Source: a virus. Taken from it: DNA of 46,481 bases. The notes beneath the pieces were generated by a model. The model had not been told where the DNA came from and did not search any database. It saw only the letters and a program-made list of their open reading frames with translations. The position numbers and the translations under genes are program-made. The stretch lies in the IMG/VR virus record IMGVR_UViG_3300045454_000008, positions 1-46,481 of that record. One strand, written 5' to 3'. Positions 1 to 46,481 of this stretch are shown in pieces. Numbering within the stretch: the first letter of the stretch is position 1; the number at the start of each line of letters is the position of its first letter.

Positions 1-127
1 GAGCGCCGCCTCGTGCCAACGCTCCTTCTCGGCCTCCGCAGCCTCAGCGCGGGCAAGGGCGGCCTGGAGTTCGGCAGCGGTCTCGTCGTCGCCGTCGTCC
101 CAGTCCTTGCGCGCCTCACGGAACGCG
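1..127. repeat. Terminal overlap copy A (identical to 46355-46481); circular-assembly overlap
   Basis: Read directly: gagcgccgcctcgtgccaacgctcc...cctcacggaacgcg occurs at both window ends. The repeat lies inside an open minus-strand reading frame. Confidence 0.95.
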
Positions 128-1008
128 CGGGCCATGCACCGCAGGAAGCCATCGAAGCCGCTCCCGGCGATCAGTGCGGCGGGGGTCTTGTCGCCGTCCG
201 TGTCGAAGCCCATGACTTCGTAGGCGTCCCACAGGGTCTGCGCGGCAGCCTCGGCGCGGGCAAGGGCGGCGCGTTCCCGGGCCTGCACCGTAGCGAGCGC
301 GTCCCACACCTCGCGGACGGGCCGACCGTGGCGCGAACAGTCCTCAGCGGGGCCGCCTGTCTCCACGCTGCACCCGCCGTCGCACGGCAGCCCCTCCTGC
401 GCCTCGACCGGGCGGGTGGGCAGGGCGGCGAGGAGGTCGCGGACGTACTCGCGCCACCCGTTGCGCTGGGACTCGTCGAGGCGCTCCCAGGGCGTGCCGT
501 AGCCGTTGACGCGCGAGGACCACATCAGGCGCGCATGGGCCTCCCGCGCCACCCGTTCCACGTCCACCCCGGCCACCTGGGGCGGGTCCTGCCGGAGCAG
601 GGACGCGGCGGCACCCAACGCGGCGTCGATGATGAGGTCACTGTCCCGATCAGGGTTGGCCGGGATGCTCATGCGCCAGCGCTCGTCACGCGGCGCGGCG
701 CAGATGCGACCCACCTCGTCGCGCGCCCGCTCGATCAGCCGCAGCACCTCGGCCACCTCTGCCGTGCTCGCCCGCTCCACGTCCTCCCCGGCGGGAGACG
801 ACACAGGGGCGGGGGTGGTCAGGACCCGCAGCAGCCGGTGAACGTGCCACCAGGGCGTCCCGGCCCACGTCGCCGGAGAGTCTCCGTCGGTCGCCTGTAT
901 CAGCGCCGACTCGGCCTCGCGCACGACCTGCACCGCGTCCTCATGGCCCTGCGCCACCGCAGCGGTCAGCATCCCCACCTCGTCGTCGTACTCGTGCTCG
1001 CAGCTCAT
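1..1008 (-). CDS. Hypothetical protein, 5' part (336 codons) of a 464-aa ORF split by linearisation; continues at 46354->45968
   Basis: Minus frame checked codon by codon with no stop from 1041 to base 1. ATG at 1008 (alternative 1017). High GC3. The frame joins 46354 in phase once the 127-bp overlap is collapsed. No recognisable domain. Confidence 0.75.
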   Translation of the reverse strand, partial: MSCEHEYDDEVGMLTAAVAQGHEDAVQVVREAESALIQATDGDSPATWAGTPWWHVHRLLRVLTTPAPVSSPAGEDVERASTAEVAEVLRLIERARDEVGRICAAPRDERWRMSIPANPDRDSDLIIDAALGAAASLLRQDPPQVAGVDVERVAREAHARLMWSSRVNGYGTPWERLDESQRNGWREYVRDLLAALPTRPVEAQEGLPCDGGCSVETGGPAEDCSRHGRPVREVWDALATVQARERAALARAEAAAQTLWDAYEVMGFDTDGDKTPAALIAGSGFDGFLRCMARAFREARKDWDDGDDETAAELQAALARAEAAEAEKERWHEAAL

Positions 1009-1035
1009 GCTTCCCATCCCCCATCGCTCATGGTC

Positions 1036-1048
1036 GAAACGTCAACAC
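1036..1048 (-). promoter_or_regulatory. 13-bp motif copy GTGTTGACGTTTC
   Basis: Exact consensus, intergenic. It follows the HNH stop (1051) by 2 nt and lies 28 nt upstream of ATG 1008. No -10 hexamer at 17-18 bp. Confidence 0.6.
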
Positions 1049-1050
1049 GC

Positions 1051-1605
1051 TCACGTTGAGACGTGAGGTGGAACAGCCCGCAGTCGTCGCTTCCGCAGCC
1101 TGTTCGATTCGCGGCTGCACTCCAGGCATGTCCACCTGCCCCTGGGGAGCGCTCTGCGGGAGCCCTCCCTGGTAATGTCGTGTCGCCCGCTCTTGCAGCG
1201 CGTTCGGATTGCATAGCTGTTGACGCCCCTTCGCTGATTTTCCTGGTTGGTCACCGGCTCCAGGTGGTATGGGTTGACGCAGAGTGGCCGGCGACACAGG
1301 TGGTCGAGCTGAAGCCCTGGCGGAATGTCCGCAATCATCATCTCGTAGGAGACGCGATGGGCGAGCTTCGGACCGCCGCCAAGATAGAAGGTCCCCCTTC
1401 CACCGGTCTGGCTGCCGGTCCAGATCCAGCACTCCCCGTCCTGGCTCACCTTCTCCCAGAACCGTTCTTCGACCGAGCGGCGGGGTCGACGCGCCACCGG
1501 GGACAGGTCCTTGCCTTTGCGCCACTGCTGATAATGCGCGTGGCAGAGTCCGCGCGACTCGGCGGGATGGCCGCAGCCGTCGAATGTGCATGATCGATCA
1601 GCCAA
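1051..1605 (-). CDS. HNH homing-type endonuclease
   Basis: 184-aa ORF. N-terminal CTFDGCGHPAESRGLCHAHY zinc knuckle, CWIWTG, AHRVSY, and DHLCRRPLCVNPYHLEPVTNQEN (HNH_3-like signature). Paralogous to 8033-8341 and 37039-37557. Confidence 0.85.
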   Translation of the reverse strand: MADRSCTFDGCGHPAESRGLCHAHYQQWRKGKDLSPVARRPRRSVEERFWEKVSQDGECWIWTGSQTGGRGTFYLGGGPKLAHRVSYEMMIADIPPGLQLDHLCRRPLCVNPYHLEPVTNQENQRRGVNSYAIRTRCKSGRHDITREGSRRALPRGRWTCLECSRESNRLRKRRLRAVPPHVST

Positions 1606-1837
1606 GCGGAAGCCTCTCCTTCTGGGATGTCAGGTGCCACCGGTTGCACGTCGTGCAGGGGTAGGGCCGCCGTTCCAGCCGGCGCACGTCCCCCACCACA
1701 CCGTCCCTGCCTTTGGCGTAGCGGCGGGCCATGTACGCACGGCGGCGGACGTGCTGCGCTTTGCGCAGCGCCCGGTTCGCCTCATGCTCCGTCAGGTAGC
1801 CGATCTTCCCGTTGTCGGGGCAGCGGAGGTGGCTCAC
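1598..1837 (-). CDS. Small Cys-containing (zinc-ribbon-like) protein
   Basis: 79-aa ORF. GTGA overlap with the upstream stop. RCPDNG...CTTCNRWH Cys pairs. High GC3. Confidence 0.7.
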   Translation of the reverse strand: MSHLRCPDNGKIGYLTEHEANRALRKAQHVRRRAYMARRYAKGRDGVVGDVRRLERRPYPCTTCNRWHLTSQKERLPLG

Positions 1838-2139
1838 CAGCCCCGCTCCTCGACGGCGGAAACGTGCCCCTCGGCGCTGCGAATCTTCACGACGGTGCGG
1901 GGGAACCCCCCGCCCAGTTCGAGCCGCTCAGCGGCTCTCTCCGTCGCTGACAGACCGTACCCGTGGGACGCCTTACCCATGTCCACCAGTGTCAACCACC
2001 AGTCGCGGTGGAGCAGAGTGGCGTACGCCTGTTTGATGATCGCCTTCGCCAGAGCCTCGGGGGTGTCGTACTCCCCCGACTCCAGGAGCGTCACGATGGG
2101 GGCGTACTCCTCCTTGCGCGGAATGATATTCACCCCCAC
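1834..2139 (-). CDS. Hypothetical protein
   Basis: 101-aa ORF with non-repetitive composition. GGAGG lies upstream. Overlaps its neighbours by a few nt (alternative GTG start at 2133). Confidence 0.7.
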   Translation of the reverse strand: MGVNIIPRKEEYAPIVTLLESGEYDTPEALAKAIIKQAYATLLHRDWWLTLVDMGKASHGYGLSATERAAERLELGGGFPRTVVKIRSAEGHVSAVEERGW

Positions 2140-2327
2140 ATCACCTCCTCGCGGGCCAGCTCAGCCCGCCTCTCCGCCTCGTCCTCCGCCATCGCGGACA
2201 GGAACTCGTTGATGCTGTCGAAGCCGGCGTCCTCCGCCGCCTGCGCCAGTTCCTCGTCCAGCTCCAGGGTGTCCAGGTGCCGGGCCAGGGCCGCCTCGAA
2301 GGCGGCGTCAGCGTGATAGAAGGTCAC
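2130..2327 (-). CDS. Hypothetical acidic protein
   Basis: 65-aa ORF. GTG start with GGGAGG 7 nt upstream. GTGA overlap with the stop of 2324-2605. Confidence 0.65.
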   Translation of the reverse strand: MTFYHADAAFEAALARHLDTLELDEELAQAAEDAGFDSINEFLSAMAEDEAERRAELAREEVMWG

Positions 2328-2605
2328 GGCTTGACCTCCCCGCGTGCGATCCGGGCGGCGAACTCCATGCCCGGCCAGAGTCCGTATGTGGACTGACGCA
2401 CCTCTCGGGCCCGGTCAACGGCCGCCTCGATGTCCGCTGCGATGCGCTCACGGACGGCCGCCTCGATGAGCGGGGCGGCAGCGGTGAGGATCTTCTCGGC
2501 GGCGGCGGTGCCGACGGGGATGCGGGCGAACTCGTCGCCCTTGAAGGACAGGCCGATCTCGACGACGGCTGCGGCCTCGACGGCTGCGGTCAGGTCGATG
2601 CTCAT
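2324..2605 (-). CDS. Hypothetical protein
   Basis: Trimmed from ORF 2324..2734 to ATG 2605 (GGAAGGAAGTGGAC upstream). 93 aa. The N-terminal extension in the track is Arg/Gly-rich and looks like noise. Confidence 0.65.
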   Translation of the reverse strand: MSIDLTAAVEAAAVVEIGLSFKGDEFARIPVGTAAAEKILTAAAPLIEAAVRERIAADIEAAVDRAREVRQSTYGLWPGMEFAARIARGEVKP

Positions 2606-2712
2606 GTCCACTTCCTTCCACTCAAAGGCAGGTGCGTGTCGCACCACGAACCGGAGATGTACAGACGGGCGGGTTCCCCGCAGATGCGGCACTTGCGCGG
2701 CTTGGCGCTCAC
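2602..2712 (-). CDS. 36-aa zinc-ribbon-like micro-protein (below the ORF-track cutoff)
   Basis: Reads VSAKPRKCRICGEPARLYISGSWCDTHLPLSGRKWT. GTGA overlap at its start and ATGA overlap at its end link it to both neighbours. Confidence 0.5.
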   Translation of the reverse strand: MSAKPRKCRICGEPARLYISGSWCDTHLPLSGRKWT

Positions 2713-2894
2713 AGGTCGTCCCCCCACCACTCACGCAGCACCTCGGGTCGGCACCGCTCGTCGATCGTCCACACCGCCCACCGCCCGCGCGTGCGGGCGA
2801 GGTCGTCCAGGAACTGCGCCACCTCGCCGGCTGGGAGGCCGGTGCGCTGGCCGATCTCCCACGCGGACATGGGTTCGGTCCTGCGGCGGGTCAT
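2709..2894 (-). CDS. Small putative HTH DNA-binding protein
   Basis: Trimmed to ATG 2894 (ATGA overlap with the stop of 2891-3475). 61 aa. MSAWEIGQRTGLPAGEVAQFLDDLAR resembles a helix-turn-helix. Confidence 0.55.
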   Translation of the reverse strand: MTRRRTEPMSAWEIGQRTGLPAGEVAQFLDDLARTRGRWAVWTIDERCRPEVLREWWGDDL

Positions 2895-3475
2895 GCGGCC
2901 ATGTCCAGCCGCGCGGCGGAACGCAGGCAGGGGCACGCCTGAGCAGACGTGCGGACCCAGCCCCGGTAGGTCGCGGACTCCTTGCCCAGCAGCAGCTGGT
3001 AGGCCTCGTAACCGGCCTTGGGCCGGTAGTCGAAGCGGCTGTCGTGGTACGTCAGCTCGCCCCACTGACGGTCCTCGCGCCCCGCCTCGGAGCAGTCCCG
3101 CGAGATGTGGACGTAGGGCCGCGACTCCGTGCTGCCGTAGCTGCGGCTGCGGCGGAGGGACACGCGCTCGACGTGGAGCTGCAATCCCAGGTGGACCTGG
3201 CCCAGCAGTCGCGTGGCGTCGTCCACCGTGAGGCCTGGCAGCGTGTCGGCCCCGGCCTCGGAAAGCCTCGGGTAGCGCTTGCTGGGCTTGCTCACGACGG
3301 CCCACCGTTCACCGTTCACGTCCGGCTCGTCGCGCACGACCCACAGGCTCGCCGGCTTGGGGCCGGGGCCGACGATGATGCCCGTTGCGGCCGGACCCTC
3401 GCCCCAGGTGAGGCGCTGGCCCTCGCTGTACTCAGTCGGCACGTAGGGCCGCTGGCGGATCTTGCTCATTGCCAT
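2891..3475 (-). CDS. Hypothetical protein
   Basis: 194-aa ORF with ordinary composition. AGGAATGGCA precedes the ATG. No domain recognised. Confidence 0.7.
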   Translation of the reverse strand: MAMSKIRQRPYVPTEYSEGQRLTWGEGPAATGIIVGPGPKPASLWVVRDEPDVNGERWAVVSKPSKRYPRLSEAGADTLPGLTVDDATRLLGQVHLGLQLHVERVSLRRSRSYGSTESRPYVHISRDCSEAGREDRQWGELTYHDSRFDYRPKAGYEAYQLLLGKESATYRGWVRTSAQACPCLRSAARLDMAA

Positions 3476-3496
3476 TCCTTTCTCGTCGCGGAACTT

Positions 3497-3509
3497 GCTA
3501 CGTCAACAG
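3497..3509 (-). promoter_or_regulatory. 13-bp motif copy CTGTTGACGTAGC
   Basis: Intergenic, 22 nt upstream of ATG 3475, and second of two copies 30 bp apart. Confidence 0.55.
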
Positions 3510-3513
3510 ATTC

Positions 3514-3720
3514 TCATGCCTCGGCGGAAACGTCAACACGCGCCGCAACGACGATGAGGCGGACCAGGAGCAGGCCGCCGGCCAGGACGGCCAGCGCTCC
3601 CCCGTAGTGCCACCCGGAACCGACCGGCCCCAACATGGCGGACAGGAACCCACCAGCCATGAGACCGCCGCCCACGGCGGACACGATCAACCGGCCCAGC
3701 ATCATGGCGGACGGGTTCAC
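3514..3720 (-). CDS. Small membrane protein (two predicted TM helices)
   Basis: 68 aa. Hydrophobic Gly/Ala/Leu stretches LIVSAVGGGLMAGGFLSAML and GGALAVLAGGLLLV. Confidence 0.7.
   Translation of the reverse strand: MNPSAMMLGRLIVSAVGGGLMAGGFLSAMLGPVGSGWHYGGALAVLAGGLLLVRLIVVAARVDVSAEA
3527..3539 (-). promoter_or_regulatory. 13-bp motif copy GTGTTGACGTTTC (inside the 3' end of 3514-3720, encodes R-V-D-V-S)
   Basis: Exact consensus. GAATCT lies 17 bp after TTGACG and is a possible weak -10. Confidence 0.6.
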
Positions 3721-3941
3721 AGCCGGGCCGTTGCCTTGATGAGTGCGTTAGCGATGACCTGCACCGTCTCGTTGGGCACGGTCGCCAGCTCGCGCCCGTA
3801 CTGCTCGATGAGGTCCAGGGCGGTCACGGCGGCCATGTAGTCCAGGGCCAGCGCCTCGACCGTCTCGTCGGGGGCGTAGCCGGCACCGTTCGGGCCGTAG
3901 ACGACGCGGACATACTCCGCGTCCTGGTACGTCGTCTCCAT
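3717..3941 (-). CDS. Hypothetical protein
   Basis: Trimmed to ATG 3941 (METTYQDAEY...), 2 nt after the upstream stop. 74 aa. Confidence 0.65.
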   Translation of the reverse strand: METTYQDAEYVRVVYGPNGAGYAPDETVEALALDYMAAVTALDLIEQYGRELATVPNETVQVIANALIKATARL

Positions 3942-3942
3942 A

Positions 3943-4347
3943 TCACAGCCGCCCGGTCTCGCGGAGGATGCGCGCAATGGCGTCCTTCATCGTCCAGATG
4001 GGCTTGCCCGTCTCGCGCCGCTCCAGCACACCCTCGCGGACGATCTCCGCGATGCGGTCCAGCGCGTCGTCGCGCGGGTCCGGCATGTCCGTAACGTGAG
4101 AGTGGTCGTCGTCCTCGTGCTGGCAGACGCTCGGGCGGAACGGCGGAGCGGGGCGCATGTGCCTGCGCGCCACGTCCACCGGGCTCACGCCGGGGTCGCG
4201 CACCGTCCAGCCGTAGTAGTTGTCGCCCATGAGGTCCAGGTCTCGCAGCACGCGGGCCATGTAGACGCGCTCAGGGTCGATGCCGGCGGCGAAGATCGTT
4301 TGGCGGATCACGCCCACCAGCTCCGCCTTCGAGGCGTAGCGACTCAT
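3943..4347 (-). CDS. Hypothetical protein
   Basis: 134-aa ORF. GGGGAGGACG precedes the ATG. No domain recognised. Confidence 0.7.
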   Translation of the reverse strand: MSRYASKAELVGVIRQTIFAAGIDPERVYMARVLRDLDLMGDNYYGWTVRDPGVSPVDVARRHMRPAPPFRPSVCQHEDDDHSHVTDMPDPRDDALDRIAEIVREGVLERRETGKPIWTMKDAIARILRETGRL

Positions 4348-4407
4348 CGTCCTCCCCTTTCACTCGCTCGGATACTGCTTACGCGCCCTGGCGTCGAATC
4401 GAACGAC

Positions 4408-4420
4408 GCAACGTCAACAG
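4408..4420 (-). promoter_or_regulatory. 13-bp motif copy CTGTTGACGTTGC
   Basis: Intergenic, 61 nt upstream of ATG 4347. No -10 at the proper spacing. Confidence 0.55.
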
Positions 4421-4442
4421 CCAGTCCAGGGCTAACCGTGTG

Positions 4443-4709
4443 CTACGCGAGCACCGCCCGCACGTTGCGGCCCACCGACGACGGGGCGGAGGCGATGAAC
4501 TCCGCCCGCACGCGCGGCATGGGCGGCGTCAGCTGCTCCCCGGTGTCGGCGTCCTCGATGGTCCACAAGCCGTAGCGGCGGGTCAGGAGCGGGTGCGTGA
4601 GCTTGATCCGCAGCTCCTCCACGGCGGACGCCTCGCTCATCGGGCCGGCGTGTCGGCCCCTCTCGCCCGTCATGCCCATCAGGACCGGACGGGCCGTGTC
4701 GATCCTCAT
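4443..4709 (-). CDS. Hypothetical protein
   Basis: 88-aa ORF with a strong RBS (GAGAGGAAGGAACGACG before the ATG). Confidence 0.7.
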   Translation of the reverse strand: MRIDTARPVLMGMTGERGRHAGPMSEASAVEELRIKLTHPLLTRRYGLWTIEDADTGEQLTPPMPRVRAEFIASAPSSVGRNVRAVLA

Positions 4710-4746
4710 CGTCGTTCCTTCCTCTCGTCGTTGACTTGCCTAACGC

Positions 4747-4794
4747 GCCCGGCGGAGGTCTCGAACCTCCGTACGTCCCTTACCGACTCCGGGC
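4747..4794 (-). other. tRNA-like acceptor/T-arm minihelix in the 5' UTR of 4443-4709 (not a tRNA gene)
   Basis: Minus strand reads GCCCGG-AGTCGGTAAGGGACGTA-CGGAGG-TTCGAGA-CCTCCG-CCGGGC. That gives a 6-bp outer stem plus a 6-bp inner stem and a 7-nt loop matching the T-loop consensus TTCRANN. No D or anticodon arms. Confidence 0.5.
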
Positions 4795-4877
4795 CACCAG
4801 CTACGTTCGACCTTCACCACCTCCGATCGTCTGTGCTGGCCGGTCTCCTCTCCGTTGGTGTGTTGCTGTCCCTCCTA

Positions 4878-4909
4878 ACGGTAGTTGCGGTGTTGCGGTA
4901 TGTCAACAC
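4878..4909 (-). promoter_or_regulatory. Leftward promoter candidate with overlapping 20-bp palindrome (O1, 4890-4909)
   Basis: Minus strand: GTGTTGACA-N17-TACCGT. -35 TTGACA at 4906-4901 and -10 at 4883-4878. The plus strand at 4890-4909 reads GTGTTGCGGTATGTCAACAC. Confidence 0.5.
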
Positions 4910-4919
4910 TCGCCGGAAA

Positions 4920-5204
4920 CTAAGCGCGCTCCCCTCGCTCGATCAGGGCCGCGCGGGCGCGGAGCCAAACCACGAAGTCCCACTGAGCATCCGTGGTCAG
5001 CACGCCGGGGCCGGCGAAGTGGTCCGCCGCATCCCGTAGGGCCTGGGCCTGGGCGTTCCTCACCGGGTCGCGCTGCGGCGGTTGCGACCGCCTCTCGCGG
5101 CACTCCCGCGATGCGGCGTCCCACTCCTGCACCGTGGCGCAGTCCAGGTGGCCGCACCAGCCCACGACCCCGCACAGGCGGCGGACGGGTTCCTCCTTCG
5201 TCAC
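4920..5204 (-). CDS. Hypothetical Cys-containing protein
   Basis: Trimmed from ORF 4920..5639 to GTG 5204 (GTGA overlap with the stop of 5201-5341). 94 aa, VTKEEPVRRLCGVVGWCGHLDC... The upstream part of the track ORF is Gly/Arg/Pro noise. Confidence 0.6.
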   Translation of the reverse strand: MTKEEPVRRLCGVVGWCGHLDCATVQEWDAASRECRERRSQPPQRDPVRNAQAQALRDAADHFAGPGVLTTDAQWDFVVWLRARAALIERGERA

Positions 5205-5341
5205 TTGCCCTCGATCTCCCTTCGCGTCTTGCCGCAGTACGCGCACACCAGCCCGGCAGCGCGCGGCACCAGGTGGTGAGTCGAGTTGTCCGCACCCTCC
5301 GGCGCGCCCGACTCGGGGCAGTACATTTGCGTAGCTTCCAT
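5201..5341 (-). CDS. 46-aa zinc-ribbon-like micro-protein (below the ORF-track cutoff)
   Basis: Reads MEATQMYCPESGAPEGADNSTHHLVPRAAGLVCAYCGKTRREIEGK. Strong RBS GAGGAGGAGTC before the ATG. High GC3. Confidence 0.55.
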   Translation of the reverse strand: MEATQMYCPESGAPEGADNSTHHLVPRAAGLVCAYCGKTRREIEGK

Positions 5342-5389
5342 GACTCCTCCTCGCTGATGGGTTCCGGGCAATCATCGCAGGCCGGCGGA

Positions 5390-5683
5390 TCACTCCTCCG
5401 TCAGGGCCTCGACCACCTCGGACCAGTTCACGCGCCACAGGCTGCCGACCTCGTGGGCCATCATCTCGATGCCCTCCGGCTGGGCCGTGCCGTACATCTC
5501 GCGGTACTCGGCGGGGTTCAACAGCTCCTCCACCTGCCCCCGGACGGCCCGCTCCTGGTCGTCCGGGTAGTCCCGGACGATCTGGCGGAACATCTCGTAC
5601 AGGCCCTGGTCGTTGTTGATGTGGAGCATGAGCGCCCACGTCTCGCGGTTCGTCCAGCCCTGGTAGGTCTCGTCCGTGCCCAT
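5390..5683 (-). CDS. Hypothetical protein (WTNRETW motif)
   Basis: Trimmed to ATG 5683 (GAGAGGTGAGGACG upstream). 97 aa, acidic. Confidence 0.7.
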   Translation of the reverse strand: MGTDETYQGWTNRETWALMLHINNDQGLYEMFRQIVRDYPDDQERAVRGQVEELLNPAEYREMYGTAQPEGIEMMAHEVGSLWRVNWSEVVEALTEE

Positions 5684-5716
5684 CGTCCTCACCTCTCGGT
5701 CTCGGTTACTGCCTAC

Positions 5717-5761
5717 GTGCGGCCCCGGGACTCGCACCCGGTATGTCTGCTAGCGCCGCGC
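5717..5761 (-). other. Weaker tRNA-like minihelix in the 5' UTR of 5390-5683
   Basis: Minus strand reads GCGGC-GCTAGCAGACATA-CCGGG-TGCGAGT-CCCGG-G-GCCGC. Same architecture as 4747-4794, but the loop is TGCGAGT (position 2 deviates from the T-loop consensus) and the stems are shorter. Confidence 0.3.
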
Positions 5762-5861
5762 CACCTCTCACGGTTGGCGGATACTGCACCTGCTATCCAG
5801 CGTTGCCTTTCGTCTAGCGCCGGCCCTGCTGCCCTGCCTCCCTCCCCTCTCGCCTGTCTCT

Positions 5862-5893
5862 AGTGTGGCACAGGTGTTGCGCTACGTCAACAC
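5862..5893 (-). promoter_or_regulatory. Leftward promoter candidate with overlapping 20-bp palindrome (O2, 5874-5893)
   Basis: Minus strand: GTGTTGACG-N17-CACACT. The plus strand at 5874-5893 reads GTGTTGCGCTACGTCAACAC. Sits at the start of a roughly 200-nt leader. Confidence 0.5.
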
Positions 5894-5897
5894 GCAC

Positions 5898-6113
5898 TCA
5901 CAACCAGCCCGCGTCCAACCATGCGCGGACGCGAGGATCAGTGGACGTGTCGCCCCTGCGCGTGGTCCGGTCCGGGTCTGACGACCATGCATCGCGGACG
6001 ACGGGACGGAACGACTCCGGCCCGAACTCCTCCAGCTCTGCCAGGACTGCGCCCTGCGGGTACCACGTCGCACCGGGGCGCGTAGCAACGGGGACGCCCG
6101 TCGCGGCGCTCAC
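5898..6113 (-). CDS. Hypothetical protein
   Basis: Trimmed to GTG 6113 (GTGA overlap with the stop of 6110-6418). 71 aa. Confidence 0.55.
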   Translation of the reverse strand: MSAATGVPVATRPGATWYPQGAVLAELEEFGPESFRPVVRDAWSSDPDRTTRRGDTSTDPRVRAWLDAGWL

Positions 6114-6418
6114 GATCCCCACCCGTGCGCCCGGTTGACGCCGGCAACGGCGACGCGGACACGCGCGCGGTCACCCGACAGGCGCGCGCGACGCAGTTCC
6201 TCGTACCAGGCGTCCGTATGGGCGCGGCACACCGTCCGCACCCAGTCCGGGACGAACGATGCGCGCTCCGTCGCTGACATCTCGCCCCACGCGCCACCAC
6301 CGGGGCGCGCGGTGAACCAACCCGCGTCGGACACGTAGGCCGGCTGGCGCCGCCCGTTCACAGTCACGCCGCCCCATACGGTGCCGATGAGCGGCAGGGC
6401 CGTCGTCGTCTCACTCAT
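6110..6418 (-). CDS. Hypothetical protein, paralog A (VPDWVR motif)
   Basis: Trimmed to ATG 6418 (GAGAGGGGATGGAATA upstream). 102 aa. Shares VP(D/E)WVR and its leader with 6521-6877. Confidence 0.65.
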   Translation of the reverse strand: MSETTTALPLIGTVWGGVTVNGRRQPAYVSDAGWFTARPGGGAWGEMSATERASFVPDWVRTVCRAHTDAWYEELRRARLSGDRARVRVAVAGVNRAHGWGS

Positions 6419-6428
6419 TATTCCATCC

Positions 6429-6493
6429 CCTCTCAGAGTGCTACTGCCACCACCACCGCCACCATGAGGTGGCGATGATGGAAACGGCAACAC
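6429..6493 (-). promoter_or_regulatory. Conserved leader, copy 1: GTGTTGCCGTTTCCATC + hairpin + 26-nt box
   Basis: Motif variant at 6481-6493. Hairpin CGCCACC/GGTGGCG at 6457-6474. The 26-mer at 6429-6454 is identical to 6885-6910. Confidence 0.55.
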
Positions 6494-6520
6494 GTCAGGC
6501 GTGGACACCCATCGCGGCGG

Positions 6521-6877
6521 TCACGATGCACCACCGACGTGGAGGAGGTGGGCGCGGACACCGCCTGCGACCGTCTCGGCGGTCACGCCGTCGCGGAAGT
6601 CGCCCACATAGGAGGCCGCGCCATCCAGCGTCGCGGAGTCCTCGCGCGCCTCATCTGCGGCGGCCACGATCATGTCACGCACCCACTCCGGGACCACGGT
6701 CCAGCGCTCACGGATCACGCGCCCCGCGAAAGCGTGTCCGTGCGGGTAGGTCACGACCGTGCGCACACGGTCCGGCTCGCCTGGCGTCACGGCGTATGTG
6801 TGCACCACGCGGACGGGCGTCCGCGTCCATCCCGAACGGGTGAGTGAGTCGCGGATGCGGTATTCGGTGGTCATCAT
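6521..6877 (-). CDS. Hypothetical protein, paralog B (VPEWVR motif)
   Basis: Trimmed to ATG 6877 (GAGAGGAGAGGGA upstream). 118 aa. Confidence 0.65.
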   Translation of the reverse strand: MMTTEYRIRDSLTRSGWTRTPVRVVHTYAVTPGEPDRVRTVVTYPHGHAFAGRVIRERWTVVPEWVRDMIVAAADEAREDSATLDGAASYVGDFRDGVTAETVAGGVRAHLLHVGGAS

Positions 6878-6884
6878 TCCCTCT

Positions 6885-6949
6885 CCTCTCAGAGTGCTAC
6901 TGCCACCACCGCGCACCGCGTGAACGGTGCGGGATGGAAACGGCAACAC
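6885..6949 (-). promoter_or_regulatory. Conserved leader, copy 2: GTGTTGCCGTTTCCATC + hairpin + 26-nt box
   Basis: Motif variant at 6937-6949, directly after the TAA of 6950-7228. Hairpin CGCACCG/CGGTGCG at 6912-6931. 26-mer at 6885-6910. Confidence 0.55.
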
Positions 6950-7228
6950 TTACAGCTCAGAACCGCACCGGTCGCAGGTGTCGCCATCCACCTGGGATGC
7001 GAAGATCACCTTGGGGAAGTCGCCCGAGTCGAACGAGTATTCGTCCATCCGGTCGATGCCGAACGCCGCTGCCAGTTCGTTTAGGTTCTGCTCGGCGGAC
7101 ATCTGTCCGGTGGCGTCGCGCCACCCGTCGAACGCCTCACCCTCACCCGTGGGGAGTGCGTCGACGACGCACGAGCTGCAAAGCGTCTCTGCCTGGAACG
7201 TGTAGCCGGCGATGGCCGTTGCGCGCAT
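6950..7228 (-). CDS. Small zinc-ribbon-like protein, first gene of the leftward operon
   Basis: Trimmed to ATG 7228 (GAGAGGATCGGGACA upstream). 92 aa with CSSC...CDRC Cys pairs. Confidence 0.65.
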   Translation of the reverse strand: MRATAIAGYTFQAETLCSSCVVDALPTGEGEAFDGWRDATGQMSAEQNLNELAAAFGIDRMDEYSFDSGDFPKVIFASQVDGDTCDRCGSEL

Positions 7229-7264
7229 TGTCCCGATCCTCTCTCGTGCTCTCCTTGTGCTCCC

Positions 7265-7296
7265 ATCGTAGCAACAGCAACAGCACCATGCAACAC
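7265..7296 (-). promoter_or_regulatory. Leftward operon promoter candidate (P-left)
   Basis: Minus strand: GTGTTGCAT-N17-TACGAT. -35 at 7293-7288 and -10 at 7270-7265, about 30 nt before ATG 7228. The spacer GCTGTTGCTGTTGC resembles the promoter at 40461-40493. Confidence 0.5.
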
Positions 7297-7400
7297 ATGC
7301 CGCCAAGATTCTTCGACGAGCTTTGGACGCCGGCACGGATGCGAGAGGCCGCCAGCCTGACGCCGTAAGGCGGACACGGGGACAGTCTCCCAATCTCGCC

Positions 7401-7438
7401 CATATCGATGCATCATGCCGCATATCTATGCATCATCC
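7401..7438. repeat. Two 18-bp direct repeats phased 20 bp apart (CATATCNATGCATCATNC)
   Basis: 7401-7418 catatcgatgcatcatgc and 7421-7438 catatctatgcatcatcc, 16/18 identical. Lies about 105 bp upstream of P-left. Confidence 0.7.
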
Positions 7439-7509
7439 ATGCCATGCGCTGCCACCCTGCCAGCTCCTGCCGGCCCTGGTCCTAGCCTGCCTCACTACGT
7501 GCGCTATCA

Positions 7510-7590
7510 GGGGGTGGTGGGGGTGGTGGGGTGTCTCTCGCGGGGCGTCTTGACCCGGGGGATGTTAAAGCCGGCGGGGGTGCGTGGGGG
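7510..7590 (+). repeat. G-tract array (G-quadruplex-capable) in the non-coding region
   Basis: GGGGGTGGTGGGGGTGGTGGGGTG, followed by four further runs of 4-5 G (7542-7545, 7557-7561, 7576-7580, 7586-7590). C-tracts follow at 7600-7630. Confidence 0.6.
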
Positions 7591-7678
7591 TAGTACTCTC
7601 CCCCGATCTATGTGCCCCCCTTGGCCCCCATCTAGCTGTGGACAACACTGCTTCGTTCACCCGTTTGGGTGATGTGTA

Positions 7679-7700
7679 CAGAGCCTCAAAAGAGGCTCTG
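7679..7700. other. Perfect 9-bp hairpin CAGAGCCTC-AAAA-GAGGCTCTG in an AT-rich island
   Basis: Read directly. Local GC is about 46% over 7661-7760 (counted by hand). No flanking U-tract on either strand. Confidence 0.6.
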
Positions 7701-7752
7701 ACCTGCACGTTTGGAAAATCTGAGTGCTCAAGTGGCATCTATATAGTTGAAA

Positions 7753-7808
7753 GGGGTTTTACGAGCGAGAGCGAGTGAAACCCCGTAAACGACCCCTCCC
7801 AAGGGGTC
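7753..7808. other. Two further hairpins (GGGGTTT...AAACCCC at 7753-7784; GACCCCT-CCCA-AGGGGTC at 7791-7808)
   Basis: Read directly. The first loop contains the tandem GAGCGAGAGCGAG. Confidence 0.55.
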
Positions 7809-7887
7809 GGGGTCGAAGCGTAGCTCTAGCGGAGCGTAGACCCCCTCCTCGCTCCTCCCTATCGGTCGTCGCTCAGGTTCCCCCTGA

Positions 7888-7952
7888 CGCTGGTGATCCC
7901 TGAGCGCCTTGCGCTCCGGTGTGCCTTGGTGGCCCACCGTCGCTGGTGATCC
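7888..7952 (+). repeat. 12-bp direct repeat CGCTGGTGATCC x2, 53 bp apart, upstream of HNH/terminase
   Basis: Copies at 7888-7899 and 7941-7952. Each is followed by NTGANCGC. Hairpin GAGCGC-CTT-GCGCTC at 7901-7915 lies between them. Confidence 0.65.
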
Positions 7953-8032
7953 ATGACGCATGTGCGCGCGCGAGCGACCCCGCAGGAGCACCCCACACCT
8001 GCACCCCACAGGACCGCATGGAGGTAGCGCCC

Positions 8033-8341
8033 ATGTCCACGTTCGGTGACCCCCGTCTCCCGAGGAAGTTCTGGGACCTCGTGGAGCCTCGCGCGAACGG
8101 CTGCTGGATCTATTTCGGCGGCTACACGGGCGACGGGTACGGGGCCTTTTATCTCACCAAGAAGCAGGACCGGGTGCACCGGCTCGCGTTCGCCCACCTC
8201 GTCCGCCCGATCGAATCGGGCGAGTCGATTGTCCACACTTGCGGCGACCGCCGCTGCGTGAACATTAAGCACCTTTATGCAAAGGAGGTCCGGCGTGCCG
8301 AAAAGGCTGGATCTCCCCGAGGCGAAGGCGCGCGTTCTTGA
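8033..8341 (+). CDS. HNH endonuclease adjacent to terminase
   Basis: Trimmed to ATG 8033 (GGAGGTAGCGCCC upstream). RKFWDLV...NGCWIYFG...VHRLAF...HTCGDRRCVNIKHL. Its 3' end overlaps the terminase start by 47 nt. Confidence 0.8.
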   Translation: MSTFGDPRLPRKFWDLVEPRANGCWIYFGGYTGDGYGAFYLTKKQDRVHRLAFAHLVRPIESGESIVHTCGDRRCVNIKHLYAKEVRRAEKAGSPRGEGARS

Positions 8342-10193
8342 ACTCATCGCGGCTGGCGATTCTGTTGAGAAGGCGATGGGTGCGGTTGACCGCACCGTCC
8401 GCACCTGGGAGTCGTGGCGCAAGTCCGACCCGGAGTTCGCCCGACAGGTTGACGAGATTCGTGCGGCGCGCAAGCGACGTGTATCTGACGATGCTGACGT
8501 TGAGGTACCTGTTCGCCGGGATATGCCGTTCGCGGAGTGGCGCAAGGAGTACCTGGGCTTCGACACGTACGCCCACCAGCAGCAGTGGATCGACGTTCTA
8601 GAGGGGCGCGAGCCGCAGCCTACCGAGGGCTGCGAGTGGGACGAGCGGAACCGCAAGCGGCTCATCATCAACGTGCCGCCGTTCCACGCGAAGTCCCAGA
8701 CGATCACCGTGGACTACGTGACGTACCGGATCTGCATGAACCCGAACGTCCGCATCATCATCGTGTCCAAGCGTGGCGAGTCGGCGCAGAAGTTCCTGTA
8801 CCAGATCCAGCAGCGCCTCACCTCCACCCGTTTCGCCAAGCTCCAGGCGGCGTTCGCCCCTGACGGGGGCTTCAAGCCCGAGAAGGGCGAAGGGTCGTTC
8901 TCCCAGAAGGTCATGTACGTGGCCGGCCGCACCGCCGACCACAAGGACCCCACGGTCGAGGTGCTGGGCATGGGCGCCCAGATCTACGGCTCCCGTGCGG
9001 ACCTCATCATCCTGGACGACGCGATCACGGGCGCGAACGCGAACGAGTTCGAGAAGCAGGTCTACTGGCTGGAGTCCGAGGTCGAGTCCCGTGTGAAGAA
9101 CGGGACCATCCTCCTGGTCGGCACCCGGCTGGCCGGGCAGGACTTGTACTCCGAGCTGCGCGTGGACGACCGCTACCTCAACGGGCGGTCGCCCTGGTCC
9201 TACCTGCGCCAGCCGATGGTGCTGGCGTTCAGCGAGGACCCGAAGGACTGGAAGACCCTCTGGCCGCACACCTCCACCCCGCTGGACGAGCTGGAGGAGG
9301 AGCCGGACGAGAACGGCCTGTACCCGGCGTGGGACGGGCCGGCGTGCGCGAAGGTGCGCGACTCCAAGCCCCCCGCCGTGTGGTCGCTGGTGTACCAGCA
9401 GCAGCAGACCGCTGAGGACGCCACGTTCAAGCCGATCTGCGTGCTCGGGTCGGTGAACGGCCAACGCAAGCCTGGCCCGTTGAAGGCGGGCGCCTTCGGG
9501 CACCCGCGACGCGGCAAGGAAGGCATGTACACGATCGCGTCGATGGACCCTGGGATGGGTGTCACGTTCGCGGTCGTCGGGTCGGTGGACCGCAAGGACT
9601 CCAAGCGGTGGATCGAGAACGCCTGGGTGCTGAACTCCCCCTCCCCCACGTCCATCCGTGACCTCATCAAACGGGTCACGGACGAGTACGGGGTGCAGGA
9701 GTGGGTGATTGAGGAGCAGGGCTTTCAGTCCTTCCTCACCCAGGACCCCGAGATCCGCGCGTTCCTCGCCTCGCGCGGTGTGCGCATGTCCGGGCACTAC
9801 ACGGGCCGCAACAAGCTGGACCCCGACTTCGGGGTGGCGTCCCTGTCGGGCCTGTTCGGGTCCACCCGTCGCATCAACGAGGGTGCGGGCCGTGAGGTGT
9901 TCAACCGGGACAACCTCATCGAGCTGCCCGACCAGAACATGTCCGCCGGGATCAAGGCGCTCATCGAGCAACTGCTGACCTGGGTGCCTGGCAAGCGCGG
10001 CTCCAAGCTCACCCAGGACGGGCCGATGGCCCTGTGGTTCTTCGACCTGCGCGCCCGCGTGATCCTCGGCCACGACCGTGGCCGTGAGCCGACCCAGCAC
10101 GTTGCGATCCCGTTCATGTCCAGGGGCGCGCAGAAGAAGCAGGCGTCCGCCCCGTTCGCGTGGGGTCAGAGAAGGAGGGTGGCCGGTGGCTGA
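8295..10193 (+). CDS. terL: Terminase large subunit with N-terminal HTH (small-subunit-like) extension
   Basis: GTG 8295 follows AAGGAGG by 6 nt. ATPase-like INVPPFHAKSQ and LIILDDAI (Walker B). The C-terminal part is nuclease-domain sized. The N-terminal 80 aa (LELIAAGDSVEKAMGAVDRTVRTWESWRK) look like an HTH. Confidence 0.85.
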   Translation: MPKRLDLPEAKARVLELIAAGDSVEKAMGAVDRTVRTWESWRKSDPEFARQVDEIRAARKRRVSDDADVEVPVRRDMPFAEWRKEYLGFDTYAHQQQWIDVLEGREPQPTEGCEWDERNRKRLIINVPPFHAKSQTITVDYVTYRICMNPNVRIIIVSKRGESAQKFLYQIQQRLTSTRFAKLQAAFAPDGGFKPEKGEGSFSQKVMYVAGRTADHKDPTVEVLGMGAQIYGSRADLIILDDAITGANANEFEKQVYWLESEVESRVKNGTILLVGTRLAGQDLYSELRVDDRYLNGRSPWSYLRQPMVLAFSEDPKDWKTLWPHTSTPLDELEEEPDENGLYPAWDGPACAKVRDSKPPAVWSLVYQQQQTAEDATFKPICVLGSVNGQRKPGPLKAGAFGHPRRGKEGMYTIASMDPGMGVTFAVVGSVDRKDSKRWIENAWVLNSPSPTSIRDLIKRVTDEYGVQEWVIEEQGFQSFLTQDPEIRAFLASRGVRMSGHYTGRNKLDPDFGVASLSGLFGSTRRINEGAGREVFNRDNLIELPDQNMSAGIKALIEQLLTWVPGKRGSKLTQDGPMALWFFDLRARVILGHDRGREPTQHVAIPFMSRGAQKKQASAPFAWGQRRRVAGG

Positions 10194-12003
10194 CATCGAC
10201 GACATCCGGCGCATCCACCAGCGCGTGGAGGCGCTGAAGCGCAAGCACCTGGAGCGGGACTTCCACGCCGCGAAGGTGCGGGCGGTGCGCCACGGCCACT
10301 TCGACCACGTTGCCCCGGACCTGTTCTCCGACGAGTGGCCGGCGCCGATCGTCGCCAACCGCATCGACACGTTCGCCCAGCACGCCTCCGCCGCCCTGTC
10401 ACCCATGCCGATCATCTCGTGCTCGTCGGTGACCTCGAAGTCGGACGCGGCGCGGGAGTTCGCGGACAAGCGCACGAAGATCGCCAACCACTACTTCAAG
10501 CGGTCCCGGGTGCAGGCGCAGATGCAGAAGGGCGCCGACCAGTTCTACACCTACGGGCTGATCGTGGCGTCGGTGGAGCCGAACTTCCGTGAGCAGTTCC
10601 CGGACATCCTCATCGAGGACTCCATCGGGTTCTACCCGGTGTGGGACCGCATGGGGCGCACCGTGGAGACGGCGCGCATCTTCACCAAGTCGCTGGTGGA
10701 GGTGATGGCCGAGTACCCGGACTACGCAGGCCGGCTGCGGGCCAAGTTCGAGGTGGGCGGGCAGTTCAACCCGGACAAGGAGATCGATCTCGTCAAGTAC
10801 GACGACGGCAAGCGCGTCGTCATCTACGTGGCGGACGACCCCGAGTGCGTCCTCATGGACATCAAGAACCCGCTGGGCCGCTGCTTGACGGTGGCCGTGC
10901 GCAAGCCCGGCCTGGACGACGAGATCCGGGGCACGTTCGACGACCTGATCTGGGTTCAGCTGGCGCTGCACGCGATGCAGACGTACACGCTGAGCGCCGC
11001 CGCGCAGGCGGTGCAGGCGCCGATCGTGGCGCCCAACGACGTGACGGACATCGAGGTCGGGCCTGGCGCGGTGATCCGCACCAACGACCCGCAGGGTGTG
11101 CGCCGTCTCAGCCTGGACGTGCCGACCGCCGCATGGGCGGCGCAGGACTACCTGGCGAAGGAGCTGGAGTTCGGGGCCATCGTCCCCGAGGCCCTGGGCG
11201 GGTCCATCGACGCTTCGGTGGTCACCGGCAAGGGTGTCCAGCAGCTCATGGCCGGGTACTCCCAGCAGATCGCGAATGGCCAGGCTGCCCTGGTCGGGTT
11301 CTTCGAGCAGATCACCTCCCTTGCGTTCCAGATGGACGAGGTGTTCTGGCCGAACCTCTCCAAGAAGATCGAGGGCCACGCGCAGGGCACCCCCTACTCC
11401 CTGACATACCGGCCCTCCCGGGACATCAAGGGTGACTACACGGCGGAGGTGCAGTACGGCGGGATCGCCGGCCTGGACCCGAACCGTGGCCTGGTGTTCC
11501 TGCTCCAGGCGCAGGGTGCTGGGCTGGTGTCGAACGACTACGTGCGTCGTCACCTGCCCACGAACATGAACCCTGCCGAGGAGGAGACGAAGATCCAGGT
11601 CGAGCAGGTGCGCAACTCGCTCATCCAGGGTCTGTCGGCGTACATCCAGAACATCCCGAACATGGAGATGAACGGGCAGGACCCCTCGCAGGTGCTCATC
11701 AAGGCTGCCGCCTTGGTGAAGGCGCTGGAGAAGGGCGAGGGCATCGAGGATGCCCTGCTGGAGATGTTCCCGCCCCCACCCCCGCCTGACCCTGCTGCCG
11801 CGCAGGACCCGATGGCCGCCCTCATGGGCGGTGGCGAGGGTGGCGGCATGGGCGGCGGCCCCGAGGGCCTGGCCCCCGGGCTGGCGACCCGTGGCCCAGG
11901 GGGGCGACCCGACCTCTCGATGCTGTTCGCGGGCGTCAACGCCAGCGGCAACCCGAACCTACAAGCCGGAATTTCACGTATGGCTCCGGCGAGGACGGTG
12001 TAA
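10186..12003 (+). CDS. Portal protein
   Basis: GTG 10186 follows GAAGGAGGG and overlaps the terminase stop. 605 aa. The call rests on position directly after terL. Pro/Gly-rich C-terminal tail. Confidence 0.7.
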   Translation: MADIDDIRRIHQRVEALKRKHLERDFHAAKVRAVRHGHFDHVAPDLFSDEWPAPIVANRIDTFAQHASAALSPMPIISCSSVTSKSDAAREFADKRTKIANHYFKRSRVQAQMQKGADQFYTYGLIVASVEPNFREQFPDILIEDSIGFYPVWDRMGRTVETARIFTKSLVEVMAEYPDYAGRLRAKFEVGGQFNPDKEIDLVKYDDGKRVVIYVADDPECVLMDIKNPLGRCLTVAVRKPGLDDEIRGTFDDLIWVQLALHAMQTYTLSAAAQAVQAPIVAPNDVTDIEVGPGAVIRTNDPQGVRRLSLDVPTAAWAAQDYLAKELEFGAIVPEALGGSIDASVVTGKGVQQLMAGYSQQIANGQAALVGFFEQITSLAFQMDEVFWPNLSKKIEGHAQGTPYSLTYRPSRDIKGDYTAEVQYGGIAGLDPNRGLVFLLQAQGAGLVSNDYVRRHLPTNMNPAEEETKIQVEQVRNSLIQGLSAYIQNIPNMEMNGQDPSQVLIKAAALVKALEKGEGIEDALLEMFPPPPPPDPAAAQDPMAALMGGGEGGGMGGGPEGLAPGLATRGPGGRPDLSMLFAGVNASGNPNLQAGISRMAPARTV

Positions 12004-12515
12004 TGAAGACCTGCGCCGACTGCGGCGAGACCAAACCTCTGGACGACTTCCATGTCTCGGGGCGGTCTCGCGCCACAGGGGAGCCGTACCGGAACGCCCG
12101 GTGCGGCCCCTGCCGCTCGGCATGGCGGAAGTCCCGCCCGGGTTACGCCGACGAGCGGTCCAAGGTGAACGCGCGGCGCAGGCAGCGCTACGCCTCCGAC
12201 CCGGAATACCGCGCCGAGATCAAGCGCCGCAACAGGATCTTCCTGTACGGCGTGGATCAGGAATGGGTGCTGGCGAAGGTTGCCGAGCAGGGCGGCTGCG
12301 CGGTGTGCGGAACCAACACCCCGGGCGGCTGGGACTGGCACGTTGACCACGATCACGCCTGCTGTCCGACCGAGAAGACGTGCGGGAACTGCCTTCGTGG
12401 GGTCCTGTGCGGCAACTGCAACCTGATCCTGGGTCATGCTGGCGACTCCGCCGACAGACTCATGGCTGCGGCGGCTTACCTGTTGACGTTTCAGAACGTC
12501 CTGGAGTCCGCCTAA
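12003..12515 (+). CDS. Endonuclease VII-type (HNH superfamily) nuclease inserted between portal and head genes
   Basis: CADCGETK...CGPC and WDWHVDHDHACCPTEKTCGNCLRGVLCGNCNLILGHA (recombination endonuclease VII signature). Paralog of 42738-43343. Confidence 0.8.
   Translation: MKTCADCGETKPLDDFHVSGRSRATGEPYRNARCGPCRSAWRKSRPGYADERSKVNARRRQRYASDPEYRAEIKRRNRIFLYGVDQEWVLAKVAEQGGCAVCGTNTPGGWDWHVDHDHACCPTEKTCGNCLRGVLCGNCNLILGHAGDSADRLMAAAAYLLTFQNVLESA
12480..12492 (+). promoter_or_regulatory. 13-bp motif copy CTGTTGACGTTTC
   Basis: Lies in the 3' end of the EndoVII gene. It is the only coding copy in the alternative phase (L-L-T-F). Confidence 0.55.
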
Positions 12516-12612
12516 CAGACGCCCCGTGGGCGTGCGCTCCCGTCGCTACCCGGTCGAGCGCCCCACGGGGCACCCCACTGAAAGCACAACAAACACAACG
12601 CGGGAGGCCCAA

Positions 12613-12870
12613 GTGGACGAGGAATACGAGGCCGAGGGCCACGCGCACGGGGTCAACTGGCCCAACGCTGCCGTCTCGAAGCTGAACTGGACGGACCCGC
12701 TGATCCTGGTCACCACCACGGTGGAGCTGATCGGTGAGTGCATCCAGGGTGTCGGCCAGCTGGCCGGGTCCATGTTGAAGGCGCACTCGAACGTGATCGG
12801 TGAGCGGCAGAAGTTCAAGGCTGAGGCTGGGGCGTTCATCGAGTCCCTGACGAACGGGGTGGACAAGTGA
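12613..12870 (+). CDS. Hypothetical virion-module protein
   Basis: Trimmed to GTG 12613 (GGGAGGCCCAA upstream). 85 aa. Confidence 0.6.
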   Translation: MDEEYEAEGHAHGVNWPNAAVSKLNWTDPLILVTTTVELIGECIQGVGQLAGSMLKAHSNVIGERQKFKAEAGAFIESLTNGVDK

Positions 12871-12950
12871 GCCGCTGCGACTGCGACTGCCTGCTGTGCG
12901 AGCAAATTTGCCAGGACTGCACGGGCAAGTGCGAGGTGTGTGAGAAGTGA
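12867..12950 (+). CDS. 27-aa cysteine-rich micro-ORF (8 Cys)
   Basis: Reads VSRCDCDCLLCEQICQDCTGKCEVCEK. GTGA overlaps at both ends fill the gap between the flanking genes exactly. 24 of 27 third positions are G/C. Confidence 0.45.
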   Translation: MSRCDCDCLLCEQICQDCTGKCEVCEK

Positions 12951-13408
12951 GCGTGACTGCCGGTTGGGGCGGTGCGCGAACGCCGGCCAACCCGGCGGTC
13001 GTGTCCGGCCCCGGAGCCAACTCGGCCAGGACTGACGGCGGGGTCATGGACCCCAACAGCCCCGCATACGGGGAGGGCGTGGAACTTGGCAACCTCCAGT
13101 CGGCGGCCCCGATGGCGGGCACTTCCGGTGCGGCGCCCGGTGGTGGCGCTGCGCCTGCGCCTCGCACGCCCCCGGTAGCCCTCGGCGCACCGTCTCAGAA
13201 CGCCCTGCCGGTGACCGCTGGCGCGGCTGCCGGTGCAGGCCCCGGCCCGGAGGCGCTGGGCCTGCCGATGGACAAGACCCAGGAGTCGAAGGCTGACGTG
13301 CGCGCCCTGGACCCGGCGATGGTGCAGGCGCTCCTGGCTGCCGCATCCCGCCCCGGGGCGACCCCCTCGTTCAAGCGGCGAGTGCGGGAGATGACGACGT
13401 ACCTGTAA
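12947..13408 (+). CDS. Hypothetical Ala/Pro/Gly-rich virion-module protein
   Basis: 153-aa ORF with a GTGA-coupled start. Confidence 0.6.
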   Translation: MSVTAGWGGARTPANPAVVSGPGANSARTDGGVMDPNSPAYGEGVELGNLQSAAPMAGTSGAAPGGGAAPAPRTPPVALGAPSQNALPVTAGAAAGAGPGPEALGLPMDKTQESKADVRALDPAMVQALLAAASRPGATPSFKRRVREMTTYL

Positions 13409-16400
13409 GTGGAGGTTCCGCCTGTGGCTACCGAGACCACGTTCTACACGCGCGTTGGTGCTGCGGCCCAGGCGGGCGCCCCCATCGGTTCGTCCGTTGA
13501 CATCGCCCGCACCGTCCCCACGAACCGTGCCGCCCAGTCCGCTGGCCGTGCCATCGCTCAGTCGGGGCAGTCGTTCTTCCAGCCGGGCGCCACCCTGAAC
13601 GCGAACCGCGAGGTGGTCCGCGAGGAGGAGGCGCCGTCGTTCTGGGACCGCGTGGGCGGTGTGGTGTCCGGGGTGGGCCGGCCCGTCCTCCGCGCCCTGG
13701 AGTGGGGCACGGAGGCTACGGGCAACATCGCGGAGACGAATCTCCGCACCATCTACGGGCGGGTGTCCCAGGGTGACGTGGGCGGAACCCTGAAGTCCCT
13801 GCTCCTGTCCCCCCTGGCCGATGACGAGTGGCGGGACAACTGGGACCGGGTGGTCAAGGCCCAGGCTTCCATCGGGCAGACCGCGTGGCTGGTCGCCGAG
13901 GACGCCGCCGATAGCCTCGGCCTGTGGGACGCCGGCACGTCCGGTTCCGGCATGGAGGACGAGCAGGGCAACATCGTGGGTCCGCGCGTTCGCTCGCGCG
14001 GCCTGGACCTGCTGGACGACCCGACCCGTCGCGCCGAGCGGCAGGAATACTTCAGCGAGGGCATGGCCCACTGGACTACGGGTGTGGGTGATGCCCTGTG
14101 GCAGGTGTTCGCTGACCCGCTGATCGTGGCCGGTGCAGGGGCCGGTGCCGCCCGCCGGGCGGCCTCCACTCTGAAGGCCGACGACGTGGCCCGGGTGGCT
14201 GACCGCAGCCTGGATGCTGCGGAGCTGACCAACAAGCAGGCCCGTTCCCGGGACCTCGTGCGCCAGTTCGCTGAGGCGTTCGAGGACGCCGGGGCTGGCA
14301 CCGTGTCCAACGCCGCCCGCACCCGCTACCTGAAGAACTCCACCGACGGTGGGGCCATCGCCTACTTCATGGGCCGGGCCGGGGAGTACGCGGACGACGC
14401 GGCCTCCCGGATCGAGCTGCGCGAGGACATCATCTACGCGGGCATGGGCGACAAGGCCGCCCTGGAGCGGGTCGGCCAGCGGGCCGAGCTGCTGCGCGTG
14501 GAACTGGACAAGATGAACGCGCCCCTGCGCGACCTGCCCGACGGTGACGAGCTGGTGCGTGCGGTGGACGCCACCGACGACGACCTCATGCGCCTGGCGT
14601 CAGAGAGCGTCGCCAAGGCGACGGATTCCCCCGTGATCTCCCGGGAGCTGAAGGCGCAGGAGTCCCTGATCCGTAAGGATCTGGAGGCCCTGTCTCGGAT
14701 CACCGAGGTGGGCCGGCCCGTGGCCGGCGTGGACTCGGGTGTGGGTGGCCTGGCGAACATCCCCGCGACGCGGGCCGGTGCCCGCCGTGACGTGGCCCGC
14801 ATCACGAAGACCCGCCAGTACGGGCAGTTCCTGGAGCCGGTGCAGTACGTGACCGGGCGTCACCTGCCGGGCACGTTCAAGCTGTCCGACGACGACGCAG
14901 GGAACGTGTTCCACGAGGCCGTGCTGCGTGCGCGGCGTGTGGCGACCGGCCTGGCCGGTGACCAGCGGGAGGCGTTCACGGCGGCCCTGAAGGGCCTGGA
15001 GGACGAGTTCCTGGCCGCTGGGATCGGCGCCCAGTCGAAGGCTGCGCGCGGCACCATCGTGGCCCGCTTCGACTCCCTGGTGGACGAGGTGATCGCCGCC
15101 AAGTACGGGGTGGACAAGGACGCGCTGGGCGCGGTGCACTCTGCGGTCCGTGGCCGCCGCAAGGCGACCATCCAGGCTGTGGCGACCCGTGCCTACCAGG
15201 CGCGGTCCGCGAATCAGGTGGAGGCGCTGCACGCCGGGGACGGCGTGTTCGCCATCGCCCCGGATGCCAAGTGGGTGGAGGATCTGGGGCGGCCTGTGGC
15301 CCGCTCGCAGATCGAGGACTTCGTGTCCATCATCGACCCGCGCCTGCTGGACCGGTTCGCCCAGAACCACTTCAAGGACGGCATGTCCGGGTTCGCCAAG
15401 ATGCGTGCGAACGTGGACCCGCGCCGCCTGCACGGCACCCGTGCGTGGGAGGTGACCGAGCACGCGCTGTCGGTGATGAACCGGGCGTGGAAGTTCGGTG
15501 CGCTGCTGCGCCCGTTCGCCTACTTCGTCCGCGCCCAGATGGACACGCAGGCCCGGAACCTGGCGATGCTGACTCCGCTGAAGTACATGGCGGACGCTGG
15601 GCGCAGCGGCTTCGTCAATCTTCCGGCGAACTTGCGCAAGATGGACAAGGGCGAGGCCCTTGCCCTGTCGCAGCGGTTCTTCGCACACCAGCGCATCGAC
15701 GAGATCGAGGACGCGCTGGCGCGCGGGATCGACGACGAGGCCCTGGCGAAGGAGCTGGCCGACCTGAAGGAGGCCGTCGCCAAGCCGGTTACGTTCAAGC
15801 GTACGGGCGAGAAGGTTCGCGTCCGTGACACGGAGGCCGCCCGCATTCGAGGCAAGTCGGCCCGGATCGACCGCCAGGGCAACTACACGGCCCCCAGGGC
15901 CAGGGATGCCTACCGCTCCACGGACGAGTTCAAGCGAGTCGTTGCATCGTTCGACGCCGAGGACTCCATCCTCGGGTTGCTCACCGGGTCCACTCGGGGG
16001 CAGCTGGACTCGATGCGCCGCTCCGGGCGGTGGGACCTCATCCGAGGTTCCGACGCCTCCTGGGACACGGCGTACATCCGCGCGGTGAACAACCAGATCC
16101 GATCCGACGCTCTCGGCCAGCGGCTCCTCGCCGGCCAGACGGACGAGGAGATCCTGGCCTGGTTCAAGAACGACCCCGAGGGCATCAAGTACCTGCGGGA
16201 CATGCGGGCCACGGGCGCCGAGTCGGGCGCCGTGGTGGTGGCCCGGTTCCGTGACCACATCGACACGCTGCTGCCGGAAGGTTCGGCTGCGAGGTCGGTG
16301 GCCCTGGAGCGTAGCATCACCGCCAAGGAGATCAAGGAGATGTGGCCGGTCCCGTCGGACCGCCCCCACGTCCCCGGCGAGATCCTGGACGAGAACTGGA

Positions 16401-18229
16401 CGCGGCCCGTGGCCGCTGCCTACGAGTCCATCGAGCGACGCTACTTCCAGTGGGTCGCGCAGATCCCGGAGAACATGATGGGCCGGCACCCGCTGTACGC
16501 GGGCCGGTTCGAGGTGCACGCCAAGAAGCTCATCGAGCAGACGGGCCTGGACGAGGCGACCATGACCCTCGGCCAGATCAACGACGTGCGCCGTGCCGCC
16601 GACAGGTTCGCCCGTCGGGACATCGGTCGGTACATGTTCGACACGTCCAAGCAGACCAACATCGGCCACATGCTCCGCTTCGTGTCCCCGTTCTACGGGG
16701 CATGGGAGGACACGATGGTCAAGTGGGCCAGGATCTTCGGGCAGCACCCGGAGATGCTGGCGCTGGGCTGGAAGGTCGCCCGCTCCCCGAACGCCGCCGG
16801 GCTGGTGGTGGACGAGGACGGCAACCAGATCGACCCGCTGGGCAACGTCCGCGACCGGAACACGGGCGAGGTGATCGGCCAGAAGGGGATGTGGGACGGG
16901 TACGTGGTCCTGCCGATCCCCGGTCCGCTCCAGAAGTGGACGGGCGCGAAGGACGTGCGGATCGCCAAGAACGCGGCGAACGTCATCTTCCAGGGTGACC
17001 CGTGGTTCCTGCCCGGCCCCGGCCCGATGTTGGCCGTGCCCGCCAACGAGATCATCGTCAACTCCTTCCCGGAGGTGTGGGGCGAGGAGGGATCGGAGAA
17101 CCCGATCCTGAAGTGGATTCTGCCCTACGGCCCCACCTCGGACAGCGTGGCCGAGCAGGTCATGCCGTCCTGGGCGAAGGCCGCGAAGGACGCACTCACC
17201 CAGGACTCGCGCCGCGTCGACCAGGTGTTCACCCAGCTGTACATCGAGCAGGTGAACGCCGAGCGCAACGGTGAGTCCGACCCCATGTCGGACGACGACC
17301 GCATGGACCTCATCGCCAACCGCACCCGAAACTGGACGCTCCTGCGCCTGTTCGGGACGCAGATGCCGTTCACGTTCACACCCCAGTCCCGCCTCGGCTT
17401 CTACAAGTCGGAGTGGGACCGCTACCGCCGCGAGTTCGGGGCGGACGCGGAGGAGCGGTTCGCGCAGGACTACCCCGAGTATTTCGACATGGCGATCAGC
17501 CTGTCGGAGTCGGAGACGGGCCTGCGGGCAACCGACGAGTCGTGGGGCGCGATCCAGGCGTACCGCAACGACATGGCGAAGCACCCCGAGTACGGGTGGT
17601 TCTGGGCCGGCGCGGCGAACCTGGCCGACGGGTGGTCGCAGGGCGTCTACCACGCCCAGCTCCGCCAGGAGGTCGGGCCTGGGACGAGCACGCACTTCCG
17701 GCGGCGCAAGGACCCGCTGGAGGCGGCTCGTGAGGCGATGGTGTCCCAGGGCTGGCGGGAGTACCAGCAGATCAGCACGGCGCTGGACCTGAAGCTGGAG
17801 GAGCGGGGGCTGACCTCGCTGCGACAGACCGGGGCCGAAGACCTTGCGGCGATCCGCGAGGAGTTCGTGCAGGAGCTGTCGGTGCGCAACCAGGACTGGG
17901 CCGCGGCCTACCGCGAGGGCGGGAATCCGGGGAAGGTCACCGAGTTCCTGACGCTGGCGATCGACCAGTTCAACTCCCACCCCGAGCTGATGTCTCGCGG
18001 TGACGGCGCTGCGCTTGCGCAGTACCTGGAGATCAGGAACGCCATCAAGTCGAAGATGGCCGAGCGTGGCCTGTCTTCGATCAACGCCCAGGGCAACGCG
18101 GACCTGCTCGAAATCTGGGAGCAGGCAACGGCGGAACTCCGCCAGGACGTGGGGTTCGACCAGATGTGGACGCGAGTGCTCTCTCGTGACGACCTGTCCG
18201 GTGAGACGTATGCGAAGGAGGCTGGCTGA
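13409..18229 (+). CDS. Giant (about 1600 aa) putative internal virion/ejection protein
   Basis: Single uninterrupted 4.8-kb ORF directly after the portal module and before the scaffold and capsid genes. The likely true start is GTG 13424, 8 nt after GGAGG. No polymerase or tape-measure motifs were recognised. Confidence 0.8.
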   Translation: MEVPPVATETTFYTRVGAAAQAGAPIGSSVDIARTVPTNRAAQSAGRAIAQSGQSFFQPGATLNANREVVREEEAPSFWDRVGGVVSGVGRPVLRALEWGTEATGNIAETNLRTIYGRVSQGDVGGTLKSLLLSPLADDEWRDNWDRVVKAQASIGQTAWLVAEDAADSLGLWDAGTSGSGMEDEQGNIVGPRVRSRGLDLLDDPTRRAERQEYFSEGMAHWTTGVGDALWQVFADPLIVAGAGAGAARRAASTLKADDVARVADRSLDAAELTNKQARSRDLVRQFAEAFEDAGAGTVSNAARTRYLKNSTDGGAIAYFMGRAGEYADDAASRIELREDIIYAGMGDKAALERVGQRAELLRVELDKMNAPLRDLPDGDELVRAVDATDDDLMRLASESVAKATDSPVISRELKAQESLIRKDLEALSRITEVGRPVAGVDSGVGGLANIPATRAGARRDVARITKTRQYGQFLEPVQYVTGRHLPGTFKLSDDDAGNVFHEAVLRARRVATGLAGDQREAFTAALKGLEDEFLAAGIGAQSKAARGTIVARFDSLVDEVIAAKYGVDKDALGAVHSAVRGRRKATIQAVATRAYQARSANQVEALHAGDGVFAIAPDAKWVEDLGRPVARSQIEDFVSIIDPRLLDRFAQNHFKDGMSGFAKMRANVDPRRLHGTRAWEVTEHALSVMNRAWKFGALLRPFAYFVRAQMDTQARNLAMLTPLKYMADAGRSGFVNLPANLRKMDKGEALALSQRFFAHQRIDEIEDALARGIDDEALAKELADLKEAVAKPVTFKRTGEKVRVRDTEAARIRGKSARIDRQGNYTAPRARDAYRSTDEFKRVVASFDAEDSILGLLTGSTRGQLDSMRRSGRWDLIRGSDASWDTAYIRAVNNQIRSDALGQRLLAGQTDEEILAWFKNDPEGIKYLRDMRATGAESGAVVVARFRDHIDTLLPEGSAARSVALERSITAKEIKEMWPVPSDRPHVPGEILDENWTRPVAAAYESIERRYFQWVAQIPENMMGRHPLYAGRFEVHAKKLIEQTGLDEATMTLGQINDVRRAADRFARRDIGRYMFDTSKQTNIGHMLRFVSPFYGAWEDTMVKWARIFGQHPEMLALGWKVARSPNAAGLVVDEDGNQIDPLGNVRDRNTGEVIGQKGMWDGYVVLPIPGPLQKWTGAKDVRIAKNAANVIFQGDPWFLPGPGPMLAVPANEIIVNSFPEVWGEEGSENPILKWILPYGPTSDSVAEQVMPSWAKAAKDALTQDSRRVDQVFTQLYIEQVNAERNGESDPMSDDDRMDLIANRTRNWTLLRLFGTQMPFTFTPQSRLGFYKSEWDRYRREFGADAEERFAQDYPEYFDMAISLSESETGLRATDESWGAIQAYRNDMAKHPEYGWFWAGAANLADGWSQGVYHAQLRQEVGPGTSTHFRRRKDPLEAAREAMVSQGWREYQQISTALDLKLEERGLTSLRQTGAEDLAAIREEFVQELSVRNQDWAAAYREGGNPGKVTEFLTLAIDQFNSHPELMSRGDGAALAQYLEIRNAIKSKMAERGLSSINAQGNADLLEIWEQATAELRQDVGFDQMWTRVLSRDDLSGETYAKEAG

Positions 18230-19197
18230 TGGCGCGTATCGACGACTATCTGTCTCGCGTCAACCAGGCCCCGACGCAGCCGTTCAGTGGCGGGGGCGGA
18301 AGCTTCGGGGGCGGTGGCGGTCGCAGTGACCGCCCCGTCCCCACCGTCTGGATGGGTTCGCAGGGTGCGTCCACTCAGGTGACCACCCGCAGGACCAGCA
18401 CTCGGGCCAGGCCCGGGACGATGCGCCTGGACGACGGTAGCCCCTCCCCGGGGCGCACCACCGGGCGCAAGACGGAGACCGCTCCTGGTGTGATCCTCAC
18501 CGACGACGTGCGCCCTGCGGACGACGTGGCGGGGATGGTGGCCGAGTGGTACGGAACCCCCGCGTTCGACCGCTGGGGCCAGCACCTGCTGAAGCTGGGC
18601 CTGATCGACCCCGGTGACGAGACCTCGTTCGAGATCCTGGACGAGGCGTGGCGGGATGCCGTCGCGCTGGCGTCCCGGTTCCCACCGTCGAAGCGGATCA
18701 CCCCGTTCGAGGCTGCGCGGCTCATGGCGAAGACGGGTGGTGCTGCCGCCCGCTCCGGCGGGGGTCGCGGTGGTGGCGGCGGTTCCCGCTACGGGACGGC
18801 CCGGGAGGCTGCCTTCACAGGCGCCCGCACGGTGACCAGCCGTCAGCAGAACGTGGACCTGACGGACCCGAAGACGGCGAGGGCCATCGCCAACGACGCC
18901 CTGTCCCAGTACCTGGGCCGGGCGGCCACCGACGAGGAGATCACCGCCTTCACGGCGTCGATCAACGCGGCGGAGCGGGCCAACCCGACGGTGACCGACA
19001 CGACCACCACGGCGAACTACGTGGAGGGCGAGCAGACCTCGCAGTCCTCGTCGTCCACCACCAGCGGCGGCGTGACCGCCGCCGCACGGAACCAGATCGT
19101 CGCTGACGCGGCGATGCAGAAGCCCGAGTACGGGGCCTACCAGGCGGCCTCCACCTACTGGAACGCCTTGCTCCAGTCCATCGGGGCGCCAGTCTGA
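18229..19197 (+). CDS. Hypothetical virion-module protein (Gly-rich N-terminus)
   Basis: 322-aa ORF. TGATG overlap with the giant ORF. Confidence 0.7.
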   Translation: MARIDDYLSRVNQAPTQPFSGGGGSFGGGGGRSDRPVPTVWMGSQGASTQVTTRRTSTRARPGTMRLDDGSPSPGRTTGRKTETAPGVILTDDVRPADDVAGMVAEWYGTPAFDRWGQHLLKLGLIDPGDETSFEILDEAWRDAVALASRFPPSKRITPFEAARLMAKTGGAAARSGGGRGGGGGSRYGTAREAAFTGARTVTSRQQNVDLTDPKTARAIANDALSQYLGRAATDEEITAFTASINAAERANPTVTDTTTTANYVEGEQTSQSSSSTTSGGVTAAARNQIVADAAMQKPEYGAYQAASTYWNALLQSIGAPV

Positions 19198-19211
19198 GCG
19201 GGAGGTGAGCG

Positions 19212-20267
19212 GTGTCCGTCGAAACCCCTGAGCGTGGCGGCCCGAGACCCGCCACCTCCCGCCGGGAAGACGACTCCGATGTCGTGAAGGTGAAGGACTC
19301 TGGCTACGGCGCGGCCCCGATCGAGAACCCGTTCACGGCGTACATGCTCCCCACGTTCGAGGCGCCCGAGGAGTACGACAAGATCGGTGAAGCTCCGGAG
19401 CCGGTGGAGCCGATCGAGATTCCCACGGCACCGAAGCCCAGCAGCAAGGGTCTTCTGGGCAGCGCGGGCGCGTGGGGCGGTTACGCCAACGGGCTGATCC
19501 CCGTGTCCGCCCTGGCGGAGATCAGCTTCGCCCGGGGGCAGGTTGCCGAGAAGAACGCCGCTGCGGCGTTCGAGGCGATGAACGCCGCCTACAAGGCGGA
19601 GACGGGGCGGAACATCGGCGTCACCGACTCCTACCGCTCGCTGAGCGGTCAGCAGGCGGTGGCCCGGAAGAAGCCGAAGCTGGCCGCCAAGCCCGGCACC
19701 TCCAACCATGGGTGGGGCAAGGCGTTCGACCTGAACGTCCGTGGTGACAAGCAGCTGAAGGCGTGGCTGGACGCCAACGCCGCACGGTTCGGGTTCGTCA
19801 ACCCCGACTGGGCGAAGAAGTCCAGCCGCTTCGAGCCGTGGCATTGGGAGTACACGGGCGGCGGTGCCCAGCCGGCTGCACGCCGGCCCAAGCCCGCCAG
19901 CCCCAACGCGGAGAAGGTGATCCGCAAGGCGAAGGAGTACGTGGGCACGCCGTACAAGTGGGGCGGCGCGTCGCCCCTGGGGTTCGACCAGTCGGGGTTC
20001 ACCCAGTTCGTGTACCGGACGGTGGGCGTGAACCTGCCCCGGATCTCCTACCAGCAAGCCACCTACGGGCGGCGCATCCCCATCGACGACCTCAGCCCCG
20101 GTGACCTCGTGGCCTGGGACTCGTCACCACAGACGAACGGGGCCGATCACGTCGCCCTGTTCATCGGCAACGGCCAGGTGATCCACGCCCCCCGCCCCGG
20201 TGAGCGCGTGAAGATCAGCCACCTGTGGGACATCGAGCGCGCCTGGGGCATCCAAATGAACCTGTGA
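19212..20267 (+). CDS. Two-domain cell-wall hydrolase: M15 (VanY-like) peptidase + NlpC/P60
   Basis: SYRSLSGQQ...PGTSNHGWGKAFD...FEPWHWEY (M15), then YVGTPYKWGGASPLGFDQSGFTQFVY...DHVALFIG (NlpC/P60; a Q sits where the catalytic Cys is expected, see findings). Confidence 0.75.
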   Translation: MSVETPERGGPRPATSRREDDSDVVKVKDSGYGAAPIENPFTAYMLPTFEAPEEYDKIGEAPEPVEPIEIPTAPKPSSKGLLGSAGAWGGYANGLIPVSALAEISFARGQVAEKNAAAAFEAMNAAYKAETGRNIGVTDSYRSLSGQQAVARKKPKLAAKPGTSNHGWGKAFDLNVRGDKQLKAWLDANAARFGFVNPDWAKKSSRFEPWHWEYTGGGAQPAARRPKPASPNAEKVIRKAKEYVGTPYKWGGASPLGFDQSGFTQFVYRTVGVNLPRISYQQATYGRRIPIDDLSPGDLVAWDSSPQTNGADHVALFIGNGQVIHAPRPGERVKISHLWDIERAWGIQMNL

Positions 20268-20280
20268 CAAGGAGGCCCGC

Positions 20281-21372
20281 ATGAGAGTCGGCTCTCGCGG
20301 AAGTAACGTTCGGGCCTTGCAGCAGCAGCTGGCCGCTGCCGGGTTCAACCCCGGGCCGATCGACGGGATATTCGGCGCCCGCACGGCGTCAGCGGTGCGC
20401 GCATTCCAGAGCGCCAGGGGCCTGAAGGTGGACGGCATTGCCGGGCCGCAGACGATGGGCGCCCTCGGAGGCGGCGGCGGCGGAGGGGCGGCCCCTGCCG
20501 CGCCCAGCGCGCCCACGATCGAGCAGCAGGAGCTGGCCGCGCGCTACGGCTTCGCGATGGCCGTGCTCAACTCGAACCCGGAACTGAAGTCCCTGTTCAA
20601 CAGGGCCGTGGCCCAGACGTACACCCCGGAGCGCTTCCAGGCTGAGCTGCGCGGGACGCAGTGGTTCCAGAAGACTTCGGAGAATCAGCGCAACGCGCAG
20701 ATCCTGAAGGCCGCCGACCCGGCGACCTACCAGAAGCGCATGGAGCAGGTCCGCACCCGGATGCTGATGATGGCCTCCGAGATGGGTGCGGTGATCCCGC
20801 AGAACCACATCGACTCCACGGCCAACCATTTCCTGACCTTCGGCTACGACGACAACCAGATCCGCCAGCACCTGTCCCACTGGGTGAGGTTTCAGGACGG
20901 GCGGATGCTGGGGCAGGCCGGCCAGTGGGAGACGGAGCTGCGGGCCTACGCCCAGGACATGGGTGTGAACCTCTCGAACAACGCCATCCAGCACTACGTG
21001 AACCAGGCTGCTGGCGGGCGGATCACCTTCGATGACGCCCTCGGCAACGTGCGCAAGATGGCGGCCTCCGCCTTCCCGCACCTGGCCGACCGGATCGCGG
21101 CAGGCGAGACGGTGGCCGACATCGCTGACCCGTATCGGCAGACGATGGCGCAGCTGCTGGAGATGAACCCGGAGTCGATCACCCTGGCCGACCCGACGAT
21201 CAAGCAGGCGCTCCAGGCGAAGGGGCAGGACGGCAAGCCGGTCCTGCGGACCCTGTACGACTTCGAGAACGACCTGCGCCAAGACAAGCGATGGCTGAAG
21301 ACGAAGGGGGCGCAGGACGCGGCGATGGCGACCACTAATCGCGTCCTCAAGGACATGGGGCTGGTGTCCTGA
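20281..21372 (+). CDS. Peptidoglycan-binding-domain protein (virion module)
   Basis: AAGGAGG RBS. The N-terminus GSRGSNVRALQQQLAAAGFNPGPIDGIFGARTASAVRAFQSARGLKVDGIAGPQT matches the PG_binding_1 pattern. Confidence 0.7.
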   Translation: MRVGSRGSNVRALQQQLAAAGFNPGPIDGIFGARTASAVRAFQSARGLKVDGIAGPQTMGALGGGGGGGAAPAAPSAPTIEQQELAARYGFAMAVLNSNPELKSLFNRAVAQTYTPERFQAELRGTQWFQKTSENQRNAQILKAADPATYQKRMEQVRTRMLMMASEMGAVIPQNHIDSTANHFLTFGYDDNQIRQHLSHWVRFQDGRMLGQAGQWETELRAYAQDMGVNLSNNAIQHYVNQAAGGRITFDDALGNVRKMAASAFPHLADRIAAGETVADIADPYRQTMAQLLEMNPESITLADPTIKQALQAKGQDGKPVLRTLYDFENDLRQDKRWLKTKGAQDAAMATTNRVLKDMGLVS

Positions 21373-22220
21373 TGGCTACTTCAACTGACCCGTTCGGCGG
21401 CCTGGAGGGCGCCGACCGTGACGCCTACCTGGCGATCACGAACACCCTGAAGGCATACGGCCTGGAATCCCTTGCCCCGTCCGTGCTGGGCTTCATCCAG
21501 CAGGGCTACTCCGCCGACACGATCAACGTCCTGTTGCAGCAGTCCCCGGAATACAAGAAGCGCTTCGCGGCCAACGAGGCCCGGCGCCAGAAGGGGCTGC
21601 CCGTCCTGTCGCCCGCCGAGTACCTGGCGACGGAGCGGTCCTACCGCCAGGTCATGGCAGCCGCCGGGCTGCCGGTCGGCTTCTACGACGAGCCGTCCGA
21701 CTTCGAGAACTGGCTGGCGAACGACGTGTCCCCCGTTGAGGTGCAGGAGCGTGTCAACCTAGCCGCCGACTTCATCAACACCACCGACCCCGGCGTGCTG
21801 GACACGATGCGCCAGTGGTACAGCGACGGTGACCTGATCGCCTACGCGCTGGACCGTGACCGTGCCACCCGGGTGCTGGAGCGTCAGTTCCAGGCGGCCC
21901 GCATCGGTGACGCCGCACAGGACCAGGGCGTGGGTATCGACCGGGGCCTGGCGGAGCGGATCGCTGACACGGGCGTGGACGCCAACCAGGCCCGCCAGGG
22001 CTTCGGCACCGCCGCCGCTGTGGGCGCCAACGCCGCTCGCCTGTCGGAGGTGTACGGCGGTTCGTACACCCAGGAGGACGCCATGAACGAGGTGTTCTTC
22101 AGCGACGAGCAGGCCGCGCGGAAGCGTCGTGGGCTTGCCTCGCAGGAGCGCGCCCAGTTCTCCGGCGGTGGTGGCATCAACGAGCGGTCCCTGTCCACGC
22201 GCCAGGCGGGACAGGTCTAG
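21372..22220 (+). CDS. Hypothetical virion-module protein
   Basis: 282-aa ORF with a TGATG-coupled start. Confidence 0.7.
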   Translation: MATSTDPFGGLEGADRDAYLAITNTLKAYGLESLAPSVLGFIQQGYSADTINVLLQQSPEYKKRFAANEARRQKGLPVLSPAEYLATERSYRQVMAAAGLPVGFYDEPSDFENWLANDVSPVEVQERVNLAADFINTTDPGVLDTMRQWYSDGDLIAYALDRDRATRVLERQFQAARIGDAAQDQGVGIDRGLAERIADTGVDANQARQGFGTAAAVGANAARLSEVYGGSYTQEDAMNEVFFSDEQAARKRRGLASQERAQFSGGGGINERSLSTRQAGQV

Positions 22221-22226
22221 CAGTAC

Positions 22227-22274
22227 GGAGCGGGACGGTCTTTACGGGGGTTCGACTCCCCCGCCGCTCACCCA
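22227..22274 (+). other. tRNA-like acceptor/T-arm minihelix (not a tRNA gene)
   Basis: Reads G-GAGCGG-GACGGTCTTTA-CGGGGG-TTCGACT-CCCCCG-CCGCTC-ACCCA. The 6+6 bp stems could stack coaxially, the loop matches the canonical T-loop, and the 3' tail is ACCCA. There are no D or anticodon arms, and no 5' acceptor partner lies at tRNA distance. Confidence 0.5.
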
Positions 22275-22294
22275 ACACGGACCGGCCGGCCCTC

Positions 22295-22325
22295 GTGTTG
22301 CGATCCCCAAGACCGGTAGTACGAG
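22295..22325 (+). promoter_or_regulatory. Possible internal promoter before the scaffold and capsid genes
   Basis: GTGTTGCGA-N16-TACGAG. The -10 lacks the final T. Preceded by inverted repeat CAACACG...CGTGTTG (22274-22300). Confidence 0.3.
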
Positions 22326-22390
22326 CTGCCCACCCTTCCCCTGGGGCTGGGCACGGCGTGCGATTCACACAGAAAAGGGAGAGGCCCCAA

Positions 22391-22915
22391 GTGGCTGAGT
22401 TCAACGACATCGACCTGACCGACGACCAGCACGACGACTCCGACCTCGTGCGCCAGCTCCGCAAGCAGCTGCGCGACAAGGACAGGGAGCTGAAGGCGGC
22501 GCTGGGTGAGGTTGAGGCGTTCCGCACGCAGACCGTCGAGTCCGCCATCAAGGACGCTCTGAAGGGTGTCCCGGAGGACCGCCGGGCGAAGGTGGAGAAG
22601 CTGATCCGCAAGGAGGCGAAGACCACCGAGGACGTGCAGACGTGGCTGGACGAGTACAGCGACGTGTTCGACATCCGTCAGGGTGTTGACGTTTCTGGCG
22701 CTGAGACCGCCGGAAACGCCGCTGAGAGCGGCGAGGAGAGCGCAGGTGTGGACCCGTCCACCCGGGCCGCTTTCGAGGCCGCACAGCGCACGGAGGCGGG
22801 TGCCGGTGCACCCGTTCACGCGGGGCCTGAGCGCATCAAGCGACTGCTGGCGGAGACCAGCGGTGGCTATGACGCGGTGATGCAGAAGCTGCGCGAGGAA
22901 GGCCTCGCGCAGTAA
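22391..22915 (+). CDS. Scaffolding protein
   Basis: Trimmed to GTG 22391 (GGGAGAGG upstream). 174 aa, acidic and coiled-coil-like. Lies immediately upstream of the capsid gene. Confidence 0.6.
   Translation: MAEFNDIDLTDDQHDDSDLVRQLRKQLRDKDRELKAALGEVEAFRTQTVESAIKDALKGVPEDRRAKVEKLIRKEAKTTEDVQTWLDEYSDVFDIRQGVDVSGAETAGNAAESGEESAGVDPSTRAAFEAAQRTEAGAGAPVHAGPERIKRLLAETSGGYDAVMQKLREEGLAQ
22683..22695 (+). promoter_or_regulatory. 13-bp motif copy GTGTTGACGTTTC (mid-gene, encodes G-V-D-V-S)
   Basis: Exact consensus with no -10 downstream. Confidence 0.55.
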
Positions 22916-22945
22916 CCCCCACAAACCTGAAAGGAAGGTGACGAC

Positions 22946-23914
22946 GTGGCTAACGAGTACACGTCGATCGCCACGCAGCCGGGGATCGCAACCGAGCTGG
23001 TGCAGGACGTTTGGGACACGGCTGTCAAGTGGGCGCTCCGCGAGCTGCCCACCTGCCGCCAGTTCGTGGACGTGCGCCCGCAGGCCCCGATGTCGCGTGG
23101 CTCCAGCATCACGCTGGAGAAGGCCAACTGGTTCTCCGACGCGGTGATCTCCGCGATGAAGACGCCGCTGTCCGAGGAGCTGGACGTTGACTCCACCAAG
23201 CTTCCTCAGCCGTCCAAGGTCACCATCACGCCGAACGAGTACGGCGGCGCGGTCACCCAGACGCGGAAGCTGTCGGAGCGGACGTTTGCGCCCGTGGACC
23301 CGATCGCGGCGCAGAACATCGCTGACGCGATGAACCGCGTCATCGACTCGCTGGTGCAGGACACCGTGATCGCCGGCACGTCCGCCGTTCTCATCGGCGG
23401 CGGCGCGGGCATCAACGACGTGACCGGCACCGACGAGCTGACCGCCGCCGAGGTCCGCAAGGCGGTCACCCGCCTGCGCGCCGCGAAGGTGTCGGCCTGG
23501 TACGGCAACTTCTACGCGGGTGTCGTTCACCCGCACGTCGTCCTGGACCTCCGCGAGGAGACCGGTGCCGGCGGCTGGCGGGTGCCGAACGAGTACGGCG
23601 CCTCGCAGGAGCGCATCTGGAACGGGGAGGTTGGCGAGTTCGAGGGCGTCCGGTTCGTGCAGAACGCGCTGGTCCGCACCGAGATGAACACCGCCACCAC
23701 GCCGAACCGCGTCTACCACAACTACATCCTCGGTCGGGGCGCCCTGGCCGAGCAGGTGTTCGTGGAGCCGCACGTCGTCGTGTCGCCCGTCACCGACAAG
23801 CTGGGTCGTTTCCACACGATCGGGTGGCACGGCGACCTGGGCTTCGCGGTGTACGAGACGAAGGCTGTGCAGCGCCTCGTGTCCGGCTCCTCGCTGGGCG
23901 GCGACGCTCTCTGA
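22946..23914 (+). CDS. Major capsid protein (HK97-fold type inferred)
   Basis: GTG follows AAGGAAGG. 322 aa. Supported by its position after the scaffold gene and by the strong hairpin after its stop. Confidence 0.7.
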   Translation: MANEYTSIATQPGIATELVQDVWDTAVKWALRELPTCRQFVDVRPQAPMSRGSSITLEKANWFSDAVISAMKTPLSEELDVDSTKLPQPSKVTITPNEYGGAVTQTRKLSERTFAPVDPIAAQNIADAMNRVIDSLVQDTVIAGTSAVLIGGGAGINDVTGTDELTAAEVRKAVTRLRAAKVSAWYGNFYAGVVHPHVVLDLREETGAGGWRVPNEYGASQERIWNGEVGEFEGVRFVQNALVRTEMNTATTPNRVYHNYILGRGALAEQVFVEPHVVVSPVTDKLGRFHTIGWHGDLGFAVYETKAVQRLVSGSSLGGDAL

Positions 23915-23922
23915 GCCTGAAC

Positions 23923-23962
23923 GGCTGGCCCCCGTGTTGCTGTTTCGACACGGGGGCCAGCC
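23923..23962 (+). terminator. 15-bp perfect-stem hairpin after the capsid gene
   Basis: GGCTGGCCCCCGTGT-TGCTGTTTCG-ACACGGGGGCCAGCC. No strong U-tract follows. The loop side carries the motif variant GTGTTGCTGTTTC (23934-23946). Confidence 0.55.
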
Positions 23963-23987
23963 CCCTTCGATCCGCCTGGGAGGCGTG

Positions 23988-24287
23988 ATGCGTTTGTTCG
24001 TTCCGCCCGGGCGGGTTGAGCGCGTGCAGTCGGGCCACCCGCTGTTTGGTCGCATGACGATCAAGCGGGGGGTGACCTTGCTGAAGGAGGGCGGGATCTA
24101 CCGACAGGTGGAGCACCCGTCGGCGGAGGAGATGGCCGCCGCCGAGGCGGCCTACATCGGCGGGCATGTGTACGTCGTGTCCATCGAGGAGGCGGCAGCA
24201 CTCTCCACCGCCGGCTACGGCGACTGGGTGCGGGATTACGGATACGGCTCCGGTTTGTACGGGGATGACACCTACGGGGGTGAATGA
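23988..24287 (+). CDS. Hypothetical head/neck protein
   Basis: ATG 23988 follows GGGAGG. 99 aa. The longer track ORF (23934) would start inside the hairpin. Confidence 0.6.
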   Translation: MRLFVPPGRVERVQSGHPLFGRMTIKRGVTLLKEGGIYRQVEHPSAEEMAAAEAAYIGGHVYVVSIEEAAALSTAGYGDWVRDYGYGSGLYGDDTYGGE

Positions 24288-26111
24288 GTGACCACCGACT
24301 ACCCGATCATCGGGGCCGACGCAGACCAGTGGGGCGCCAAGCTCAACGACGTGCTGGCGCGCATTGAGACGAAAGCGGACGACGCTTCGACGGCGGCGGT
24401 GGCTGCCGGGAACAGCGCGTCGATGGCCCTTGCTACCCCGCGCACGGCTGCCGCTGAGGCGCAGGCTGCGCGGGATGAGGCTGTCGCCGCCGCTGCTGCC
24501 GCGTCCGCCACCTCCGACGCGGCTTTGGCGTCCGCCGTGGTGGCCGCCGGCTCGCAGACGGCGACAGCACTAAACGCCACCTACGCGCGGGGCCGTGAGA
24601 TCAATGCGGTAGCGCTCGCCCTGCCGGGGTCGAAGAAGACAGGGAACGTCCGGGTCGGCGCGAAGCGAGTCACCCTCGCCAGCACGGGGCACAACGGCTT
24701 CCCGGGGTTCGCCCCGCTGTCCGACGGCGGCCTTATCGCGGTGTGGCGGTCCGCCCCGCAGCACGACCCCACGCCGACGCCCGGGGTCATCAAGGCGCGC
24801 ACGTTCGACACGGACGGCACCCCCCGCGGCGACGAGTACACGGTGCTGACCGACGCCCTGGACCTGCGTGACCCGATGCTCACCCGCCTGGACGACGGGC
24901 GCCTCGTGATGCAGTTCTTCAAGCACGACGGGACCGCGACCACCACCGCCGGAGTGTTCCTCGCCGTGTCCACGGACGACGGGGCCACGTTCACGCAGCT
25001 CTCAAAGGTCCCGTTCACCTGGGACTCCCTCGCGGCTTCCTCCGGGCGGATGGTCGTCGCGCCGAACGGCGACTGGCTGGTCGCCGCCTACGGGCGCACG
25101 TCGGCCACGTTCAACCACATCCGGCTCATGCGGTCCACCGACGAGGGGCAGACGTGGACCGGCGAGGTCACGGTCGCGGAAGGTCAGGCCGAGTCCCGGA
25201 ACTACGTGGAGCCGGTCATCGGGGTCCTGCCCGACGGGCTGACCCTCATGTGCCTGATCCGCGTGGCCGACTCCGACGGGTCGAACCCTGCGATCTACCG
25301 CACCACGAGCACCGACAACGGGGCGACGTGGACCGCTGAGGCGTCCGTGGTGACCGGTGGCGGTGGGCGGCCAGCCTGGGAGTCGCTGGCCTCCGGCGGC
25401 GTCATCCTCGCGCACCGGGCCACGACCGCCCCGTACCCGATGCAGGTCCGCACGTCCTGGGACAACGGGGCAACGTGGACCAGCGCCGCACAGCTCGGAC
25501 CGACACCCAACAGCCAGGGCGCTTACGCGCAGATGGTCGAGATTGCACGCGGCCTCGTGGGCGTGGTCTACGGCATCGAGCAGGACGTACTGTCCGCTTC
25601 CACCGTCTACCTCGGATACATCGCGGACGGCCGCGGGGTTACGCCCCTGGGAGACGCCGACCCGGCCCTCGGGGTCATGTACAAGGGTGCGGCAGAGGCG
25701 GGCCTGGTCGGTGGCGCGCCGACGCTGGGGCAGCACATGGGCTGGCCCTCCTGGTCGATGTCCGCGACCGCGGCCGATCAGGTGGCGATGGTGTTCCAGA
25801 TCCCCGACGACTGGGCGACGTTCGACGTGTCGATCCAGTGGACGAACCTCACCAGCAACGCCGGGGACGTGTCATTCCGCCACGATATGGAGCAGATCAG
25901 CGCCGGCGGCACCCTCACCTCAGTGGCGGGCGCCTCACAGGTTGTCACGGCCGCCGGCAGGGGAGTCCTGGTCGAGACGGTGGCCACGACCGGCCTCTCG
26001 CGCACCGGGGATTACATCCGGGTGAAGCCGACTCGCATCGGTTCCGCGACGGCCGACACTCTCGCCGACGCCATCGGGATCATCGGCGTCCGCCTCACCC
26101 GGCGCACCTGA
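24288..26111 (+). CDS. Tail spike/fibre with BNR (Asp-box) beta-propeller, sialidase-like
   Basis: Four SxDxGxT(W/F) boxes: STDDGATFT, STDEGQTWT, STDNGATWT, SWDNGATWT. The N-terminus is Ala-rich and helical. Confidence 0.7.
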   Translation: MTTDYPIIGADADQWGAKLNDVLARIETKADDASTAAVAAGNSASMALATPRTAAAEAQAARDEAVAAAAAASATSDAALASAVVAAGSQTATALNATYARGREINAVALALPGSKKTGNVRVGAKRVTLASTGHNGFPGFAPLSDGGLIAVWRSAPQHDPTPTPGVIKARTFDTDGTPRGDEYTVLTDALDLRDPMLTRLDDGRLVMQFFKHDGTATTTAGVFLAVSTDDGATFTQLSKVPFTWDSLAASSGRMVVAPNGDWLVAAYGRTSATFNHIRLMRSTDEGQTWTGEVTVAEGQAESRNYVEPVIGVLPDGLTLMCLIRVADSDGSNPAIYRTTSTDNGATWTAEASVVTGGGGRPAWESLASGGVILAHRATTAPYPMQVRTSWDNGATWTSAAQLGPTPNSQGAYAQMVEIARGLVGVVYGIEQDVLSASTVYLGYIADGRGVTPLGDADPALGVMYKGAAEAGLVGGAPTLGQHMGWPSWSMSATAADQVAMVFQIPDDWATFDVSIQWTNLTSNAGDVSFRHDMEQISAGGTLTSVAGASQVVTAAGRGVLVETVATTGLSRTGDYIRVKPTRIGSATADTLADAIGIIGVRLTRRT

Positions 26112-26271
26112 CAGGACCACCGCCGAGGCCAGCGCTGACCCGCTGACCGGCACCACCAACGGCCCTCCTGCCACCAGGCACGGGGGCCGTTCCCATGCCA
26201 CCACCCACCGGAGCCCACCCACGGAAGGGGCAGTCCGTGACCATCACCACCCTGCGACCGGAAGGCGTCTG

Positions 26272-26436
26272 ATGGCCCGCTTCCCCGGTGCCACCTGGCG
26301 CCCGATCAACCCCGCGTTCTTGCCCGCCACGAACGGGCAGCAGCGCCGCAAGGCCCGCCACCCCCACACCGGAACCAACGGCAAGCCCGACGGGATCTGT
26401 GGGGCGAAGTCCTGGGCGCAGCTCCTCGGCCTCTAG
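26272..26436 (+). CDS. Unlisted 54-aa ORF (MARFPGATWRPINPAFLP...)
   Basis: ATG follows GGAAGG by 6 nt. 51 of 54 third positions are G/C. Below the ORF-track size cutoff. Confidence 0.45.
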   Translation: MARFPGATWRPINPAFLPATNGQQRRKARHPHTGTNGKPDGICGAKSWAQLLGL

Positions 26437-26467
26437 TCGCCCAACAGAACCGCAGGGGGTTCTCCTC

Positions 26468-26827
26468 ATGTCCGAGTCCATCGTCGCCAACGTCGTGGGG
26501 CCGCTGCTTGTCCTCCTGGTCGGGTGGTTCCTGAACAAGCGCATCGGGAAAGTGGCCGAGCACACCACCCAGACGCTGGATCAGGTGAAGAACTCCCACA
26601 ACACCAACCTGCGCAACGACATCGACGCGCTACACCAAGAAGTAAGGGAGTCCCGAGACGACTCCCGAAGCATCCATTCGGAACTGCGCGAGATGCGGAC
26701 GGACATCACGGGCCTGCGGCGCGACGACGCGGTGGCACGGACGGACCTGGACTCCCTGCGGCGACGGGTGCGCGCCAACGAGGAACTGATGCACGAGCAC
26801 CTGCGAGAGTCGGAGGGCGAGAAGTGA
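26468..26827 (+). CDS. Membrane-anchored coiled-coil protein
   Basis: Trimmed to ATG 26468. N-terminal TM segment VVGPLLVLLVGWFL, followed by a charged heptad-like region. Confidence 0.65.
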   Translation: MSESIVANVVGPLLVLLVGWFLNKRIGKVAEHTTQTLDQVKNSHNTNLRNDIDALHQEVRESRDDSRSIHSELREMRTDITGLRRDDAVARTDLDSLRRRVRANEELMHEHLRESEGEK

Positions 26828-27066
26828 GCGGCGAGAACTGCACCAGCGGGTGCGCCAGTCGGGACCACGAGAGTTGGGGCGACTGCGTGAGGGCGAAGAA
26901 CTTCAAGCCCATGTGGCTGGGCGGCACAGGCCCCTCCTACGGGGACCAGAAGAAGTTCGCCAACGACACGGCGGTGTACCGCCAGGCCGTGCGGGACGGG
27001 GCCTCCCTGTCCACCGCCATCAACGAGGGTGTTGACGTTGCGTATCGGAAGGCGGGGCTGGCATGA
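26824..27066 (+). CDS. Hypothetical protein
   Basis: GTG 26824 (GTGA overlap). 80 aa. Confidence 0.6.
   Translation: MSGENCTSGCASRDHESWGDCVRAKNFKPMWLGGTGPSYGDQKKFANDTAVYRQAVRDGASLSTAINEGVDVAYRKAGLA
27029..27041 (+). promoter_or_regulatory. 13-bp motif copy GTGTTGACGTTGC (encodes G-V-D-V-A)
   Basis: Lies 22 nt upstream of ATG 27063. Confidence 0.55.
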
Positions 27067-27977
27067 CGACGCTCGGTCAGCTCATCGCCCACACCCGCCA
27101 CGCCCTGTCCGGGTTCGGCAACGCACAGGACGCCGTGTCGGCGCTCTCGGCGCCGCTGGATGCAACCTCCACCACCGTCAGCGTGGATGACGCGCGTGCT
27201 GTCGGTGGCTCCCCGATCGCGGCACGCGGCACCGCCGAGGTGGACTTCGAGGTGCTGCGGGTCAAGTCGATCGACCCCGTGGACGGCACGATCACCCTGT
27301 TCCCGTTCGGGCGGGGCTACAACGGCACGACCGCCGTCGCGCACGCGACGGGCACGGAGATCCGGTTCAACCCCGCCTGGCCCGCGTCCACGGTGGCGCA
27401 GCACATCAACGGCGTGCTGACGGAGATATACCCGTCGGTGTACGCGGTGAAGGCGCACGAGACGGTGTTCCCGTCCGACCGTGGCGCGATCGACCTGCCC
27501 GGTGACGCCGTGTCCGTCCTGGCCGTGTACGTGGAGGACGAGCAGCGTGCGGACCAGTGGGTCCGCGAGGACCGCTGGGACTTCAAGAAGGACTCCTCCA
27601 CCATCGGCAAGGGCCTGCGGGTGGGCGGTCACCGCCGCCCCGGCCTGGCGCTGCGCGTCATGTACAAGGCCCGGCCGGTCCGGTTCGACCTGAGCGGTGC
27701 ACTCACCCAGGACTTTGCCGCCGTCACGGGTTTGACGGAGCGCTGTGCCGACCTGATTCAGATCGGCGTTGCTGCACGCATGGCCCCCTTCATCGACGTG
27801 TCCAAGCTGCCCCACCTGGGCGTAGCGCCGCGCGACTCGGAGGGTAGCGCGCCCGGCGTGGGCGCCACCCAGGCACGACTCCTCTACTCGCTGTTCCAGC
27901 AGCGCATCGACCAGGAAGCGGCTGTGCTCGCCCAGGAGCACCCGATCCGACTGCACAGGACTGGGGTGAGCATCTGA
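27063..27977 (+). CDS. Tail/baseplate-region structural protein
   Basis: 304-aa ORF with an ATGA-coupled start. The call is by position only. Confidence 0.6.
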   Translation: MTTLGQLIAHTRHALSGFGNAQDAVSALSAPLDATSTTVSVDDARAVGGSPIAARGTAEVDFEVLRVKSIDPVDGTITLFPFGRGYNGTTAVAHATGTEIRFNPAWPASTVAQHINGVLTEIYPSVYAVKAHETVFPSDRGAIDLPGDAVSVLAVYVEDEQRADQWVREDRWDFKKDSSTIGKGLRVGGHRRPGLALRVMYKARPVRFDLSGALTQDFAAVTGLTERCADLIQIGVAARMAPFIDVSKLPHLGVAPRDSEGSAPGVGATQARLLYSLFQQRIDQEAAVLAQEHPIRLHRTGVSI

Positions 27978-29056
27978 TGCCGCAGCGTTACTACTCCTCC
28001 ACTGCCGGAGAGATGGCCCTGACGACCGGCGTGGACAGCGTGAACACATCCATCGCCGTAGACACGGTGGCGGGCCTGCCCGCAAGCACCCCGTTCACCC
28101 TGGTGCTGGACAGGGACACCGCCTCCGAGGAGGTCGTGACGGTCACCGCCGTGGCCGGGACCACCCTCACGGTGGTCCGTGGCGAAGACGGCACCCCAGC
28201 GGTGGCGCACACGACCGGCGCGACCGTCCGGCACATGGTGACCGCCCGTGACCTGCGCGAGCCGCAGCAGCACCTCGACGCGACCACCGACGTGCACGGC
28301 ATCGGGTCGTCCAGCGAGGTGGTCGGCACGACTACGACACAGACGCTGACCAACAAGACACTGACCGAGCCGGTTGTGGACGCGCCGACCATCAACACCC
28401 CCCCGGCAAATGTCGCGAACCCGGCCGGCGCCATCCAGATGTTCGCCGGGGCAGCCGCCCCCGGCGGGTGGCTCCTGTGTGACGGGTCCCTGGTGTCCCG
28501 CACCACGTACTCTGGGCTGTTCGCCGCCATCGGCACCGTCTATGGCGCAGGCGACGGCAGCACGACGTTCGCCCTGCCCAACCTGAAGGGGCGCGTGCCC
28601 GTGGGTCGCGACTCCGCCCAGGCGGAGTTCGGCGAGCTCGGCGCGGCCGGCGGTGCGAAGACGCACACGCTGACCGTTGCCGAGATGCCGTCGCACACTC
28701 ACGTTCAGGACGCGCACAACCACACCCAGAACGCCCACACGCACACGCAGAACGCGCACGGCCACGGCGTCACCGATCCGGGCCACACGCACCGCCAGGT
28801 TGTCACGGCGCCCTCTGCCGCCGGCACCTCCGAGCGGCGCGACTTCGCGTCCGACGGCCCCGGCGCCGAGTACGAGCAGGGTGCCAACACGGTTCGCGGC
28901 TACACCGGCATCACCGTCGGCAGCGCCACCGCGACCAACCAGGACACGACGGCGACGAATAACCCCGCGACCGCCACCAACCAGAACACGGGGGGCGGAG
29001 GGGCGCACAACAACCTCCAGCCCTACGTGGTTGTCAACTACATCATCAAGACCTGA
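27977..29056 (+). CDS. Tail fibre with phage tail-collar domain and HxH repeat region
   Basis: GAIQMFAGAAAPGGWLLCDGSLVSRTTYSGLFAAIGTVYGAGDGSTTFALPNLKGRVPVG (tail-collar pattern), then HTHVQDAHNHTQNAHTHTQNAHGHGVTDPGHTH. Confidence 0.8.
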   Translation: MPQRYYSSTAGEMALTTGVDSVNTSIAVDTVAGLPASTPFTLVLDRDTASEEVVTVTAVAGTTLTVVRGEDGTPAVAHTTGATVRHMVTARDLREPQQHLDATTDVHGIGSSSEVVGTTTTQTLTNKTLTEPVVDAPTINTPPANVANPAGAIQMFAGAAAPGGWLLCDGSLVSRTTYSGLFAAIGTVYGAGDGSTTFALPNLKGRVPVGRDSAQAEFGELGAAGGAKTHTLTVAEMPSHTHVQDAHNHTQNAHTHTQNAHGHGVTDPGHTHRQVVTAPSAAGTSERRDFASDGPGAEYEQGANTVRGYTGITVGSATATNQDTTATNNPATATNQNTGGGGAHNNLQPYVVVNYIIKT

Positions 29057-29069
29057 CAGGGGGGGGCTC

Positions 29070-29975
29070 ATGGCGGACGAGAACGGTCACCTCGATACTG
29101 CGGAACTAGCAGTCATCCCGGGCGGGACGAAGATGGGCGGCGACGCCCTGATCCGGCGGGATCTTCTGCCCGGTGTCGTCGCGTTGCAGGCCGCCTTCCA
29201 GAGGCGCTTCGGGGCGCCCCTGCGACCCACGTCGGCGGGTGACGGTTACCGGTCCTACCAGCGGCAGGTGAACGCCTTCTTGGGCCGGTATGCGCCGCAG
29301 AGGACCGGCATGGGTCCGTTCTACGACGTGCGCTGGTGGAGGGGCGTTCGCTACGTGCGCGTGTCCGGCGCGTCCGCCGCTGTGCCCGGCACCTCCAACC
29401 ACGGGTGGGGTGTCGCCGTCGACTTCGCCGACGTGGGCGCATCCGGCGGCGAGCGGTGGCGATGGCTCATGGACGCCGCGCCCCGCTTCGGGTTCGTGAA
29501 CCCCTTGTGGGCGCGTGACGGCGACCCGACGAACGGCTCGCAGGAGCCGTGGCATTGGGAGGGGCGCGCGGTCCCCGTGTCCAACTACCGCGCATTCCTG
29601 GCCGGGATGGGCGTCACCGTCCCCGACCTGGACCGCCCTGCACCCATCACCCCGAAGCCTCGGAGGCGTCACATGCTCATCCTCAAGGACGCGAACGGCC
29701 CCGCCCACTACGTCGCGACCGACCTCGCCGTCACCCCCATCGGAGACGCCGCCCGCCTCACGTCGCTGCTCAAGGTCTACGGCCCCGTCGTCGAGCTCGA
29801 CGCCGCGCAGATCACCCACCTCCAGCAGCAGGCCGGGGGGAACCTGCACACCGTCGTCAGCGCGACCACCGCGGCCGTCGCGAAGGTCACCAGCAGTGGC
29901 GGCACCGACCTCACCCCCGAGCAGGTCGGCGGGATCGTGCGTGACGCGATCCGCGACGTCCTGCGATCCGTCTGA
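29070..29975 (+). CDS. Endolysin, M15 (VanY-like) peptidase with C-terminal domain
   Basis: ATG 29070. GDGYRSYQRQ...PGTSNHGWGVAVDF...QEPWHWE. The catalytic domain is paralogous to the one in 19212-20267. Confidence 0.7.
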   Translation: MADENGHLDTAELAVIPGGTKMGGDALIRRDLLPGVVALQAAFQRRFGAPLRPTSAGDGYRSYQRQVNAFLGRYAPQRTGMGPFYDVRWWRGVRYVRVSGASAAVPGTSNHGWGVAVDFADVGASGGERWRWLMDAAPRFGFVNPLWARDGDPTNGSQEPWHWEGRAVPVSNYRAFLAGMGVTVPDLDRPAPITPKPRRRHMLILKDANGPAHYVATDLAVTPIGDAARLTSLLKVYGPVVELDAAQITHLQQQAGGNLHTVVSATTAAVAKVTSSGGTDLTPEQVGGIVRDAIRDVLRSV

Positions 29976-29994
29976 CTGACAAGAGGGAGGGCCA

Positions 29995-31875
29995 GTGAGC
30001 GCCACGCCTGACATCACCGAGGCCCTGCCGCTGTCCGTGAGCGGTGGCGGCGCCCTCGTCGCCATCGGGGACCCGTCGGCATGGGATGTGACATTCGGGT
30101 CCATCGGTTTCAACCTGAAGCCGTCGCCGCAGGCCCCGTACCAGCGCGGCAGCGAGCAGGTCCGCAAGCAGCAGATCGACACTTCCGACTCGGCCGGCGA
30201 GCAGTCCCTGTCCTCGTGGTGGACCCGTTCGCAGGACTCCTGGGACATGGGCGCGGGGGTCCGCTGGTACGAGCCGGGCGCCGAGGCGGAGACGGTGCAC
30301 CGCTTCCGCGACTGCCAGGGCATCGACGTGTGGACCCCGGGTGAGCTGTCCCTGCTGCGTGACGTGGACCTGTCGTCCACACACGCCGAGGACGTGTTCG
30401 TGTGCGGCCTCGCGGTCGCAGGGGTGAGCGGGTTCGTCCGCGCCCACGGCAGCAAGGTTGACTGGGTGCCCGAAGGCGGGACCGTGGTGTCCGGAACTCT
30501 GCCCGGTGTCGGCGCCACGCAGCCTGCCGCTGCGGGCGGCACGGTGTGGGTGGGCCACAACGGCGGCGTGTCCAAGTTTGACGCCGCCACGGGGACCGTG
30601 ACCACGCCCTACACCTGCACAGGCGTCGCTCGCGTGTGGTGGGTGAAGGCCCGGCTCATCTGCGCCATCGCCAACCGCCTGTACGAGCTGACCCCTGGCG
30701 GGTCAGGCGTCATCGAGACGCTGCACCCGACCCCGCTCTACGAGCACCCGGACGCTGGGTGGGTGTGGACCGACGTGGCCGAGACCGGCGCGGCGATCCT
30801 CGCCGCAGGCTATGCGGACAACGACTCGGCGGTGTTCCGGTTCACCCTGGAGCAGGACAGCGGTGGCCAGCTGGTGCTGTCCGGCGGGTCGCAGGTGGCG
30901 AAGATGCCACCGACGGAGCGGGTCACCTGCATGGGCAACTACCTCGGCTCCTACATCGTCCTCGGTACGAGCGTGGGTGTGCGCGTCGGCTTCGCCGCCG
31001 ACGACGGCCTGGTGCAGTACGGGCCGCTGACGGTGGAGCTGGACACTGCCGCGACGGACGTGACGTTCCGCGACCGCTTCGCCTACCTCTCCGTGACCAA
31101 CGCCCTGCCTGATGGCACGTCGGGCGCCGTGCGGATCGACCTGTCCGCCCCGGTGGGAGAGTCGGGCCGGTTCGCCTGGGCGTGGGACGCTTCCGCGAAG
31201 ACGGTCGGGGAGTCCACGTCCATCGCCCTGGTGGGCGACCGCGTGGTGGTCGCCGCCGACCGGAAGGTGTTCGTCCAGTCCGCCACGCAGTACGTGGCGT
31301 CGGGCTGGCTGGACACGGGCGGAATCAGGTTCCGCACCGTGGAGCCGAAGGCGTTTCGCCTGGCCCGCCTCGTGTGCCTGCTCAATGGCGGTCGGGTGGC
31401 CCTGACCTCCGTCACCCCCAGCGGGGCAGAGAACCGCGTGGTGGAGTTCGCCCCGTCCTTCCAGACGGAGGCGGACGTGGCGATCCAGGCACCGGGCACG
31501 GTGCACCAGTACCTGTCCTTCCGCATCACCCTCACGCCATCTGACGCCGGTCAGTCACCCGTGGTCTCCGGCCTGGTCATCAAGGCCGTGCCGGCCGCGT
31601 CGCGCGTGCGCCTGTTCCAGTACCCGCTGTCCTGCTTCGACTTCGAGGAGGACCGCTACGGGAACCGGTTCGGGGATGTGGGCTACTCCTACCTGCGCCT
31701 GAAGGCGCTGGAAGACCTGGAGGAGACCGGTCGCCCGGTGCGCGTGGCGGACAACCGCACAGGTGAGGTGTTCACCGGTCAGATCGAGACGGTGGACTTC
31801 AGGGTCGAGTCAGCCCCCGACGGCCCTCACGCCAACTACGGGGGCGTGGCCCTGGTGGTGGTGAGGCGGCTATGA
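29995..31875 (+). CDS. Large tail structural protein
   Basis: GTG follows AGAGGGAGG. 626 aa. The call is by position and size only. Confidence 0.6.
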   Translation: MSATPDITEALPLSVSGGGALVAIGDPSAWDVTFGSIGFNLKPSPQAPYQRGSEQVRKQQIDTSDSAGEQSLSSWWTRSQDSWDMGAGVRWYEPGAEAETVHRFRDCQGIDVWTPGELSLLRDVDLSSTHAEDVFVCGLAVAGVSGFVRAHGSKVDWVPEGGTVVSGTLPGVGATQPAAAGGTVWVGHNGGVSKFDAATGTVTTPYTCTGVARVWWVKARLICAIANRLYELTPGGSGVIETLHPTPLYEHPDAGWVWTDVAETGAAILAAGYADNDSAVFRFTLEQDSGGQLVLSGGSQVAKMPPTERVTCMGNYLGSYIVLGTSVGVRVGFAADDGLVQYGPLTVELDTAATDVTFRDRFAYLSVTNALPDGTSGAVRIDLSAPVGESGRFAWAWDASAKTVGESTSIALVGDRVVVAADRKVFVQSATQYVASGWLDTGGIRFRTVEPKAFRLARLVCLLNGGRVALTSVTPSGAENRVVEFAPSFQTEADVAIQAPGTVHQYLSFRITLTPSDAGQSPVVSGLVIKAVPAASRVRLFQYPLSCFDFEEDRYGNRFGDVGYSYLRLKALEDLEETGRPVRVADNRTGEVFTGQIETVDFRVESAPDGPHANYGGVALVVVRRL

Positions 31876-32279
31876 ACGCACCGACGTGGTGGCACCGTCC
31901 GATCGTTGACGGCGACAAGGGCAGGGACGTGGCGATCGTCCAGCGCAAGCTGGGCCTGCTGCCGACGGGCACCGCTGACGCGGTGCTGTCGATCACGGTT
32001 CGCGGATACCAGAAGGGTGTCGGCGTCTCGCAGACGGGCGTCGTGGACGAGGCGACCGCCTGCGCCCTGGGTGAGCAGGAGGGCTTCGGCCTGCTGCCGG
32101 CCTGGTGGACGGAGCCGGTGTACCCGGAGTCCGAGGAGTACCTGCACGCCCTGCGACTGCTGGGCGCGACCGACGTGGCCGGGGTGAAGCGGTTCCAGGG
32201 GAACCACCACATCCCGCCAACCGGAGTGATCGACGAGACGACCGCCCGCCTCCTGGCGGGCTTGGAGGTGGACTGGTGA
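31872..32279 (+). CDS. Protein made of two peptidoglycan-binding repeats (no catalytic domain seen)
   Basis: GDKGRDVAIVQRKLGLLPTGTAD...GYQKGVGVSQTGVVDEATACAL and VAGVKRFQGNHHIPPTGVIDETTARLL. Confidence 0.6.
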   Translation: MNAPTWWHRPIVDGDKGRDVAIVQRKLGLLPTGTADAVLSITVRGYQKGVGVSQTGVVDEATACALGEQEGFGLLPAWWTEPVYPESEEYLHALRLLGATDVAGVKRFQGNHHIPPTGVIDETTARLLAGLEVDW

Positions 32280-32488
32280 GCATCCTGACCGACATCCTTC
32301 CGGCGCAGTACCGGAAGGCGCTGTACGTCGCCTACGCCCTGGCGGGCCTGATCCTGGGCGCGTACCAGGTGGTGGCGGAGCCGGCCTGGCTGACCGACGC
32401 CCTGGCGGTGTACGCCTTCGTCGGGACGGCGCTGGGTCTGACTGCCGGGGCGAACGTGCAGCGAGGAAAGCACGTCGCTGACGAGTGA
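32276..32488 (+). CDS. Holin-like small membrane protein
   Basis: GTG 32276 (GTGA overlap). 70 aa with two hydrophobic helices. Last gene of the rightward late operon. Confidence 0.55.
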   Translation: MSILTDILPAQYRKALYVAYALAGLILGAYQVVAEPAWLTDALAVYAFVGTALGLTAGANVQRGKHVADE

Positions 32489-32492
32489 AGAA

Positions 32493-32537
32493 TGTCAGGA
32501 TACCGCGACAGCGCATGAATGTAACGGTATTCTGACA
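32493..32537. repeat. 13-bp inverted repeat TGTCAG(G/A)ATACCG ... CGGTATTCTGACA; candidate attP/Int-binding region
   Basis: Arms at 32493-32505 and 32525-32537 (12/13 complementary) with an 18-bp AT-richer spacer. Lies between the late operon and the integration cassette. Confidence 0.35.
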
Positions 32538-32542
32538 GCAAG

Positions 32543-32581
32543 AAAAGAGCGGGCATCCCTTCGGGGGTGCCCGCCTTTTCT
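32543..32581. terminator. Bidirectional intrinsic terminator between convergent operons
   Basis: AAAAGA-GCGGGCATCCC-TTCG-GGGGTGCCCGC-CTTTTCT. 11-bp stem (one G-U pair), a TTCG loop, and A- and T-tracts on either side. Confidence 0.8.
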
Positions 32582-32587
32582 GCGTTC

Positions 32588-32812
32588 TCAGCCGGTGATC
32601 GGCATGGTGTTGGTGCCCGCATTCAGGGCGCCGATGAGAAATAGTATCAACGCGAACACTATTCCCCACAGCAGTAACTGGCCCCATCCGACCCACCACG
32701 GCTCGGGCTTGACCCGCCCCTCCTTCACCGCCTGGGCGTACTGACGGCGGTGCTCCTCCCGGATCTCCTTGCGGCGCCTCTCGTACTGCCGCTGCTCGCT
32801 CCAGCTCGCCAT
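32588..32812 (-). CDS. Small membrane protein in the integration cassette
   Basis: 74 aa. Basic N-terminus, then WWVGWGQLLLWGIVFALILFLIGAL as a TM segment. TGATG-coupled to the upstream gene. Confidence 0.65.
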   Translation of the reverse strand: MASWSEQRQYERRRKEIREEHRRQYAQAVKEGRVKPEPWWVGWGQLLLWGIVFALILFLIGALNAGTNTMPITG

Positions 32813-33171
32813 CAGCCCTCAGCCCCTCTGCGCCGTCGAGACCCCCTCCCCGGACGATCACCCACGGACGACGTGTTGTCGTCTCCTAGGGCCGTTTCCG
32901 GGGCTGTGGTGGCCTGTTTCGGGCCACGGCTCGTAGTCTTGCGCCGTCGGGCCACCTCGTCAAGGGTGACGAGAGGCATCCGGGCGACAGGTGTGCGGGA
33001 GGGGCGGCGCTCCTCGGCGGCGTCCATCACCTTCTCCAGCGGCCGGCGGCACGAGGCGCACAGGTCCAACTGGCGCAAAGGGCTGCCACTGATGCCGATG
33101 CGAACCGGTGTTGTTTCTGTATCGCGCCCGCAACCGTCACACAACACGACGGTTATCCTCTGCTTCGCCAC
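32812..33171 (-). CDS. Lsr2 N-terminal-domain-like protein with a basic RG-rich tail
   Basis: GTG 33171 follows GGAGGG by 6 nt. VAKQRITVVLCDGCGRDTETTPVRIGISGSPLRQLDLCASCRRPLEKVM aligns by eye with the Lsr2 N-terminus (MAKKVTVTLVDDFDG...V.F.LDG..YEIDL). The C-terminus carries SRGPK and PGRGSRRRRG. Confidence 0.45.
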   Translation of the reverse strand: MAKQRITVVLCDGCGRDTETTPVRIGISGSPLRQLDLCASCRRPLEKVMDAAEERRPSRTPVARMPLVTLDEVARRRKTTSRGPKQATTAPETALGDDNTSSVGDRPGRGSRRRRGAEG

Positions 33172-34210
33172 GCATTCCCTCCAGGCTGACAACATTCTCA
33201 CGCGCCACGGGGAACATCGGCTTTCCCCTGAGAATGTCGTCCCGTCGCTTCTTGTCCAGATGGATGCCGAGATAGATTTCCGTCGTGGTGACGGAGGCGT
33301 GGTGCAACATCGACTGTACGGTACGCATCGCCCCGTCGTAACCGGTTTCAACCAGTTGGTCGAACAGGGCGCGTGCGCCGGAACGGCGCAGGGTGTGCAT
33401 CCCCTCGGACTCGGACTTGCCGTTGGACTGGCGCAAGTCGTAGCCCGCATTGGCGAGGACGCGCTGCACGGTGCGCTCCGCCTGACCCACCGGCCGGGTG
33501 GGGTTCAGTTGCGCGTTGCGCTTGGCAGCCTCGGCGTTCTGGGTGGGTGTCAGCCCCTTCGTGAACAGCGGCGGGGTCTTGGCCGGGACAAGGTAGTCGT
33601 CGGGCCGCAGGGGGCGGCCCGCGTTGAGCGAGTAGAACGCCAGCCACGACCTCAGCTCGGCGTCCAGCTCTGCGCTGATCGGCATTCGGTCCGTCTGCTT
33701 CGTCTTGATGACGGTGACGAACACCTCCCCCACGTCCAGGTTCACGTCACCCACGCGCAGGTGCCGCATCTCGGACTGGCGCAGGAACAGGAACAGGCCG
33801 AGGGCCACCATGATCCGGTCCCTCGGATGGCCGGCTGCCCCGAGGAGCCGGGGGAACTCCGCCGCCGGGACGCGCAGGCGCTCCCGCCTGGCGACCTTGA
33901 ACGGGCGGCGGTGCACCACCGGGGAGGACCCGGAGGGGACGTAGCGGCGCTGCTCTGCGTAGGCGAACAGGGCGCGCAGCCCTGCCCGCTCGCAGTTCAG
34001 CGACGACGGCGCCAGGCCCTTCGCCTGGCGTGTGGCGAAGAACCCGTCGATGTGGCGGGGGGTGACGTTGCGGGCCTGGATGTTGCCGACGTACGTCAGC
34101 AACTCACGTGAAGCCCGGATGTAGTTGGTGACGGTGGCCTTGGAGTAGGCGTTGGATCGCAGCGTTTCCTCGAACTCGTCCACGAGGTCGCTCAGGAGTG
34201 AGGTCTTCAT
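33137..34210 (-). CDS. int: Tyrosine integrase
   Basis: LFLRQSEMRHLR (catalytic Arg box), HTLRRSGA (HxxR), LHHASVTTTEIYL (H...Y). ATG 34210 follows GGGAG; a GTG at 34216 is an alternative start. Confidence 0.9.
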   Translation of the reverse strand: MKTSLLSDLVDEFEETLRSNAYSKATVTNYIRASRELLTYVGNIQARNVTPRHIDGFFATRQAKGLAPSSLNCERAGLRALFAYAEQRRYVPSGSSPVVHRRPFKVARRERLRVPAAEFPRLLGAAGHPRDRIMVALGLFLFLRQSEMRHLRVGDVNLDVGEVFVTVIKTKQTDRMPISAELDAELRSWLAFYSLNAGRPLRPDDYLVPAKTPPLFTKGLTPTQNAEAAKRNAQLNPTRPVGQAERTVQRVLANAGYDLRQSNGKSESEGMHTLRRSGARALFDQLVETGYDGAMRTVQSMLHHASVTTTEIYLGIHLDKKRRDDILRGKPMFPVARENVVSLEGMRGEAEDNRRVV

Positions 34211-34524
34211 CAGCACTCCCGGTAGTGGTCGAAGTCAGGGTCGTCGGCGTTGGCACACACGGGGCACCGGATGCCCTTGGTCCACTCGCGGTCAACCTCG
34301 CGGAAGACCGTGAGCAGGTGGGCGTGGCGGGGGTCGAGATGCCCCAGTTCATACATGGCGTCGATGGCGTCGTGCGCCACGCTGTCGGGGAGTGCGACCT
34401 CTGCGGGCAGGGGTCTTCCGCTCTCGTCTCGGGGAAAGCGCAGCGCCTCAGGGGTGTCTTGCAGCCACTGGACGTAGCGCCCGTAGATGTCGTCTGCCCG
34501 CTCCAGCGGGTGGCTATCTGTCAT
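34210..34524 (-). CDS. Hypothetical protein, first gene of the int operon, probably leaderless
   Basis: 104-aa ORF. The ATG lies 7 nt after a TACAGT -10 and no RBS is present. C-terminal CPVC...HYREC. Confidence 0.65.
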   Translation of the reverse strand: MTDSHPLERADDIYGRYVQWLQDTPEALRFPRDESGRPLPAEVALPDSVAHDAIDAMYELGHLDPRHAHLLTVFREVDREWTKGIRCPVCANADDPDFDHYREC

Positions 34525-34530
34525 GGCAAC

Positions 34531-34561
34531 ACTGTAGCAGGCGTGTGCCGCACTACGTCAA
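34531..34561 (-). promoter_or_regulatory. Leftward promoter candidate of the int operon
   Basis: Minus strand: TTGACG (34561-34556), N19, TACAGT (34536-34531), then GTTGCC, then ATG. The spacer is long at 19 bp. Confidence 0.4.
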
Positions 34562-34567
34562 CCACCG

Positions 34568-34587
34568 ATGTTGCGGCACGTCAACGC
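34568..34587. promoter_or_regulatory. 20-bp near-palindrome O3 (ATGTTGCGGCACGTCAACGC)
   Basis: Same TGTTGCG-N-GTCAAC architecture as O1 (4890-4909) and O2 (5874-5893). Lies in the divergent int/HTH region. Confidence 0.5.
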
Positions 34588-34694
34588 GTGTTGCCCGCAA
34601 CCAGGGAAAACATGACAACTGTCGTAGTGCCGTATGCTGACTGACCTGCAACGACATCGGGTACCACCGTGATCGGCAACACGGGTGTTTCTAC

Positions 34695-34723
34695 TTGCAA
34701 CTCGCACAAGAGTGTCATACGCT
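34695..34723 (+). promoter_or_regulatory. Rightward promoter candidate for the HTH gene
   Basis: TTGCAA (34695-34700), N17, TACGCT (34718-34723). Confidence 0.4.
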
Positions 34724-34768
34724 CATGCTTGCTACAGCACCACCCCGACCCGACTTAGGGCCAACACC

Positions 34769-35206
34769 ATGCCTGGAAAGATCCTGCCAGACAAGCAGCT
34801 CGAACAGTGGATGCGTGCCGGCAAGACGGACACGCAGATCGTGGCGCTCCTGAAGGAGAGGCACCACATCTCGGTCACACGCCAGGCGATCAGCGCCTGG
34901 CGGAAGCGGAGAGGACTCGCCATGCGGCCACAGCCGCCTAGCGCCATGCCGTGGAGGCTCCGCCCGGAGCACCGGCAGATGGAGCCGGCCCGGGTGATCC
35001 GCCAGAAGGCGCGCTTGGACCGTGGCGAGGAGATCCCCGACGAGGAGCGGCACCGGGTAGAACGTGCGGTCGCCTACCTGGACTCGGTGGGTGGCGTCTT
35101 CCACTACGACCCGAACACGTTCGAGGGCTGGTTCGTGGTGCCACGCCGTCCAGGCGTGGACACCGGGATCGTGAGGGTGCCTGACAGCGGGTCACCAGCG
35201 GCATGA
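34769..35206 (+). CDS. HTH DNA-binding protein (candidate immunity/lysogeny regulator)
   Basis: Trimmed to ATG 34769. 145 aa. GKTDTQIVALLKERHHISVTRQAISAWRKRRG is HTH-like. It is an isolated gene followed by terminators. Confidence 0.6.
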   Translation: MPGKILPDKQLEQWMRAGKTDTQIVALLKERHHISVTRQAISAWRKRRGLAMRPQPPSAMPWRLRPEHRQMEPARVIRQKARLDRGEEIPDEERHRVERAVAYLDSVGGVFHYDPNTFEGWFVVPRRPGVDTGIVRVPDSGSPAA

Positions 35207-35246
35207 GGTGCGCGATCACCACGTGTCGCACCCGCCGCTACACTGG

Positions 35247-35328
35247 AACTACATGATGATGATGTAGTTGATAGAGCGCCCCCATGGGGGCGCTCATGAA
35301 GAACAACATCATGTAGTTGTAACTACAT
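35247..35328 (+). other. Hairpin cluster with interchangeable arms
   Basis: AACTACAT (35247-35254 and 35321-35328) and ATGTAGTT (35262-35269 and 35311-35318) flank a perfect 22-nt GC palindrome GAGCGCCCCCATGGGGGCGCTC (35274-35295). Confidence 0.6.
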
Positions 35329-35335
35329 CAACAAG

Positions 35336-35375
35336 GGATGGGATACCTCTAGGGGTATCCCATCCTTCGTTGTCT
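35336..35375 (+). terminator. Intrinsic terminator after the HTH gene
   Basis: GGATGGGATACC-TCTAGG-GGTATCCCATCC is a 12-bp perfect stem, followed by TTCGTTGTCT. Confidence 0.7.
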
Positions 35376-35420
35376 AAAGATCATGACGCGCGCGGGCGCG
35401 CGAGATGTCCCAGTTCGTGG

Positions 35421-35452
35421 TGGCCCGTCACGGCCCGTCGTGGCCCCTGTCA
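35421..35452 (+). repeat. Three tandem 10-bp repeats (T/C)GGCCCGTC(A/G)
   Basis: tggcccgtca, cggcccgtcg, tggcccctgtca, head-to-tail. Followed by two GGGCCG copies and the CCGATCGG palindrome. Confidence 0.6.
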
Positions 35453-35539
35453 CCCGAACGGCTCACTGACCAGGGCCGATCGGTCTGGGCCGTGTCAGTG
35501 GTGTCGCCTAGCATCCCTGTTACCGGTCAGCAACTCGGG

Positions 35540-35584
35540 GCGCAACAACGGTGTTGCGCTCTTGTGCATGACCGTGTGTAGGAT
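35540..35584 (+). promoter_or_regulatory. Early-right promoter candidate with 20-bp perfect palindrome
   Basis: GCGCAACAACGGTGTTGCGC (35540-35559) overlaps TTGCGC. TAGGAT (35579-35584) is a good actinobacterial -10. The spacer is 19 bp. Another GTGTTGC lies at 35587. Confidence 0.45.
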
Positions 35585-35616
35585 CAGTGTTGCACCGATC
35601 GAGACAGGGGAATCCA

Positions 35617-35895
35617 GTGACTTCTCGCTCCACCGCCGTGACCGTCTTCGAGGTCCCGACCACCGACATCGCGGTGATCGTGTCCACCCTCGACGACGCG
35701 ACCACCCCGATGGACCTGCCGGCGCGTGAGCTGCCCGGCGTCGGCCTTGCCAGGCCGTACATGACCGCCCTGGACCTGGAGAAGCGCCGCCTGTTCGAGC
35801 GTGGCTACAGCGTCGTGGACACGACGATCGTGGCGGACCGTGACACCGTGGTCACCGTCCTGGTCCAGGGCACCGACGTGGAGGTGGACGAGTGA
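35617..35895 (+). CDS. Hypothetical protein, first gene of the early-right operon
   Basis: Trimmed to GTG 35617 (AGGGGAATCCA upstream). 92 aa. Confidence 0.6.
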   Translation: MTSRSTAVTVFEVPTTDIAVIVSTLDDATTPMDLPARELPGVGLARPYMTALDLEKRRLFERGYSVVDTTIVADRDTVVTVLVQGTDVEVDE

Positions 35896-36170
35896 GCGAC
35901 GCGCTGGTGGAGCGCCTGGCCCGGCTCCTCGCCCAGCACTCCGGGTGGGCAACGACCGGCCCGGACGTGAACGGGGTCATGGAGGTTGAGTGCTTCGACT
36001 GCGGCGTCGCCCTGGGTGACGACCACCTGCTGATCGACGCCTGGGAGGAGCGGACGGGCAACAGCCACGGCGAGTGGGCCAAGCGTGGCGCGGTCCCTGC
36101 GTTCGATGAGGCCCTGGCCCGGCACCAGGCACAGCAGATCCTGATTGAGCGCTTCTTCGAGGAGGCGTGA
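35892..36170 (+). CDS. Hypothetical protein
   Basis: 92-aa ORF with a GTGA-coupled start. Confidence 0.65.
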   Translation: MSDALVERLARLLAQHSGWATTGPDVNGVMEVECFDCGVALGDDHLLIDAWEERTGNSHGEWAKRGAVPAFDEALARHQAQQILIERFFEEA

Positions 36171-37042
36171 TGGACCGCCTCTCCCATTCCCAGCTGAACG
36201 GGGCCACGGGCTGCGGTGAGCGCTACCGCCTGGAGCGCCTCATCGAGGTCCCCCAGACGCCCTCGTGGGCGCTCATCGGCGGCTCCACGGTGCACGAGGT
36301 CACCGAGTCCATCGACCTGCGCGACCACGGTGTTGACGTTCCTGAACTGGACTTCAGGGATCACTTCGAGACGCTGACGGCGCAGCGCGAGGAGGAGTCC
36401 GGGATGGACCGCTCCGAGTTCCGCGCCTCCGGGCGCGCCTCCCGGGAGTGGCCCAACAAGGAGAACGCCGAGTGGTGGCTGGCGAACGGACCGGCGATGG
36501 TCCGGCGGTGGGTGGTGTTCACGCAGAACACCCCGTGGCTGCTGTGGCTGTCGCCCCCCGACGCCCGCCCCGGCATCGAGATCAACTTCGCCCTGGAGCT
36601 GGAGGGCCTGAACATCCTCGTCCGTGGCGGCATCGACCGCGTGGTGGTGGACCCCACCACCGGTCGCCTCATCGTCGTGGACATCAAGACGGGCGCCTCC
36701 AAGCAGTCGTCGCTGCGGCAGCTGGGCACGTACAAGGTGGCCCTGGAACAGCGCTTCGGTGTTGACGTTGCGGGCGGCACGTTCTGGGACGCCCGCTCCG
36801 GTGTGGCAGACCCGGTGCGGTCGCTGGACCAGTTCACGCTGGAGCGGCTGCGGTGGCAGTACGAGACGCTGGCGCAGGTGCGGCGGCAGGGCCTGTTCCT
36901 GCCGAACCCTGGCCCCATGTGCAACGCCTGCTCGGTCAGAAGCCACTGCTACGAACAGGATGGCGAACTCGCCCACACCGTTCCCAAGCCCTGGGAGATG
37001 AGCAGGACCGAGGGCGACCGAGTAGAGCTGGTGATGGAGTGA
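36170..37042 (+). CDS. PD-(D/E)XK nuclease, Cas4/RecB-family exonuclease
   Basis: ATG 36170 lies 5 nt after GAGGAGG (alternative GTG 36167). GGIDRVVVD...VVDIKTG...QLGTYKVAL and a C-terminal Cys cluster CNACSVRSHC. Confidence 0.75.
   Translation: MDRLSHSQLNGATGCGERYRLERLIEVPQTPSWALIGGSTVHEVTESIDLRDHGVDVPELDFRDHFETLTAQREEESGMDRSEFRASGRASREWPNKENAEWWLANGPAMVRRWVVFTQNTPWLLWLSPPDARPGIEINFALELEGLNILVRGGIDRVVVDPTTGRLIVVDIKTGASKQSSLRQLGTYKVALEQRFGVDVAGGTFWDARSGVADPVRSLDQFTLERLRWQYETLAQVRRQGLFLPNPGPMCNACSVRSHCYEQDGELAHTVPKPWEMSRTEGDRVELVME
36330..36342 (+). promoter_or_regulatory. 13-bp motif copy GTGTTGACGTTCC (encodes G-V-D-V-P)
   Basis: Mid-gene, with one deviation from the consensus at position 12. 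Confidence 0.5.
36759..36771 (+). promoter_or_regulatory. 13-bp motif copy GTGTTGACGTTGC (encodes G-V-D-V-A)
   Basis: Mid-gene, exact consensus. Confidence 0.55.
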
Positions 37043-37557
37043 GGGGCGAGCCGGCAGATGTGAGGTTCTGGGCAAAAGTGGACGCGACCGGCATCTGCTG
37101 GGAGTGGACGGCCTGCCGCGACTCAAAGGGCTACGGGCGGTTTCGGGACGGCACCCTGGTGGGTGCCCACCGCTGGTCGTGGGAGCACCTTGTCGGCCCA
37201 ATCCCGGAGGGGCTGGTCATCGACCATCTGTGCCGAAATCCCCCGTGCGTAAACCCGGACCATCTGGAGCCGGTAACCCACAGGGAGAACGTCATCCGGG
37301 GACTAGTTCCGCACGTCTCGGGTGAGTGGAAGCGGCGGATCACCCACTGCCCCCAGGGCCACCCGTACGACGAGGCGAACACCCGGCACAGCGCCGGGCA
37401 CCGCTTCTGCCGGGCCTGTGATCGACAGAAGCAGGCGGAGCGCAAGGCTCGCCGCAAGCGAGAGCAGGACGGGGACCTGGCGCACACGGTCCCGAAGCCG
37501 TGGGAGGCCCTGGCCGGCGGCGAGGTCCGCATCGAGCTGGAGATGGAGGACGCATGA
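37039..37557 (+). CDS. HNH homing-type endonuclease carrying a duplicated nuclease C-terminus
   Basis: GTG 37039 (GTGA overlap). FWAKVD...CWEWTA...AHRWSW...DHLCRNPPCVNPDHLEPVTHREN. The last 30 aa (EQDGDLAHTVPKPWE...) repeat the end of 36170-37042. Confidence 0.8.
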   Translation: MRGEPADVRFWAKVDATGICWEWTACRDSKGYGRFRDGTLVGAHRWSWEHLVGPIPEGLVIDHLCRNPPCVNPDHLEPVTHRENVIRGLVPHVSGEWKRRITHCPQGHPYDEANTRHSAGHRFCRACDRQKQAERKARRKREQDGDLAHTVPKPWEALAGGEVRIELEMEDA

Positions 37558-37655
37558 CCCTCATTGACCGCCTGGTGCGGGACCTGGCGAAGCACAAGGG
37601 CGTCACCGAGGAATGGGTCAGGAACTACTACGGCATCACCGAGGAGGACAAGTGA
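37554..37655 (+). CDS. 33-aa micro-ORF (MTLIDRLVRDLAKHKGVTEEWVRNYYGITEEDK)
   Basis: ATGA overlap at its start and GTGA overlap at its end. Below the track cutoff. Confidence 0.45.
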   Translation: MTLIDRLVRDLAKHKGVTEEWVRNYYGITEEDK

Positions 37656-37798
37656 GCGGCATCTTCGACACCCGCGACGGCGGCTGCGCCGCCCGCCTGA
37701 ACGTTCGTGGTGAGGACTTCAAGTGCGAACTCGCTTCGAGCCATCAGGGGTGGGCGCACCAGAGCCGATCGGCCGAGGCCATCTGGACGGGCAAGTGA
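37652..37798 (+). CDS. Hypothetical 48-aa protein
   Basis: Trimmed to GTG 37652 (GTGA overlap). Confidence 0.5.
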   Translation: MSGIFDTRDGGCAARLNVRGEDFKCELASSHQGWAHQSRSAEAIWTGK

Positions 37799-38049
37799 AC
37801 GGGCACCAGCGCACCGTGTACCGCCGTGGCGACAAGGTGCTGATCGAGGCCACCGTGAAGTCGTGGGACCCGTTCACCCCGTTCGGTGAGGTGCACGTCT
37901 TCATCCCACCCGCCACCGACCCCAGCCACATGCTCGACGGCGTGGACGTGTTGGTGCCGCAGGCGATCACCCACAACCTGACACGTCCCGCTGTTGACGT
38001 TTCCAACTACTACGCCGTTGAGGGCATCTACAACCTGGAGGACGAGTGA
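37795..38049 (+). CDS. Hypothetical protein
   Basis: Trimmed to GTG 37795 (GTGA overlap). 84 aa. Confidence 0.6.
   Translation: MNGHQRTVYRRGDKVLIEATVKSWDPFTPFGEVHVFIPPATDPSHMLDGVDVLVPQAITHNLTRPAVDVSNYYAVEGIYNLEDE
37991..38003 (+). promoter_or_regulatory. 13-bp motif copy CTGTTGACGTTTC (encodes A-V-D-V-S)
   Basis: Lies 42 nt upstream of the next start (38046). Confidence 0.55.
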
Positions 38050-38582
38050 CCGACGAGAACGCGGCCCTGACCGCAACCCTGAAGGCGGGCGGCGGCTACG
38101 ACGCCCCGTGGCTGGTTGTGCGAGCCGACACCCCCGAGCAGCTGACCACCCGCCTGGACGCCCTCGGGCAGGCCGCGATCCTGGCGAAGGTGGCCGAGGT
38201 GGCGGTGGAGCTGCACGGCGTCTACAACGCCGCGTCGGGCCTGGGTGCCCAGGCCGTGCAGGTGGAGGTGCCGCAGCACGTCCAGCCGGTCGCACAGGCG
38301 GGGCCTACCGCACCTGCGTACCAGGCACCTGCCGCCCCGGCGCAGGCTGCTCCTGGCGGGATGCGGACTGAGCAGGACCGCTACGGCGGCACCTACGAGT
38401 TGGGTCGCCCCGACGCCCCCACCACCCAGTACGGCCCCGCTGTGAAGCGCATCTGGACGGCGCAGTCGGGGAAGGTGATGAAGCGGTGGATCGACCCCCG
38501 CGACCCGAAGATCCCCAGCGTGTACCAGACCAACGGGAAGACCCCGCCCCCGGACCTGTGGGAAGGCTCCTGGGCGAACTGA
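38046..38582 (+). CDS. Hypothetical protein with an Ala/Pro/Gln-rich linker
   Basis: 178-aa ORF with a GTGA-coupled start. Its position before the ATPase suggests a DNA-metabolism role, but no motif was recognised. Confidence 0.65.
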   Translation: MTDENAALTATLKAGGGYDAPWLVVRADTPEQLTTRLDALGQAAILAKVAEVAVELHGVYNAASGLGAQAVQVEVPQHVQPVAQAGPTAPAYQAPAAPAQAAPGGMRTEQDRYGGTYELGRPDAPTTQYGPAVKRIWTAQSGKVMKRWIDPRDPKIPSVYQTNGKTPPPDLWEGSWAN

Positions 38583-38612
38583 CACTCGACACCAACAGGG
38601 AGGGGAGCGGGA

Positions 38613-39470
38613 GTGCTCTCAGCGGCAAGGGCGTTTGTGAAGGCGACCGAGACGGGCGCCCCGCTCCCCGAACTGGAGAACCTGTGGGATCTCCACCACG
38701 GGTTCTTCGAGTTCACGTTCCGCAAGTCCGAACTGACCATGATCTGCGGTCAGCCGGCGGCGTGGAAGTCGGGCCTGAGTGTGTGGCTGATCGCCCAGTG
38801 GGCGAAGAAGCACGGCCTCACCGCCCTGTACGTGTCCGGCGACATGGCACAGCACACGGCCACCGCCCGTCTCACCGCCGCCGTCAGCGGCGACACGACC
38901 CGGATGGTTCAGGAAGGCCGGGAGCGGGGCTACGAGGACGACTACATGGACCAGCTCGCGGACGTGCGGGTGCAGTTCATGTTCAACTCCAACCCCACGC
39001 TGGAAGACATCTGGTGCGAGATCGACGCCTGGGTGGAGATGTGGGACGCCTACCCGGACATCATCGTCCTGGACAACCTTCTGGACATCGTGCCCGGTGG
39101 TGGTGACAACGAGTTCTCCGGGTACAAGAGCGTCCTTCTGGACGCGAAGACGATGCGTCAGCAGACCGGTGCTGCGGTGTTCATCCTGCACCACATGAGT
39201 GAGGGCGCGTCGGACCCGGAGAAGCCCGCCCCCCGTAAGGCGATCATGGGCAAGGTGGCGCAGACGCCGGAGAACATCCTGTCGATCGCCAAGTCTGGGG
39301 ACAAGTTCTTCGTGTCGGTGGTGAAGCACCGGTCGGGTCCTGACGACCCGACGGCGCAAAGGTTCGAGACGTTCCTGATCCACCCCGACCGCAACCAGCT
39401 GGAGCGGTATTTCAACATGTCTGCCCCGCCAGTGGTGACGTGGCAGCGACCTGGAGAGGACGACGAGTGA
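38613..39470 (+). CDS. RecA/DnaB-like P-loop ATPase (helicase-type)
   Basis: ICGQPAAWKSG (Walker A with Trp where Gly is usual), IIVLDNLLD (Walker B), VFILHH. Confidence 0.6.
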   Translation: MLSAARAFVKATETGAPLPELENLWDLHHGFFEFTFRKSELTMICGQPAAWKSGLSVWLIAQWAKKHGLTALYVSGDMAQHTATARLTAAVSGDTTRMVQEGRERGYEDDYMDQLADVRVQFMFNSNPTLEDIWCEIDAWVEMWDAYPDIIVLDNLLDIVPGGGDNEFSGYKSVLLDAKTMRQQTGAAVFILHHMSEGASDPEKPAPRKAIMGKVAQTPENILSIAKSGDKFFVSVVKHRSGPDDPTAQRFETFLIHPDRNQLERYFNMSAPPVVTWQRPGEDDE

Positions 39471-39676
39471 GGGTCGAGGCTGGAATGCTGGCAGAGCTGG
39501 CTCGGATCAGTGAGCTACTGCTGAAGCCCGGCAAGGAAAAGGGCGACATCTTCTATGTGCACTCCGCTCGCCTGGCGGTCGTGGGCGACGACGTGGTGTG
39601 CGTCGAGTACGTCCCGTCTGACGACGGCGAGTCTCTGGATGTGCGGTTCGTGGACGGCCAGTGGGGTGGCGAGTGA
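39467..39676 (+). CDS. Hypothetical protein
   Basis: Trimmed to GTG 39467 (GTGA overlap). 69 aa. Confidence 0.55.
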   Translation: MRVEAGMLAELARISELLLKPGKEKGDIFYVHSARLAVVGDDVVCVEYVPSDDGESLDVRFVDGQWGGE

Positions 39677-40107
39677 AGGCGTTCGACGACGGCGAGGGCA
39701 GCGAGATCCTGACCGCGCACTACGACACCGACGGGGGTGTGCGGTTGGACTCCCTGGCGTCTCTCGCGGCGAGGGCGACGGACATGCCGTCCTGGGTGGC
39801 GAACGCTCTGGCTGACAAGTTCGAGCAGTGGGAGGGTCCCGCCACCCCGCGCCGGCAGGCGCTCATGGAGGCCGCCGACCTGATCGACAACGACAGGAAC
39901 GCCCAGTACGGGGAGCCGTCAGTCAACCTGGGGAACACCAGGGACATTTTTCAGGTGCTGTTCCCGGAGCGGCAGTGGACTGCCGCCGACGTGGCACGGG
40001 CAATGGTGGCGGTGAAGCTGGCCCGGTCTGTGCACCAGTACAAGCGGGACACGGGCGTGGACCTGCTGGGCTGGGCCGCCATCTACGTGGAACTGGAGGA
40101 GACGTGA
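39673..40107 (+). CDS. Hypothetical protein (conserved phage C-terminal module RNAQYGEP...KLAR)
   Basis: Trimmed to GTG 39673 (GTGA overlap). 144 aa. Confidence 0.6.
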   Translation: MKAFDDGEGSEILTAHYDTDGGVRLDSLASLAARATDMPSWVANALADKFEQWEGPATPRRQALMEAADLIDNDRNAQYGEPSVNLGNTRDIFQVLFPERQWTAADVARAMVAVKLARSVHQYKRDTGVDLLGWAAIYVELEET

Positions 40108-40460
40108 CCTCGCAGAACCAGAAGAACCGTCGCAAAGGCTCCCAGTATGAACTGGACGTGCTGGCATACGTCCGTTCGCTCGGCCTTCCCGCCGAGCGGC
40201 TGCGCCTTTCAGGTCGGTTTGACGAGGGCGATCTCGTCATTCAGGACGAAGACCTCACGTACATCTGCGAGTTGAAGAACGAGCAGAAGCTGAACCTCGC
40301 AGGCTGGGTCACCGAGGCCATCGTGGAGCGGGCGAACTATGCGAAGAAGCGGGACATCAACCCTGACGACGTGATGCCGCTGGTGGTGGTGAAGCGCCGA
40401 GGCCGCCCCATCGCGGACTCATATGTCGTAGTGCCGTTGAAGGAGTTCCTGGCCCCGTAG
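40104..40460 (+). CDS. PD-(D/E)XK nuclease, Holliday-junction-resolvase-like
   Basis: GTG 40104 (GTGA overlap). 118 aa. GSQYELDV...GDLVIQDEDLTYICELKNEQK fits the E...D...ExK pattern. Confidence 0.5.
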   Translation: MTSQNQKNRRKGSQYELDVLAYVRSLGLPAERLRLSGRFDEGDLVIQDEDLTYICELKNEQKLNLAGWVTEAIVERANYAKKRDINPDDVMPLVVVKRRGRPIADSYVVVPLKEFLAP

Positions 40461-40493
40461 GTGTTGACGTTGCGGTGTTGCTGTTGCTACACT
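40461..40493 (+). promoter_or_regulatory. Internal promoter candidate (best -35/-10 pair of the motif family)
   Basis: GTGTTGACG-N18-TACACT. Intergenic, 40 nt before ATG 40534. Contains the direct repeat GTGTTG...GTGTTG. Confidence 0.5.
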
Positions 40494-40533
40494 CGATGGC
40501 ATCACCCCACCGACCGCAGGAGGAACTGCGCTC

Positions 40534-41100
40534 ATGTTCACGCCCGAAGACCCCCGGCGCCGCTTCGTCTGGGACCTCATCGACGCCCGCTGGCCTGAGC
40601 TGTGGGACCAGCCGGCCCCGCTGAAGGCGACACCGGAACTCATCGCCACCATCGCCCAGGAACTCATCGAAGCGTTCCCCACGGGTTCGTGGAAGAACGG
40701 CGAGAGGAACGCCCGCAACCGCGCCCTGTCGCAGCACCGACGGATGGTGCGGTCCTGGCTGGACGACCCGGGTCTGCTGTCGCCGCACGTCGATCCGGTG
40801 GCCGTGCACCGTGCCGTGTCCTTCGACTGGGACACGATCCGCAACCTCACCCTGCTGGAGCGGGACACGTTCGTCACCGAGCTGGCGTGCATGACCGACC
40901 CGTGGTCGGAGCATGACGGGCGTTCCGGATTCGAGGACGTGGCACGGCGCTGGTGGCCGGGCTTCTTCGAGAAGCGCGGCATGGAGCCGACACCTTCGGA
41001 GCGGCGCAACCAGTTCCTGTCAGCCCCGCCGGAGGAGCGCCTGGCGCTGAACCGGCAGGTGAACAAGCGGCGCAAGGACATGCGGGAGGTGGCGGCGTGA
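40534..41100 (+). CDS. Hypothetical protein
   Basis: 188-aa ORF. GGAGGAACTGCGCTC precedes the ATG. Confidence 0.7.
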   Translation: MFTPEDPRRRFVWDLIDARWPELWDQPAPLKATPELIATIAQELIEAFPTGSWKNGERNARNRALSQHRRMVRSWLDDPGLLSPHVDPVAVHRAVSFDWDTIRNLTLLERDTFVTELACMTDPWSEHDGRSGFEDVARRWWPGFFEKRGMEPTPSERRNQFLSAPPEERLALNRQVNKRRKDMREVAA

Positions 41101-41522
41101 ACGACAACTTCGAGCGGCTGGTCGCTGACGACCTATACGAGCTGACCCGTCTCCTGCACACCGTCGGCTACGAGAAGTCGGGCGGCCTGCTGGGCGGCGA
41201 GTTCGGGTACGGCGCCGAGGTGGACAACGACGTGTTCGAGATGCACCCGTACTGGTGGGGCGACTGCCTCTGCGGCTACAGCGAGGCCGAGTGGGAGTTC
41301 GACAAGGCCTCCCACCCGACCGACTCCATGTGGCAGGAGTGGTACGAGCGCCACGACCACGAGCCCGACTGCCCCACCGTCCGCCCCAACTTCCGCCACA
41401 AGGCCAGCGGCGTCGAGGTGCGTTGGTACAAGTACCTCGGTCGCAGCATGGAGATCAAGGGCCTCGGCAGCCGCAAGCAGTGGCGGCGCATCATCACCGA
41501 GTGCGAGGAGGCCGTCGCGTGA
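41097..41522 (+). CDS. Hypothetical protein
   Basis: Trimmed to GTG 41097 (GTGA overlap). 141 aa. Confidence 0.6.
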   Translation: MNDNFERLVADDLYELTRLLHTVGYEKSGGLLGGEFGYGAEVDNDVFEMHPYWWGDCLCGYSEAEWEFDKASHPTDSMWQEWYERHDHEPDCPTVRPNFRHKASGVEVRWYKYLGRSMEIKGLGSRKQWRRIITECEEAVA

Positions 41523-41719
41523 ACAAGCCCTACGTGTTCAACCGGAACTACTGGCCGGCGCGCAGCCCTGACGGGCGGGTCAACAGGCGGTACCGATACC
41601 CCGATGAGACCCGCGACCGCCCCTGGGCGTGCGAGACGGACACCGTGTCCGACTACTTCGAGACGCACGCTGAGGCGATCCAGTTCGCCCTGTCCGCCAC
41701 GAGGGAGCCGACGGCGTGA
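41519..41719 (+). CDS. Hypothetical protein
   Basis: Trimmed to GTG 41519 (GTGA overlap). 66 aa. Confidence 0.55.
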   Translation: MNKPYVFNRNYWPARSPDGRVNRRYRYPDETRDRPWACETDTVSDYFETHAEAIQFALSATREPTA

Positions 41720-41886
41720 AGCGGGTCATCAAGCATTGGGCCGAGGAGGACGCCTATACCGGGTGGCGGCGCTACTACTGCTACCTCCAGCGGGCGGGGG
41801 CGGTCAAGAAGATCAAGCGCATGACCCACCGCCGTGAGCGCCGCGAGGCGCGGCGCTGGATCGCTGAGCAGACGGACGACGAATGA
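41716..41886 (+). CDS. 56-aa basic protein (below the track cutoff)
   Basis: Reads VKRVIKHWAEEDAYTGWRRYYCYLQRAGAVKKIKRMTHRRERREARRWIAEQTDDE. GTGA overlap at its start and ATGA overlap at its end. Confidence 0.5.
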   Translation: MKRVIKHWAEEDAYTGWRRYYCYLQRAGAVKKIKRMTHRRERREARRWIAEQTDDE

Positions 41887-42245
41887 TCGTCCCCCTCCGC
41901 CCGATCCTGGAGCACTACGCCATCTACTTCCACGACACCGACTCGTGGCAGAAAACCAGATGCCCCGTGCATGACGACGGTGTGCCGTCGTGCTCACTCA
42001 ATCTCGGCACCAACTACATGGAGTGCCACGCCTGCCCCTTCAAGGGGCACACCCTCGATCTCATCATGGCGAAGGAGAACCTGAGTGACCGTCAAGCCGC
42101 TCTTGCGTTCGCAAAGGGAATCCTTGGAGATGGCGACTTCCAGATTTCAGGAAGCTCTGGCTGGAGGTCCGGGAGAAGCGTTCGTCCGGGAGCGGGGTTT
42201 AAGCCCCGCTACGGTGGAGGACTTCAGAATCGGGTACGTCGCTGA
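41883..42245 (+). CDS. DNA primase, zinc-finger (CHC2-like) part
   Basis: RCPVHDDGVPSCSLNLGTNYMECHAC. After about 42128 the frame gives Gly/Arg/Ser-rich low-complexity sequence that is probably not genuine. Confidence 0.65.
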   Translation: MIVPLRPILEHYAIYFHDTDSWQKTRCPVHDDGVPSCSLNLGTNYMECHACPFKGHTLDLIMAKENLSDRQAALAFAKGILGDGDFQISGSSGWRSGRSVRPGAGFKPRYGGGLQNRVRR

Positions 42246-42741
42246 CAACACCACGCCCGGGTTCGAGCGGTTCGCCGGCAGGGTAGCCATCCCCAACCTG
42301 TGCGCCGCAGGTCACGTCGTCGGCATCAAGTTCCGGGAGATCCCACCCGCCGACAGCGGGAAGAAGTATGACGCCCCGGCGGGGCAGCAGAACCGCCTGT
42401 TCAACCTGCGCGCCCTCAACACCCCATCCGACTACATCGCCCTCACGGAGGGCGAGATTGATGCCATCAGTTTGGTGCAGTTGGGCGTTCCCGCTGTTGC
42501 TGTTCCCGGGGCGCAGGCGTGGAACAAGGCGCGACACTGGCGCCTGTTCGAGGGATACCGGCGCATCGTCCTGTTCCGTGACAACGACGACGCGGGGAGT
42601 GAACTGGTGAAGAAGGTCCTGGAATCCGACCTCCCTGTACTCGTGGTTAATCCCCCGCACGGCGTCAAGGACGCCAACGAAGCGCTCGTCGCCGGGTTCG
42701 GTGACGAGCTGGTCAACCTCGTGAAGGGTGCCATCAAGTGA
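42130..42741 (+). CDS. DNA primase, TOPRIM part (+1 frame relative to the zinc-finger ORF)
   Basis: FVRERGLSPATVEDFRIGYV, ALTEGEIDAISL, LFRDNDDAG (TOPRIM acidic motifs). ATG 42130; the track ORF begins at GTG 42085. Confidence 0.7.
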   Translation: MATSRFQEALAGGPGEAFVRERGLSPATVEDFRIGYVADNTTPGFERFAGRVAIPNLCAAGHVVGIKFREIPPADSGKKYDAPAGQQNRLFNLRALNTPSDYIALTEGEIDAISLVQLGVPAVAVPGAQAWNKARHWRLFEGYRRIVLFRDNDDAGSELVKKVLESDLPVLVVNPPHGVKDANEALVAGFGDELVNLVKGAIK

Positions 42742-43343
42742 AGTGCTCCGTGGAGGGGTGCGAGCGAGAGATCTGTGCGCGCGGCTGGTGCCGCAAGCAC
42801 TACAGCCGCTGGCACCGTGGCCTCCCGCTGCACCCGACGCCGCGCCGCCGGCCCAAGCCCAAGGTTCGCCTTCCGTGCGCCTGGGCCACCTGCGACCGCC
42901 TCGTTCAAGCCAATGGCTACTGCGCCATGCACAACGAGAGGGCCAAGCGCGGCGCCCCGATGGACGCGCCGCCCCGTCGCCGCATCCCCGGCGACACCTG
43001 CTCCGTGACGCCGTGCGGGGAGCCGCACCTCTCGGGCGGCTACTGCAAGCGGCACTACAACATCCGCAAGGTGCACCGGGTTGATCCCCAGGAGTGGCAG
43101 GACCGGTTCGAGGCACAGGGCCGCGCCTGCAAGGTGTGTCGCACGACAGATCCCGGCGGGAAGTGGTGGCACACCGACCACGACCACGCCTGTTGCCCGG
43201 ACTACAAGCAGTCGTGCGGCGAGTGCTTCAGGGGCGTCCTGTGCGGGCGGTGCAACGCCGCCCTTGGCTACGCCCGCGACGACGTGGAGATCCTGCGTGG
43301 CCTTGCCGCGTATCTAACCGAATGGCAGAGGAGCCGGACGTGA
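42738..43343 (+). CDS. Endonuclease VII-type nuclease with three N-terminal Cys-His knuckles
   Basis: Three (C..C......G.C..H) repeats, then WWHTDHDHACCPDYKQSCGECFRGVLCGRCNAALGYA. GTGA-coupled start. Confidence 0.8.
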   Translation: MKCSVEGCEREICARGWCRKHYSRWHRGLPLHPTPRRRPKPKVRLPCAWATCDRLVQANGYCAMHNERAKRGAPMDAPPRRRIPGDTCSVTPCGEPHLSGGYCKRHYNIRKVHRVDPQEWQDRFEAQGRACKVCRTTDPGGKWWHTDHDHACCPDYKQSCGECFRGVLCGRCNAALGYARDDVEILRGLAAYLTEWQRSRT

Positions 43344-44095
43344 GTGCAAAGATCCTTGCCCTGGACTTGGAGACGAGTCCGAACCTTGCCCACGTCTGGG
43401 GGCTGTGGCAGCAGAACGTGTCGCTCTCCCAGCTCCTCGGCTCCACCGAGGTGATCTGCTTCGGCGCCCGGTGGCTCGGCAAGAAGGCCGTCACCTTCCG
43501 CTCCGTGCACCACAACGGCAAGGAGCAGATGCTCCGGGACCTCCACGCGCTGCTGGATGAGGCCGACGCCGTGATGGGCTGGAACTCGAAGGGGTTCGAC
43601 TCCAAGCACATGAAGCGGGAGTTCCTGGAGGCGGGGCTGACCCCGCCGTCGCCGTACAAGGAACTCGACCTGATGCTGGCGTGCAAGAAGCACTTCCGCT
43701 TCCCCAGTTTCAAGCTCGACTACGTGGCCCAGCGCCTCGGCGTGGGCGCCAAGGTGAAGCATGAGGGACACGGCCTCTGGATCAAGTGCCTGGCCGGCGA
43801 TGACGCCGCCTGGAAGCGAATGAAGCGCTACCAAATCCAGGACGTGAACCTCCTGATCGACCTCTACGACAAGCTGCTGCCCTGGCTGGGCAGCACTCTG
43901 CCCAACGCCAACCTGTACGGCGACGGCACCAGGGTCTGCCCCAAGTGCGGCGTGGACGCCCTCCAGCGGCGAGGGTTCTACCACCTCGCCACCGGCACGT
44001 ACCCGCGCAACTGGTGCGACACCGCCAAGGGCGGGTGCGGTGGCTGGTCCCGTGACACGAACCGCGTGAACGCCTCCACGGTGGTCGCCGTATGA
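43340..44095 (+). CDS. DnaQ-like 3'-5' exonuclease (RNase H fold) with C-terminal zinc finger
   Basis: GTG 43340 (GTGA overlap). LALDLETSP (ExoI DxE), GWNSKGFDSKH (ExoII), YQIQDVNLL (ExoIII YxxxD), CPKCG...CDTAKGGC. Confidence 0.7.
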   Translation: MSAKILALDLETSPNLAHVWGLWQQNVSLSQLLGSTEVICFGARWLGKKAVTFRSVHHNGKEQMLRDLHALLDEADAVMGWNSKGFDSKHMKREFLEAGLTPPSPYKELDLMLACKKHFRFPSFKLDYVAQRLGVGAKVKHEGHGLWIKCLAGDDAAWKRMKRYQIQDVNLLIDLYDKLLPWLGSTLPNANLYGDGTRVCPKCGVDALQRRGFYHLATGTYPRNWCDTAKGGCGGWSRDTNRVNASTVVAV

Positions 44096-44556
44096 CCGAA
44101 TGGCGCCCCGTCCCCGGCTTCCCCGCCTACGAGGTTAGCGCGCTGGGTGAGGTCCGGCGTGGTGGACGCCAGCTTTCCCTATTCCAGGATGGCTCTGGCT
44201 ACCTCGCAGTCACCCTGTGCGAAGGCGGCGTGCGAAAGCGGTTCCGCGTGCACTCGGTGGTGCTTCTCGCCTTCGCCGGCCCGAGGCCCCGAGGCGCAGT
44301 CAGCCGGCACCTCGACGGCGACCCCCATAATAACGCCGCCGAGAATCTGACTTACGGCACCCAGAGCGAGAACATGCGCGATCGAATCGCGCACGGCACG
44401 GACCCCAATGCAAGCCGGTCCGAGTGCCACCGGGGCCACCCGTACACCGAGGCGAACACTTACGTCGGAATGAACCCCGGGGGCCGACCGTGCAGAGTGT
44501 GCCGCGCCTGCACGAGGGAGCGTCATCGTGCGAGGAGAGAGGCTCGTGTGATATGA
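44092..44556 (+). CDS. HNH endonuclease (NUMOD4-like N-terminus)
   Basis: EWRPVPGFPAYEVSALGEVR...HSVVLLAF...RHLDGDPHNNAAENLTYGTQSEN. ATGA-coupled start. Confidence 0.8.
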   Translation: MTEWRPVPGFPAYEVSALGEVRRGGRQLSLFQDGSGYLAVTLCEGGVRKRFRVHSVVLLAFAGPRPRGAVSRHLDGDPHNNAAENLTYGTQSENMRDRIAHGTDPNASRSECHRGHPYTEANTYVGMNPGGRPCRVCRACTRERHRARREARVI

Positions 44557-44849
44557 GTGTTGACGTTTCGTTGGACGAGCTGATCCTGCTCGGACTCGAC
44601 TTCCAGTTGAACGTCCCGTGTGAGCACGGGCAGCACAACCGCAAGCACCAGGCCGACGACCCCGCAGCGTGGGTCGTCATGTACCTGTGCCACAAGTGCC
44701 CGGAGCGCAGGCAGTACCTGTTGTGCGAATCAGGGCGCGTGTACATGCAGCCCCCCACCCTGCTGGGGTGCACGGGCGCCGGCTGCGGCGCCTCCGGCTA
44801 CTGGTCGGACTTCTTCATCCTCTGCGAACCCCTGGAGCGTGCCGCGTGA
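44553..44849 (+). CDS. Cys-rich protein coupled to the sigma-like gene
   Basis: ATG 44553 (ATGA overlap). 98 aa with 7 Cys, including CHKC. Confidence 0.6.
   Translation: MSVDVSLDELILLGLDFQLNVPCEHGQHNRKHQADDPAAWVVMYLCHKCPERRQYLLCESGRVYMQPPTLLGCTGAGCGASGYWSDFFILCEPLERAA
44557..44569 (+). promoter_or_regulatory. 13-bp motif copy GTGTTGACGTTTC (codons 2-6, S-V-D-V-S)
   Basis: Exact consensus, immediately after the HNH stop. Confidence 0.55.
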
Positions 44850-45577
44850 GTCGTGACGAGCGGTTCGCCCAGCTGTACTCGATCGCCCGCAAGGCTGCGG
44901 CCATCACCCACCACGCCAACCGTGACTTCACGGACCCCGAAGACCTCACCCAGTCCGCCATGCTGTGGCTGCTGGAGCACCCGGAGCGCATCGACCACAA
45001 CACGATGCCCGACGGGCGGTTGGCTCACAACCGCCTCGTGTCCGAGGCCGTCAGGGTGCTGGTGCGGCAGGCGAAGCGGGAACGCCGGCAGGCCCTCGGC
45101 TACGACCCTGACGCCGAGTACACGTACAGCGTGAAGCTGGTCGAAGCGGTCCTGCCTGGTGTGTTCGACCCCAACCACCGCCCCGTGCGCCCGGAGGGCG
45201 AAGAGAAGGTGTCCGGCAACCGTGACCCGTCCGAGGGGAACAACTGGGCGGCGTACGTGATGGACCTGAAGCGGGCCGTCCATGCGGTGTGCGACGTGGT
45301 GGACAAGCGCATCCTGTTCGCCCGCTCCGTGGGCGGGTGGACGTGGGCCGACTTCGGCAAGCGCTACTCCCAGTCCGGGGAGTGGCATCGGGTGCGCTAC
45401 CACGAGGCCGTCAGTCGCCTCGTGGCGTGGCTCAACGACGGGGTGGTCCTAGAGTCCAGCCCTGACGCCGAGATCCTCTCAGAGGCGCTCAAACCGGCCG
45501 TGACGGCCCCTCGTGTGGACGTTGCCACGTCATGGACGACGGCCGGCAGGGACCAGTACCGGGAACCGGAGCTGTAG
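44846..45577 (+). CDS. Sigma-70-family (ECF-like) protein
   Basis: GTG 44846 (GTGA overlap). 243 aa. FAQLYSIARKAA...DPEDLTQSAMLWLLEH resembles region 2. KRILFARSVGGWTWADFGKRYSQSGEWHRVRYHEAVSRLVAWL resembles the region 4 HTH. Confidence 0.5.
   Translation: MSRDERFAQLYSIARKAAAITHHANRDFTDPEDLTQSAMLWLLEHPERIDHNTMPDGRLAHNRLVSEAVRVLVRQAKRERRQALGYDPDAEYTYSVKLVEAVLPGVFDPNHRPVRPEGEEKVSGNRDPSEGNNWAAYVMDLKRAVHAVCDVVDKRILFARSVGGWTWADFGKRYSQSGEWHRVRYHEAVSRLVAWLNDGVVLESSPDAEILSEALKPAVTAPRVDVATSWTTAGRDQYREPEL
45513..45525 (+). promoter_or_regulatory. Motif variant GTGTGGACGTTGC (encodes R-V-D-V-A)
   Basis: One mismatch to the consensus, in the same codon phase as the other coding copies. Confidence 0.35.
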
Positions 45578-45585
45578 TGGACAAC

Positions 45586-45621
45586 GAAGAACCCCCCTCA
45601 ATGTCCGAGGGGGGTTCTTTC
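45586..45621. terminator. Bidirectional terminator between the convergent right and left operons
   Basis: GAAGAACCCCCCTC-AATGTCC-GAGGGGGGTTCTTTC. 13-14-bp stem. T-rich on the plus side and (via the upstream A-run) on the minus side. Confidence 0.75.
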
Positions 45622-45674
45622 GTATGTTCAGGCCGTGCGGTCCAGCTCGGCGCGCAGGGCGGTCGCGAGGTCGC

Positions 45675-45971
45675 TCATCGGTCGGCCTCGTCGCTCAGGT
45701 AGCCACCGACAGGTGCGAAAGTGCCGCGCCCCTCGAAGATGTGGACCTCGCTGTGGTGGCGACGCTCGACGCACCTGCCGTCCGGGTAGCCGTCGTGCGC
45801 GTCGCAGCGCGGACAGTGGCAGCTGACGCACCGGTCGACCTCAACGAAGTGCCCGGGCCGCGACTCGGCGTAGACCGACTCCCACGTGTGCCCGTGGTCG
45901 TCGAGGTTCGGGCGGGTCTCCCAGCCGTTCGGGAACGGGCGATCGGGGAGACGGACGACGACGGCGCTCAC
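45675..45971 (-). CDS. Cys/His-rich small protein, last gene of the leftward operon
   Basis: Trimmed to GTG 45971 (GTGA overlap with the stop at 45968). 98 aa. CVSCHCPRCDAHDGYPDGRCVERRHH. Confidence 0.6.
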   Translation of the reverse strand: MSAVVVRLPDRPFPNGWETRPNLDDHGHTWESVYAESRPGHFVEVDRCVSCHCPRCDAHDGYPDGRCVERRHHSEVHIFEGRGTFAPVGGYLSDEADR

Positions 45972-46481
45972 CGCCCCTCCCCGCCCGTCTCCACCGGCAC
46001 CCACGGCGTCACCGTGCGGCGGACGGCCATGCGAGCGGGGCCGTCCCAGGCGCGCGCCTCGTCCTCGTCGTCGCAGATGGTCACCCTCGGCTTGAGCCCC
46101 TGCTCCCAGAACCGGCGGCCGACGTGGCCCCACTCCTCCACCCCGACCGCCTGCGCCACGGGCTGCCCGGACAGGGCGGCACGGAGTTGCTTCGCCGTCC
46201 CGACGAGGGTGCCGTTCACGGCGATCTGCTCCGTGGTCCTTGCCCTACGCGACCCCAGCGACTCCCACTCGTCCGCCAGCCCCCGCACGGCCTCGACCGC
46301 GGTCCATAGCGCGTCACGCTCGGCCTTCAGGTCGTTCTCTGCGCCCAGCCCGATGAGCGCCGCCTCGTGCCAACGCTCCTTCTCGGCCTCCGCAGCCTCA
46401 GCGCGGGCAAGGGCGGCCTGGAGTTCGGCAGCGGTCTCGTCGTCGCCGTCGTCCCAGTCCTTGCGCGCCTCACGGAACGCG
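45968..46481 (-). CDS. 3' part of the 464-aa hypothetical ORF that begins at 1008 (window-split)
   Basis: The same frame as ORF 45968..46288 stays open to the window end (checked, no stop). The last 127 nt duplicate bases 1-127. Confidence 0.75.
   Translation of the reverse strand, partial: AFREARKDWDDGDDETAAELQAALARAEAAEAEKERWHEAALIGLGAENDLKAERDALWTAVEAVRGLADEWESLGSRRARTTEQIAVNGTLVGTAKQLRAALSGQPVAQAVGVEEWGHVGRRFWEQGLKPRVTICDDEDEARAWDGPARMAVRRTVTPWVPVETGGEGR
46355..46481. repeat. Terminal overlap copy B (identical to 1-127)
   Basis: Read directly. Confidence 0.95.

Follow-up and report, generated by a model that had tools for sequence, protein, structure and literature searches.

A dispersed 13-bp motif as the probable operator and stoperator of an L5-type immunity repressor in an undescribed phage lineage

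The window analysed here, 46,481 nucleotides in length, is a complete viral genome, circularly closed with a 127-bp terminal duplication, in which each motif copy was counted once. A 13-bp asymmetric motif dispersed through it is very probably where the L5-type immunity repressor encoded by the phage itself binds, furnishing both operators and stoperators (Table 1). Binding of the repressor to these sites and a consequent block to elongation are what the analogy with cluster A phages would predict.

Exact copies of the consensus STGTTGACGTWKC number 12, against 0 expected from dinucleotide shuffles, and they lie at the coordinates and on the strands given in the first-pass annotation, whose counts of four for GTGTTGACGTTTC and three for GTGTTGACGTTGC and whose near-copies at 4897, 36330 and 45513 are likewise borne out. 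A blind ranking of k-mers placed TGTTGACGTT first (11 observed versus 0.05 expected), and the same procedure recovered the known stoperators of L5 and Lika as controls. The information in the motif is limited to 13 asymmetric columns. At a PWM score of at least 13 there are 17 sites versus 0.8 expected, all co-oriented with the local genes and none antisense, in keeping with the orientation rule proposed earlier; the 14 high-confidence sites are co-oriented with local transcription without exception. Placement is also far from random, with 14 of the 17 sites intergenic or no more than 60 nt from a gene boundary (4.8 expected, p ≤ 5e-5).

Table 1. Motif sites, variants and regulatory features of the genome, in order of position
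Feature	Positions	Strand	Sequence	Context
Exact copy	1036..1048	-	GTGTTGACGTTTC	Intergenic, 27 nt upstream of start of gene spanning the circular junction
Exact copy	3497..3509	-	CTGTTGACGTAGC	Intergenic; gene 2891-3469 lies 27 nt downstream
Exact copy	3527..3539	-	GTGTTGACGTTTC	In the final 26 nt of gene 3514-3720 (encoding R-V-D-V-S); the 3497 site follows after 17 bp
Exact copy	4408..4420	-	CTGTTGACGTTGC	Intergenic
Near-copy, operator-type	4897-4909 (element 4878..4909)	-	GTGTTGACATACC	Leftward promoter: -35 TTGACA, 17 nt, -10 TACCGT (4883-4878); the near-copy is followed by inverted GCAACAC
Exact copy	5881..5893	-	GTGTTGACGTAGC	Followed by inverted GCAACAC (GTGTTG-N8-CAACAC)
Variant	6481-6493 (hairpin 6430..6495)	-	GTGTTGCCGTTTC	5' arm of strong hairpin upstream of gene 6110-6418; -40.6 kcal/mol, z -6.6
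Variant	6937-6949 (hairpin 6885..6951)	-	GTGTTGCCGTTTC	Second copy of the 6430..6495 hairpin unit; -35.6 kcal/mol, z -4.7
Exact copy	12480..12492	+	CTGTTGACGTTTC	23 nt before stop of endonuclease VII gene 12003-12515
Exact copy	22683..22695	+	GTGTTGACGTTTC	Mid-gene in 22391-22915 (G-V-D-V-S), which precedes the major head protein gene
Variant	23934-23946 (hairpin 23918..23969)	+	GTGTTGCTGTTTC	Top of hairpin just after major head gene; -39.7 kcal/mol, z -6.6
Exact copy	27029..27041	+	GTGTTGACGTTGC	25 nt before stop of small gene 26887-27066
Tyrosine integrase	33137..34210	-		Pfam Phage_integrase, 6.6e-13; temperate lifestyle
Integrase-side promoter, leaderless	34531..34587	-	GCGTTGACGTGCC (34575-34587); TGGTTGACGTAGT (34552-34564)	Promoter of the operon with the 104-aa gene and integrase; pair of degenerate sites spaced by 23 bp; -10 TACAGT (34536-34531), ATG 6 nt beyond
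Candidate repressor promoter	34695..34723	+		-35 TTGCAA (34695-34700), 17 nt, -10 TACGCT (34718-34723)
Immunity repressor gene, 145 aa	34769..35206	+		L5 gp71 / R4-like family
Near-copy	36330..36342	+	GTGTTGACGTTCC	In PD-(D/E)XK nuclease gene, encoding G-V-D-V-P; the first site encountered after the repressor gene
Exact copy	36759..36771	+	GTGTTGACGTTGC	In PD-(D/E)XK nuclease gene (G-V-D-V-A)
Exact copy	37991..38003	+	CTGTTGACGTTTC	46 nt before stop of gene 37750-38049
Exact copy, operator-type	40461..40493	+	GTGTTGACGTTGC	Directly 3' of RusA-like gene; rightward promoter: -35 TTGACG (40464-40469), 18 nt, -10 TACACT (40488-40493)
Exact copy	44557..44569	+	GTGTTGACGTTTC	Gene junction, directly after TGA of HNH endonuclease gene 44092-44556
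Near-copy	45513..45525	+	GTGTGGACGTTGC	52 nt before stop of gp53-like gene (44846-45577)

Under the codon-preserving shuffles that the first-pass annotation had named as its own refutation test, the 7 in-gene copies observed compare with ~0.1 (synonymous shuffle) or 0.004 (codon-order shuffle). Further, 7 of the 12 V-D-V tripeptides in the encoded proteins are spelled GTT-GAC-GTT versus ~0.07 expected, GTT making up 7.9% of Val codons and this spelling being expected for 0.6% of V-D-V tripeptides. Thus, the claim that selection acts on the DNA and not on the protein was right. At 36759, the G-V-D is common to the homologues and the second Val is specific to this genome. Eight of the nine in-gene copies do share one phase (NGT GTT GAC GTT NCN), with 12480 as the exception, and this V-D-V pattern is real, but its unusualness had been overstated: the third phase would make a TGA stop, leaving two, so that an 8:1 bias departs only modestly from expectation (p~0.02), and overlap of stoperators with gene termini has been described before (PMC13313380). 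The fixed phase is largely explained by this excluded phase together with gene-terminus placement amid overlapping genes (six of the nine lie within 60 nt of a boundary): since genes mostly overlap or abut, boundary sites had to be accommodated in terminal coding sequence, and since only two phases avoid a stop, V-D-V with rare GTT codons recurs. The three mid-gene sites (22683, 36330 and 36759) are unusual for stoperators and count against that reading.

Promoters necessarily point the same way as the genes they serve, and a promoter element would also account for the gene-boundary placement; TTGACG is part of the motif, three sites are accompanied by TANNNT at 16–19 bp and the site at 40461 passes a sigma-70 scan. 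One might therefore see in the motif a -35-type box from which each copy starts a transcript, read by the host principal sigma factor or by the gp53-like protein (44846-45577), which matches phrog_354 'sigma-K factor' (6e-9) and, weakly, sigma70-ECF. This is unlikely, in that about 10 of the 14 sites have no -10 partner and, past the 13 columns, no conservation is seen at the place of a -10, which speaks against promoters of the sigma type. The promoter scan passes a single site in 32400-46481 and none in 1-8400; the sigma70-ECF match reaches 15.9 bits against a threshold of 42.9 and the Pfam gp53 match 17 against 27. The gp53-like proteins of relatives, at 29–33% identity, speak neither for nor against this reading. 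Moreover, the motif tail differs between relatives, where a host -35 should stay constant, and a repressor family homologous to that encoded here is known to bind such sites. Of the two proteins previously put forward as readers, the sigma-like one accordingly fares worse, given its weak sigma assignment and the lack of a conserved -10. Only three to four sites overlap real promoter anatomy (40461, 4897, probably 5881 and the weaker pair 34552/34575), and an inverted GCAACAC adjoins the promoter-type sites. With an inverted GCAACAC and a weaker -10-like CACACT after it, the 5881 site is probably a leftward promoter with an operator. As the motif contains a -35-like hexamer, some promoter function is possible for sites without an obvious -10.

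The other proposed reader, the HTH protein encoded at 34769-35206, is supported by sequence, profile and predicted fold, all three of which show it to be homologous to L5 gp71 and to the immunity repressors of R4-like Streptomyces phages. An N-terminal HTH (VTRQAISAW) is followed by a C-terminal 'Stoperator'-type domain, and the protein matches phrog_3929 (E 5e-23) and 172 'immunity repressor' proteins of Streptomyces BD-cluster phages. Similarity to L5 gp71 is detectable pairwise (E 5e-5, 25% identity) and by comparing its profile with the L5 gp71 / R4-like family (hhalign 96.7%, E 3.5e-10), while among PDB sequences only 7r6r/7tz1 match significantly (7r6r at E 1.5e-9). The AF2 model (pLDDT 84.7) has 7r6r as its sole significant Foldseek match (TM 0.64). 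In the pairwise alignment, residues R45 and Q46 of L5 align with R38 and Q39 here, and L5 R108 with R96, which is invariant across the family; R45 and R108 are needed for DNA binding (PMC9283540). The hexamers at 34695..34723, conserved in position in relatives, probably form the repressor's own promoter.

Some observations around this gene sit less comfortably with the repressor as reader of the motif. The two sites of the integrase-side promoter are degenerate, both with PWM scores below 9, and at ~35555-35585, a short way 3' of the repressor gene, a probable early promoter contains GTGTTGC heptamers but no full site; both count against the operator and stoperator reading. In either orientation, these heptamers are concentrated in regulatory gaps, which suggests that recognition there is not confined to a single mode or protein, and the leaderless 104-aa product of 34210-34524 found no match in family searches. 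It is nevertheless very unlikely that this product, a Cro-like factor or another phage protein binds the sites instead: the gp71 family alone is known to read asymmetric, dispersed 13–14-bp sites as a monomer, the residues aligned with the DNA-contact residues of L5 are conserved, and the TTGAC-first polarity is common to L5.

An RNA-level role, whereby the motif, always in the sense direction, would serve as a signal for mRNA processing, stability or translation, draws on the strict sense orientation, on the many copies located shortly upstream of the next gene's start and on three variants embedded in strong hairpins. However, the 14 canonical copies lack conserved flanks, their distance to the next start codon varies from 21 to >100 nt, and intergenic copies over promoter -35 boxes would not be transcribed from those promoters. 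Such a role is highly improbable, and is unneeded because the repressor homology accounts for the data. The variants at 6481 and 6937, which the first-pass annotation had listed with the motif, are present, but as both are strong-hairpin arms their membership is uncertain; together with 23934 they may represent a different element. The hairpin at 6885..6951 has compensatory changes in its apical stem relative to that at 6430..6495. A comparable motif is the start-associated sequence (SAS) of cluster K mycobacteriophages, a conserved asymmetric 13-bp sequence repeated through the genome and co-oriented with genes. Its spacing from the start codon that follows is short and fixed, and it overlaps the ribosome-binding site, whereas here the distance to the next start is variable and some copies are mid-gene.

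In the high-confidence set, orientation flips only once around the circle, as might be expected of a polar, Chi-like DNA signal for replication, recombination or packaging that tracks genome-scale polarity. We regard this as extremely improbable, since the flip falls where transcription switches direction, the sites concentrate at gene boundaries, which is unexpected for such a signal, and the motif differs between close relatives. In one relative (L004), a leftward integrase operon amid rightward genes carries near-consensus minus-strand sites, in the same promoter layout as the degenerate ones here; thus, polarity follows transcription locally.

The metagenomic relatives further favor a repressor-binding site. 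Nine loci with repressors 46–64% identical to this one each have their own dispersed, mostly co-oriented, GTGTT-headed motif, in counts that are small because only 8–20 kb of each was sampled; the most distant relative (L006, 39% identity) has no dispersed motif in its sampled locus, a point that tells the other way. Some sites are conserved in position: site 27029 is kept in L004 within a 20-nt identical block, and the post-RusA promoter at 40461 is conserved in L007, each genome having the tail of its own consensus (TTGC here versus TACC).

The analogy with cluster A stoperators drawn earlier is thus supported by size, asymmetry, dispersal, polarity and gene-boundary placement. In L5 and its cluster, where the homologous repressor is structurally known from TipsytheTRex (PDB 7R6R/7TZ1), the sites are likewise 13-bp, asymmetric, dispersed and in one orientation relative to transcription. 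Along transcription they read CTTGACAKCCACC, and C-TTGACA-KCCACC has the same polarity as GTG-TTGACG-TTKC here, with the -35-like TTGAC at the upstream end; in both, some sites overlap promoter -35 boxes. Common to both phages are the gene order of repressor, small gene(s) and PD-(D/E)XK exonuclease, and a gp53-like gene. They differ in repressor length (145 versus 183 aa), in the consensus downstream of TTGAC (GTTKC versus KCCACC) and in site number (14–17 versus >20 reported for L5). The repressor gene here is central, rightward and beside the integrase, whereas that of L5 is in the leftward right arm; more sites fall within coding sequence here, and the adjoining inverted GCAACAC sets the promoter-type sites apart from those of L5.

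Among cultured phages, the closest repressors (30–34% identity) are those of the R4-like (cluster BD) Streptomyces phages, whose layout of structural genes, central rightward repressor, early genes and then a leftward block is as here. As relayed in part by PMC10276819 from Smith et al. 2013, R4, phiELB20, Zemlya, Lika and phiHau3 have repressor-stoperator systems with phage-specific consensuses. That of Lika, GTGTGCWACCTTCG, shares GTGT..A...TTC with the present motif, and has the same polarity and co-orientation. On the other hand, no nucleotide similarity to R4-like phages was found; the integrase is of the tyrosine type whereas Lika has a serine integrase, the terminase has its relatives in another Streptomyces phage group (44% identity), the recognition helix resembles that of L5 (VTRQAIS) and not that of Lika, and BD sites are reported to be mainly intergenic while many here are in genes. 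Phages of Gordonia, Rhodococcus and Streptomyces have comparable systems (PMC6550527; PMC13313380). The stoperators of Rhodococcus cluster CA (consensus TGTCTATTGTCAAG; PMC13313380), along transcription, begin CTTGACA, with TTGAC first as here, though with another consensus and in another phage lineage.

If the solved structure of the cluster A repressor is a guide, each site would be occupied by a single monomer, its N-terminal HTH lying over the upstream half, which contains TTGAC, and its C-terminal Stoperator-type domain over the tail downstream. Where the site covers a -35 box, as in the few with promoter anatomy, it would be an operator blocking initiation; at the other ~10 sites, bound repressor would be an orientation-dependent roadblock to elongating RNA polymerase. 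In the lysogen, such roadblocks would silence the blocks of structural, early and leftward genes, and the repressor at these sites would confer superinfection immunity. This manner of silencing a dormant phage is already known; here it would operate in an undescribed phage lineage, with a new specificity.

The 13-bp word GTGTTGACGTTTC (GTG-TTGACG-TTKC along transcription) recurs in the window far beyond chance: the 12 exact matches to STGTTGACGTWKC listed in the first-pass annotation are all present (minus strand, five, from 1036 to 5893; plus strand, seven, from 12480 to 44569), as are its near-copies and variants, versus 0 exact matches in dinucleotide-preserving shuffles of the whole window. 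When k-mers were ranked blind against a Markov background, i.e., with no motif prior, TGTTGACGTT emerged as the top k-mer (11 observed vs 0.05 expected). That this ranking works is evident from the recovery of the known stoperators (repressor roadblocks to elongating RNA polymerase) as the top k-mers of L5 and Lika; when one mismatch was allowed, GC-rich codon k-mers dominated the outcome of a blind search. A PWM derived from the 12 exact copies returns 17 sites with a score >=13 across the whole window vs 0.8 in shuffles. All 17, variants included, are co-oriented with the local genes, as are 14/14 high-confidence sites, and antisense PWM matches in the window are at noise level only. The sites are spread over the structural and early blocks as well as the leftward arm, and their information defines a non-palindromic, asymmetric element.

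Coordinates of the features of the window discussed in the text
Feature	Position	Strand or direction	Remark
Structural block	8295-32488	rightward	
Integrase pair	32588-34524	leftward	
Tyrosine integrase	33137-34210		temperate marker
Early genes	from 34769	rightward	
Leftward block	7228 across junction to 45675	leftward	
Repressor gene	34769-35206	plus	145-aa HTH product
gp53-like protein gene	44846-45577		
Endonuclease VII gene	12003-12515		homing-type; directly 3' of portal gene
HNH endonuclease genes	37078-37557; 44092-44556		homing-type; early region
104-aa gene	34210-34524	minus	upstream of integrase
Heptamers GTGTTGC/GCAACAC	34526-34682, 35541-35593, 40475, 4860-4896, 5874	both	
Repeated hairpin unit	6430-6495; 6885-6951	minus	intergenic, leftward arm
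Hairpin	23918-23969		directly 3' of major head protein gene
Palindromes AACTACAT..ATGTAGTT	~35247-35269; 35311-35328		just 3' of repressor gene
Strong hairpins	35274-35297; 35334-35367		-23, -27 kcal/mol
Palindrome GCGCAACAACGGTGTTGCGC	35541-35560		upstream of gene 35617
Box GACCTGCAACGAC	34643-34656		integrase-repressor gap
Gap, no confident gene call	7229-8294		~1.07 kb, leftward arm to terminase
Identical ends	1-127; 46355-46481		127 bases
End genes	1-1008; 45968-46480	minus	

On a gene map built from codon log-odds, seven copies lie within genes, as opposed to ~0.1 when synonymous codons are shuffled within each gene (preserving both protein sequence and codon usage) and 0.004 when codon order is shuffled, so the enrichment outlasts the very control by which the first-pass annotation proposed to refute it. 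The spelling of the encoded peptide is equally skewed: GTT accounts for 7.9% of valine codons in the genome, and 7/12 V-D-V tripeptides are nevertheless spelled GTT-GAC-GTT, for which codon usage predicts 0.6% each. The remaining five comprise four GTG-GAC-GTG and the near-copy at 45513, GTG-GAC-GTT. A conserved V-D-V peptide was rejected as an explanation, in that these five start with the common GTG and homologues of the PD-(D/E)XK nuclease lack the second valine. At the second site in that nuclease, G-V-D is common to the homologues and only the second valine is window-specific; therefore, the sites arose where the peptide was nearly compatible already. Thus, selection acts on the DNA rather than the protein, where the first-pass annotation had proposed DNA or RNA from the rare GTT codons, and the fixed reading phase that was adduced alongside them is less strange than it seemed: with the first base of the motif at codon position 3 the frame runs NNG TGT TGA, a stop, leaving two phases open, and 8 vs 1 is only modestly unusual.

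The placement of the sites explains more of this phase than the excluded frame alone. Among the 17 sites, 14 are intergenic or <=60 nt from a gene boundary (4.8 expected, p<=5e-5), and since most genes in the window overlap by 1-4 nt, a boundary site must be written into a coding end. Three sites (22683, 36330 and 36759) are mid-gene. A cluster K start-associated sequence (SAS) precedes its start codon by a short, constant interval; an SAS reading of the motif was discarded, with site-to-start distances of 21 to >100 nt and the three sites in mid-gene. Stoperators have already been described as 'intergenic or overlapping gene termini' (PMC13313380). The window also carries three homing-type nuclease genes, and motif copies occur at the 3' end of the endonuclease VII gene and directly downstream of the second HNH endonuclease gene, where site 44557 abuts the TGA.

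The variants at 6481, 6937 and 23934 (C at position 7) are set apart from these sites because folding shows them to be hairpin arms (-36 to -41 kcal/mol, z -4.7 to -6.6), and their standing as motif sites is uncertain. The first two fall in a repeated intergenic unit: GTGTTGCCGTTTCCATC and GGTGGTGGCAGTAGCAC base-pair with each other, enclosing an apical stem, and further on come CTCTGAGAGGRGA and the start codon of the next gene. With compensatory changes between the two apical stems, the unit looks like a conserved RNA/DNA hairpin (a processing site or attenuator) whose resemblance to the motif is incidental. In the third case, the variant GTGTTGCTGTTTC is at the top of a hairpin with a 17-bp stem (-39.7 kcal/mol, z -6.6), which probably serves as a terminator or stabiliser downstream of the capsid gene. 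A second enriched word, AACTACAT, has 8 copies vs 0.11 expected in the Markov k-mer ranking; two palindromes built on it alternate with strong hairpins, and the stretch 35247-35370 may combine terminators with the operators of another regulator, or may be an origin-like element.

The TTGAC of the motif is -35-like, and the first-pass annotation had offered the motif as a possible target of the phage sigma-like protein (44846-45577), which is gp53-like. Such a bipartite promoter would have a -10 at fixed spacing, but no conserved -10 is found downstream of the motif, and there is no information content beyond the 13 columns. TANNNT at 16-19 bp occurs at 3/20 sites examined (4897, 40461 and 34552; background 0.003 per site), and only 40461, with the anatomy TTGACG-18-TACACT, passes a sigma-70 consensus scan; site 5881 has the weaker CACACT as a -10-like hexamer. 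Together with the weak sigma assignment of the gp53-like protein, this disfavours the sigma-type reading and bears out the earlier view that most copies are not ordinary promoters. Instead, 4897, 40461, 34552 and 5881 are probably operators, i.e., sites over the -35 boxes of candidate promoters, and the other ~10 sites, which are without promoter anatomy, fit a stoperator role. An inverted GCAACA(C/T) lies directly 3' of the 13-mer at 4897, 5881 and 34575, resulting at the first two in GTGTTG-N8-CAACAC.

It is also conceivable that the sites have a dual use, serving as repressor roadblocks in lysogeny and, in lytic growth, as sites for RNA polymerase and the gp53-like protein—the latter is weakly sigma-like, and L5 gp53 is annotated 'sigma-K factor'. 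We regard this as very improbable; were it true, the repressor and the phage sigma would vie for a single set of gene-boundary sites across the genome, and it would explain the sense-oriented, -35-like TTGAC at the upstream end in L5, cluster CA and the window lineage.

The probable early promoter just 3' of the repressor gene has only GTGTTGC heptamers. Such heptamers and their inverse GCAACAC lie in non-coding regulatory gaps in 12/14 cases and could be half sites or low-affinity sites of the repressor, or else targets of a second regulator. The palindrome GCGCAACAACGGTGTTGCGC adjoins a TAGGAT -10-like hexamer. The 104-aa gene upstream of the integrase appears leaderless, with its ATG 6 nt past a TACAGT -10; its protein has a Cys-rich C-terminus (CPVC...HYREC) and no match in Pfam, PHROGs or NCBIfam.

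The putative reader of the motif as a stoperator is the 145-aa HTH protein, which had been proposed as a binder and is assigned by sequence, profile and predicted fold to the gp71 family of immunity repressors, with an N-terminal HTH, a helix bridge and a C-terminal Stoperator domain. It has no match in Pfam but matches PHROG 3929 (phrog_3929), 'transcriptional repressor', at 5e-23 and, at 30-34% identity, proteins annotated 'immunity repressor' in 172 R4-like Streptomyces phages (Lika 1e-17). Its alignment with L5 gp71 runs from one end to the other (E 5e-5). A profile of 24 family members recovers gp71 (hhalign probability 96.7%, E 3.5e-10) and PDB 7r6r/7tz1, 'Immunity repressor' (1.5e-9), whereas phmmer with the window repressor alone does not recover 7r6r. 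In a Foldseek search of its AlphaFold (AF2) model (pLDDT 84.7) against PDB, 7r6r was the sole significant match, over the full length with TM 0.64 (next match E 0.8). This structure is of the cluster A TipsytheTRex repressor on DNA: a monomer with HTH, helix bridge and 'Stoperator' domain on an asymmetric site, for which RNA polymerase would reach the HTH first, site reversal abolishes the elongation block, and R45 and R108 are needed for DNA binding (PMC9283540). An isolated 13-mer is not bound by the cluster A repressor. In the pairwise gp71 alignment, R45 and Q46 correspond to R38 and Q39 of the window protein, R108 to the family-invariant R96, and K81 to E72, the last in the domain predicted to read the divergent half of the site. 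By homology, then, this protein would bind the motif and block elongation.

The comparison with known systems is in keeping with this. The L5 element GGTGGMTGTCAAG occupies the minus strand of the rightward arm and the plus strand of the leftward arm; therefore, along transcription it reads C-TTGACA-KCCACC, with the same TTGAC-first polarity as GTG-TTGACG-TTKC, and the cluster CA consensus along transcription begins CTTGACA (PMC13313380). The sites of Lika, GTGTGCWACCTTCG, are co-oriented likewise and have GTGT..A...TTC in common with the window motif. Repressor-stoperator systems with phage-specific consensuses are reported for R4-like phages in PMC10276819 (citing Smith et al. 2013), and PMC6550527 mentions comparable systems in phages of Gordonia, Rhodococcus and Streptomyces; a literature search for the motif string found only unrelated primers and similar. 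The window presents the features of the cluster A and R4-like systems: a ~13-14 bp asymmetric site, many dispersed copies, co-orientation, boundary placement, a gp71-family repressor, distinct cognate motifs in relatives, and a temperate phage with an integrase. What it encodes is very probably a repressor-stoperator immunity system of that kind, with predicted binding and elongation block. In polarity, boundary placement and repressor family the cluster A analogy drawn in the first-pass annotation holds, and its observation and leading interpretation are essentially correct.

This is extended by the relatives of the repressor, of which metagenomes hold at least 39 (39-84% identity). Ten of their loci (L003-L012) were compared and have a common order of lysis genes, leftward integrase, rightward repressor, small genes and PD-(D/E)XK nuclease. 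Nine, with repressors 46-64% identical, have their own motifs by blind discovery in a small sample of sequence per relative (8-20 kb each); the list of these motifs also includes GTGTTGTCA.

Motifs found by blind discovery in loci encoding relatives of the window repressor
Locus	Repressor identity	Motif	Copies
L007	64%	GTGTTGACGTACC	5, all co-oriented
L012	61%	GTGTTGACGTTCC	2-3
L003	59%	GTGTTGACAT	2
L004	56-59%	GTGTTGACGTTGC	3-5
L011	57%	GTGTTGACA	4
L005	54%	GGTGTTGTCA	3-4
L010	54%	GTGTTGCGTAACCACC	2-3
L009	46%	GTGTTACAGCG	5
L008	46%	GTGTTGTAGCG	4
L006	39%	none clear	

Together with the window these make ten repressor/motif pairs with a common GTGTT head and a variable tail, and the sites in the relatives are mostly co-oriented and at gene junctions or 3' ends. 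Positional conservation, which the first-pass annotation had suggested looking for, is seen at two sites. Site 27029 is matched in L004 within a 20-nt identical block (surrounding region 82% identical), and the promoter 3' of the RusA-like gene is kept between the window (40461) and L007 (8100), with -35 and -10 conserved and the spacer diverged. The tail at this promoter follows the genome-wide consensus of each phage, TTGC for the window and TACC for L007, and a change in concert of this kind speaks for a trans-acting reader specific to the phage rather than a host sigma. The leftward integrase operon of L004, amid rightward genes, has near-consensus minus-strand sites, so polarity tracks transcription locally; their window counterparts at 34552 and 34575 are degenerate. 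In L006, the most distant relative, blind discovery in the fetched locus found no dispersed GTGTT-type motif. Its repressor gene is flanked by two ACTTGCAAGT palindromes (9964 and 10754), and this branch may use conventional symmetric operators. The box GACCTGCAACGAC is nearly invariant in the window, L003, L004 and L005, with diverged flanks.

The identical ends of the window indicate a circularly closed assembly, i.e., a complete genome of ~46,354 bp in which the genes at either end fuse into a single 464-aa ORF. Its layout is that of the R4-like phage Lika, and its terminase shares 44% identity with the terminases of one Streptomyces phage group; among 50,697 phage records, megablast found no nucleotide match to either of two regions of the window. 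When related loci were sought with the window repressor as the only query, genome and viral contigs gave no match; with the family alignment as query, 185,579 species genomes gave none and two viral contigs matched. Neither search found a lysogen or host of the phage. No tRNA genes were found in the window. The gap before the terminase presumably accommodates the promoters of the leftward arm along with the packaging site and a small terminase, and contains a weak motif-like CTGTTGCTGTTGC at 7271.

Thus, repressor-stoperator prophage silencing is extended to a metagenome-only lineage, undescribed and so far uncultured, with a 46.35-kb complete genome, at least 39 homologues of its repressor and no nucleotide match in the cultured-phage collection. 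The site set is very clean and its specificity is new; the mechanism is ordinary, with nothing novel revealed in that regard, and the value lies in the comparative series. The sites are also a clear case of regulatory elements within protein-coding sequence, with the cost in codon usage visible. In conjunction with the solved cluster A repressor-DNA structure, the ten repressor/motif pairs offer a natural series for understanding how DNA is read by the two domains of these monomeric repressors, and this series also bears on the evolution of new immunity specificities.

Follow-up and report, generated by a model that had tools for sequence, protein, structure and literature searches.

Minihelix repeats in the phage genome

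The window (the whole stretch of DNA analysed, 46,481 nucleotides) is the circular 46.4-kb genome of a temperate actinophage. Four copies of a short tRNA-like minihelix, E1 to E4, mark this genome, all intergenic and all on the sense strand. The initial annotation had counted two; E3 and E4 were missed. The repeats belong to a single conserved family of RNA structures that act in cis within phage mRNA and reproduce the acceptor/T-arm half of a tRNA only. The phage has no close cultured relative. GenBank phages gave no match to the 4400-6100 region in either the 'near' or the 'distant' search, and only tiny matches to the structural region. A single homologue, found in the related phage L005, is known for the 88-aa protein adjoining E1, and none was found for the adjoining 94-aa protein. 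The 88-aa protein and the capsid protein have no match in IMG/VR, and a pattern scan with E1 DNA retrieved nothing from IMG/VR or the JGI metagenomes.

Elements feature an outer stem of 5–7 bp starting with a G1-C72 pair, an internal segment of 7–19 nt on the 5' side, and an inner stem of 5–7 bp with a G-C closing pair. The loop fits the T-loop pattern T[T/G]CGANN in 4/4 window copies. Outer and inner stems stack into a helix of ~12 bp, and whole minihelices measure 41–52 nt. The discriminator position is occupied by a purine; CCA and the anticodon arm are missing. Shared with the acceptor/T domain of tRNAs are the 12 stacked bp, G53-C61, T54, C56, R57, A58 and G1-C72. G53-C61 is found in 14/15 curated elements, G1-C72 in 10/11. 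Most family members carry a small extra hairpin inside the segment that had been viewed as unpaired.

E1 (4747..4794, minus strand; R2 model, see below, 62.4 bits) was identified by sequence, fold and descriptor. Read from 4794 to 4747, it consists of GCCCGG / AGTCGGTAAGGGACGTA / CGGAGG TTCGAGA CCTCCG / CCGGGC. The acceptor-like stem GCCCGG/CCGGGC pairs residues 4789-4794 with 4747-4752, the T-like arm CGGAGG-TTCGAGA-CCTCCG spans 4753-4771, and the stack is 6+6 = 12 bp long. The minimum-free-energy fold of a 61-nt segment (-28.2 kcal/mol, z -1.9) gives the same structure, as initially annotated. The internal segment measures 17 nt, as reported, but is not necessarily unpaired, since it may form a 3-bp hairpin (GTC-GGTAAGG-GAC). 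E1 is located ~77 nt downstream of a putative start site and 37 nt before ATG 4709, close to the distances given earlier (about 75 and 38 nt).

E3 (4385..4432, minus strand; descriptor, R2 64.1 bits) consists of GCCCTGG / 17 nt / CGTCG TTCGATT CGACG / CCAGGGC, and the 12 bp are here obtained as 7+5. It begins 10 nt past the stop codon at 4443-4445, and ends 37 nt before ATG 4347. E4 (22228..22269, plus strand; descriptor, and E = 0.038 with the R1 model before E4 entered any training set) lies in the late operon and consists of GAGCGG / 11 nt / CGGGGG TTCGACT CCCCCG / CCGCTC, a 6+6 = 12 bp stack. It begins 7 nt past the stop codon (22218-22220) of a 282-aa gene, and ends 121 nt before a scaffold-like gene (GTG 22391), the major capsid gene being at 22946. 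E2 (minus strand; descriptor) is a weaker element made by GCGGC / 13 nt / CCGGG TGCGAGT CCCGG / bulged G / GCCGC, with stems of 5+5 bp. This structure is not the minimum-free-energy fold (z +0.8), and scores 24.1 bits (E = 0.016) with R2, in the training of which E2 was not included. A weak second copy had been placed at 5717-5761; the copy exists, but is best delimited at 5719..5759. E2 has positional counterparts in L010 and L011, which come after the gene homologous to the 74-aa one lying upstream of E2 (5898-6122). The L092 counterpart has an enlarged loop and, like the bulged E2, scores weakly.

Sequences flanking the repeats

The segments separating E1, E2 and E3 from the next start codon can be aligned to each other as RCGT(T)AGGCA(A)GT...CGAGAGG...ATG. 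The E1 trailer (4710..4746, minus strand) starts with a discriminator-like G, followed by CGTTAGGCAAGT...CGAGAGGAAGG (ribosome-binding site), up to ATG 4709, and is nearly identical in L005. The E2 trailer (5684..5718, minus strand) starts with A, followed by CGTAGGCAGTAACCGAGACCGAGAGGTGAGG, up to ATG 5683; the E3 trailer (4348..4384, minus strand) with G, followed by CGTAAGCAGTATCCGAGCGAGTGAAAGGGGAGG, up to ATG 4347. In the leftward operons, the distance from an element to the following start codon ranges from 31 to ~47 nt (median 37).

Putative repressor-controlled promoters are found upstream of E1 (4878..4909, minus strand; TTGACA, 17 nt, TACCGT) and E2 (5862..5893, minus strand). The former is overlapped by the palindrome GTGTTGAC-N6-CAACAC, which is also present at the latter; copies span 4890-4909, 5874-5893 and 34568-34587, the last beside a repressor-like gene. 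A sigma-70 consensus scan supported neither of the two promoters initially annotated; we infer them solely from the shared TTGAC(A/G) -35 hexamer and the palindrome. A location in promoter leaders, as originally described for E1 and E2, does not apply to E3 and E4, which directly follow stop codons inside operons.

The fold of 4710-4850 shows a hairpin (4796..4840, minus strand) directly 5' of the first base pair of E1. If the RNA were cut at G+1, it could form the 3'-terminal hairpin of the upstream fragment. Similar hairpins abut elements in L007 (GCCCGC..GCGGGC) and L092 (GCCGGTT..AACCGGC). The leftward operon also features long hairpins (~20 or more bp) directly before other ribosome-binding sites. 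Long hairpins and minihelices suggest that junctions are punctuated by nuclease-type structures.

Abundance and conservation of the repeats

A descriptor scan of the window identified 5 loci, against 0.58 ± 0.74 expected (200 dinucleotide shuffles, maximum 3). The fifth locus (1434-1486, plus strand) is antisense inside a coding sequence, has no model score, and was discarded as a chance match. The same scan was carried out on six relatives (75 kb), which are independent as they were not used for defining the pattern; the contigs of most relatives start at the large terminase subunit (TerL) gene, and are thus devoid of the leftward operon. In the six, 14 matches were found against 1.40 ± 1.03 expected (maximum 5), and 13/14 are on the sense strand of the leftward operon. 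Stack lengths peak at 12 bp (10, n=1; 11, n=4; 12, n=5; 13, n=4), unlike those of chance matches, which decay from 10 upward.

A first-round covariance model (R1), built on E1, E3 and the L005 copy of E3, found the copies of the relatives at E = 1.3e-8 to 5e-4. The second-round model (R2, filters off) retrieved exactly E1 to E4 in the window, the next match having E = 0.14. In the model-aligned set (n=12), 98.6% of cells pair, 10/12 pairs have changed on both sides, and G1-C72 is kept in 12/12; these pair statistics are partly circular, as sequences were selected or aligned by a pairing-based descriptor or model. Unforced MAFFT alignments (A1, A3, A4) misplaced the acceptor strands on the 5' side, since a longer T stem goes with a shorter acceptor stem and vice versa (5+7, 6+6, 7+5), and internal segments are variable. 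We therefore relied on an alignment of pseudo-hairpins with a fixed register (A5) and on a model-based one (A8), both partly circular.

Structural covariation across related phages, a check proposed at the outset, was found. The T stem covaries across the family, and the same GCCCTG acceptor carries four different T stems. The E1 stem CGGAGG/CCTCCG is replaced in the L007 orthologue by CGGTGG/CCACCG, a compensatory A-U to U-A change, and the outer stem of E2, GCGGC/GCCGC, is swapped to GCCGC/GCGGC in L092. G-U pairs are confined to the sense strand. In the first four pairs of the acceptor (GCCC/GGGC) the sequence itself is conserved, with no covariation; this could reflect either binding of a protein with sequence specificity or just a recent common ancestor. 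Paired stems, the ~12-bp stack, the T-loop, G1-C72 and G53-C61 are kept in phages with TerL proteins 56-72% identical. Substitutions hit the unpaired segment only, in the comparison of L010 with L011 as well as in that of the window with L005; in L005, the 3' half of E1 is identical, and the copy of E3 differs by one base. Elements are absent from a close clade (L177, TerL 62% identical) and from phiC31, and therefore are dispensable for this genome type.

Relationship to annotated RNA families

The view that the elements are acceptor/T-arm mimics and not tRNA genes was borne out. ARAGORN detected 0 tRNA and 0 tmRNA genes in the window. Rfam searches of 4300-6300 matched no tRNA down to the permissive limit of E <= 10, and those of the whole window none at the gathering score; no Rfam 15 family reaches the gathering threshold at the elements. 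The best matches, both at E4, were tRNA-Sec (16.7 bits, threshold 47) and mascRNA (RF01684; 15.8 bits, E = 1.6, threshold 42.5). Canonical tRNAs are cloverleaves of ~70-90 nt with D and anticodon arms, against the 41-52 nt measured here, and the G3-U70 pair typical of tmRNA is found in no element. An encoded RCCA, preferred by bacterial type A RNase P, is likewise found in none. ARAGORN calls overlapping elements in L010 and L033 are poor cloverleaves with mismatched stems, and were not taken as real tRNAs.

The E4 slot in related phages

The 282-aa protein encoded upstream of E4 is 46% identical to gp14 of the Streptomyces phage Manuel. The slot following its homologue hosts 19 tRNAs in Manuel and 14 in Abafar, also a Streptomyces phage. 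In many IMG/VR relatives the same slot is filled by about 20 tRNAs, or by exactly one (Met, Asn or Leu), the range being 1-22 tRNA genes. L115 and L116 carry there an E4-like minihelix (R2 E = 0.005), L148 and L161 a plain hairpin with a U tract, i.e. a terminator, plus a promoter-like stretch. Degenerate tRNA-like remnants reside in the slot in other relatives, as intermediate forms: L150 and L099 have an odd tRNA-like sequence, L100 has a degenerate minihelix, and L118 a tRNA with a ~70-nt insertion. The comparison covers relatives other than the closest ones, L007 and L013, in which the slot falls just beyond the 10-kb flank. One tRNA is also found inside the leftward operon of Manuel.

A conserved sequence follows the slot. 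In the window it spans 22270..22320 (plus strand; ...ACGGACCGGCCGGCCC...AAGACCGGTA), and in IMG/VR relatives the motif GGA(Y)CGACCGGCCCC...AAG(W)CCGGTA comes after the tRNA or minihelix. The positional interchange of tRNAs, minihelix, or terminator plus promoter provides circumstantial evidence for the idea that the elements punctuate transcripts. In this lineage a single junction is taken up by ~20 tRNAs, by a lone tRNA whose identity varies, by an anticodon-less minihelix, or by a terminator and a promoter. These sequence comparisons suggest that at the E4 slot the tRNA shape itself, not decoding, can be selected. This bears on why phages carry tRNA genes at all.

Proposed role and alternatives

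In our preferred reading, to which we assign a probability of roughly 0.55, the minihelices would mimic tRNAs so as to be recognised by RNase P and RNase Z of the host, and would thereby signal processing or stability of the mRNA. We infer enzymes, cut sites and effects on mRNA stability from the structure, conservation, covariation, strand bias, position and slot equivalence observed. For RNase P, the stack of acceptor and T stem serves as a ruler (PMC4919913), and the enzyme cleaves model substrates made by an acceptor and a T-stem-loop (McClain 1987, as cited in PMC11143913). The host enzyme would measure the 12-bp stack from the T-loop and cut 5' of G1, and RNase Z may cut after the discriminator base, so that a transcript that is polycistronic or carries a leader would be split into separate units. 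A hairpin would often form the end of the upstream fragment. On the downstream side, the mRNA would either have a flush, fully paired tRNA-like 5' end, resisting 5'-end-dependent decay, or begin ~37 nt before the start codon. The minihelices would then represent the minimal form of the tRNA genes found at the same operon junction in related phages. Several observations weigh against this reading: no element encodes RCCA, E2 and its L092 counterpart score weakly, the GCCC/GGGC acceptor pairs do not covary, the pair statistics are partly circular, the elements are dispensable for this genome type, and degenerate tRNA-like remnants occupy the capsid slot of some relatives.

If cleavage occurs, the elements would represent in a bacterial virus what tRNA punctuation is in mitochondria and t-elements are in plants, and would be a minimal, portable signal of ~45 nt, able to split operon transcripts and set mRNA ends by means of host tRNA-processing enzymes only. 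They flag a class of features overlooked by tRNA finders and Rfam, and could be used in high-GC Actinobacteria as small parts for processing or stabilising transcripts.

Alternatively, the repeats may be structured binding sites for a factor not involved in tRNA processing, either a phage or host protein (a translational regulator, an antiterminator, or the T-arm enzymes TrmA/TruB acting as chaperones) or the ribosome, with tRNA likeness merely supplying a stable fold ~37 nt before the start codon. We consider this unlikely, though by no means negligible. Conservation of the acceptor GCCC/GGGC and of the trailer RCGT(T)AGG in sequence, beyond pairing, fits such sites, as do the fixed spacing from the start codon (31 to ~47 nt) and the location of E1 and E2 downstream of operator-bearing promoter-like sites. 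A candidate RNA-binding protein, however, was not found in the window. Moreover, the start codon following E4 is 121 nt away, and real tRNAs of various identities take the place of E4 in relatives, so that a generic reader of the tRNA shape fits better than a sequence-specific binder.

It is improbable that the elements are relics, i.e. decaying phage tRNA genes having lost D and anticodon arms by internal deletion and devoid of a present function. Real tRNAs in the capsid slot of relatives, the intermediate forms in L150, L099, L100 and L118, and the tRNA inside the leftward operon of Manuel could mark such a decay. Decay is hardly compatible with both stems being kept paired by compensatory changes, with the retention of stack, T-loop, G1-C72 and G53-C61 over the TerL divergence reported above, with substitutions confined to the unpaired segment, and with several paralogous copies at a fixed distance from start codons.

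A role in trans has been considered in two forms. Minihelices excised by RNase P and RNase Z, CCA-tailed by the host and accumulating as anticodon-less 'mini-tRNAs' appear quite improbable; they could be decoys sequestering defence toxins of the host that attack the acceptor ends or T arms of tRNAs, and in that case the lone slot tRNAs of varying identity would be kept mainly for shape, not decoding. Very low odds are given to excised minihelices of 41-52 nt, CCA-tailed by the host, working as decoys for tRNA-targeting defence toxins or as regulators, in the manner of P1 C4 and P4 CI RNAs. The acceptor end is complete, with a purine discriminator, early expression would be expected from the putative repressor-controlled leaders, and phage leader RNAs released by RNase P have a precedent (Hartmann 1995, as cited in PMC11143913). 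Against this, inspection by eye revealed no complementarity of elements to downstream ribosome-binding sites, and one copy resides in the late operon.

Equally doubtful are factor-independent terminators or attenuators lacking a U tail, or hairpins stabilising 3' ends. E3 and E4 begin 7-10 nt past stop codons and have G+C-rich stems, and terminators or stabilising hairpins of this kind reportedly occur in the phiC31 early region, but phiC31 contains no such minihelix. A terminator scan of 3400-7600 was empty, and no T run (U tract in the RNA) follows any of E1 to E4. A bipartite stem, a conserved T-loop and a 5' internal segment are not needed for termination, E1 and E2 are in leaders, where they would shut off the genes immediately following, and the true terminator in the capsid slot of relatives is a plain hairpin with a U tract.

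In phages with a tyrosine integrase, which the window also encodes, attP frequently contains a tRNA 3' end, but the idea of attP cores, or of scars left by integration into host tRNA genes, is effectively refuted by the sequence data: E1-E3 are 28 kb and E4 is 11 kb away from the integrase gene (33137-34216), 4/4 copies include a matching 5' acceptor strand, and the 21-mer formed by the T arm and 3' acceptor strand of E1, the element covered by this search, matches no tRNA gene in 185,579 genomes, giving three chance matches in coding sequences. The initial annotation, which named old att scars as a finding that would speak against its reading, is supported in this respect.

Comparison with known systems

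The tRNA-like domain of tmRNA resembles the phage elements in combining an acceptor stem and a T arm with a reduced D region and no anticodon arm. Unlike tmRNA, the elements lack G3-U70, a tag reading frame and pseudoknots. The mascRNA/MEN-beta structures (MALAT1, NEAT1) are also tRNA-like structures embedded in a long transcript, the ends of which are made by RNase P and RNase Z, but are eukaryotic and fold as full cloverleaves; the match of E4 to this family was weak and below threshold.

The CI RNA of phage P4 is processed by RNase P from an early leader transcript. Similarly, the C4 RNA of P1/P7 is cut from a phage early leader and processed by RNase P (Hartmann 1995, as cited in PMC11143913). 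Both derive from leaders following repressor-controlled or immunity promoters, a location putatively shared by E1 and E2, and both are non-tRNA substrates relying on host RNase P, as is proposed for the phage elements. C4 and CI differ as they are antisense regulators complementary to their targets, of which no sign was seen by eye here, and have no T-loop minihelix.

Model substrates of RNase P share with the elements a coaxial helix of ~12 bp, a T-loop cap and G at +1 (McClain, Guerrier-Takada and Altman 1987, as cited in PMC11143913; ruler, PMC4919913). Unlike them, phage elements have an insertion of 7-19 nt on the 5' strand between the stems, often folded as a small hairpin, which makes a three-way junction, and lack a 3' RCCA.

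In animal mitochondrial tRNA punctuation and in phage tRNA arrays, tRNA-shaped units reside on the coding strand between protein genes, as here, and have to be released from the mRNA. The slot of the Manuel and Abafar tRNA arrays is exactly where E4 is found. The window units, unlike tRNA arrays, have no anticodon arm and cannot decode; only the part working as a processing signal remains.

A close parallel is offered by plant mitochondrial t-elements, for which a role in directing RNase P/RNase Z cleavage has been proposed and in part demonstrated (Forner et al. 2007, PMC1920247). Like the phage elements, t-elements are tRNA-like structures that are not genes, located beside the 5' or 3' ends of mRNAs in multi-gene transcripts, and some are reduced to stem-loops resembling an acceptor stem (PMC1920247). 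All significant copies of the phage family likewise feature a tRNA-like fold, on the sense strand, at gene boundaries. t-elements belong to an organelle, the window elements to a bacteriophage of Actinobacteria. Unlike t-elements, the phage elements make up one compact, sequence-related family, with a strict T-loop and 12-bp stack, an acceptor in which GCCC is conserved, and start codons at a fixed distance of ~37 nt.

Structure and position of the elements

Four minihelices resembling the acceptor/T-arm domain of tRNAs mark the genome: E1 (4747–4794, minus strand), E2 (5719–5759, minus), E3 (4385–4432, minus) and E4 (22228–22269, plus). The initial annotation had described E1 as two stacked 6-bp stems, the inner capped by a T-loop. 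The sequence matches this description exactly, and the surrounding 61 nt fold into the same structure. A 17-nt segment between the stems, reported as unpaired, is present, but a 3-bp hairpin can form within it. The annotation had also reported a weaker second copy, which exists, is marginal, and is best placed at the coordinates of E2; its count of two was too low, E3 and E4 having been missed. The promoters predicted upstream of E1 and E2 were not confirmed. E3 begins 10 nt past the 88-aa gene's stop codon, ends 37 nt upstream of ATG 4347, and is the most tRNA-like of the four, featuring stems of 7 and 5 bp and the loop TTCGATT. E4 begins 7 nt past the stop codon of a late gene for a 282-aa protein; the genes for the scaffold-like and the major capsid protein lie downstream. 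In each of the four, the first pair is of the G1-C72 type, a G-C pair closes the inner stem, the loop reads T[T/G]CGANN, and the 3' strand is followed by a purine, CCA being absent. E1, E2 and E3 are paralogous modules, since their trailers can be aligned as RCGT(T)AGGCA(A)GT...CGAGAGG...ATG. Upon folding, many members of the family form a three-way junction made by the acceptor, a small hairpin and the T arm.

The genome and the leftward operon

The window holds the full genome of a phage, assembled as a circle: its first 127 nt (1–127) are identical to the last 127 nt (46355–46481). The true genome size is ~46,354 bp, the junction is crossed by a minus-strand gene, and the G+C content is ~68%. 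It contains the gene for the large terminase subunit (TerL; 8277–10193, plus) and a long rightward structural operon; a tyrosine integrase gene (33137–34216, minus), a repressor-like gene (34685–35206, plus) and replication genes (36–45 kb) lie further on. Small minus-strand genes form a leftward operon running from ~7400 down and across coordinate 1. They encode, among others, proteins of 74 aa (5898–6122), 97 aa (DUF7249; 5390–5683), 46 aa (5201–5341), 94 aa (4920–5204), 88 aa (4443–4709) and 134 aa (3943–4347). Gene calls around E1–E3 are identical on an independent Logan contig. Gene order and protein identities of 36–46% denote a distant kinship to Streptomyces phages of the Manuel group; no cultured phage close at the DNA level was found.

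A possible HNH endonuclease gene (7919–8341, plus), identified by eye, overlaps at its end the start of the TerL gene. The preceding stretch (7400–7900), lower in G+C (62%) and marked by ATGCAT-type repeats at 7405–7445, is likely the cos/packaging region; contigs of many relatives break there.

Occurrence above chance

Elements were searched with a descriptor requiring a T[TG]CGANN loop, two stems (inner and outer) that each reach 5 bp or more, no more than one bulged base, and 8–25 nt in the internal segment. It identified 5 loci in the window, versus 0.58 ± 0.74 in dinucleotide shuffles. With the third purine of the loop relaxed to [AG] and internal segments of 6–28 nt allowed, six relatives (75 kb, none used to define the pattern) yielded 14 matches versus 1.40 ± 1.03, 13 of them in sense orientation within the leftward operon. 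Real elements centre on a 12-bp stack, chance matches pile up at the 10-bp minimum. The fifth locus in the window (1434–1486, plus; loop TTCGACC) is antisense to the leftward genes, lies within coding sequence and is missed by the covariance model, and was regarded as a chance match.

Conservation in relatives

A search with the 88-aa protein retrieved one short contig, L005, which starts inside E1. In L005, 25 nt of the E1 T arm and acceptor are unchanged, and the copy of E3 carries a single substitution, within the unpaired segment, while the flanking proteins are only ~73% identical. Further relatives were sought as TerL homologues and by a TerL-profile scan of JGI metagenomes, which gave contigs that reach the leftward operon. 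L007 and L013 (68–70% TerL identity), L010 and L011 (71–72%), L092 (69%), L095 (64%) and L021 (56%) each carry 1–3 elements built alike, which lie in leaders at 31 to ~47 nt (median 37) upstream of start codons. In L010 and L011 an element is placed as E2 is, directly 3' of the gene homologous to the 74-aa one.

A covariance model trained only on E1, E3 and the L005 copy of E3 recognized elements in L007 (E = 1.3e-8), L092 (2.3e-6), L095 (1.7e-5), L010 (1.2e-4), L021 (2.9e-4) and L011 (5e-4), as well as E4 (0.038). Neither elements nor matches to this model were found in phiC31 and L177, and the elements are thus not a general feature of Streptomyces phages. A second-round model, run on the window with no filters, returned E3, E1, E4 and then E2 (E = 0.016), which was absent from its training set; noise begins at E = 0.14.

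Structural covariation in homologues, proposed earlier as a check, is borne out by compensatory changes. The T stem CGGAGG/CCTCCG of E1 is CGGTGG/CCACCG in L007, the acceptor being identical, and GCGGC/GCCGC of E2 is GCCGC/GCGGC in L092. The GCCCTG acceptor of E3 is joined to four different T stems (CGTCG, TGCGGG, CGGGA, GCGGG). In 12 model-aligned sequences, pairing is kept in 98.6% of cells and 10 of 12 pairs show two-sided changes, counts biased toward structure because the same structure was used to find and align the sequences; G1-C72 is invariant, and pairs 2–4 are nearly always CCC/GGG. Independent evidence is provided by model transfer to unrelated contigs and by the shuffle controls. 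G-U pairs are confined to the sense strand, and every significant match is sense-oriented, indicating that the elements act as RNA, not DNA. The conserved GCCC acceptor could denote a specific protein partner.

A similar acceptor/hairpin/T-arm element, GCGTG / AGTGGTTTAAGGCCACGGA / CTAGG TTCAACC CCTAG / A / CATGC, resides in two low-GC freshwater relatives with ~47% identical TerL (L057, 1988–2034, minus; L089, 239–285, minus). A G-U to G-C change distinguishes one from the other. The design may therefore reach past the high-GC subclade, although neither was scored by the covariance model.

The capsid slot

The 282-aa protein preceding E4 is 46% identical to gp14 of Manuel, where 19 tRNA genes come next to the gp14 gene, ahead of the scaffold and capsid genes; in Abafar, 14 tRNA genes follow the homologous gene. 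The slot was surveyed in 79 IMG/VR loci encoding a homologue of the 282-aa protein. Some hold ~12–22 tRNAs. Many hold exactly one, Met(cat), Asn(gtt) or Leu(taa) according to lineage, between the gp14-like and scaffold genes (L102, L106–L111, L117, L121, L122, L125, L127, L130, L151, L164). In L099 and L150 an odd tRNA-like sequence is missed by ARAGORN or reported with a 2-nt 'anticodon'; in L118 (~4080–4200) a tRNA-like sequence has normal D and T arms and a ~70-nt insertion in the anticodon region. L115 and L116 carry an E4-like minihelix (GGGCG / 11 nt / GCGGGG TTCGAGT CCCCGC / CGCCC; second-round E = 0.005), L100 a degenerate one, L148 and L161 a U-tract terminator and, after it, promoter-like sequence.

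All slot types are followed by the motif GGA(Y)CGACCGGCCCC...AAG(W)CCGGTA, which precedes the scaffold and capsid genes in every relative examined (L108, L112, L115, L125, L148, L150) and, in the window, lies within 22270–22320 (plus), where its fold is not significant (z -0.35). Given the shared slot and the conserved downstream motif, E4 is the positional equivalent of a tRNA gene between two expression units.

Within the Manuel tRNA array, a plain T-loop-capped hairpin, GGAGGGTGG TTCGACT CCACCTCC, lies at 16830–16862, between tRNA-Gln and tRNA-Tyr.

Other structures in the leftward operon

Hairpins of ~20 or more bp form a second repeated leader structure (6418–6496 and 6874–6952, minus; L005 88–172, plus; fold z -5.0, -3.4 and -5.5, respectively). 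They share the conserved bases GUGUUGCCGUUUCCAUC / GGUGGUGGCAGUAGCAC, and their apical pairs vary among copies with complementarity kept. In the window they directly precede the ribosome-binding sites of two genes, whose starts are at 6418 and 6877. As possible RNase III-type sites, they agree with a view of operon junctions as punctuated by nuclease-recognition structures. A 20-bp palindrome, GTGTTGAC-N6-CAACAC, overlaps TTGAC(A/G) hexamers at 4890–4909, 5874–5893 and 34568–34587 (all minus), the third copy lying between the repressor-like gene and its divergent neighbour. Found also in L092 leaders, it is probably a repressor operator.

Origin and proposed function

As anticipated, the window contains no tRNA gene according to ARAGORN, which also found no tmRNA gene. 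It is plausible that the elements arose as relics, which would account for their origin, but not for their persistence. Old att scars, an alternative raised in the initial annotation, are effectively refuted, as the integrase gene is far off and no tRNA gene in 185,579 genomes contains the 21-mer of E1. No element belongs to an Rfam family, E4 giving sub-threshold matches to tRNA-like families only, and none is a U-tract terminator, since a scan of 3400–7600 gave no terminator-like site and no T run comes after any of the four.

The features kept are those read by tRNA-end-processing enzymes: the T-loop, a coaxial stack of 12 bp, a G at +1 and a purine as discriminator, with CCA lacking. Absence of CCA permits RNase Z cleavage. 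Hairpins made by an acceptor plus T-stem-loop are well-established substrates of RNase P, an enzyme that measures the acceptor/T-stem stack (PMC11143913, PMC4919913). We infer that host RNase P would cut 5' of G1, and RNase Z possibly after the discriminator. The cut would detach the leader or the upstream cistron, the detached piece often ending in a hairpin abutting the element; the downstream mRNA would either have a flush 5' end in which all bases are paired or begin ~37 nt before the start codon.

No description of anticodon-less tRNA mimics in phage operons was found in the literature searched. The closest known systems include the t-elements of plant mitochondria (PMC1920247), mitochondrial tRNA punctuation, mascRNA-type elements, and, in P1/P7 and P4, leader RNAs that are processed by RNase P.

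Follow-up and report, generated by a model that had tools for sequence, protein, structure and literature searches.

Why does the structural operon of a phage carry, just ahead of the leader of its scaffold and capsid genes, a structure that resembles half of a tRNA? The question is raised by positions 1 to 46,481 of IMG/VR record IMGVR_UViG_3300045454_000008, a 46,481-nt stretch that we call the window and that comes from a virulent-type relative of the Streptomyces podophages (Beephvirinae-like). The original prediction, made from the letters of this DNA, described an acceptor/T-arm minihelix with a 12-bp stack that is tRNA-like without being a tRNA gene, and listed a processing signal, a CCA-tagging or stability element, and an integration scar as candidate roles. 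We present here an analysis of this element and of its counterparts in related phages. The minihelix itself is borne out. We read it as a mimic, conserved among related phages, of the "top half" of a tRNA or tmRNA, and propose that it would serve as a tRNA-mimic RNase P and 3′ processing site at which the late transcript is cut, a role that, on comparative grounds, we hold to have about an even chance of being the right one.

The plus strand from 22228 to 22272 reads GAGCGG, an 11-nt linker, CGGGGG, TTCGACT, CCCCCG, CCGCTC, and ACC. The bases and the minimum-free-energy (MFE) fold agree with the predicted 6+6-bp stack and canonical T loop, the fold being exactly this stack plus the downstream CAACACG...CGTGTTG hairpin, which had been recognized as an inverted repeat. 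The helix is where it was placed, except that its first base is 22228 and not 22227. The T-stem strands are 22245-22250 and 22258-22263, with the T loop at 22251-22257, and the arm shows the T54-T55-C56-R57-A58 loop, the G53-C61 pair, and a 6+6 = 12-bp acceptor/T stack. Positions 4 and 5 of the linker are GG (22237-22238); in 16 of the 18 family members a GG, preceded by 2 to 3 purine-rich nucleotides, aligns at this position, and it may be the analogue of G18/G19. With neither a D stem nor an anticodon arm, the minihelix cannot decode. The coordinates of the element and its neighbors are given in Table 1.

Table 1. Features of the minihelix locus and of a second candidate minihelix in the window
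Feature	Position	Strand	Remarks
Upstream late gene, 282 aa, phrog_8424	21372..22220	+	Function unknown; PHROG match 4e-92
Hairpin CCTGTCC-(12 nt)-GGACAGG	22190..22215	+	Covers last codons of the phrog_8424 gene
Acceptor-like stem, 5′ strand GAGCGG	22228..22233	+	Covaries with 22264-22269 across 18 sequences
Linker, 11 nt, GACGGTCTTTA	22234..22244	+	Stands in for D arm, anticodon arm, and variable region
T arm, 6-bp stem CGGGGG/CCCCCG and 7-nt T loop	22245..22263	+	
Acceptor-like stem, 3′ strand CCGCTC	22264..22269	+	No gap to T stem, giving a 12-bp coaxial stack
Single-stranded tail ACC	22270..22272	+	Discriminator-like A plus CC, between minihelix and next hairpin
Hairpin 1, stem CAACACG/CGTGTTG	22273..22300	+	Conserved loop GGACCGGCCGGCCC
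Leader helix 2, GTACG...CGTGC around TGCCCA...TGGGCA	22319..22361	+	C-rich loop
Ribosome-binding site GGGAGAGG	22377-22384	+	
Scaffold-like gene, phrog_7813	22391 (GTG) to 22915	+	
Major capsid gene, phrog_1357 (major head protein)	22946-23914	+	
Weaker tRNA-like minihelix GCCCGG-(17 nt)-CGGAGG-TTCGAGA-CCTCCG-CCGGGC, 6+6 bp	4747..4794	-	R2 20.5 bits, E 0.016; present in MFE fold

The tail had been read as a discriminator plus CCA. The letters ACCCA are indeed present at 22270-22274, but only ACC is free: C22273 and A22274 already open the next hairpin, which leaves a discriminator plus CC as the tail. Tails in the family are N-CC or N-CUCC, and CCA is not encoded. The third acceptor pair of the window element is G-C and its discriminator is A, and thus the alanine identity of G3·U70 with A73 is not present; G3·U70 occurs in 1 of the 18 minihelices (L092). 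The claim that no 5′ partner lies at tRNA distance did not survive, as GAGCGGT at 22182-22188, within the open reading frame (ORF), can form 7 bp with GCCGCTC. With this strand cmscan aligned the region as tRNA-Sec-like, at 16.7 bits where the gathering score is 47 (E 1.2). That fold was rejected, being below threshold and having no second copy of the 5′ strand in the one relative checked (L005), and the distal partner is probably a coincidence.

ARAGORN found no tRNA and no tmRNA in the window, and Rfam returned nothing there at gathering scores, RF00005 included, in line with the statement that this is not a tRNA gene; the T stem follows the acceptor 5′ strand after only 11 nt, which does not fit a canonical one. 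The tmRNA model RF00023 had no match in the window at its gathering score or up to an E value of 10, and the linker is too short for the tmRNA P2 helix. The mascRNA-menRNA model RF01684 scored 15.8 bits on the window against a gathering score of 42.5 (E 1.6), which places the element outside that family. An internal promoter had also been suggested downstream. No sigma-70-type promoter was found in the window, the consensus scan giving nothing near either minihelix in Table 1; it is in other phages that promoter-like hexamers take the place of the element.

By itself the window is weak evidence, since the motif is frequent in shuffled sequence. Its fold energy is ordinary for DNA of 68% G+C (z = -0.13), and a T loop with two abutting stems appeared in 37 of 300 dinucleotide shuffles under relaxed rules and in 11 of 300 under the strict 6+6 rule. 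About 4 to 12% of shuffled windows thus hold such a motif, and the window alone is mildly unusual. It is the comparison with relatives, by family model and covariation, that establishes the element as real.

Searched as nucleotides against 50,697 phage records, the region gave no match, so relatives were found through protein, with homologues of the phrog_8424 product (41 to 74% identity) anchoring synteny in all of them. A scan of genome contigs with the 282-aa protein found no relative and so gave no prophage context, and neither minihelix turned up in IMG/VR by exact-word scans. The family (models R1 and R2) was defined by an acceptor-like stem, an 8- to 15-nt linker with GG, a T arm, and an abutting 3′ strand, upstream of hairpin 1, and the window element has all of these. 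The first seed members were chosen by eye and located by synteny, not by fold. Minihelices were trimmed to their helix ends before alignment; MAFFT misaligned several rows of untrimmed ones. R2 is a leave-one-out covariance model built from other phages only. With it, the element at 22228 scored 53.3 bits (E about 1e-10); the runner-up in the window reached 20.5 bits, and real tRNAs at most 27 bits. The orthologues in L172, L169, and L174 scored 42 to 56 bits with the family model.

In the 18-sequence alignment, pairing holds in 97.6% of the 210 pair cells, 9 of the 12 pairs show double changes (61 cells), and the covariation score is 0.760 versus at most 0.179 with the partners slid, values to be read with the bias of covariance-model-fitted alignments toward the structure of the model. 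A curated alignment of 7 sequences is likewise 97.6% paired, and 8 of its 12 pairs show double changes. In the T stem, the two G-C pairs nearest the loop are invariant in all 18 sequences, and the other four pairs covary. The stack totals 12 bp in 12 of the 18 members and is split 6+6 (as in the window), 7+5 (as in orthologue L172), or 5+7 (as in L174). Within the lineage of L005, L007, and L008, the phrog_8424 gene is 81 to 88% identical and the leader 95 to 100%; the minihelix core differs at 2 to 3 of 29 bases and the acceptor stem at 4 to 6 of 12 bases, and every change is compensated. Covariation among distant members could be inherited in part from different parent tRNAs. The L005/L007/L008 trio and the orthologues in the window, L172, and L169 appear to argue against such inheritance, each within its own lineage. 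The original prediction had staked itself in advance on conservation of the structure in related phages, and this conservation is strong.

The position of the element is conserved along with its shape. It lies within a long rightward late operon, in a block of same-strand genes, between the phrog_8424 gene and the leader of the scaffold and capsid genes. It starts 7 nt beyond the stop codon of the former (TAG, 22218-22220) and ends, as a minihelix, 3 nt before hairpin 1. The loop consensus of hairpin 1, GGAYCGACCGGCCCC, is kept in about 50 distinct loci, and its stem covaries, with 4 to 9 double changes in each of three pairs. We propose that hairpin 1 is the 5′-terminal hairpin of the scaffold/capsid mRNA. 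For leader helix 2, RNAalifold on 15 sequences gave 10 pairs, 9 of them with compensatory changes, and the same leader architecture is also present behind the last tRNA of large arrays. On the upstream side, the 45 nt before the window element fold with z = -2.1, and for 9 of 15 family members the corresponding 45 nt are predicted to fold up to a point 0 to 1 nt before the element. Strong upstream hairpins occur in 7 members (e.g., L005/7/8, L090, and L018), and the mean z is only -1.2, so that a family-wide rule is partly supported. The folding predictions faintly suggest that the hairpin at 22190-22215 may serve as a protective 3′-terminal hairpin of the upstream mRNA fragment.

The slot between the phrog_8424 homologue and the scaffold/capsid genes has five kinds of content among the relatives: a tRNA array, a single tRNA, a tag-less mini-tmRNA, a minihelix, or a -10-like promoter hexamer. 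Arrays contain 15 to 22 tRNAs with Pro first, and single tRNAs are those for Asn, Met, Trp, Pro, Leu, Tyr, or Arg. Slots in which ARAGORN finds no tRNA often hold a minihelix at the same place. The last paired base is 9 to 11 nt from the hairpin-1 loop, for minihelices and real tRNAs alike. Fourteen loci have hairpin 1 but no tRNA-shaped element, and 11 of them show a TAnnnT hexamer ending 8 to 12 nt before the loop, versus 0 of 12 minihelix loci and 0 of 20 tRNA loci; the remaining 3 have neither a tRNA-like element nor a recognizable -10 hexamer. At promoter-type loci the start sites are predicted at, or a little within, the stem of hairpin 1 and do not coincide exactly with the tRNA 3′ processing position.

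The mini-tmRNAs were found in L091, where the domain scores 50.3 bits with the Rfam tmRNA model (gathering score, 47), and in L173 (35.5 bits; E 9e-13). These elements are 81 to 82 nt long. The tmRNA model aligns with them end to end, a short loop replaces the mRNA-like part, there is no tag region, and both contain G3·U70 and A73. The linker GG of the window element matches their D-loop analogues, UAUGGUU in L173 and AAGGUUU in L091. Three-armed or degenerate tRNA-like forms occur in L017, L154, L087, and L088. Short-word BLAST of the intergenic region against the tRNA arrays of the relatives matched T loops only, so no parent tRNA can be named.

The interchange of tRNA, mini-tmRNA, minihelix, and -10-like hexamer at a fixed distance from the hairpin makes a processing signal the best fit to the comparative data. 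RNase P requires only an acceptor/T-arm minihelix of tRNA length, and the 12-bp acceptor/T stack is the "ruler" by which RNase P, RNase Z, and the CCA-adding enzyme recognize tRNA. The observed anatomy, conservation, covariation, synteny, and fixed spacing are consistent with the following course of events, in which transcription would run through the site. The late polycistronic transcript would fold the minihelix, and host RNase P would cut between G22227 and G22228. A tRNA 3′-end activity (RNase Z, or RNase E plus exonucleases) would cut at or just after the discriminator, A22270. This 3′ cut is the weakest step, since an N-CC tail would, from what is known of Bacillus subtilis RNase Z, disfavor that enzyme. 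The two cleavages would part the upstream minor-protein mRNA from the scaffold/capsid mRNA, whose new 5′ end would be hairpin 1 with only 2 to 4 unpaired bases before it. Such an end would resist 5′-end-dependent RNases, and the presumably more stable capsid message would accumulate. Real tRNAs, the tag-less mini-tmRNA, or a promoter directly at hairpin 1 would take over this function in sister phages. The fixed position could also be one at which small-RNA genes are tolerated and well expressed.

Several known systems resemble the element in part. Synthetic acceptor/T-arm minihelices are minimal substrates of bacterial RNase P and of the CCA-adding enzyme, as reportedly described for RNase P by McClain, Guerrier-Takada, and Altman in 1987. 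They share with the element a 12-bp coaxial stack of acceptor and T stems with a T loop, but they are laboratory constructs with a continuous helix, whereas the phage form is natural, conserved, and bulged by a 10- to 11-nt linker with a D-loop-like GG. In the mascRNA and MEN-beta systems, a tRNA-like structure in a long transcript is cut by RNase P and RNase Z, yielding the 3′ end of the upstream RNA and a small tRNA-like RNA. The window element is, like these and the t-elements of plant mitochondria, a nondecoding tRNA-like fold between segments of one putative transcript; mascRNA and MEN-beta (RF01684), however, belong to eukaryotic nuclear long noncoding RNAs and have a full cloverleaf-like fold with an analogue of the anticodon arm. 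The tRNA-like domain of tmRNA has the same acceptor stem, stem-less D-loop analogue with GG, and T arm. Unlike tmRNA, the window element has no P2 helix, G3·U70, encoded CCA, or tag frame, and it is below every Rfam threshold. A "reduced form of tmRNA" has been mentioned in jakobid mitochondria (PMC3590771).

The closest functional analogue appears to be the t-elements of plant mitochondria. There, t-elements and tRNAs define mRNA 5′ and 3′ ends, with RNase P and RNase Z as the proposed enzymes; the 5′ or 3′ ends of t-elements coincide with mRNA ends, and real tRNAs do the same at other genes (Forner et al. 2007, PMC1920247). Like the minihelix, t-elements are nondecoding tRNA-like folds with the GGTTCRANYCC T-loop motif and are embedded in polycistronic transcripts. 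They differ in being organellar, in their noncanonical cloverleaf shapes, and in their unrelated sequence, the phage form consisting of two stems and a 10- to 11-nt linker; their RNA ends have been mapped, whereas those of the phage minihelix are predicted. Among phages, Streptomyces phages Manuel, Immanuel3, FlowerPower, and Kumquat have tRNA arrays in the same slot and strand orientation, with the same leader architecture behind them. Their arrays comprise 19 to 24 annotated tRNA genes (19 to 22 by ARAGORN), while the window has none and only the anticodon-less mimic. Such arrays are thought to serve decoding or defense evasion. No description of such an element in phages was found in the searchable literature.

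The second candidate minihelix of the window, on the minus strand, lies in a roughly 210-nt gap between minus-strand ORFs, for which no PHROG family and no relatives in IMG/VR were found. Because parts of real tRNAs reach 20 to 27 bits with R2, its membership in the family is uncertain. The motif GGTTCRANYCC occurs 4 times in the window versus 0.58 expected. Its sites at 20342, 27364, and 43593 were rejected as minihelices; none was picked up by R2, and the site at 43593, which was read, is without flanking stems. Copies of the hairpin-1 loop motif at 3617, 3684, and 40605 (those read) are also without flanking stems, and this motif was discarded as a repeated promoter, its 19 matches versus 13 expected being no enrichment.

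Among the alternatives, the one that fares best, though we hold it only tentatively, makes the element a gene for a small trans-acting RNA: a minihelix of ~45 nt would be excised like a tRNA, might receive CCA, and would work in trans. It could be a decoy or sponge for SmpB and trans-translation, for EF-Tu, for the CCA-adding enzyme, or for abortive-infection toxins that attack the acceptor end, and its site within the operon would be only a matter of convenient expression and processing. The slot does otherwise hold trans-acting RNA genes, namely tRNAs, and in two lineages (L091 and L173) the tag-less tmRNA-like domain, whose D-loop analogue the minihelix linker resembles; the second candidate, in another transcription unit, would also suit a trans-acting RNA. 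The fast evolution of the acceptor stem with pairing kept fits an arms race as well as it fits a structural signal. However, there is no conserved identity set, as G3·U70 is confined to L092 among the minihelices, the discriminator varies, and CCA is not encoded, and replacement by a bare promoter-like hexamer or by tRNAs of any identity points to a role in cis. A trans-acting RNA is compatible with the processing model, and the two are not exclusive. A wider form of the idea, rather less likely still, is a class of anticodon-less top-half mimics, previously undescribed and ranging from the 81- to 82-nt mini-tmRNA to the 45-nt minihelix, that would be excised, act as decoys in trans, and also punctuate the capsid mRNA. 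Candidate targets for such a class are SmpB and trans-translation or nucleotidyltransferase toxins of the AbiE/MenT type that act on the acceptor end, and an arms race would then have left its mark in the acceptor stem, whose sequence turns over rapidly but with compensation every time.

The comparative data already disfavor, and make improbable, a second alternative, in which the minihelix is a nonfunctional relic of a tRNA, an array, or a mini-tmRNA that was left by internal deletion and is decaying neutrally in a tolerant gap. Relatives do have tRNAs exactly here, and a number that swings from 0 to 22 implies frequent gain and loss; the three-armed or degenerate tRNA-like forms named above do exist, and the motif of the window alone is within reach of chance, with an ordinary fold energy. 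Neutral decay should break pairs, yet nearly all of the 210 cells are paired and many double changes are seen. The architecture recurs across lineages whose proteins are 41% to 74% identical, changes within a lineage are all compensatory, the 12-bp stack is held through a shift from 6+6 to 7+5, and the T loop and linker GG are conserved.

Very unlikely, in our view, is a local RNA hairpin with another role, be it a factor-independent terminator, an attenuator, or an element acting in translation at the upstream stop codon, whose likeness to tRNA would be accidental. A strong G+C-rich two-stem structure 7 nt past a stop codon and between two gene blocks might be expected of such a hairpin. Against it, no terminator-like site was found in 21900-22700, the stem is followed by ACCCAACACGG and not by a U tract, and the T loop, the invariant pairs of the G53-C61 kind, the linker GG, and the 12-bp length are tRNA specific and family wide; moreover, real tRNAs take its place in sister phages. 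In phages, an att site is often a copy of the T arm and 3′ acceptor strand from a tRNA or tmRNA gene, and the 3′ half of the element has this look. The att core or integration scar that was suggested on these lines, matching a host tRNA or tmRNA gene at its 3′ end as attB, is nevertheless scarcely credible: the T-arm/acceptor 25-mer GGGGGTTCGANTCCCCCGCCGCTCA is absent from IMG/VR, and a search of 185,579 species genomes gave it in 2 only, both of them Chloroflexota metagenome-assembled genomes and neither an actinobacterium; the element includes a 5′ strand, for which an att core has no need and which covaries with its 3′ partner; the location is mid-operon, among structural genes; no integrase was found among the 20 window proteins scanned or in the annotation of Manuel; and the related phage Abafar is described as virulent and without lysogeny genes.

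The covariance model is now available for elements that tRNA finders miss, and the contents of the slot form a natural series for the study of tRNA recognition in vivo, from tRNA through the D-armless form, the tag-less mini-tmRNA, and the 12-bp minihelix to the promoter. If the processing reading is correct, the element would be a phage counterpart of the organellar principle of tRNA punctuation and t-elements, a minimal tRNA mimic kept only to recruit host tRNA-processing enzymes, by which the capsid message would be freed and stabilized. It would also give a second reason for the position of tRNA genes and arrays in a large group of actinobacterial podophages, in which tRNA processing would shape the late mRNA, apart from any role in decoding or against host defense.

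The window has a G+C content of 68%, and no nucleotide match to it was found among deposited phages. Its plus strand encodes a terminase, a portal, a 1,606-aa virion-module protein, peptidoglycan hydrolases, a scaffold-like protein, and the major capsid protein. The 1,606-aa open reading frame (ORF; 13409-18229) lies between the portal and hydrolase genes, belongs to phrog_10618, has no Pfam domain, and is conserved in Manuel as gene 10. The 282-aa protein encoded just upstream of the minihelix (phrog_8424) is 41 to 46% identical to proteins in 29 Streptomyces phage records; those examined (Manuel, Immanuel3, FlowerPower, and Kumquat) are Beephvirinae. A 329-kb plasmid of Cellulomonas sp. WB94 carries an annotated homologue of this protein with 59% identity (P0050), which suggests either that the phage group has relatives outside Streptomyces or that this copy is plasmid-borne or prophage-like. 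The Manuel annotation includes neither an integrase nor an RNA polymerase.

Reading positions 21300 to 22700 confirmed the bases first proposed for the motif. The MFE fold of the site consists of exactly two adjoining 6-bp stems followed by hairpin 1, with a fold energy z of -0.13. Among dinucleotide-shuffled versions of the window, 12% contain an equivalent structural motif under relaxed rules and 3.7% under the strict 6+6 rule, and the site taken alone is weak evidence. ARAGORN found no tRNA or tmRNA gene anywhere in the window, and an Rfam scan at gathering scores gave no match, in agreement with the original prediction that the element is not a tRNA gene. The best clan match at relaxed thresholds is a tRNA-Sec-like alignment (16.7 bits, E = 1.2) that draws on a second GAGCGGT inside the end of the upstream ORF (22182-22188). 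In a longer, alternative fold, this copy could form 7 bp with GCCGCTC (22263-22269). The claim that no distal 5′ partner exists was therefore mistaken, though the match is sub-threshold; no second GAGCGGT-like 5′-strand copy was seen in locus L005, the sole relative checked.

Features of the window and of homologous loci (L numbers) in related phages
Feature	Positions	Strand	Sequence or remark
282-aa ORF	21372-22220	+	stop TAG, then CAGTACG
Acceptor-like 5′ strand	22228-22233	+	GAGCGG
Linker	22234-22244	+	GACGGTCTTTA
T-stem 5′ strand	22245-22250	+	CGGGGG
T loop	22251-22257	+	TTCGACT
T-stem 3′ strand	22258-22263	+	CCCCCG
Acceptor-like 3′ strand	22264-22269	+	CCGCTC
Tail	22270-22272	+	ACC
Hairpin 1	22273-22300	+	CAACACG...CGTGTTG; MFE fold
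Second tRNA-like minihelix	4747-4794	-	GCCCGG-AGTCGGTAAGGGACGTA-CGGAGG-TTCGAGA-CCTCCG-CCGGGC-G; 6+6 bp
L005 minihelix			GGATCG-AATGGTTGTA-TCGAGG-TCCGATT-CCTCGA-CGATCC
L090 minihelix			GGGGTG-ATCGGCAGCA-CCTGGG-TTCAAGC-CCCAGG-CACCCC
L018 minihelix			GTGAAG-CATGGTGACA-GGCCGG-TTCGACT-CCGGCC-CTTCAC
L172 orthologue			GAAGCGG-ACGGTCTTCAG-CGGGG-TTCGACT-CCCCG-CCGCTTC-ACCC
L169 orthologue			GGAGCG-ATGGTCGCAG-GCGGGG-TTCGACT-CCCCGC-CGCTCC-ACCC
L174 orthologue			5+7 version
TAnnnT hexamers (L041, L058, L069, L108, L119, L121, L123, L128, L134, L160, L164)			TAGAAT, TACTCT, TACAGT and others

The gap between the 282-aa gene and the scaffold-like gene (the slot) contains 19 to 24 tRNA genes in Manuel, Immanuel3, FlowerPower, and Kumquat, the first for Pro and the last for Val. 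A further 160 loci were fetched from metagenomes and IMG/VR and analyzed with ARAGORN, by which the slot holds an array of 15 to 22 tRNAs, exactly one tRNA (Asn, Met, Trp, Pro, Leu, Tyr, or Arg), or none. The window's minihelix architecture recurs at the same place in many of the loci with no tRNA. In L006 and L009, where the flanks are near-identical to those of the minihelix loci L005, L007, and L008, a full tRNA-Asn replaces the minihelix. A protein search gave closer relatives (68 to 74% identity), among which L172, L169, and L174 have elements clearly orthologous to that of the window; three others (L170, L171, and L173) have in the slot a tRNA with anticodon CAA instead. This tRNA, called as Leu (L170, 2561-2634; L171, 1613-1687; L173, 2544-2618), is only 74 to 75 nt long by ARAGORN and lacks a long variable arm, an unusual form for a tRNA-Leu of bacterial type.

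Two slots hold tag-less relatives of tmRNA. An 82-nt element in L091 (5359-5440) is aligned end to end by the Rfam tmRNA model (50.3 bits; gathering score, 47), spanning the acceptor stem, D-loop analogue, P2 helix, and T arm, with a 13-nt loop in place of the whole mRNA-like part. A similar 81-nt element is present in L173 (2410-2490; 35.5 bits, E = 9e-13). Both have G3·U70 and A73, and their D-loop analogue (UAUGGUU, AAGGUUU) resembles the 5′ half of minihelix linkers (AAUGGUU, GACGGUC). ARAGORN reports no tmRNA, though L091 passes the Rfam gathering score. The window element is ruled out as a tmRNA because it has no G3·U70, P2 helix, or tmRNA score. Since all these forms were found there, the slot can hold a tRNA, a D-armless three-arm form (L017 and L154), a tag-less mini-tmRNA, or a bare minihelix; the feature common to all of them is the tRNA top half.

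In a curated alignment of seven minihelices, pairing reaches 97.6%, versus 45 to 58% in slid controls, and 8 of the 12 pairs show double-sided changes. Covariance model R1, built from this alignment, found syntenic members outside the seed (L049, L018, L033, L056, L023, L010, and L022). Model R2, built without the window, gives the window site 53.3 bits (E ~1e-10), versus 20.5 bits for the next window site and at most 27 bits for real tRNAs. The original prediction made its case depend on structural conservation in related phages, and this is seen: the final alignment of 18 distinct sequences is 97.6% paired over 210 cells, with compensatory changes in 9 of 12 pairs (61 cells) and a covariation score of 0.760 versus at most 0.179 with slid partners, model-fitted alignments favoring the structure; the curated alignment, the stack lengths, and a comparison of L005, L007, and L008 are independent of fitting. 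In those three loci, the neighboring gene is 81 to 88% identical and the downstream leader 95 to 100%, and the minihelix core differs at 2 to 3 of 29 positions. Their acceptor-like stem differs at 4 to 6 of 12 positions; because all of these changes are compensated, pairing, not sequence, is selected within a single minihelix lineage, which answers, for this lineage, the objection that the covariation was inherited from different parent tRNAs.

The stacked helix totals 12 bp in 12 of the 18 members; of the rest, four have 11 bp, one has 13, and one has 10. The split is 6+6 for the window and L169, 7+5 for L172, and 5+7 for L174 and L120. The acceptor stem and T arm of a tRNA total 12 bp. The T loop is kept across members, the two loop-proximal G-C pairs of the T stem are invariant (18/18), and linker positions 4 and 5 are GG in 16/18, which we infer to be an analogue of G18/G19 that would lock the elbow. 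In L005 (4875-4915), L007 (1614-1654), and L008 (1346-1386), the T loop is TCCGATT, with C replacing the universally conserved U55; the stems still covary. About 1.9 kb downstream of its minihelix, and probably within the capsid-region genes, L056 has an Rfam group I intron match (RF00028, 5654-5890; 53.3 bits; gathering score, 50).

The leader of about 120 nt up to the ribosome-binding site of the scaffold gene (22273-22390) is conserved across the family (L005 to L174). Hairpin 1 has a near-invariant loop (GGAYCGACCGGCCCC) on a covarying stem; after it come a CCGGTAG motif, helix 2, which has two parts and surrounds a C-rich loop (CCCCUnCCCCUGG), GCGA, and the ribosome-binding site. The layout is the same after the last tRNA of the big arrays. 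RNAalifold gave 17 pairs in the leader, 12 with compensatory changes. The invariance of the hairpin 1 loop suggests a candidate protein-binding site, and the helix 2 loop might occlude the GGGAG ribosome-binding site.

The hairpin 1 loop lies 9 to 11 nt beyond the end of pairing in the tRNA-shaped element, for minihelices and real tRNAs alike, and the tail is N-CC or N-CUCC. Where no tRNA-shaped element is present, 11 of 14 loci (roughly 8 independent cases, as some are related) have a TAnnnT hexamer ending 8 to 12 nt before the hairpin 1 loop; it occurs at that position in 0 of 12 minihelix loci and 0 of 20 tRNA loci. These -10-like hexamers, at which -35 matches are weak, are candidate late promoters for the capsid operon.

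The second minihelix of the window (R2, 20.5 bits, E = 0.016) is located in a gap of ~210 nt between minus-strand ORFs 4920-5639 and 4443-4709. About 95 nt upstream is TTGACA-17 nt-TACCGT, which was seen by eye and not called by the scan. The minus-strand "tRNA-OTHER" of the Manuel early region (34092-34163) might be its counterpart.

The scaffold/capsid mRNA appears to have its 5′ end at hairpin 1, an end that would be made by transcription initiation or by cutting beside a tRNA-shaped element. For this reason we favor, with evenly balanced confidence, the reading of the minihelix as a putative tRNA mimic that acts in cis. With RNase P drawn to its 5′ side and a tRNA 3′-end activity to its 3′ side, the late polycistronic RNA would be divided. 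Of the proposed steps, cutting on the 3′ side is the least secure, because the N-CC tail may disfavor RNase Z. The data are also compatible with a top-half RNA that is released and acts in trans, whose targets as a decoy would be SmpB, EF-Tu, the CCA enzyme, or acceptor-end toxins. Hints of this are the mini-tmRNA forms and the speed with which the acceptor stem changes while remaining compensated; however, the minihelices share no conserved set of identity elements and the element can give way to a bare promoter, and we consider such a decoy unlikely. A neutral relic, disfavored by the covariation and by the conservation of stack length, is very improbable. The att scar raised in the original prediction was rejected: of 185,579 species genomes, just two, both Chloroflexota MAGs, contain the 25-mer of T arm plus acceptor, the 5′ and 3′ strands covary with each other, the Manuel annotation has no integrase, and the related podovirus Abafar is reported to be virulent and without lysogeny genes. 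A terminator reading is not supported for the window element.

No phage tRNA-like minihelix of this type was found described in full-text searches of the literature on Beephvirinae, bacteriophages, actinobacteriophages, or phage mRNA processing with RNase P. For the favored cis-acting mimic, mascRNA-type elements and the minihelices used in the laboratory as RNase P substrates offer parallels. The closest precedent for a tRNA-shaped signal that sets mRNA ends is in plant mitochondria, where t-elements and tRNAs define them (PMC1920247). We rate the element as belonging to a known kind, that of tRNA-like processing elements, with the phage setting and the reduction to a 12-bp minihelix being new here.
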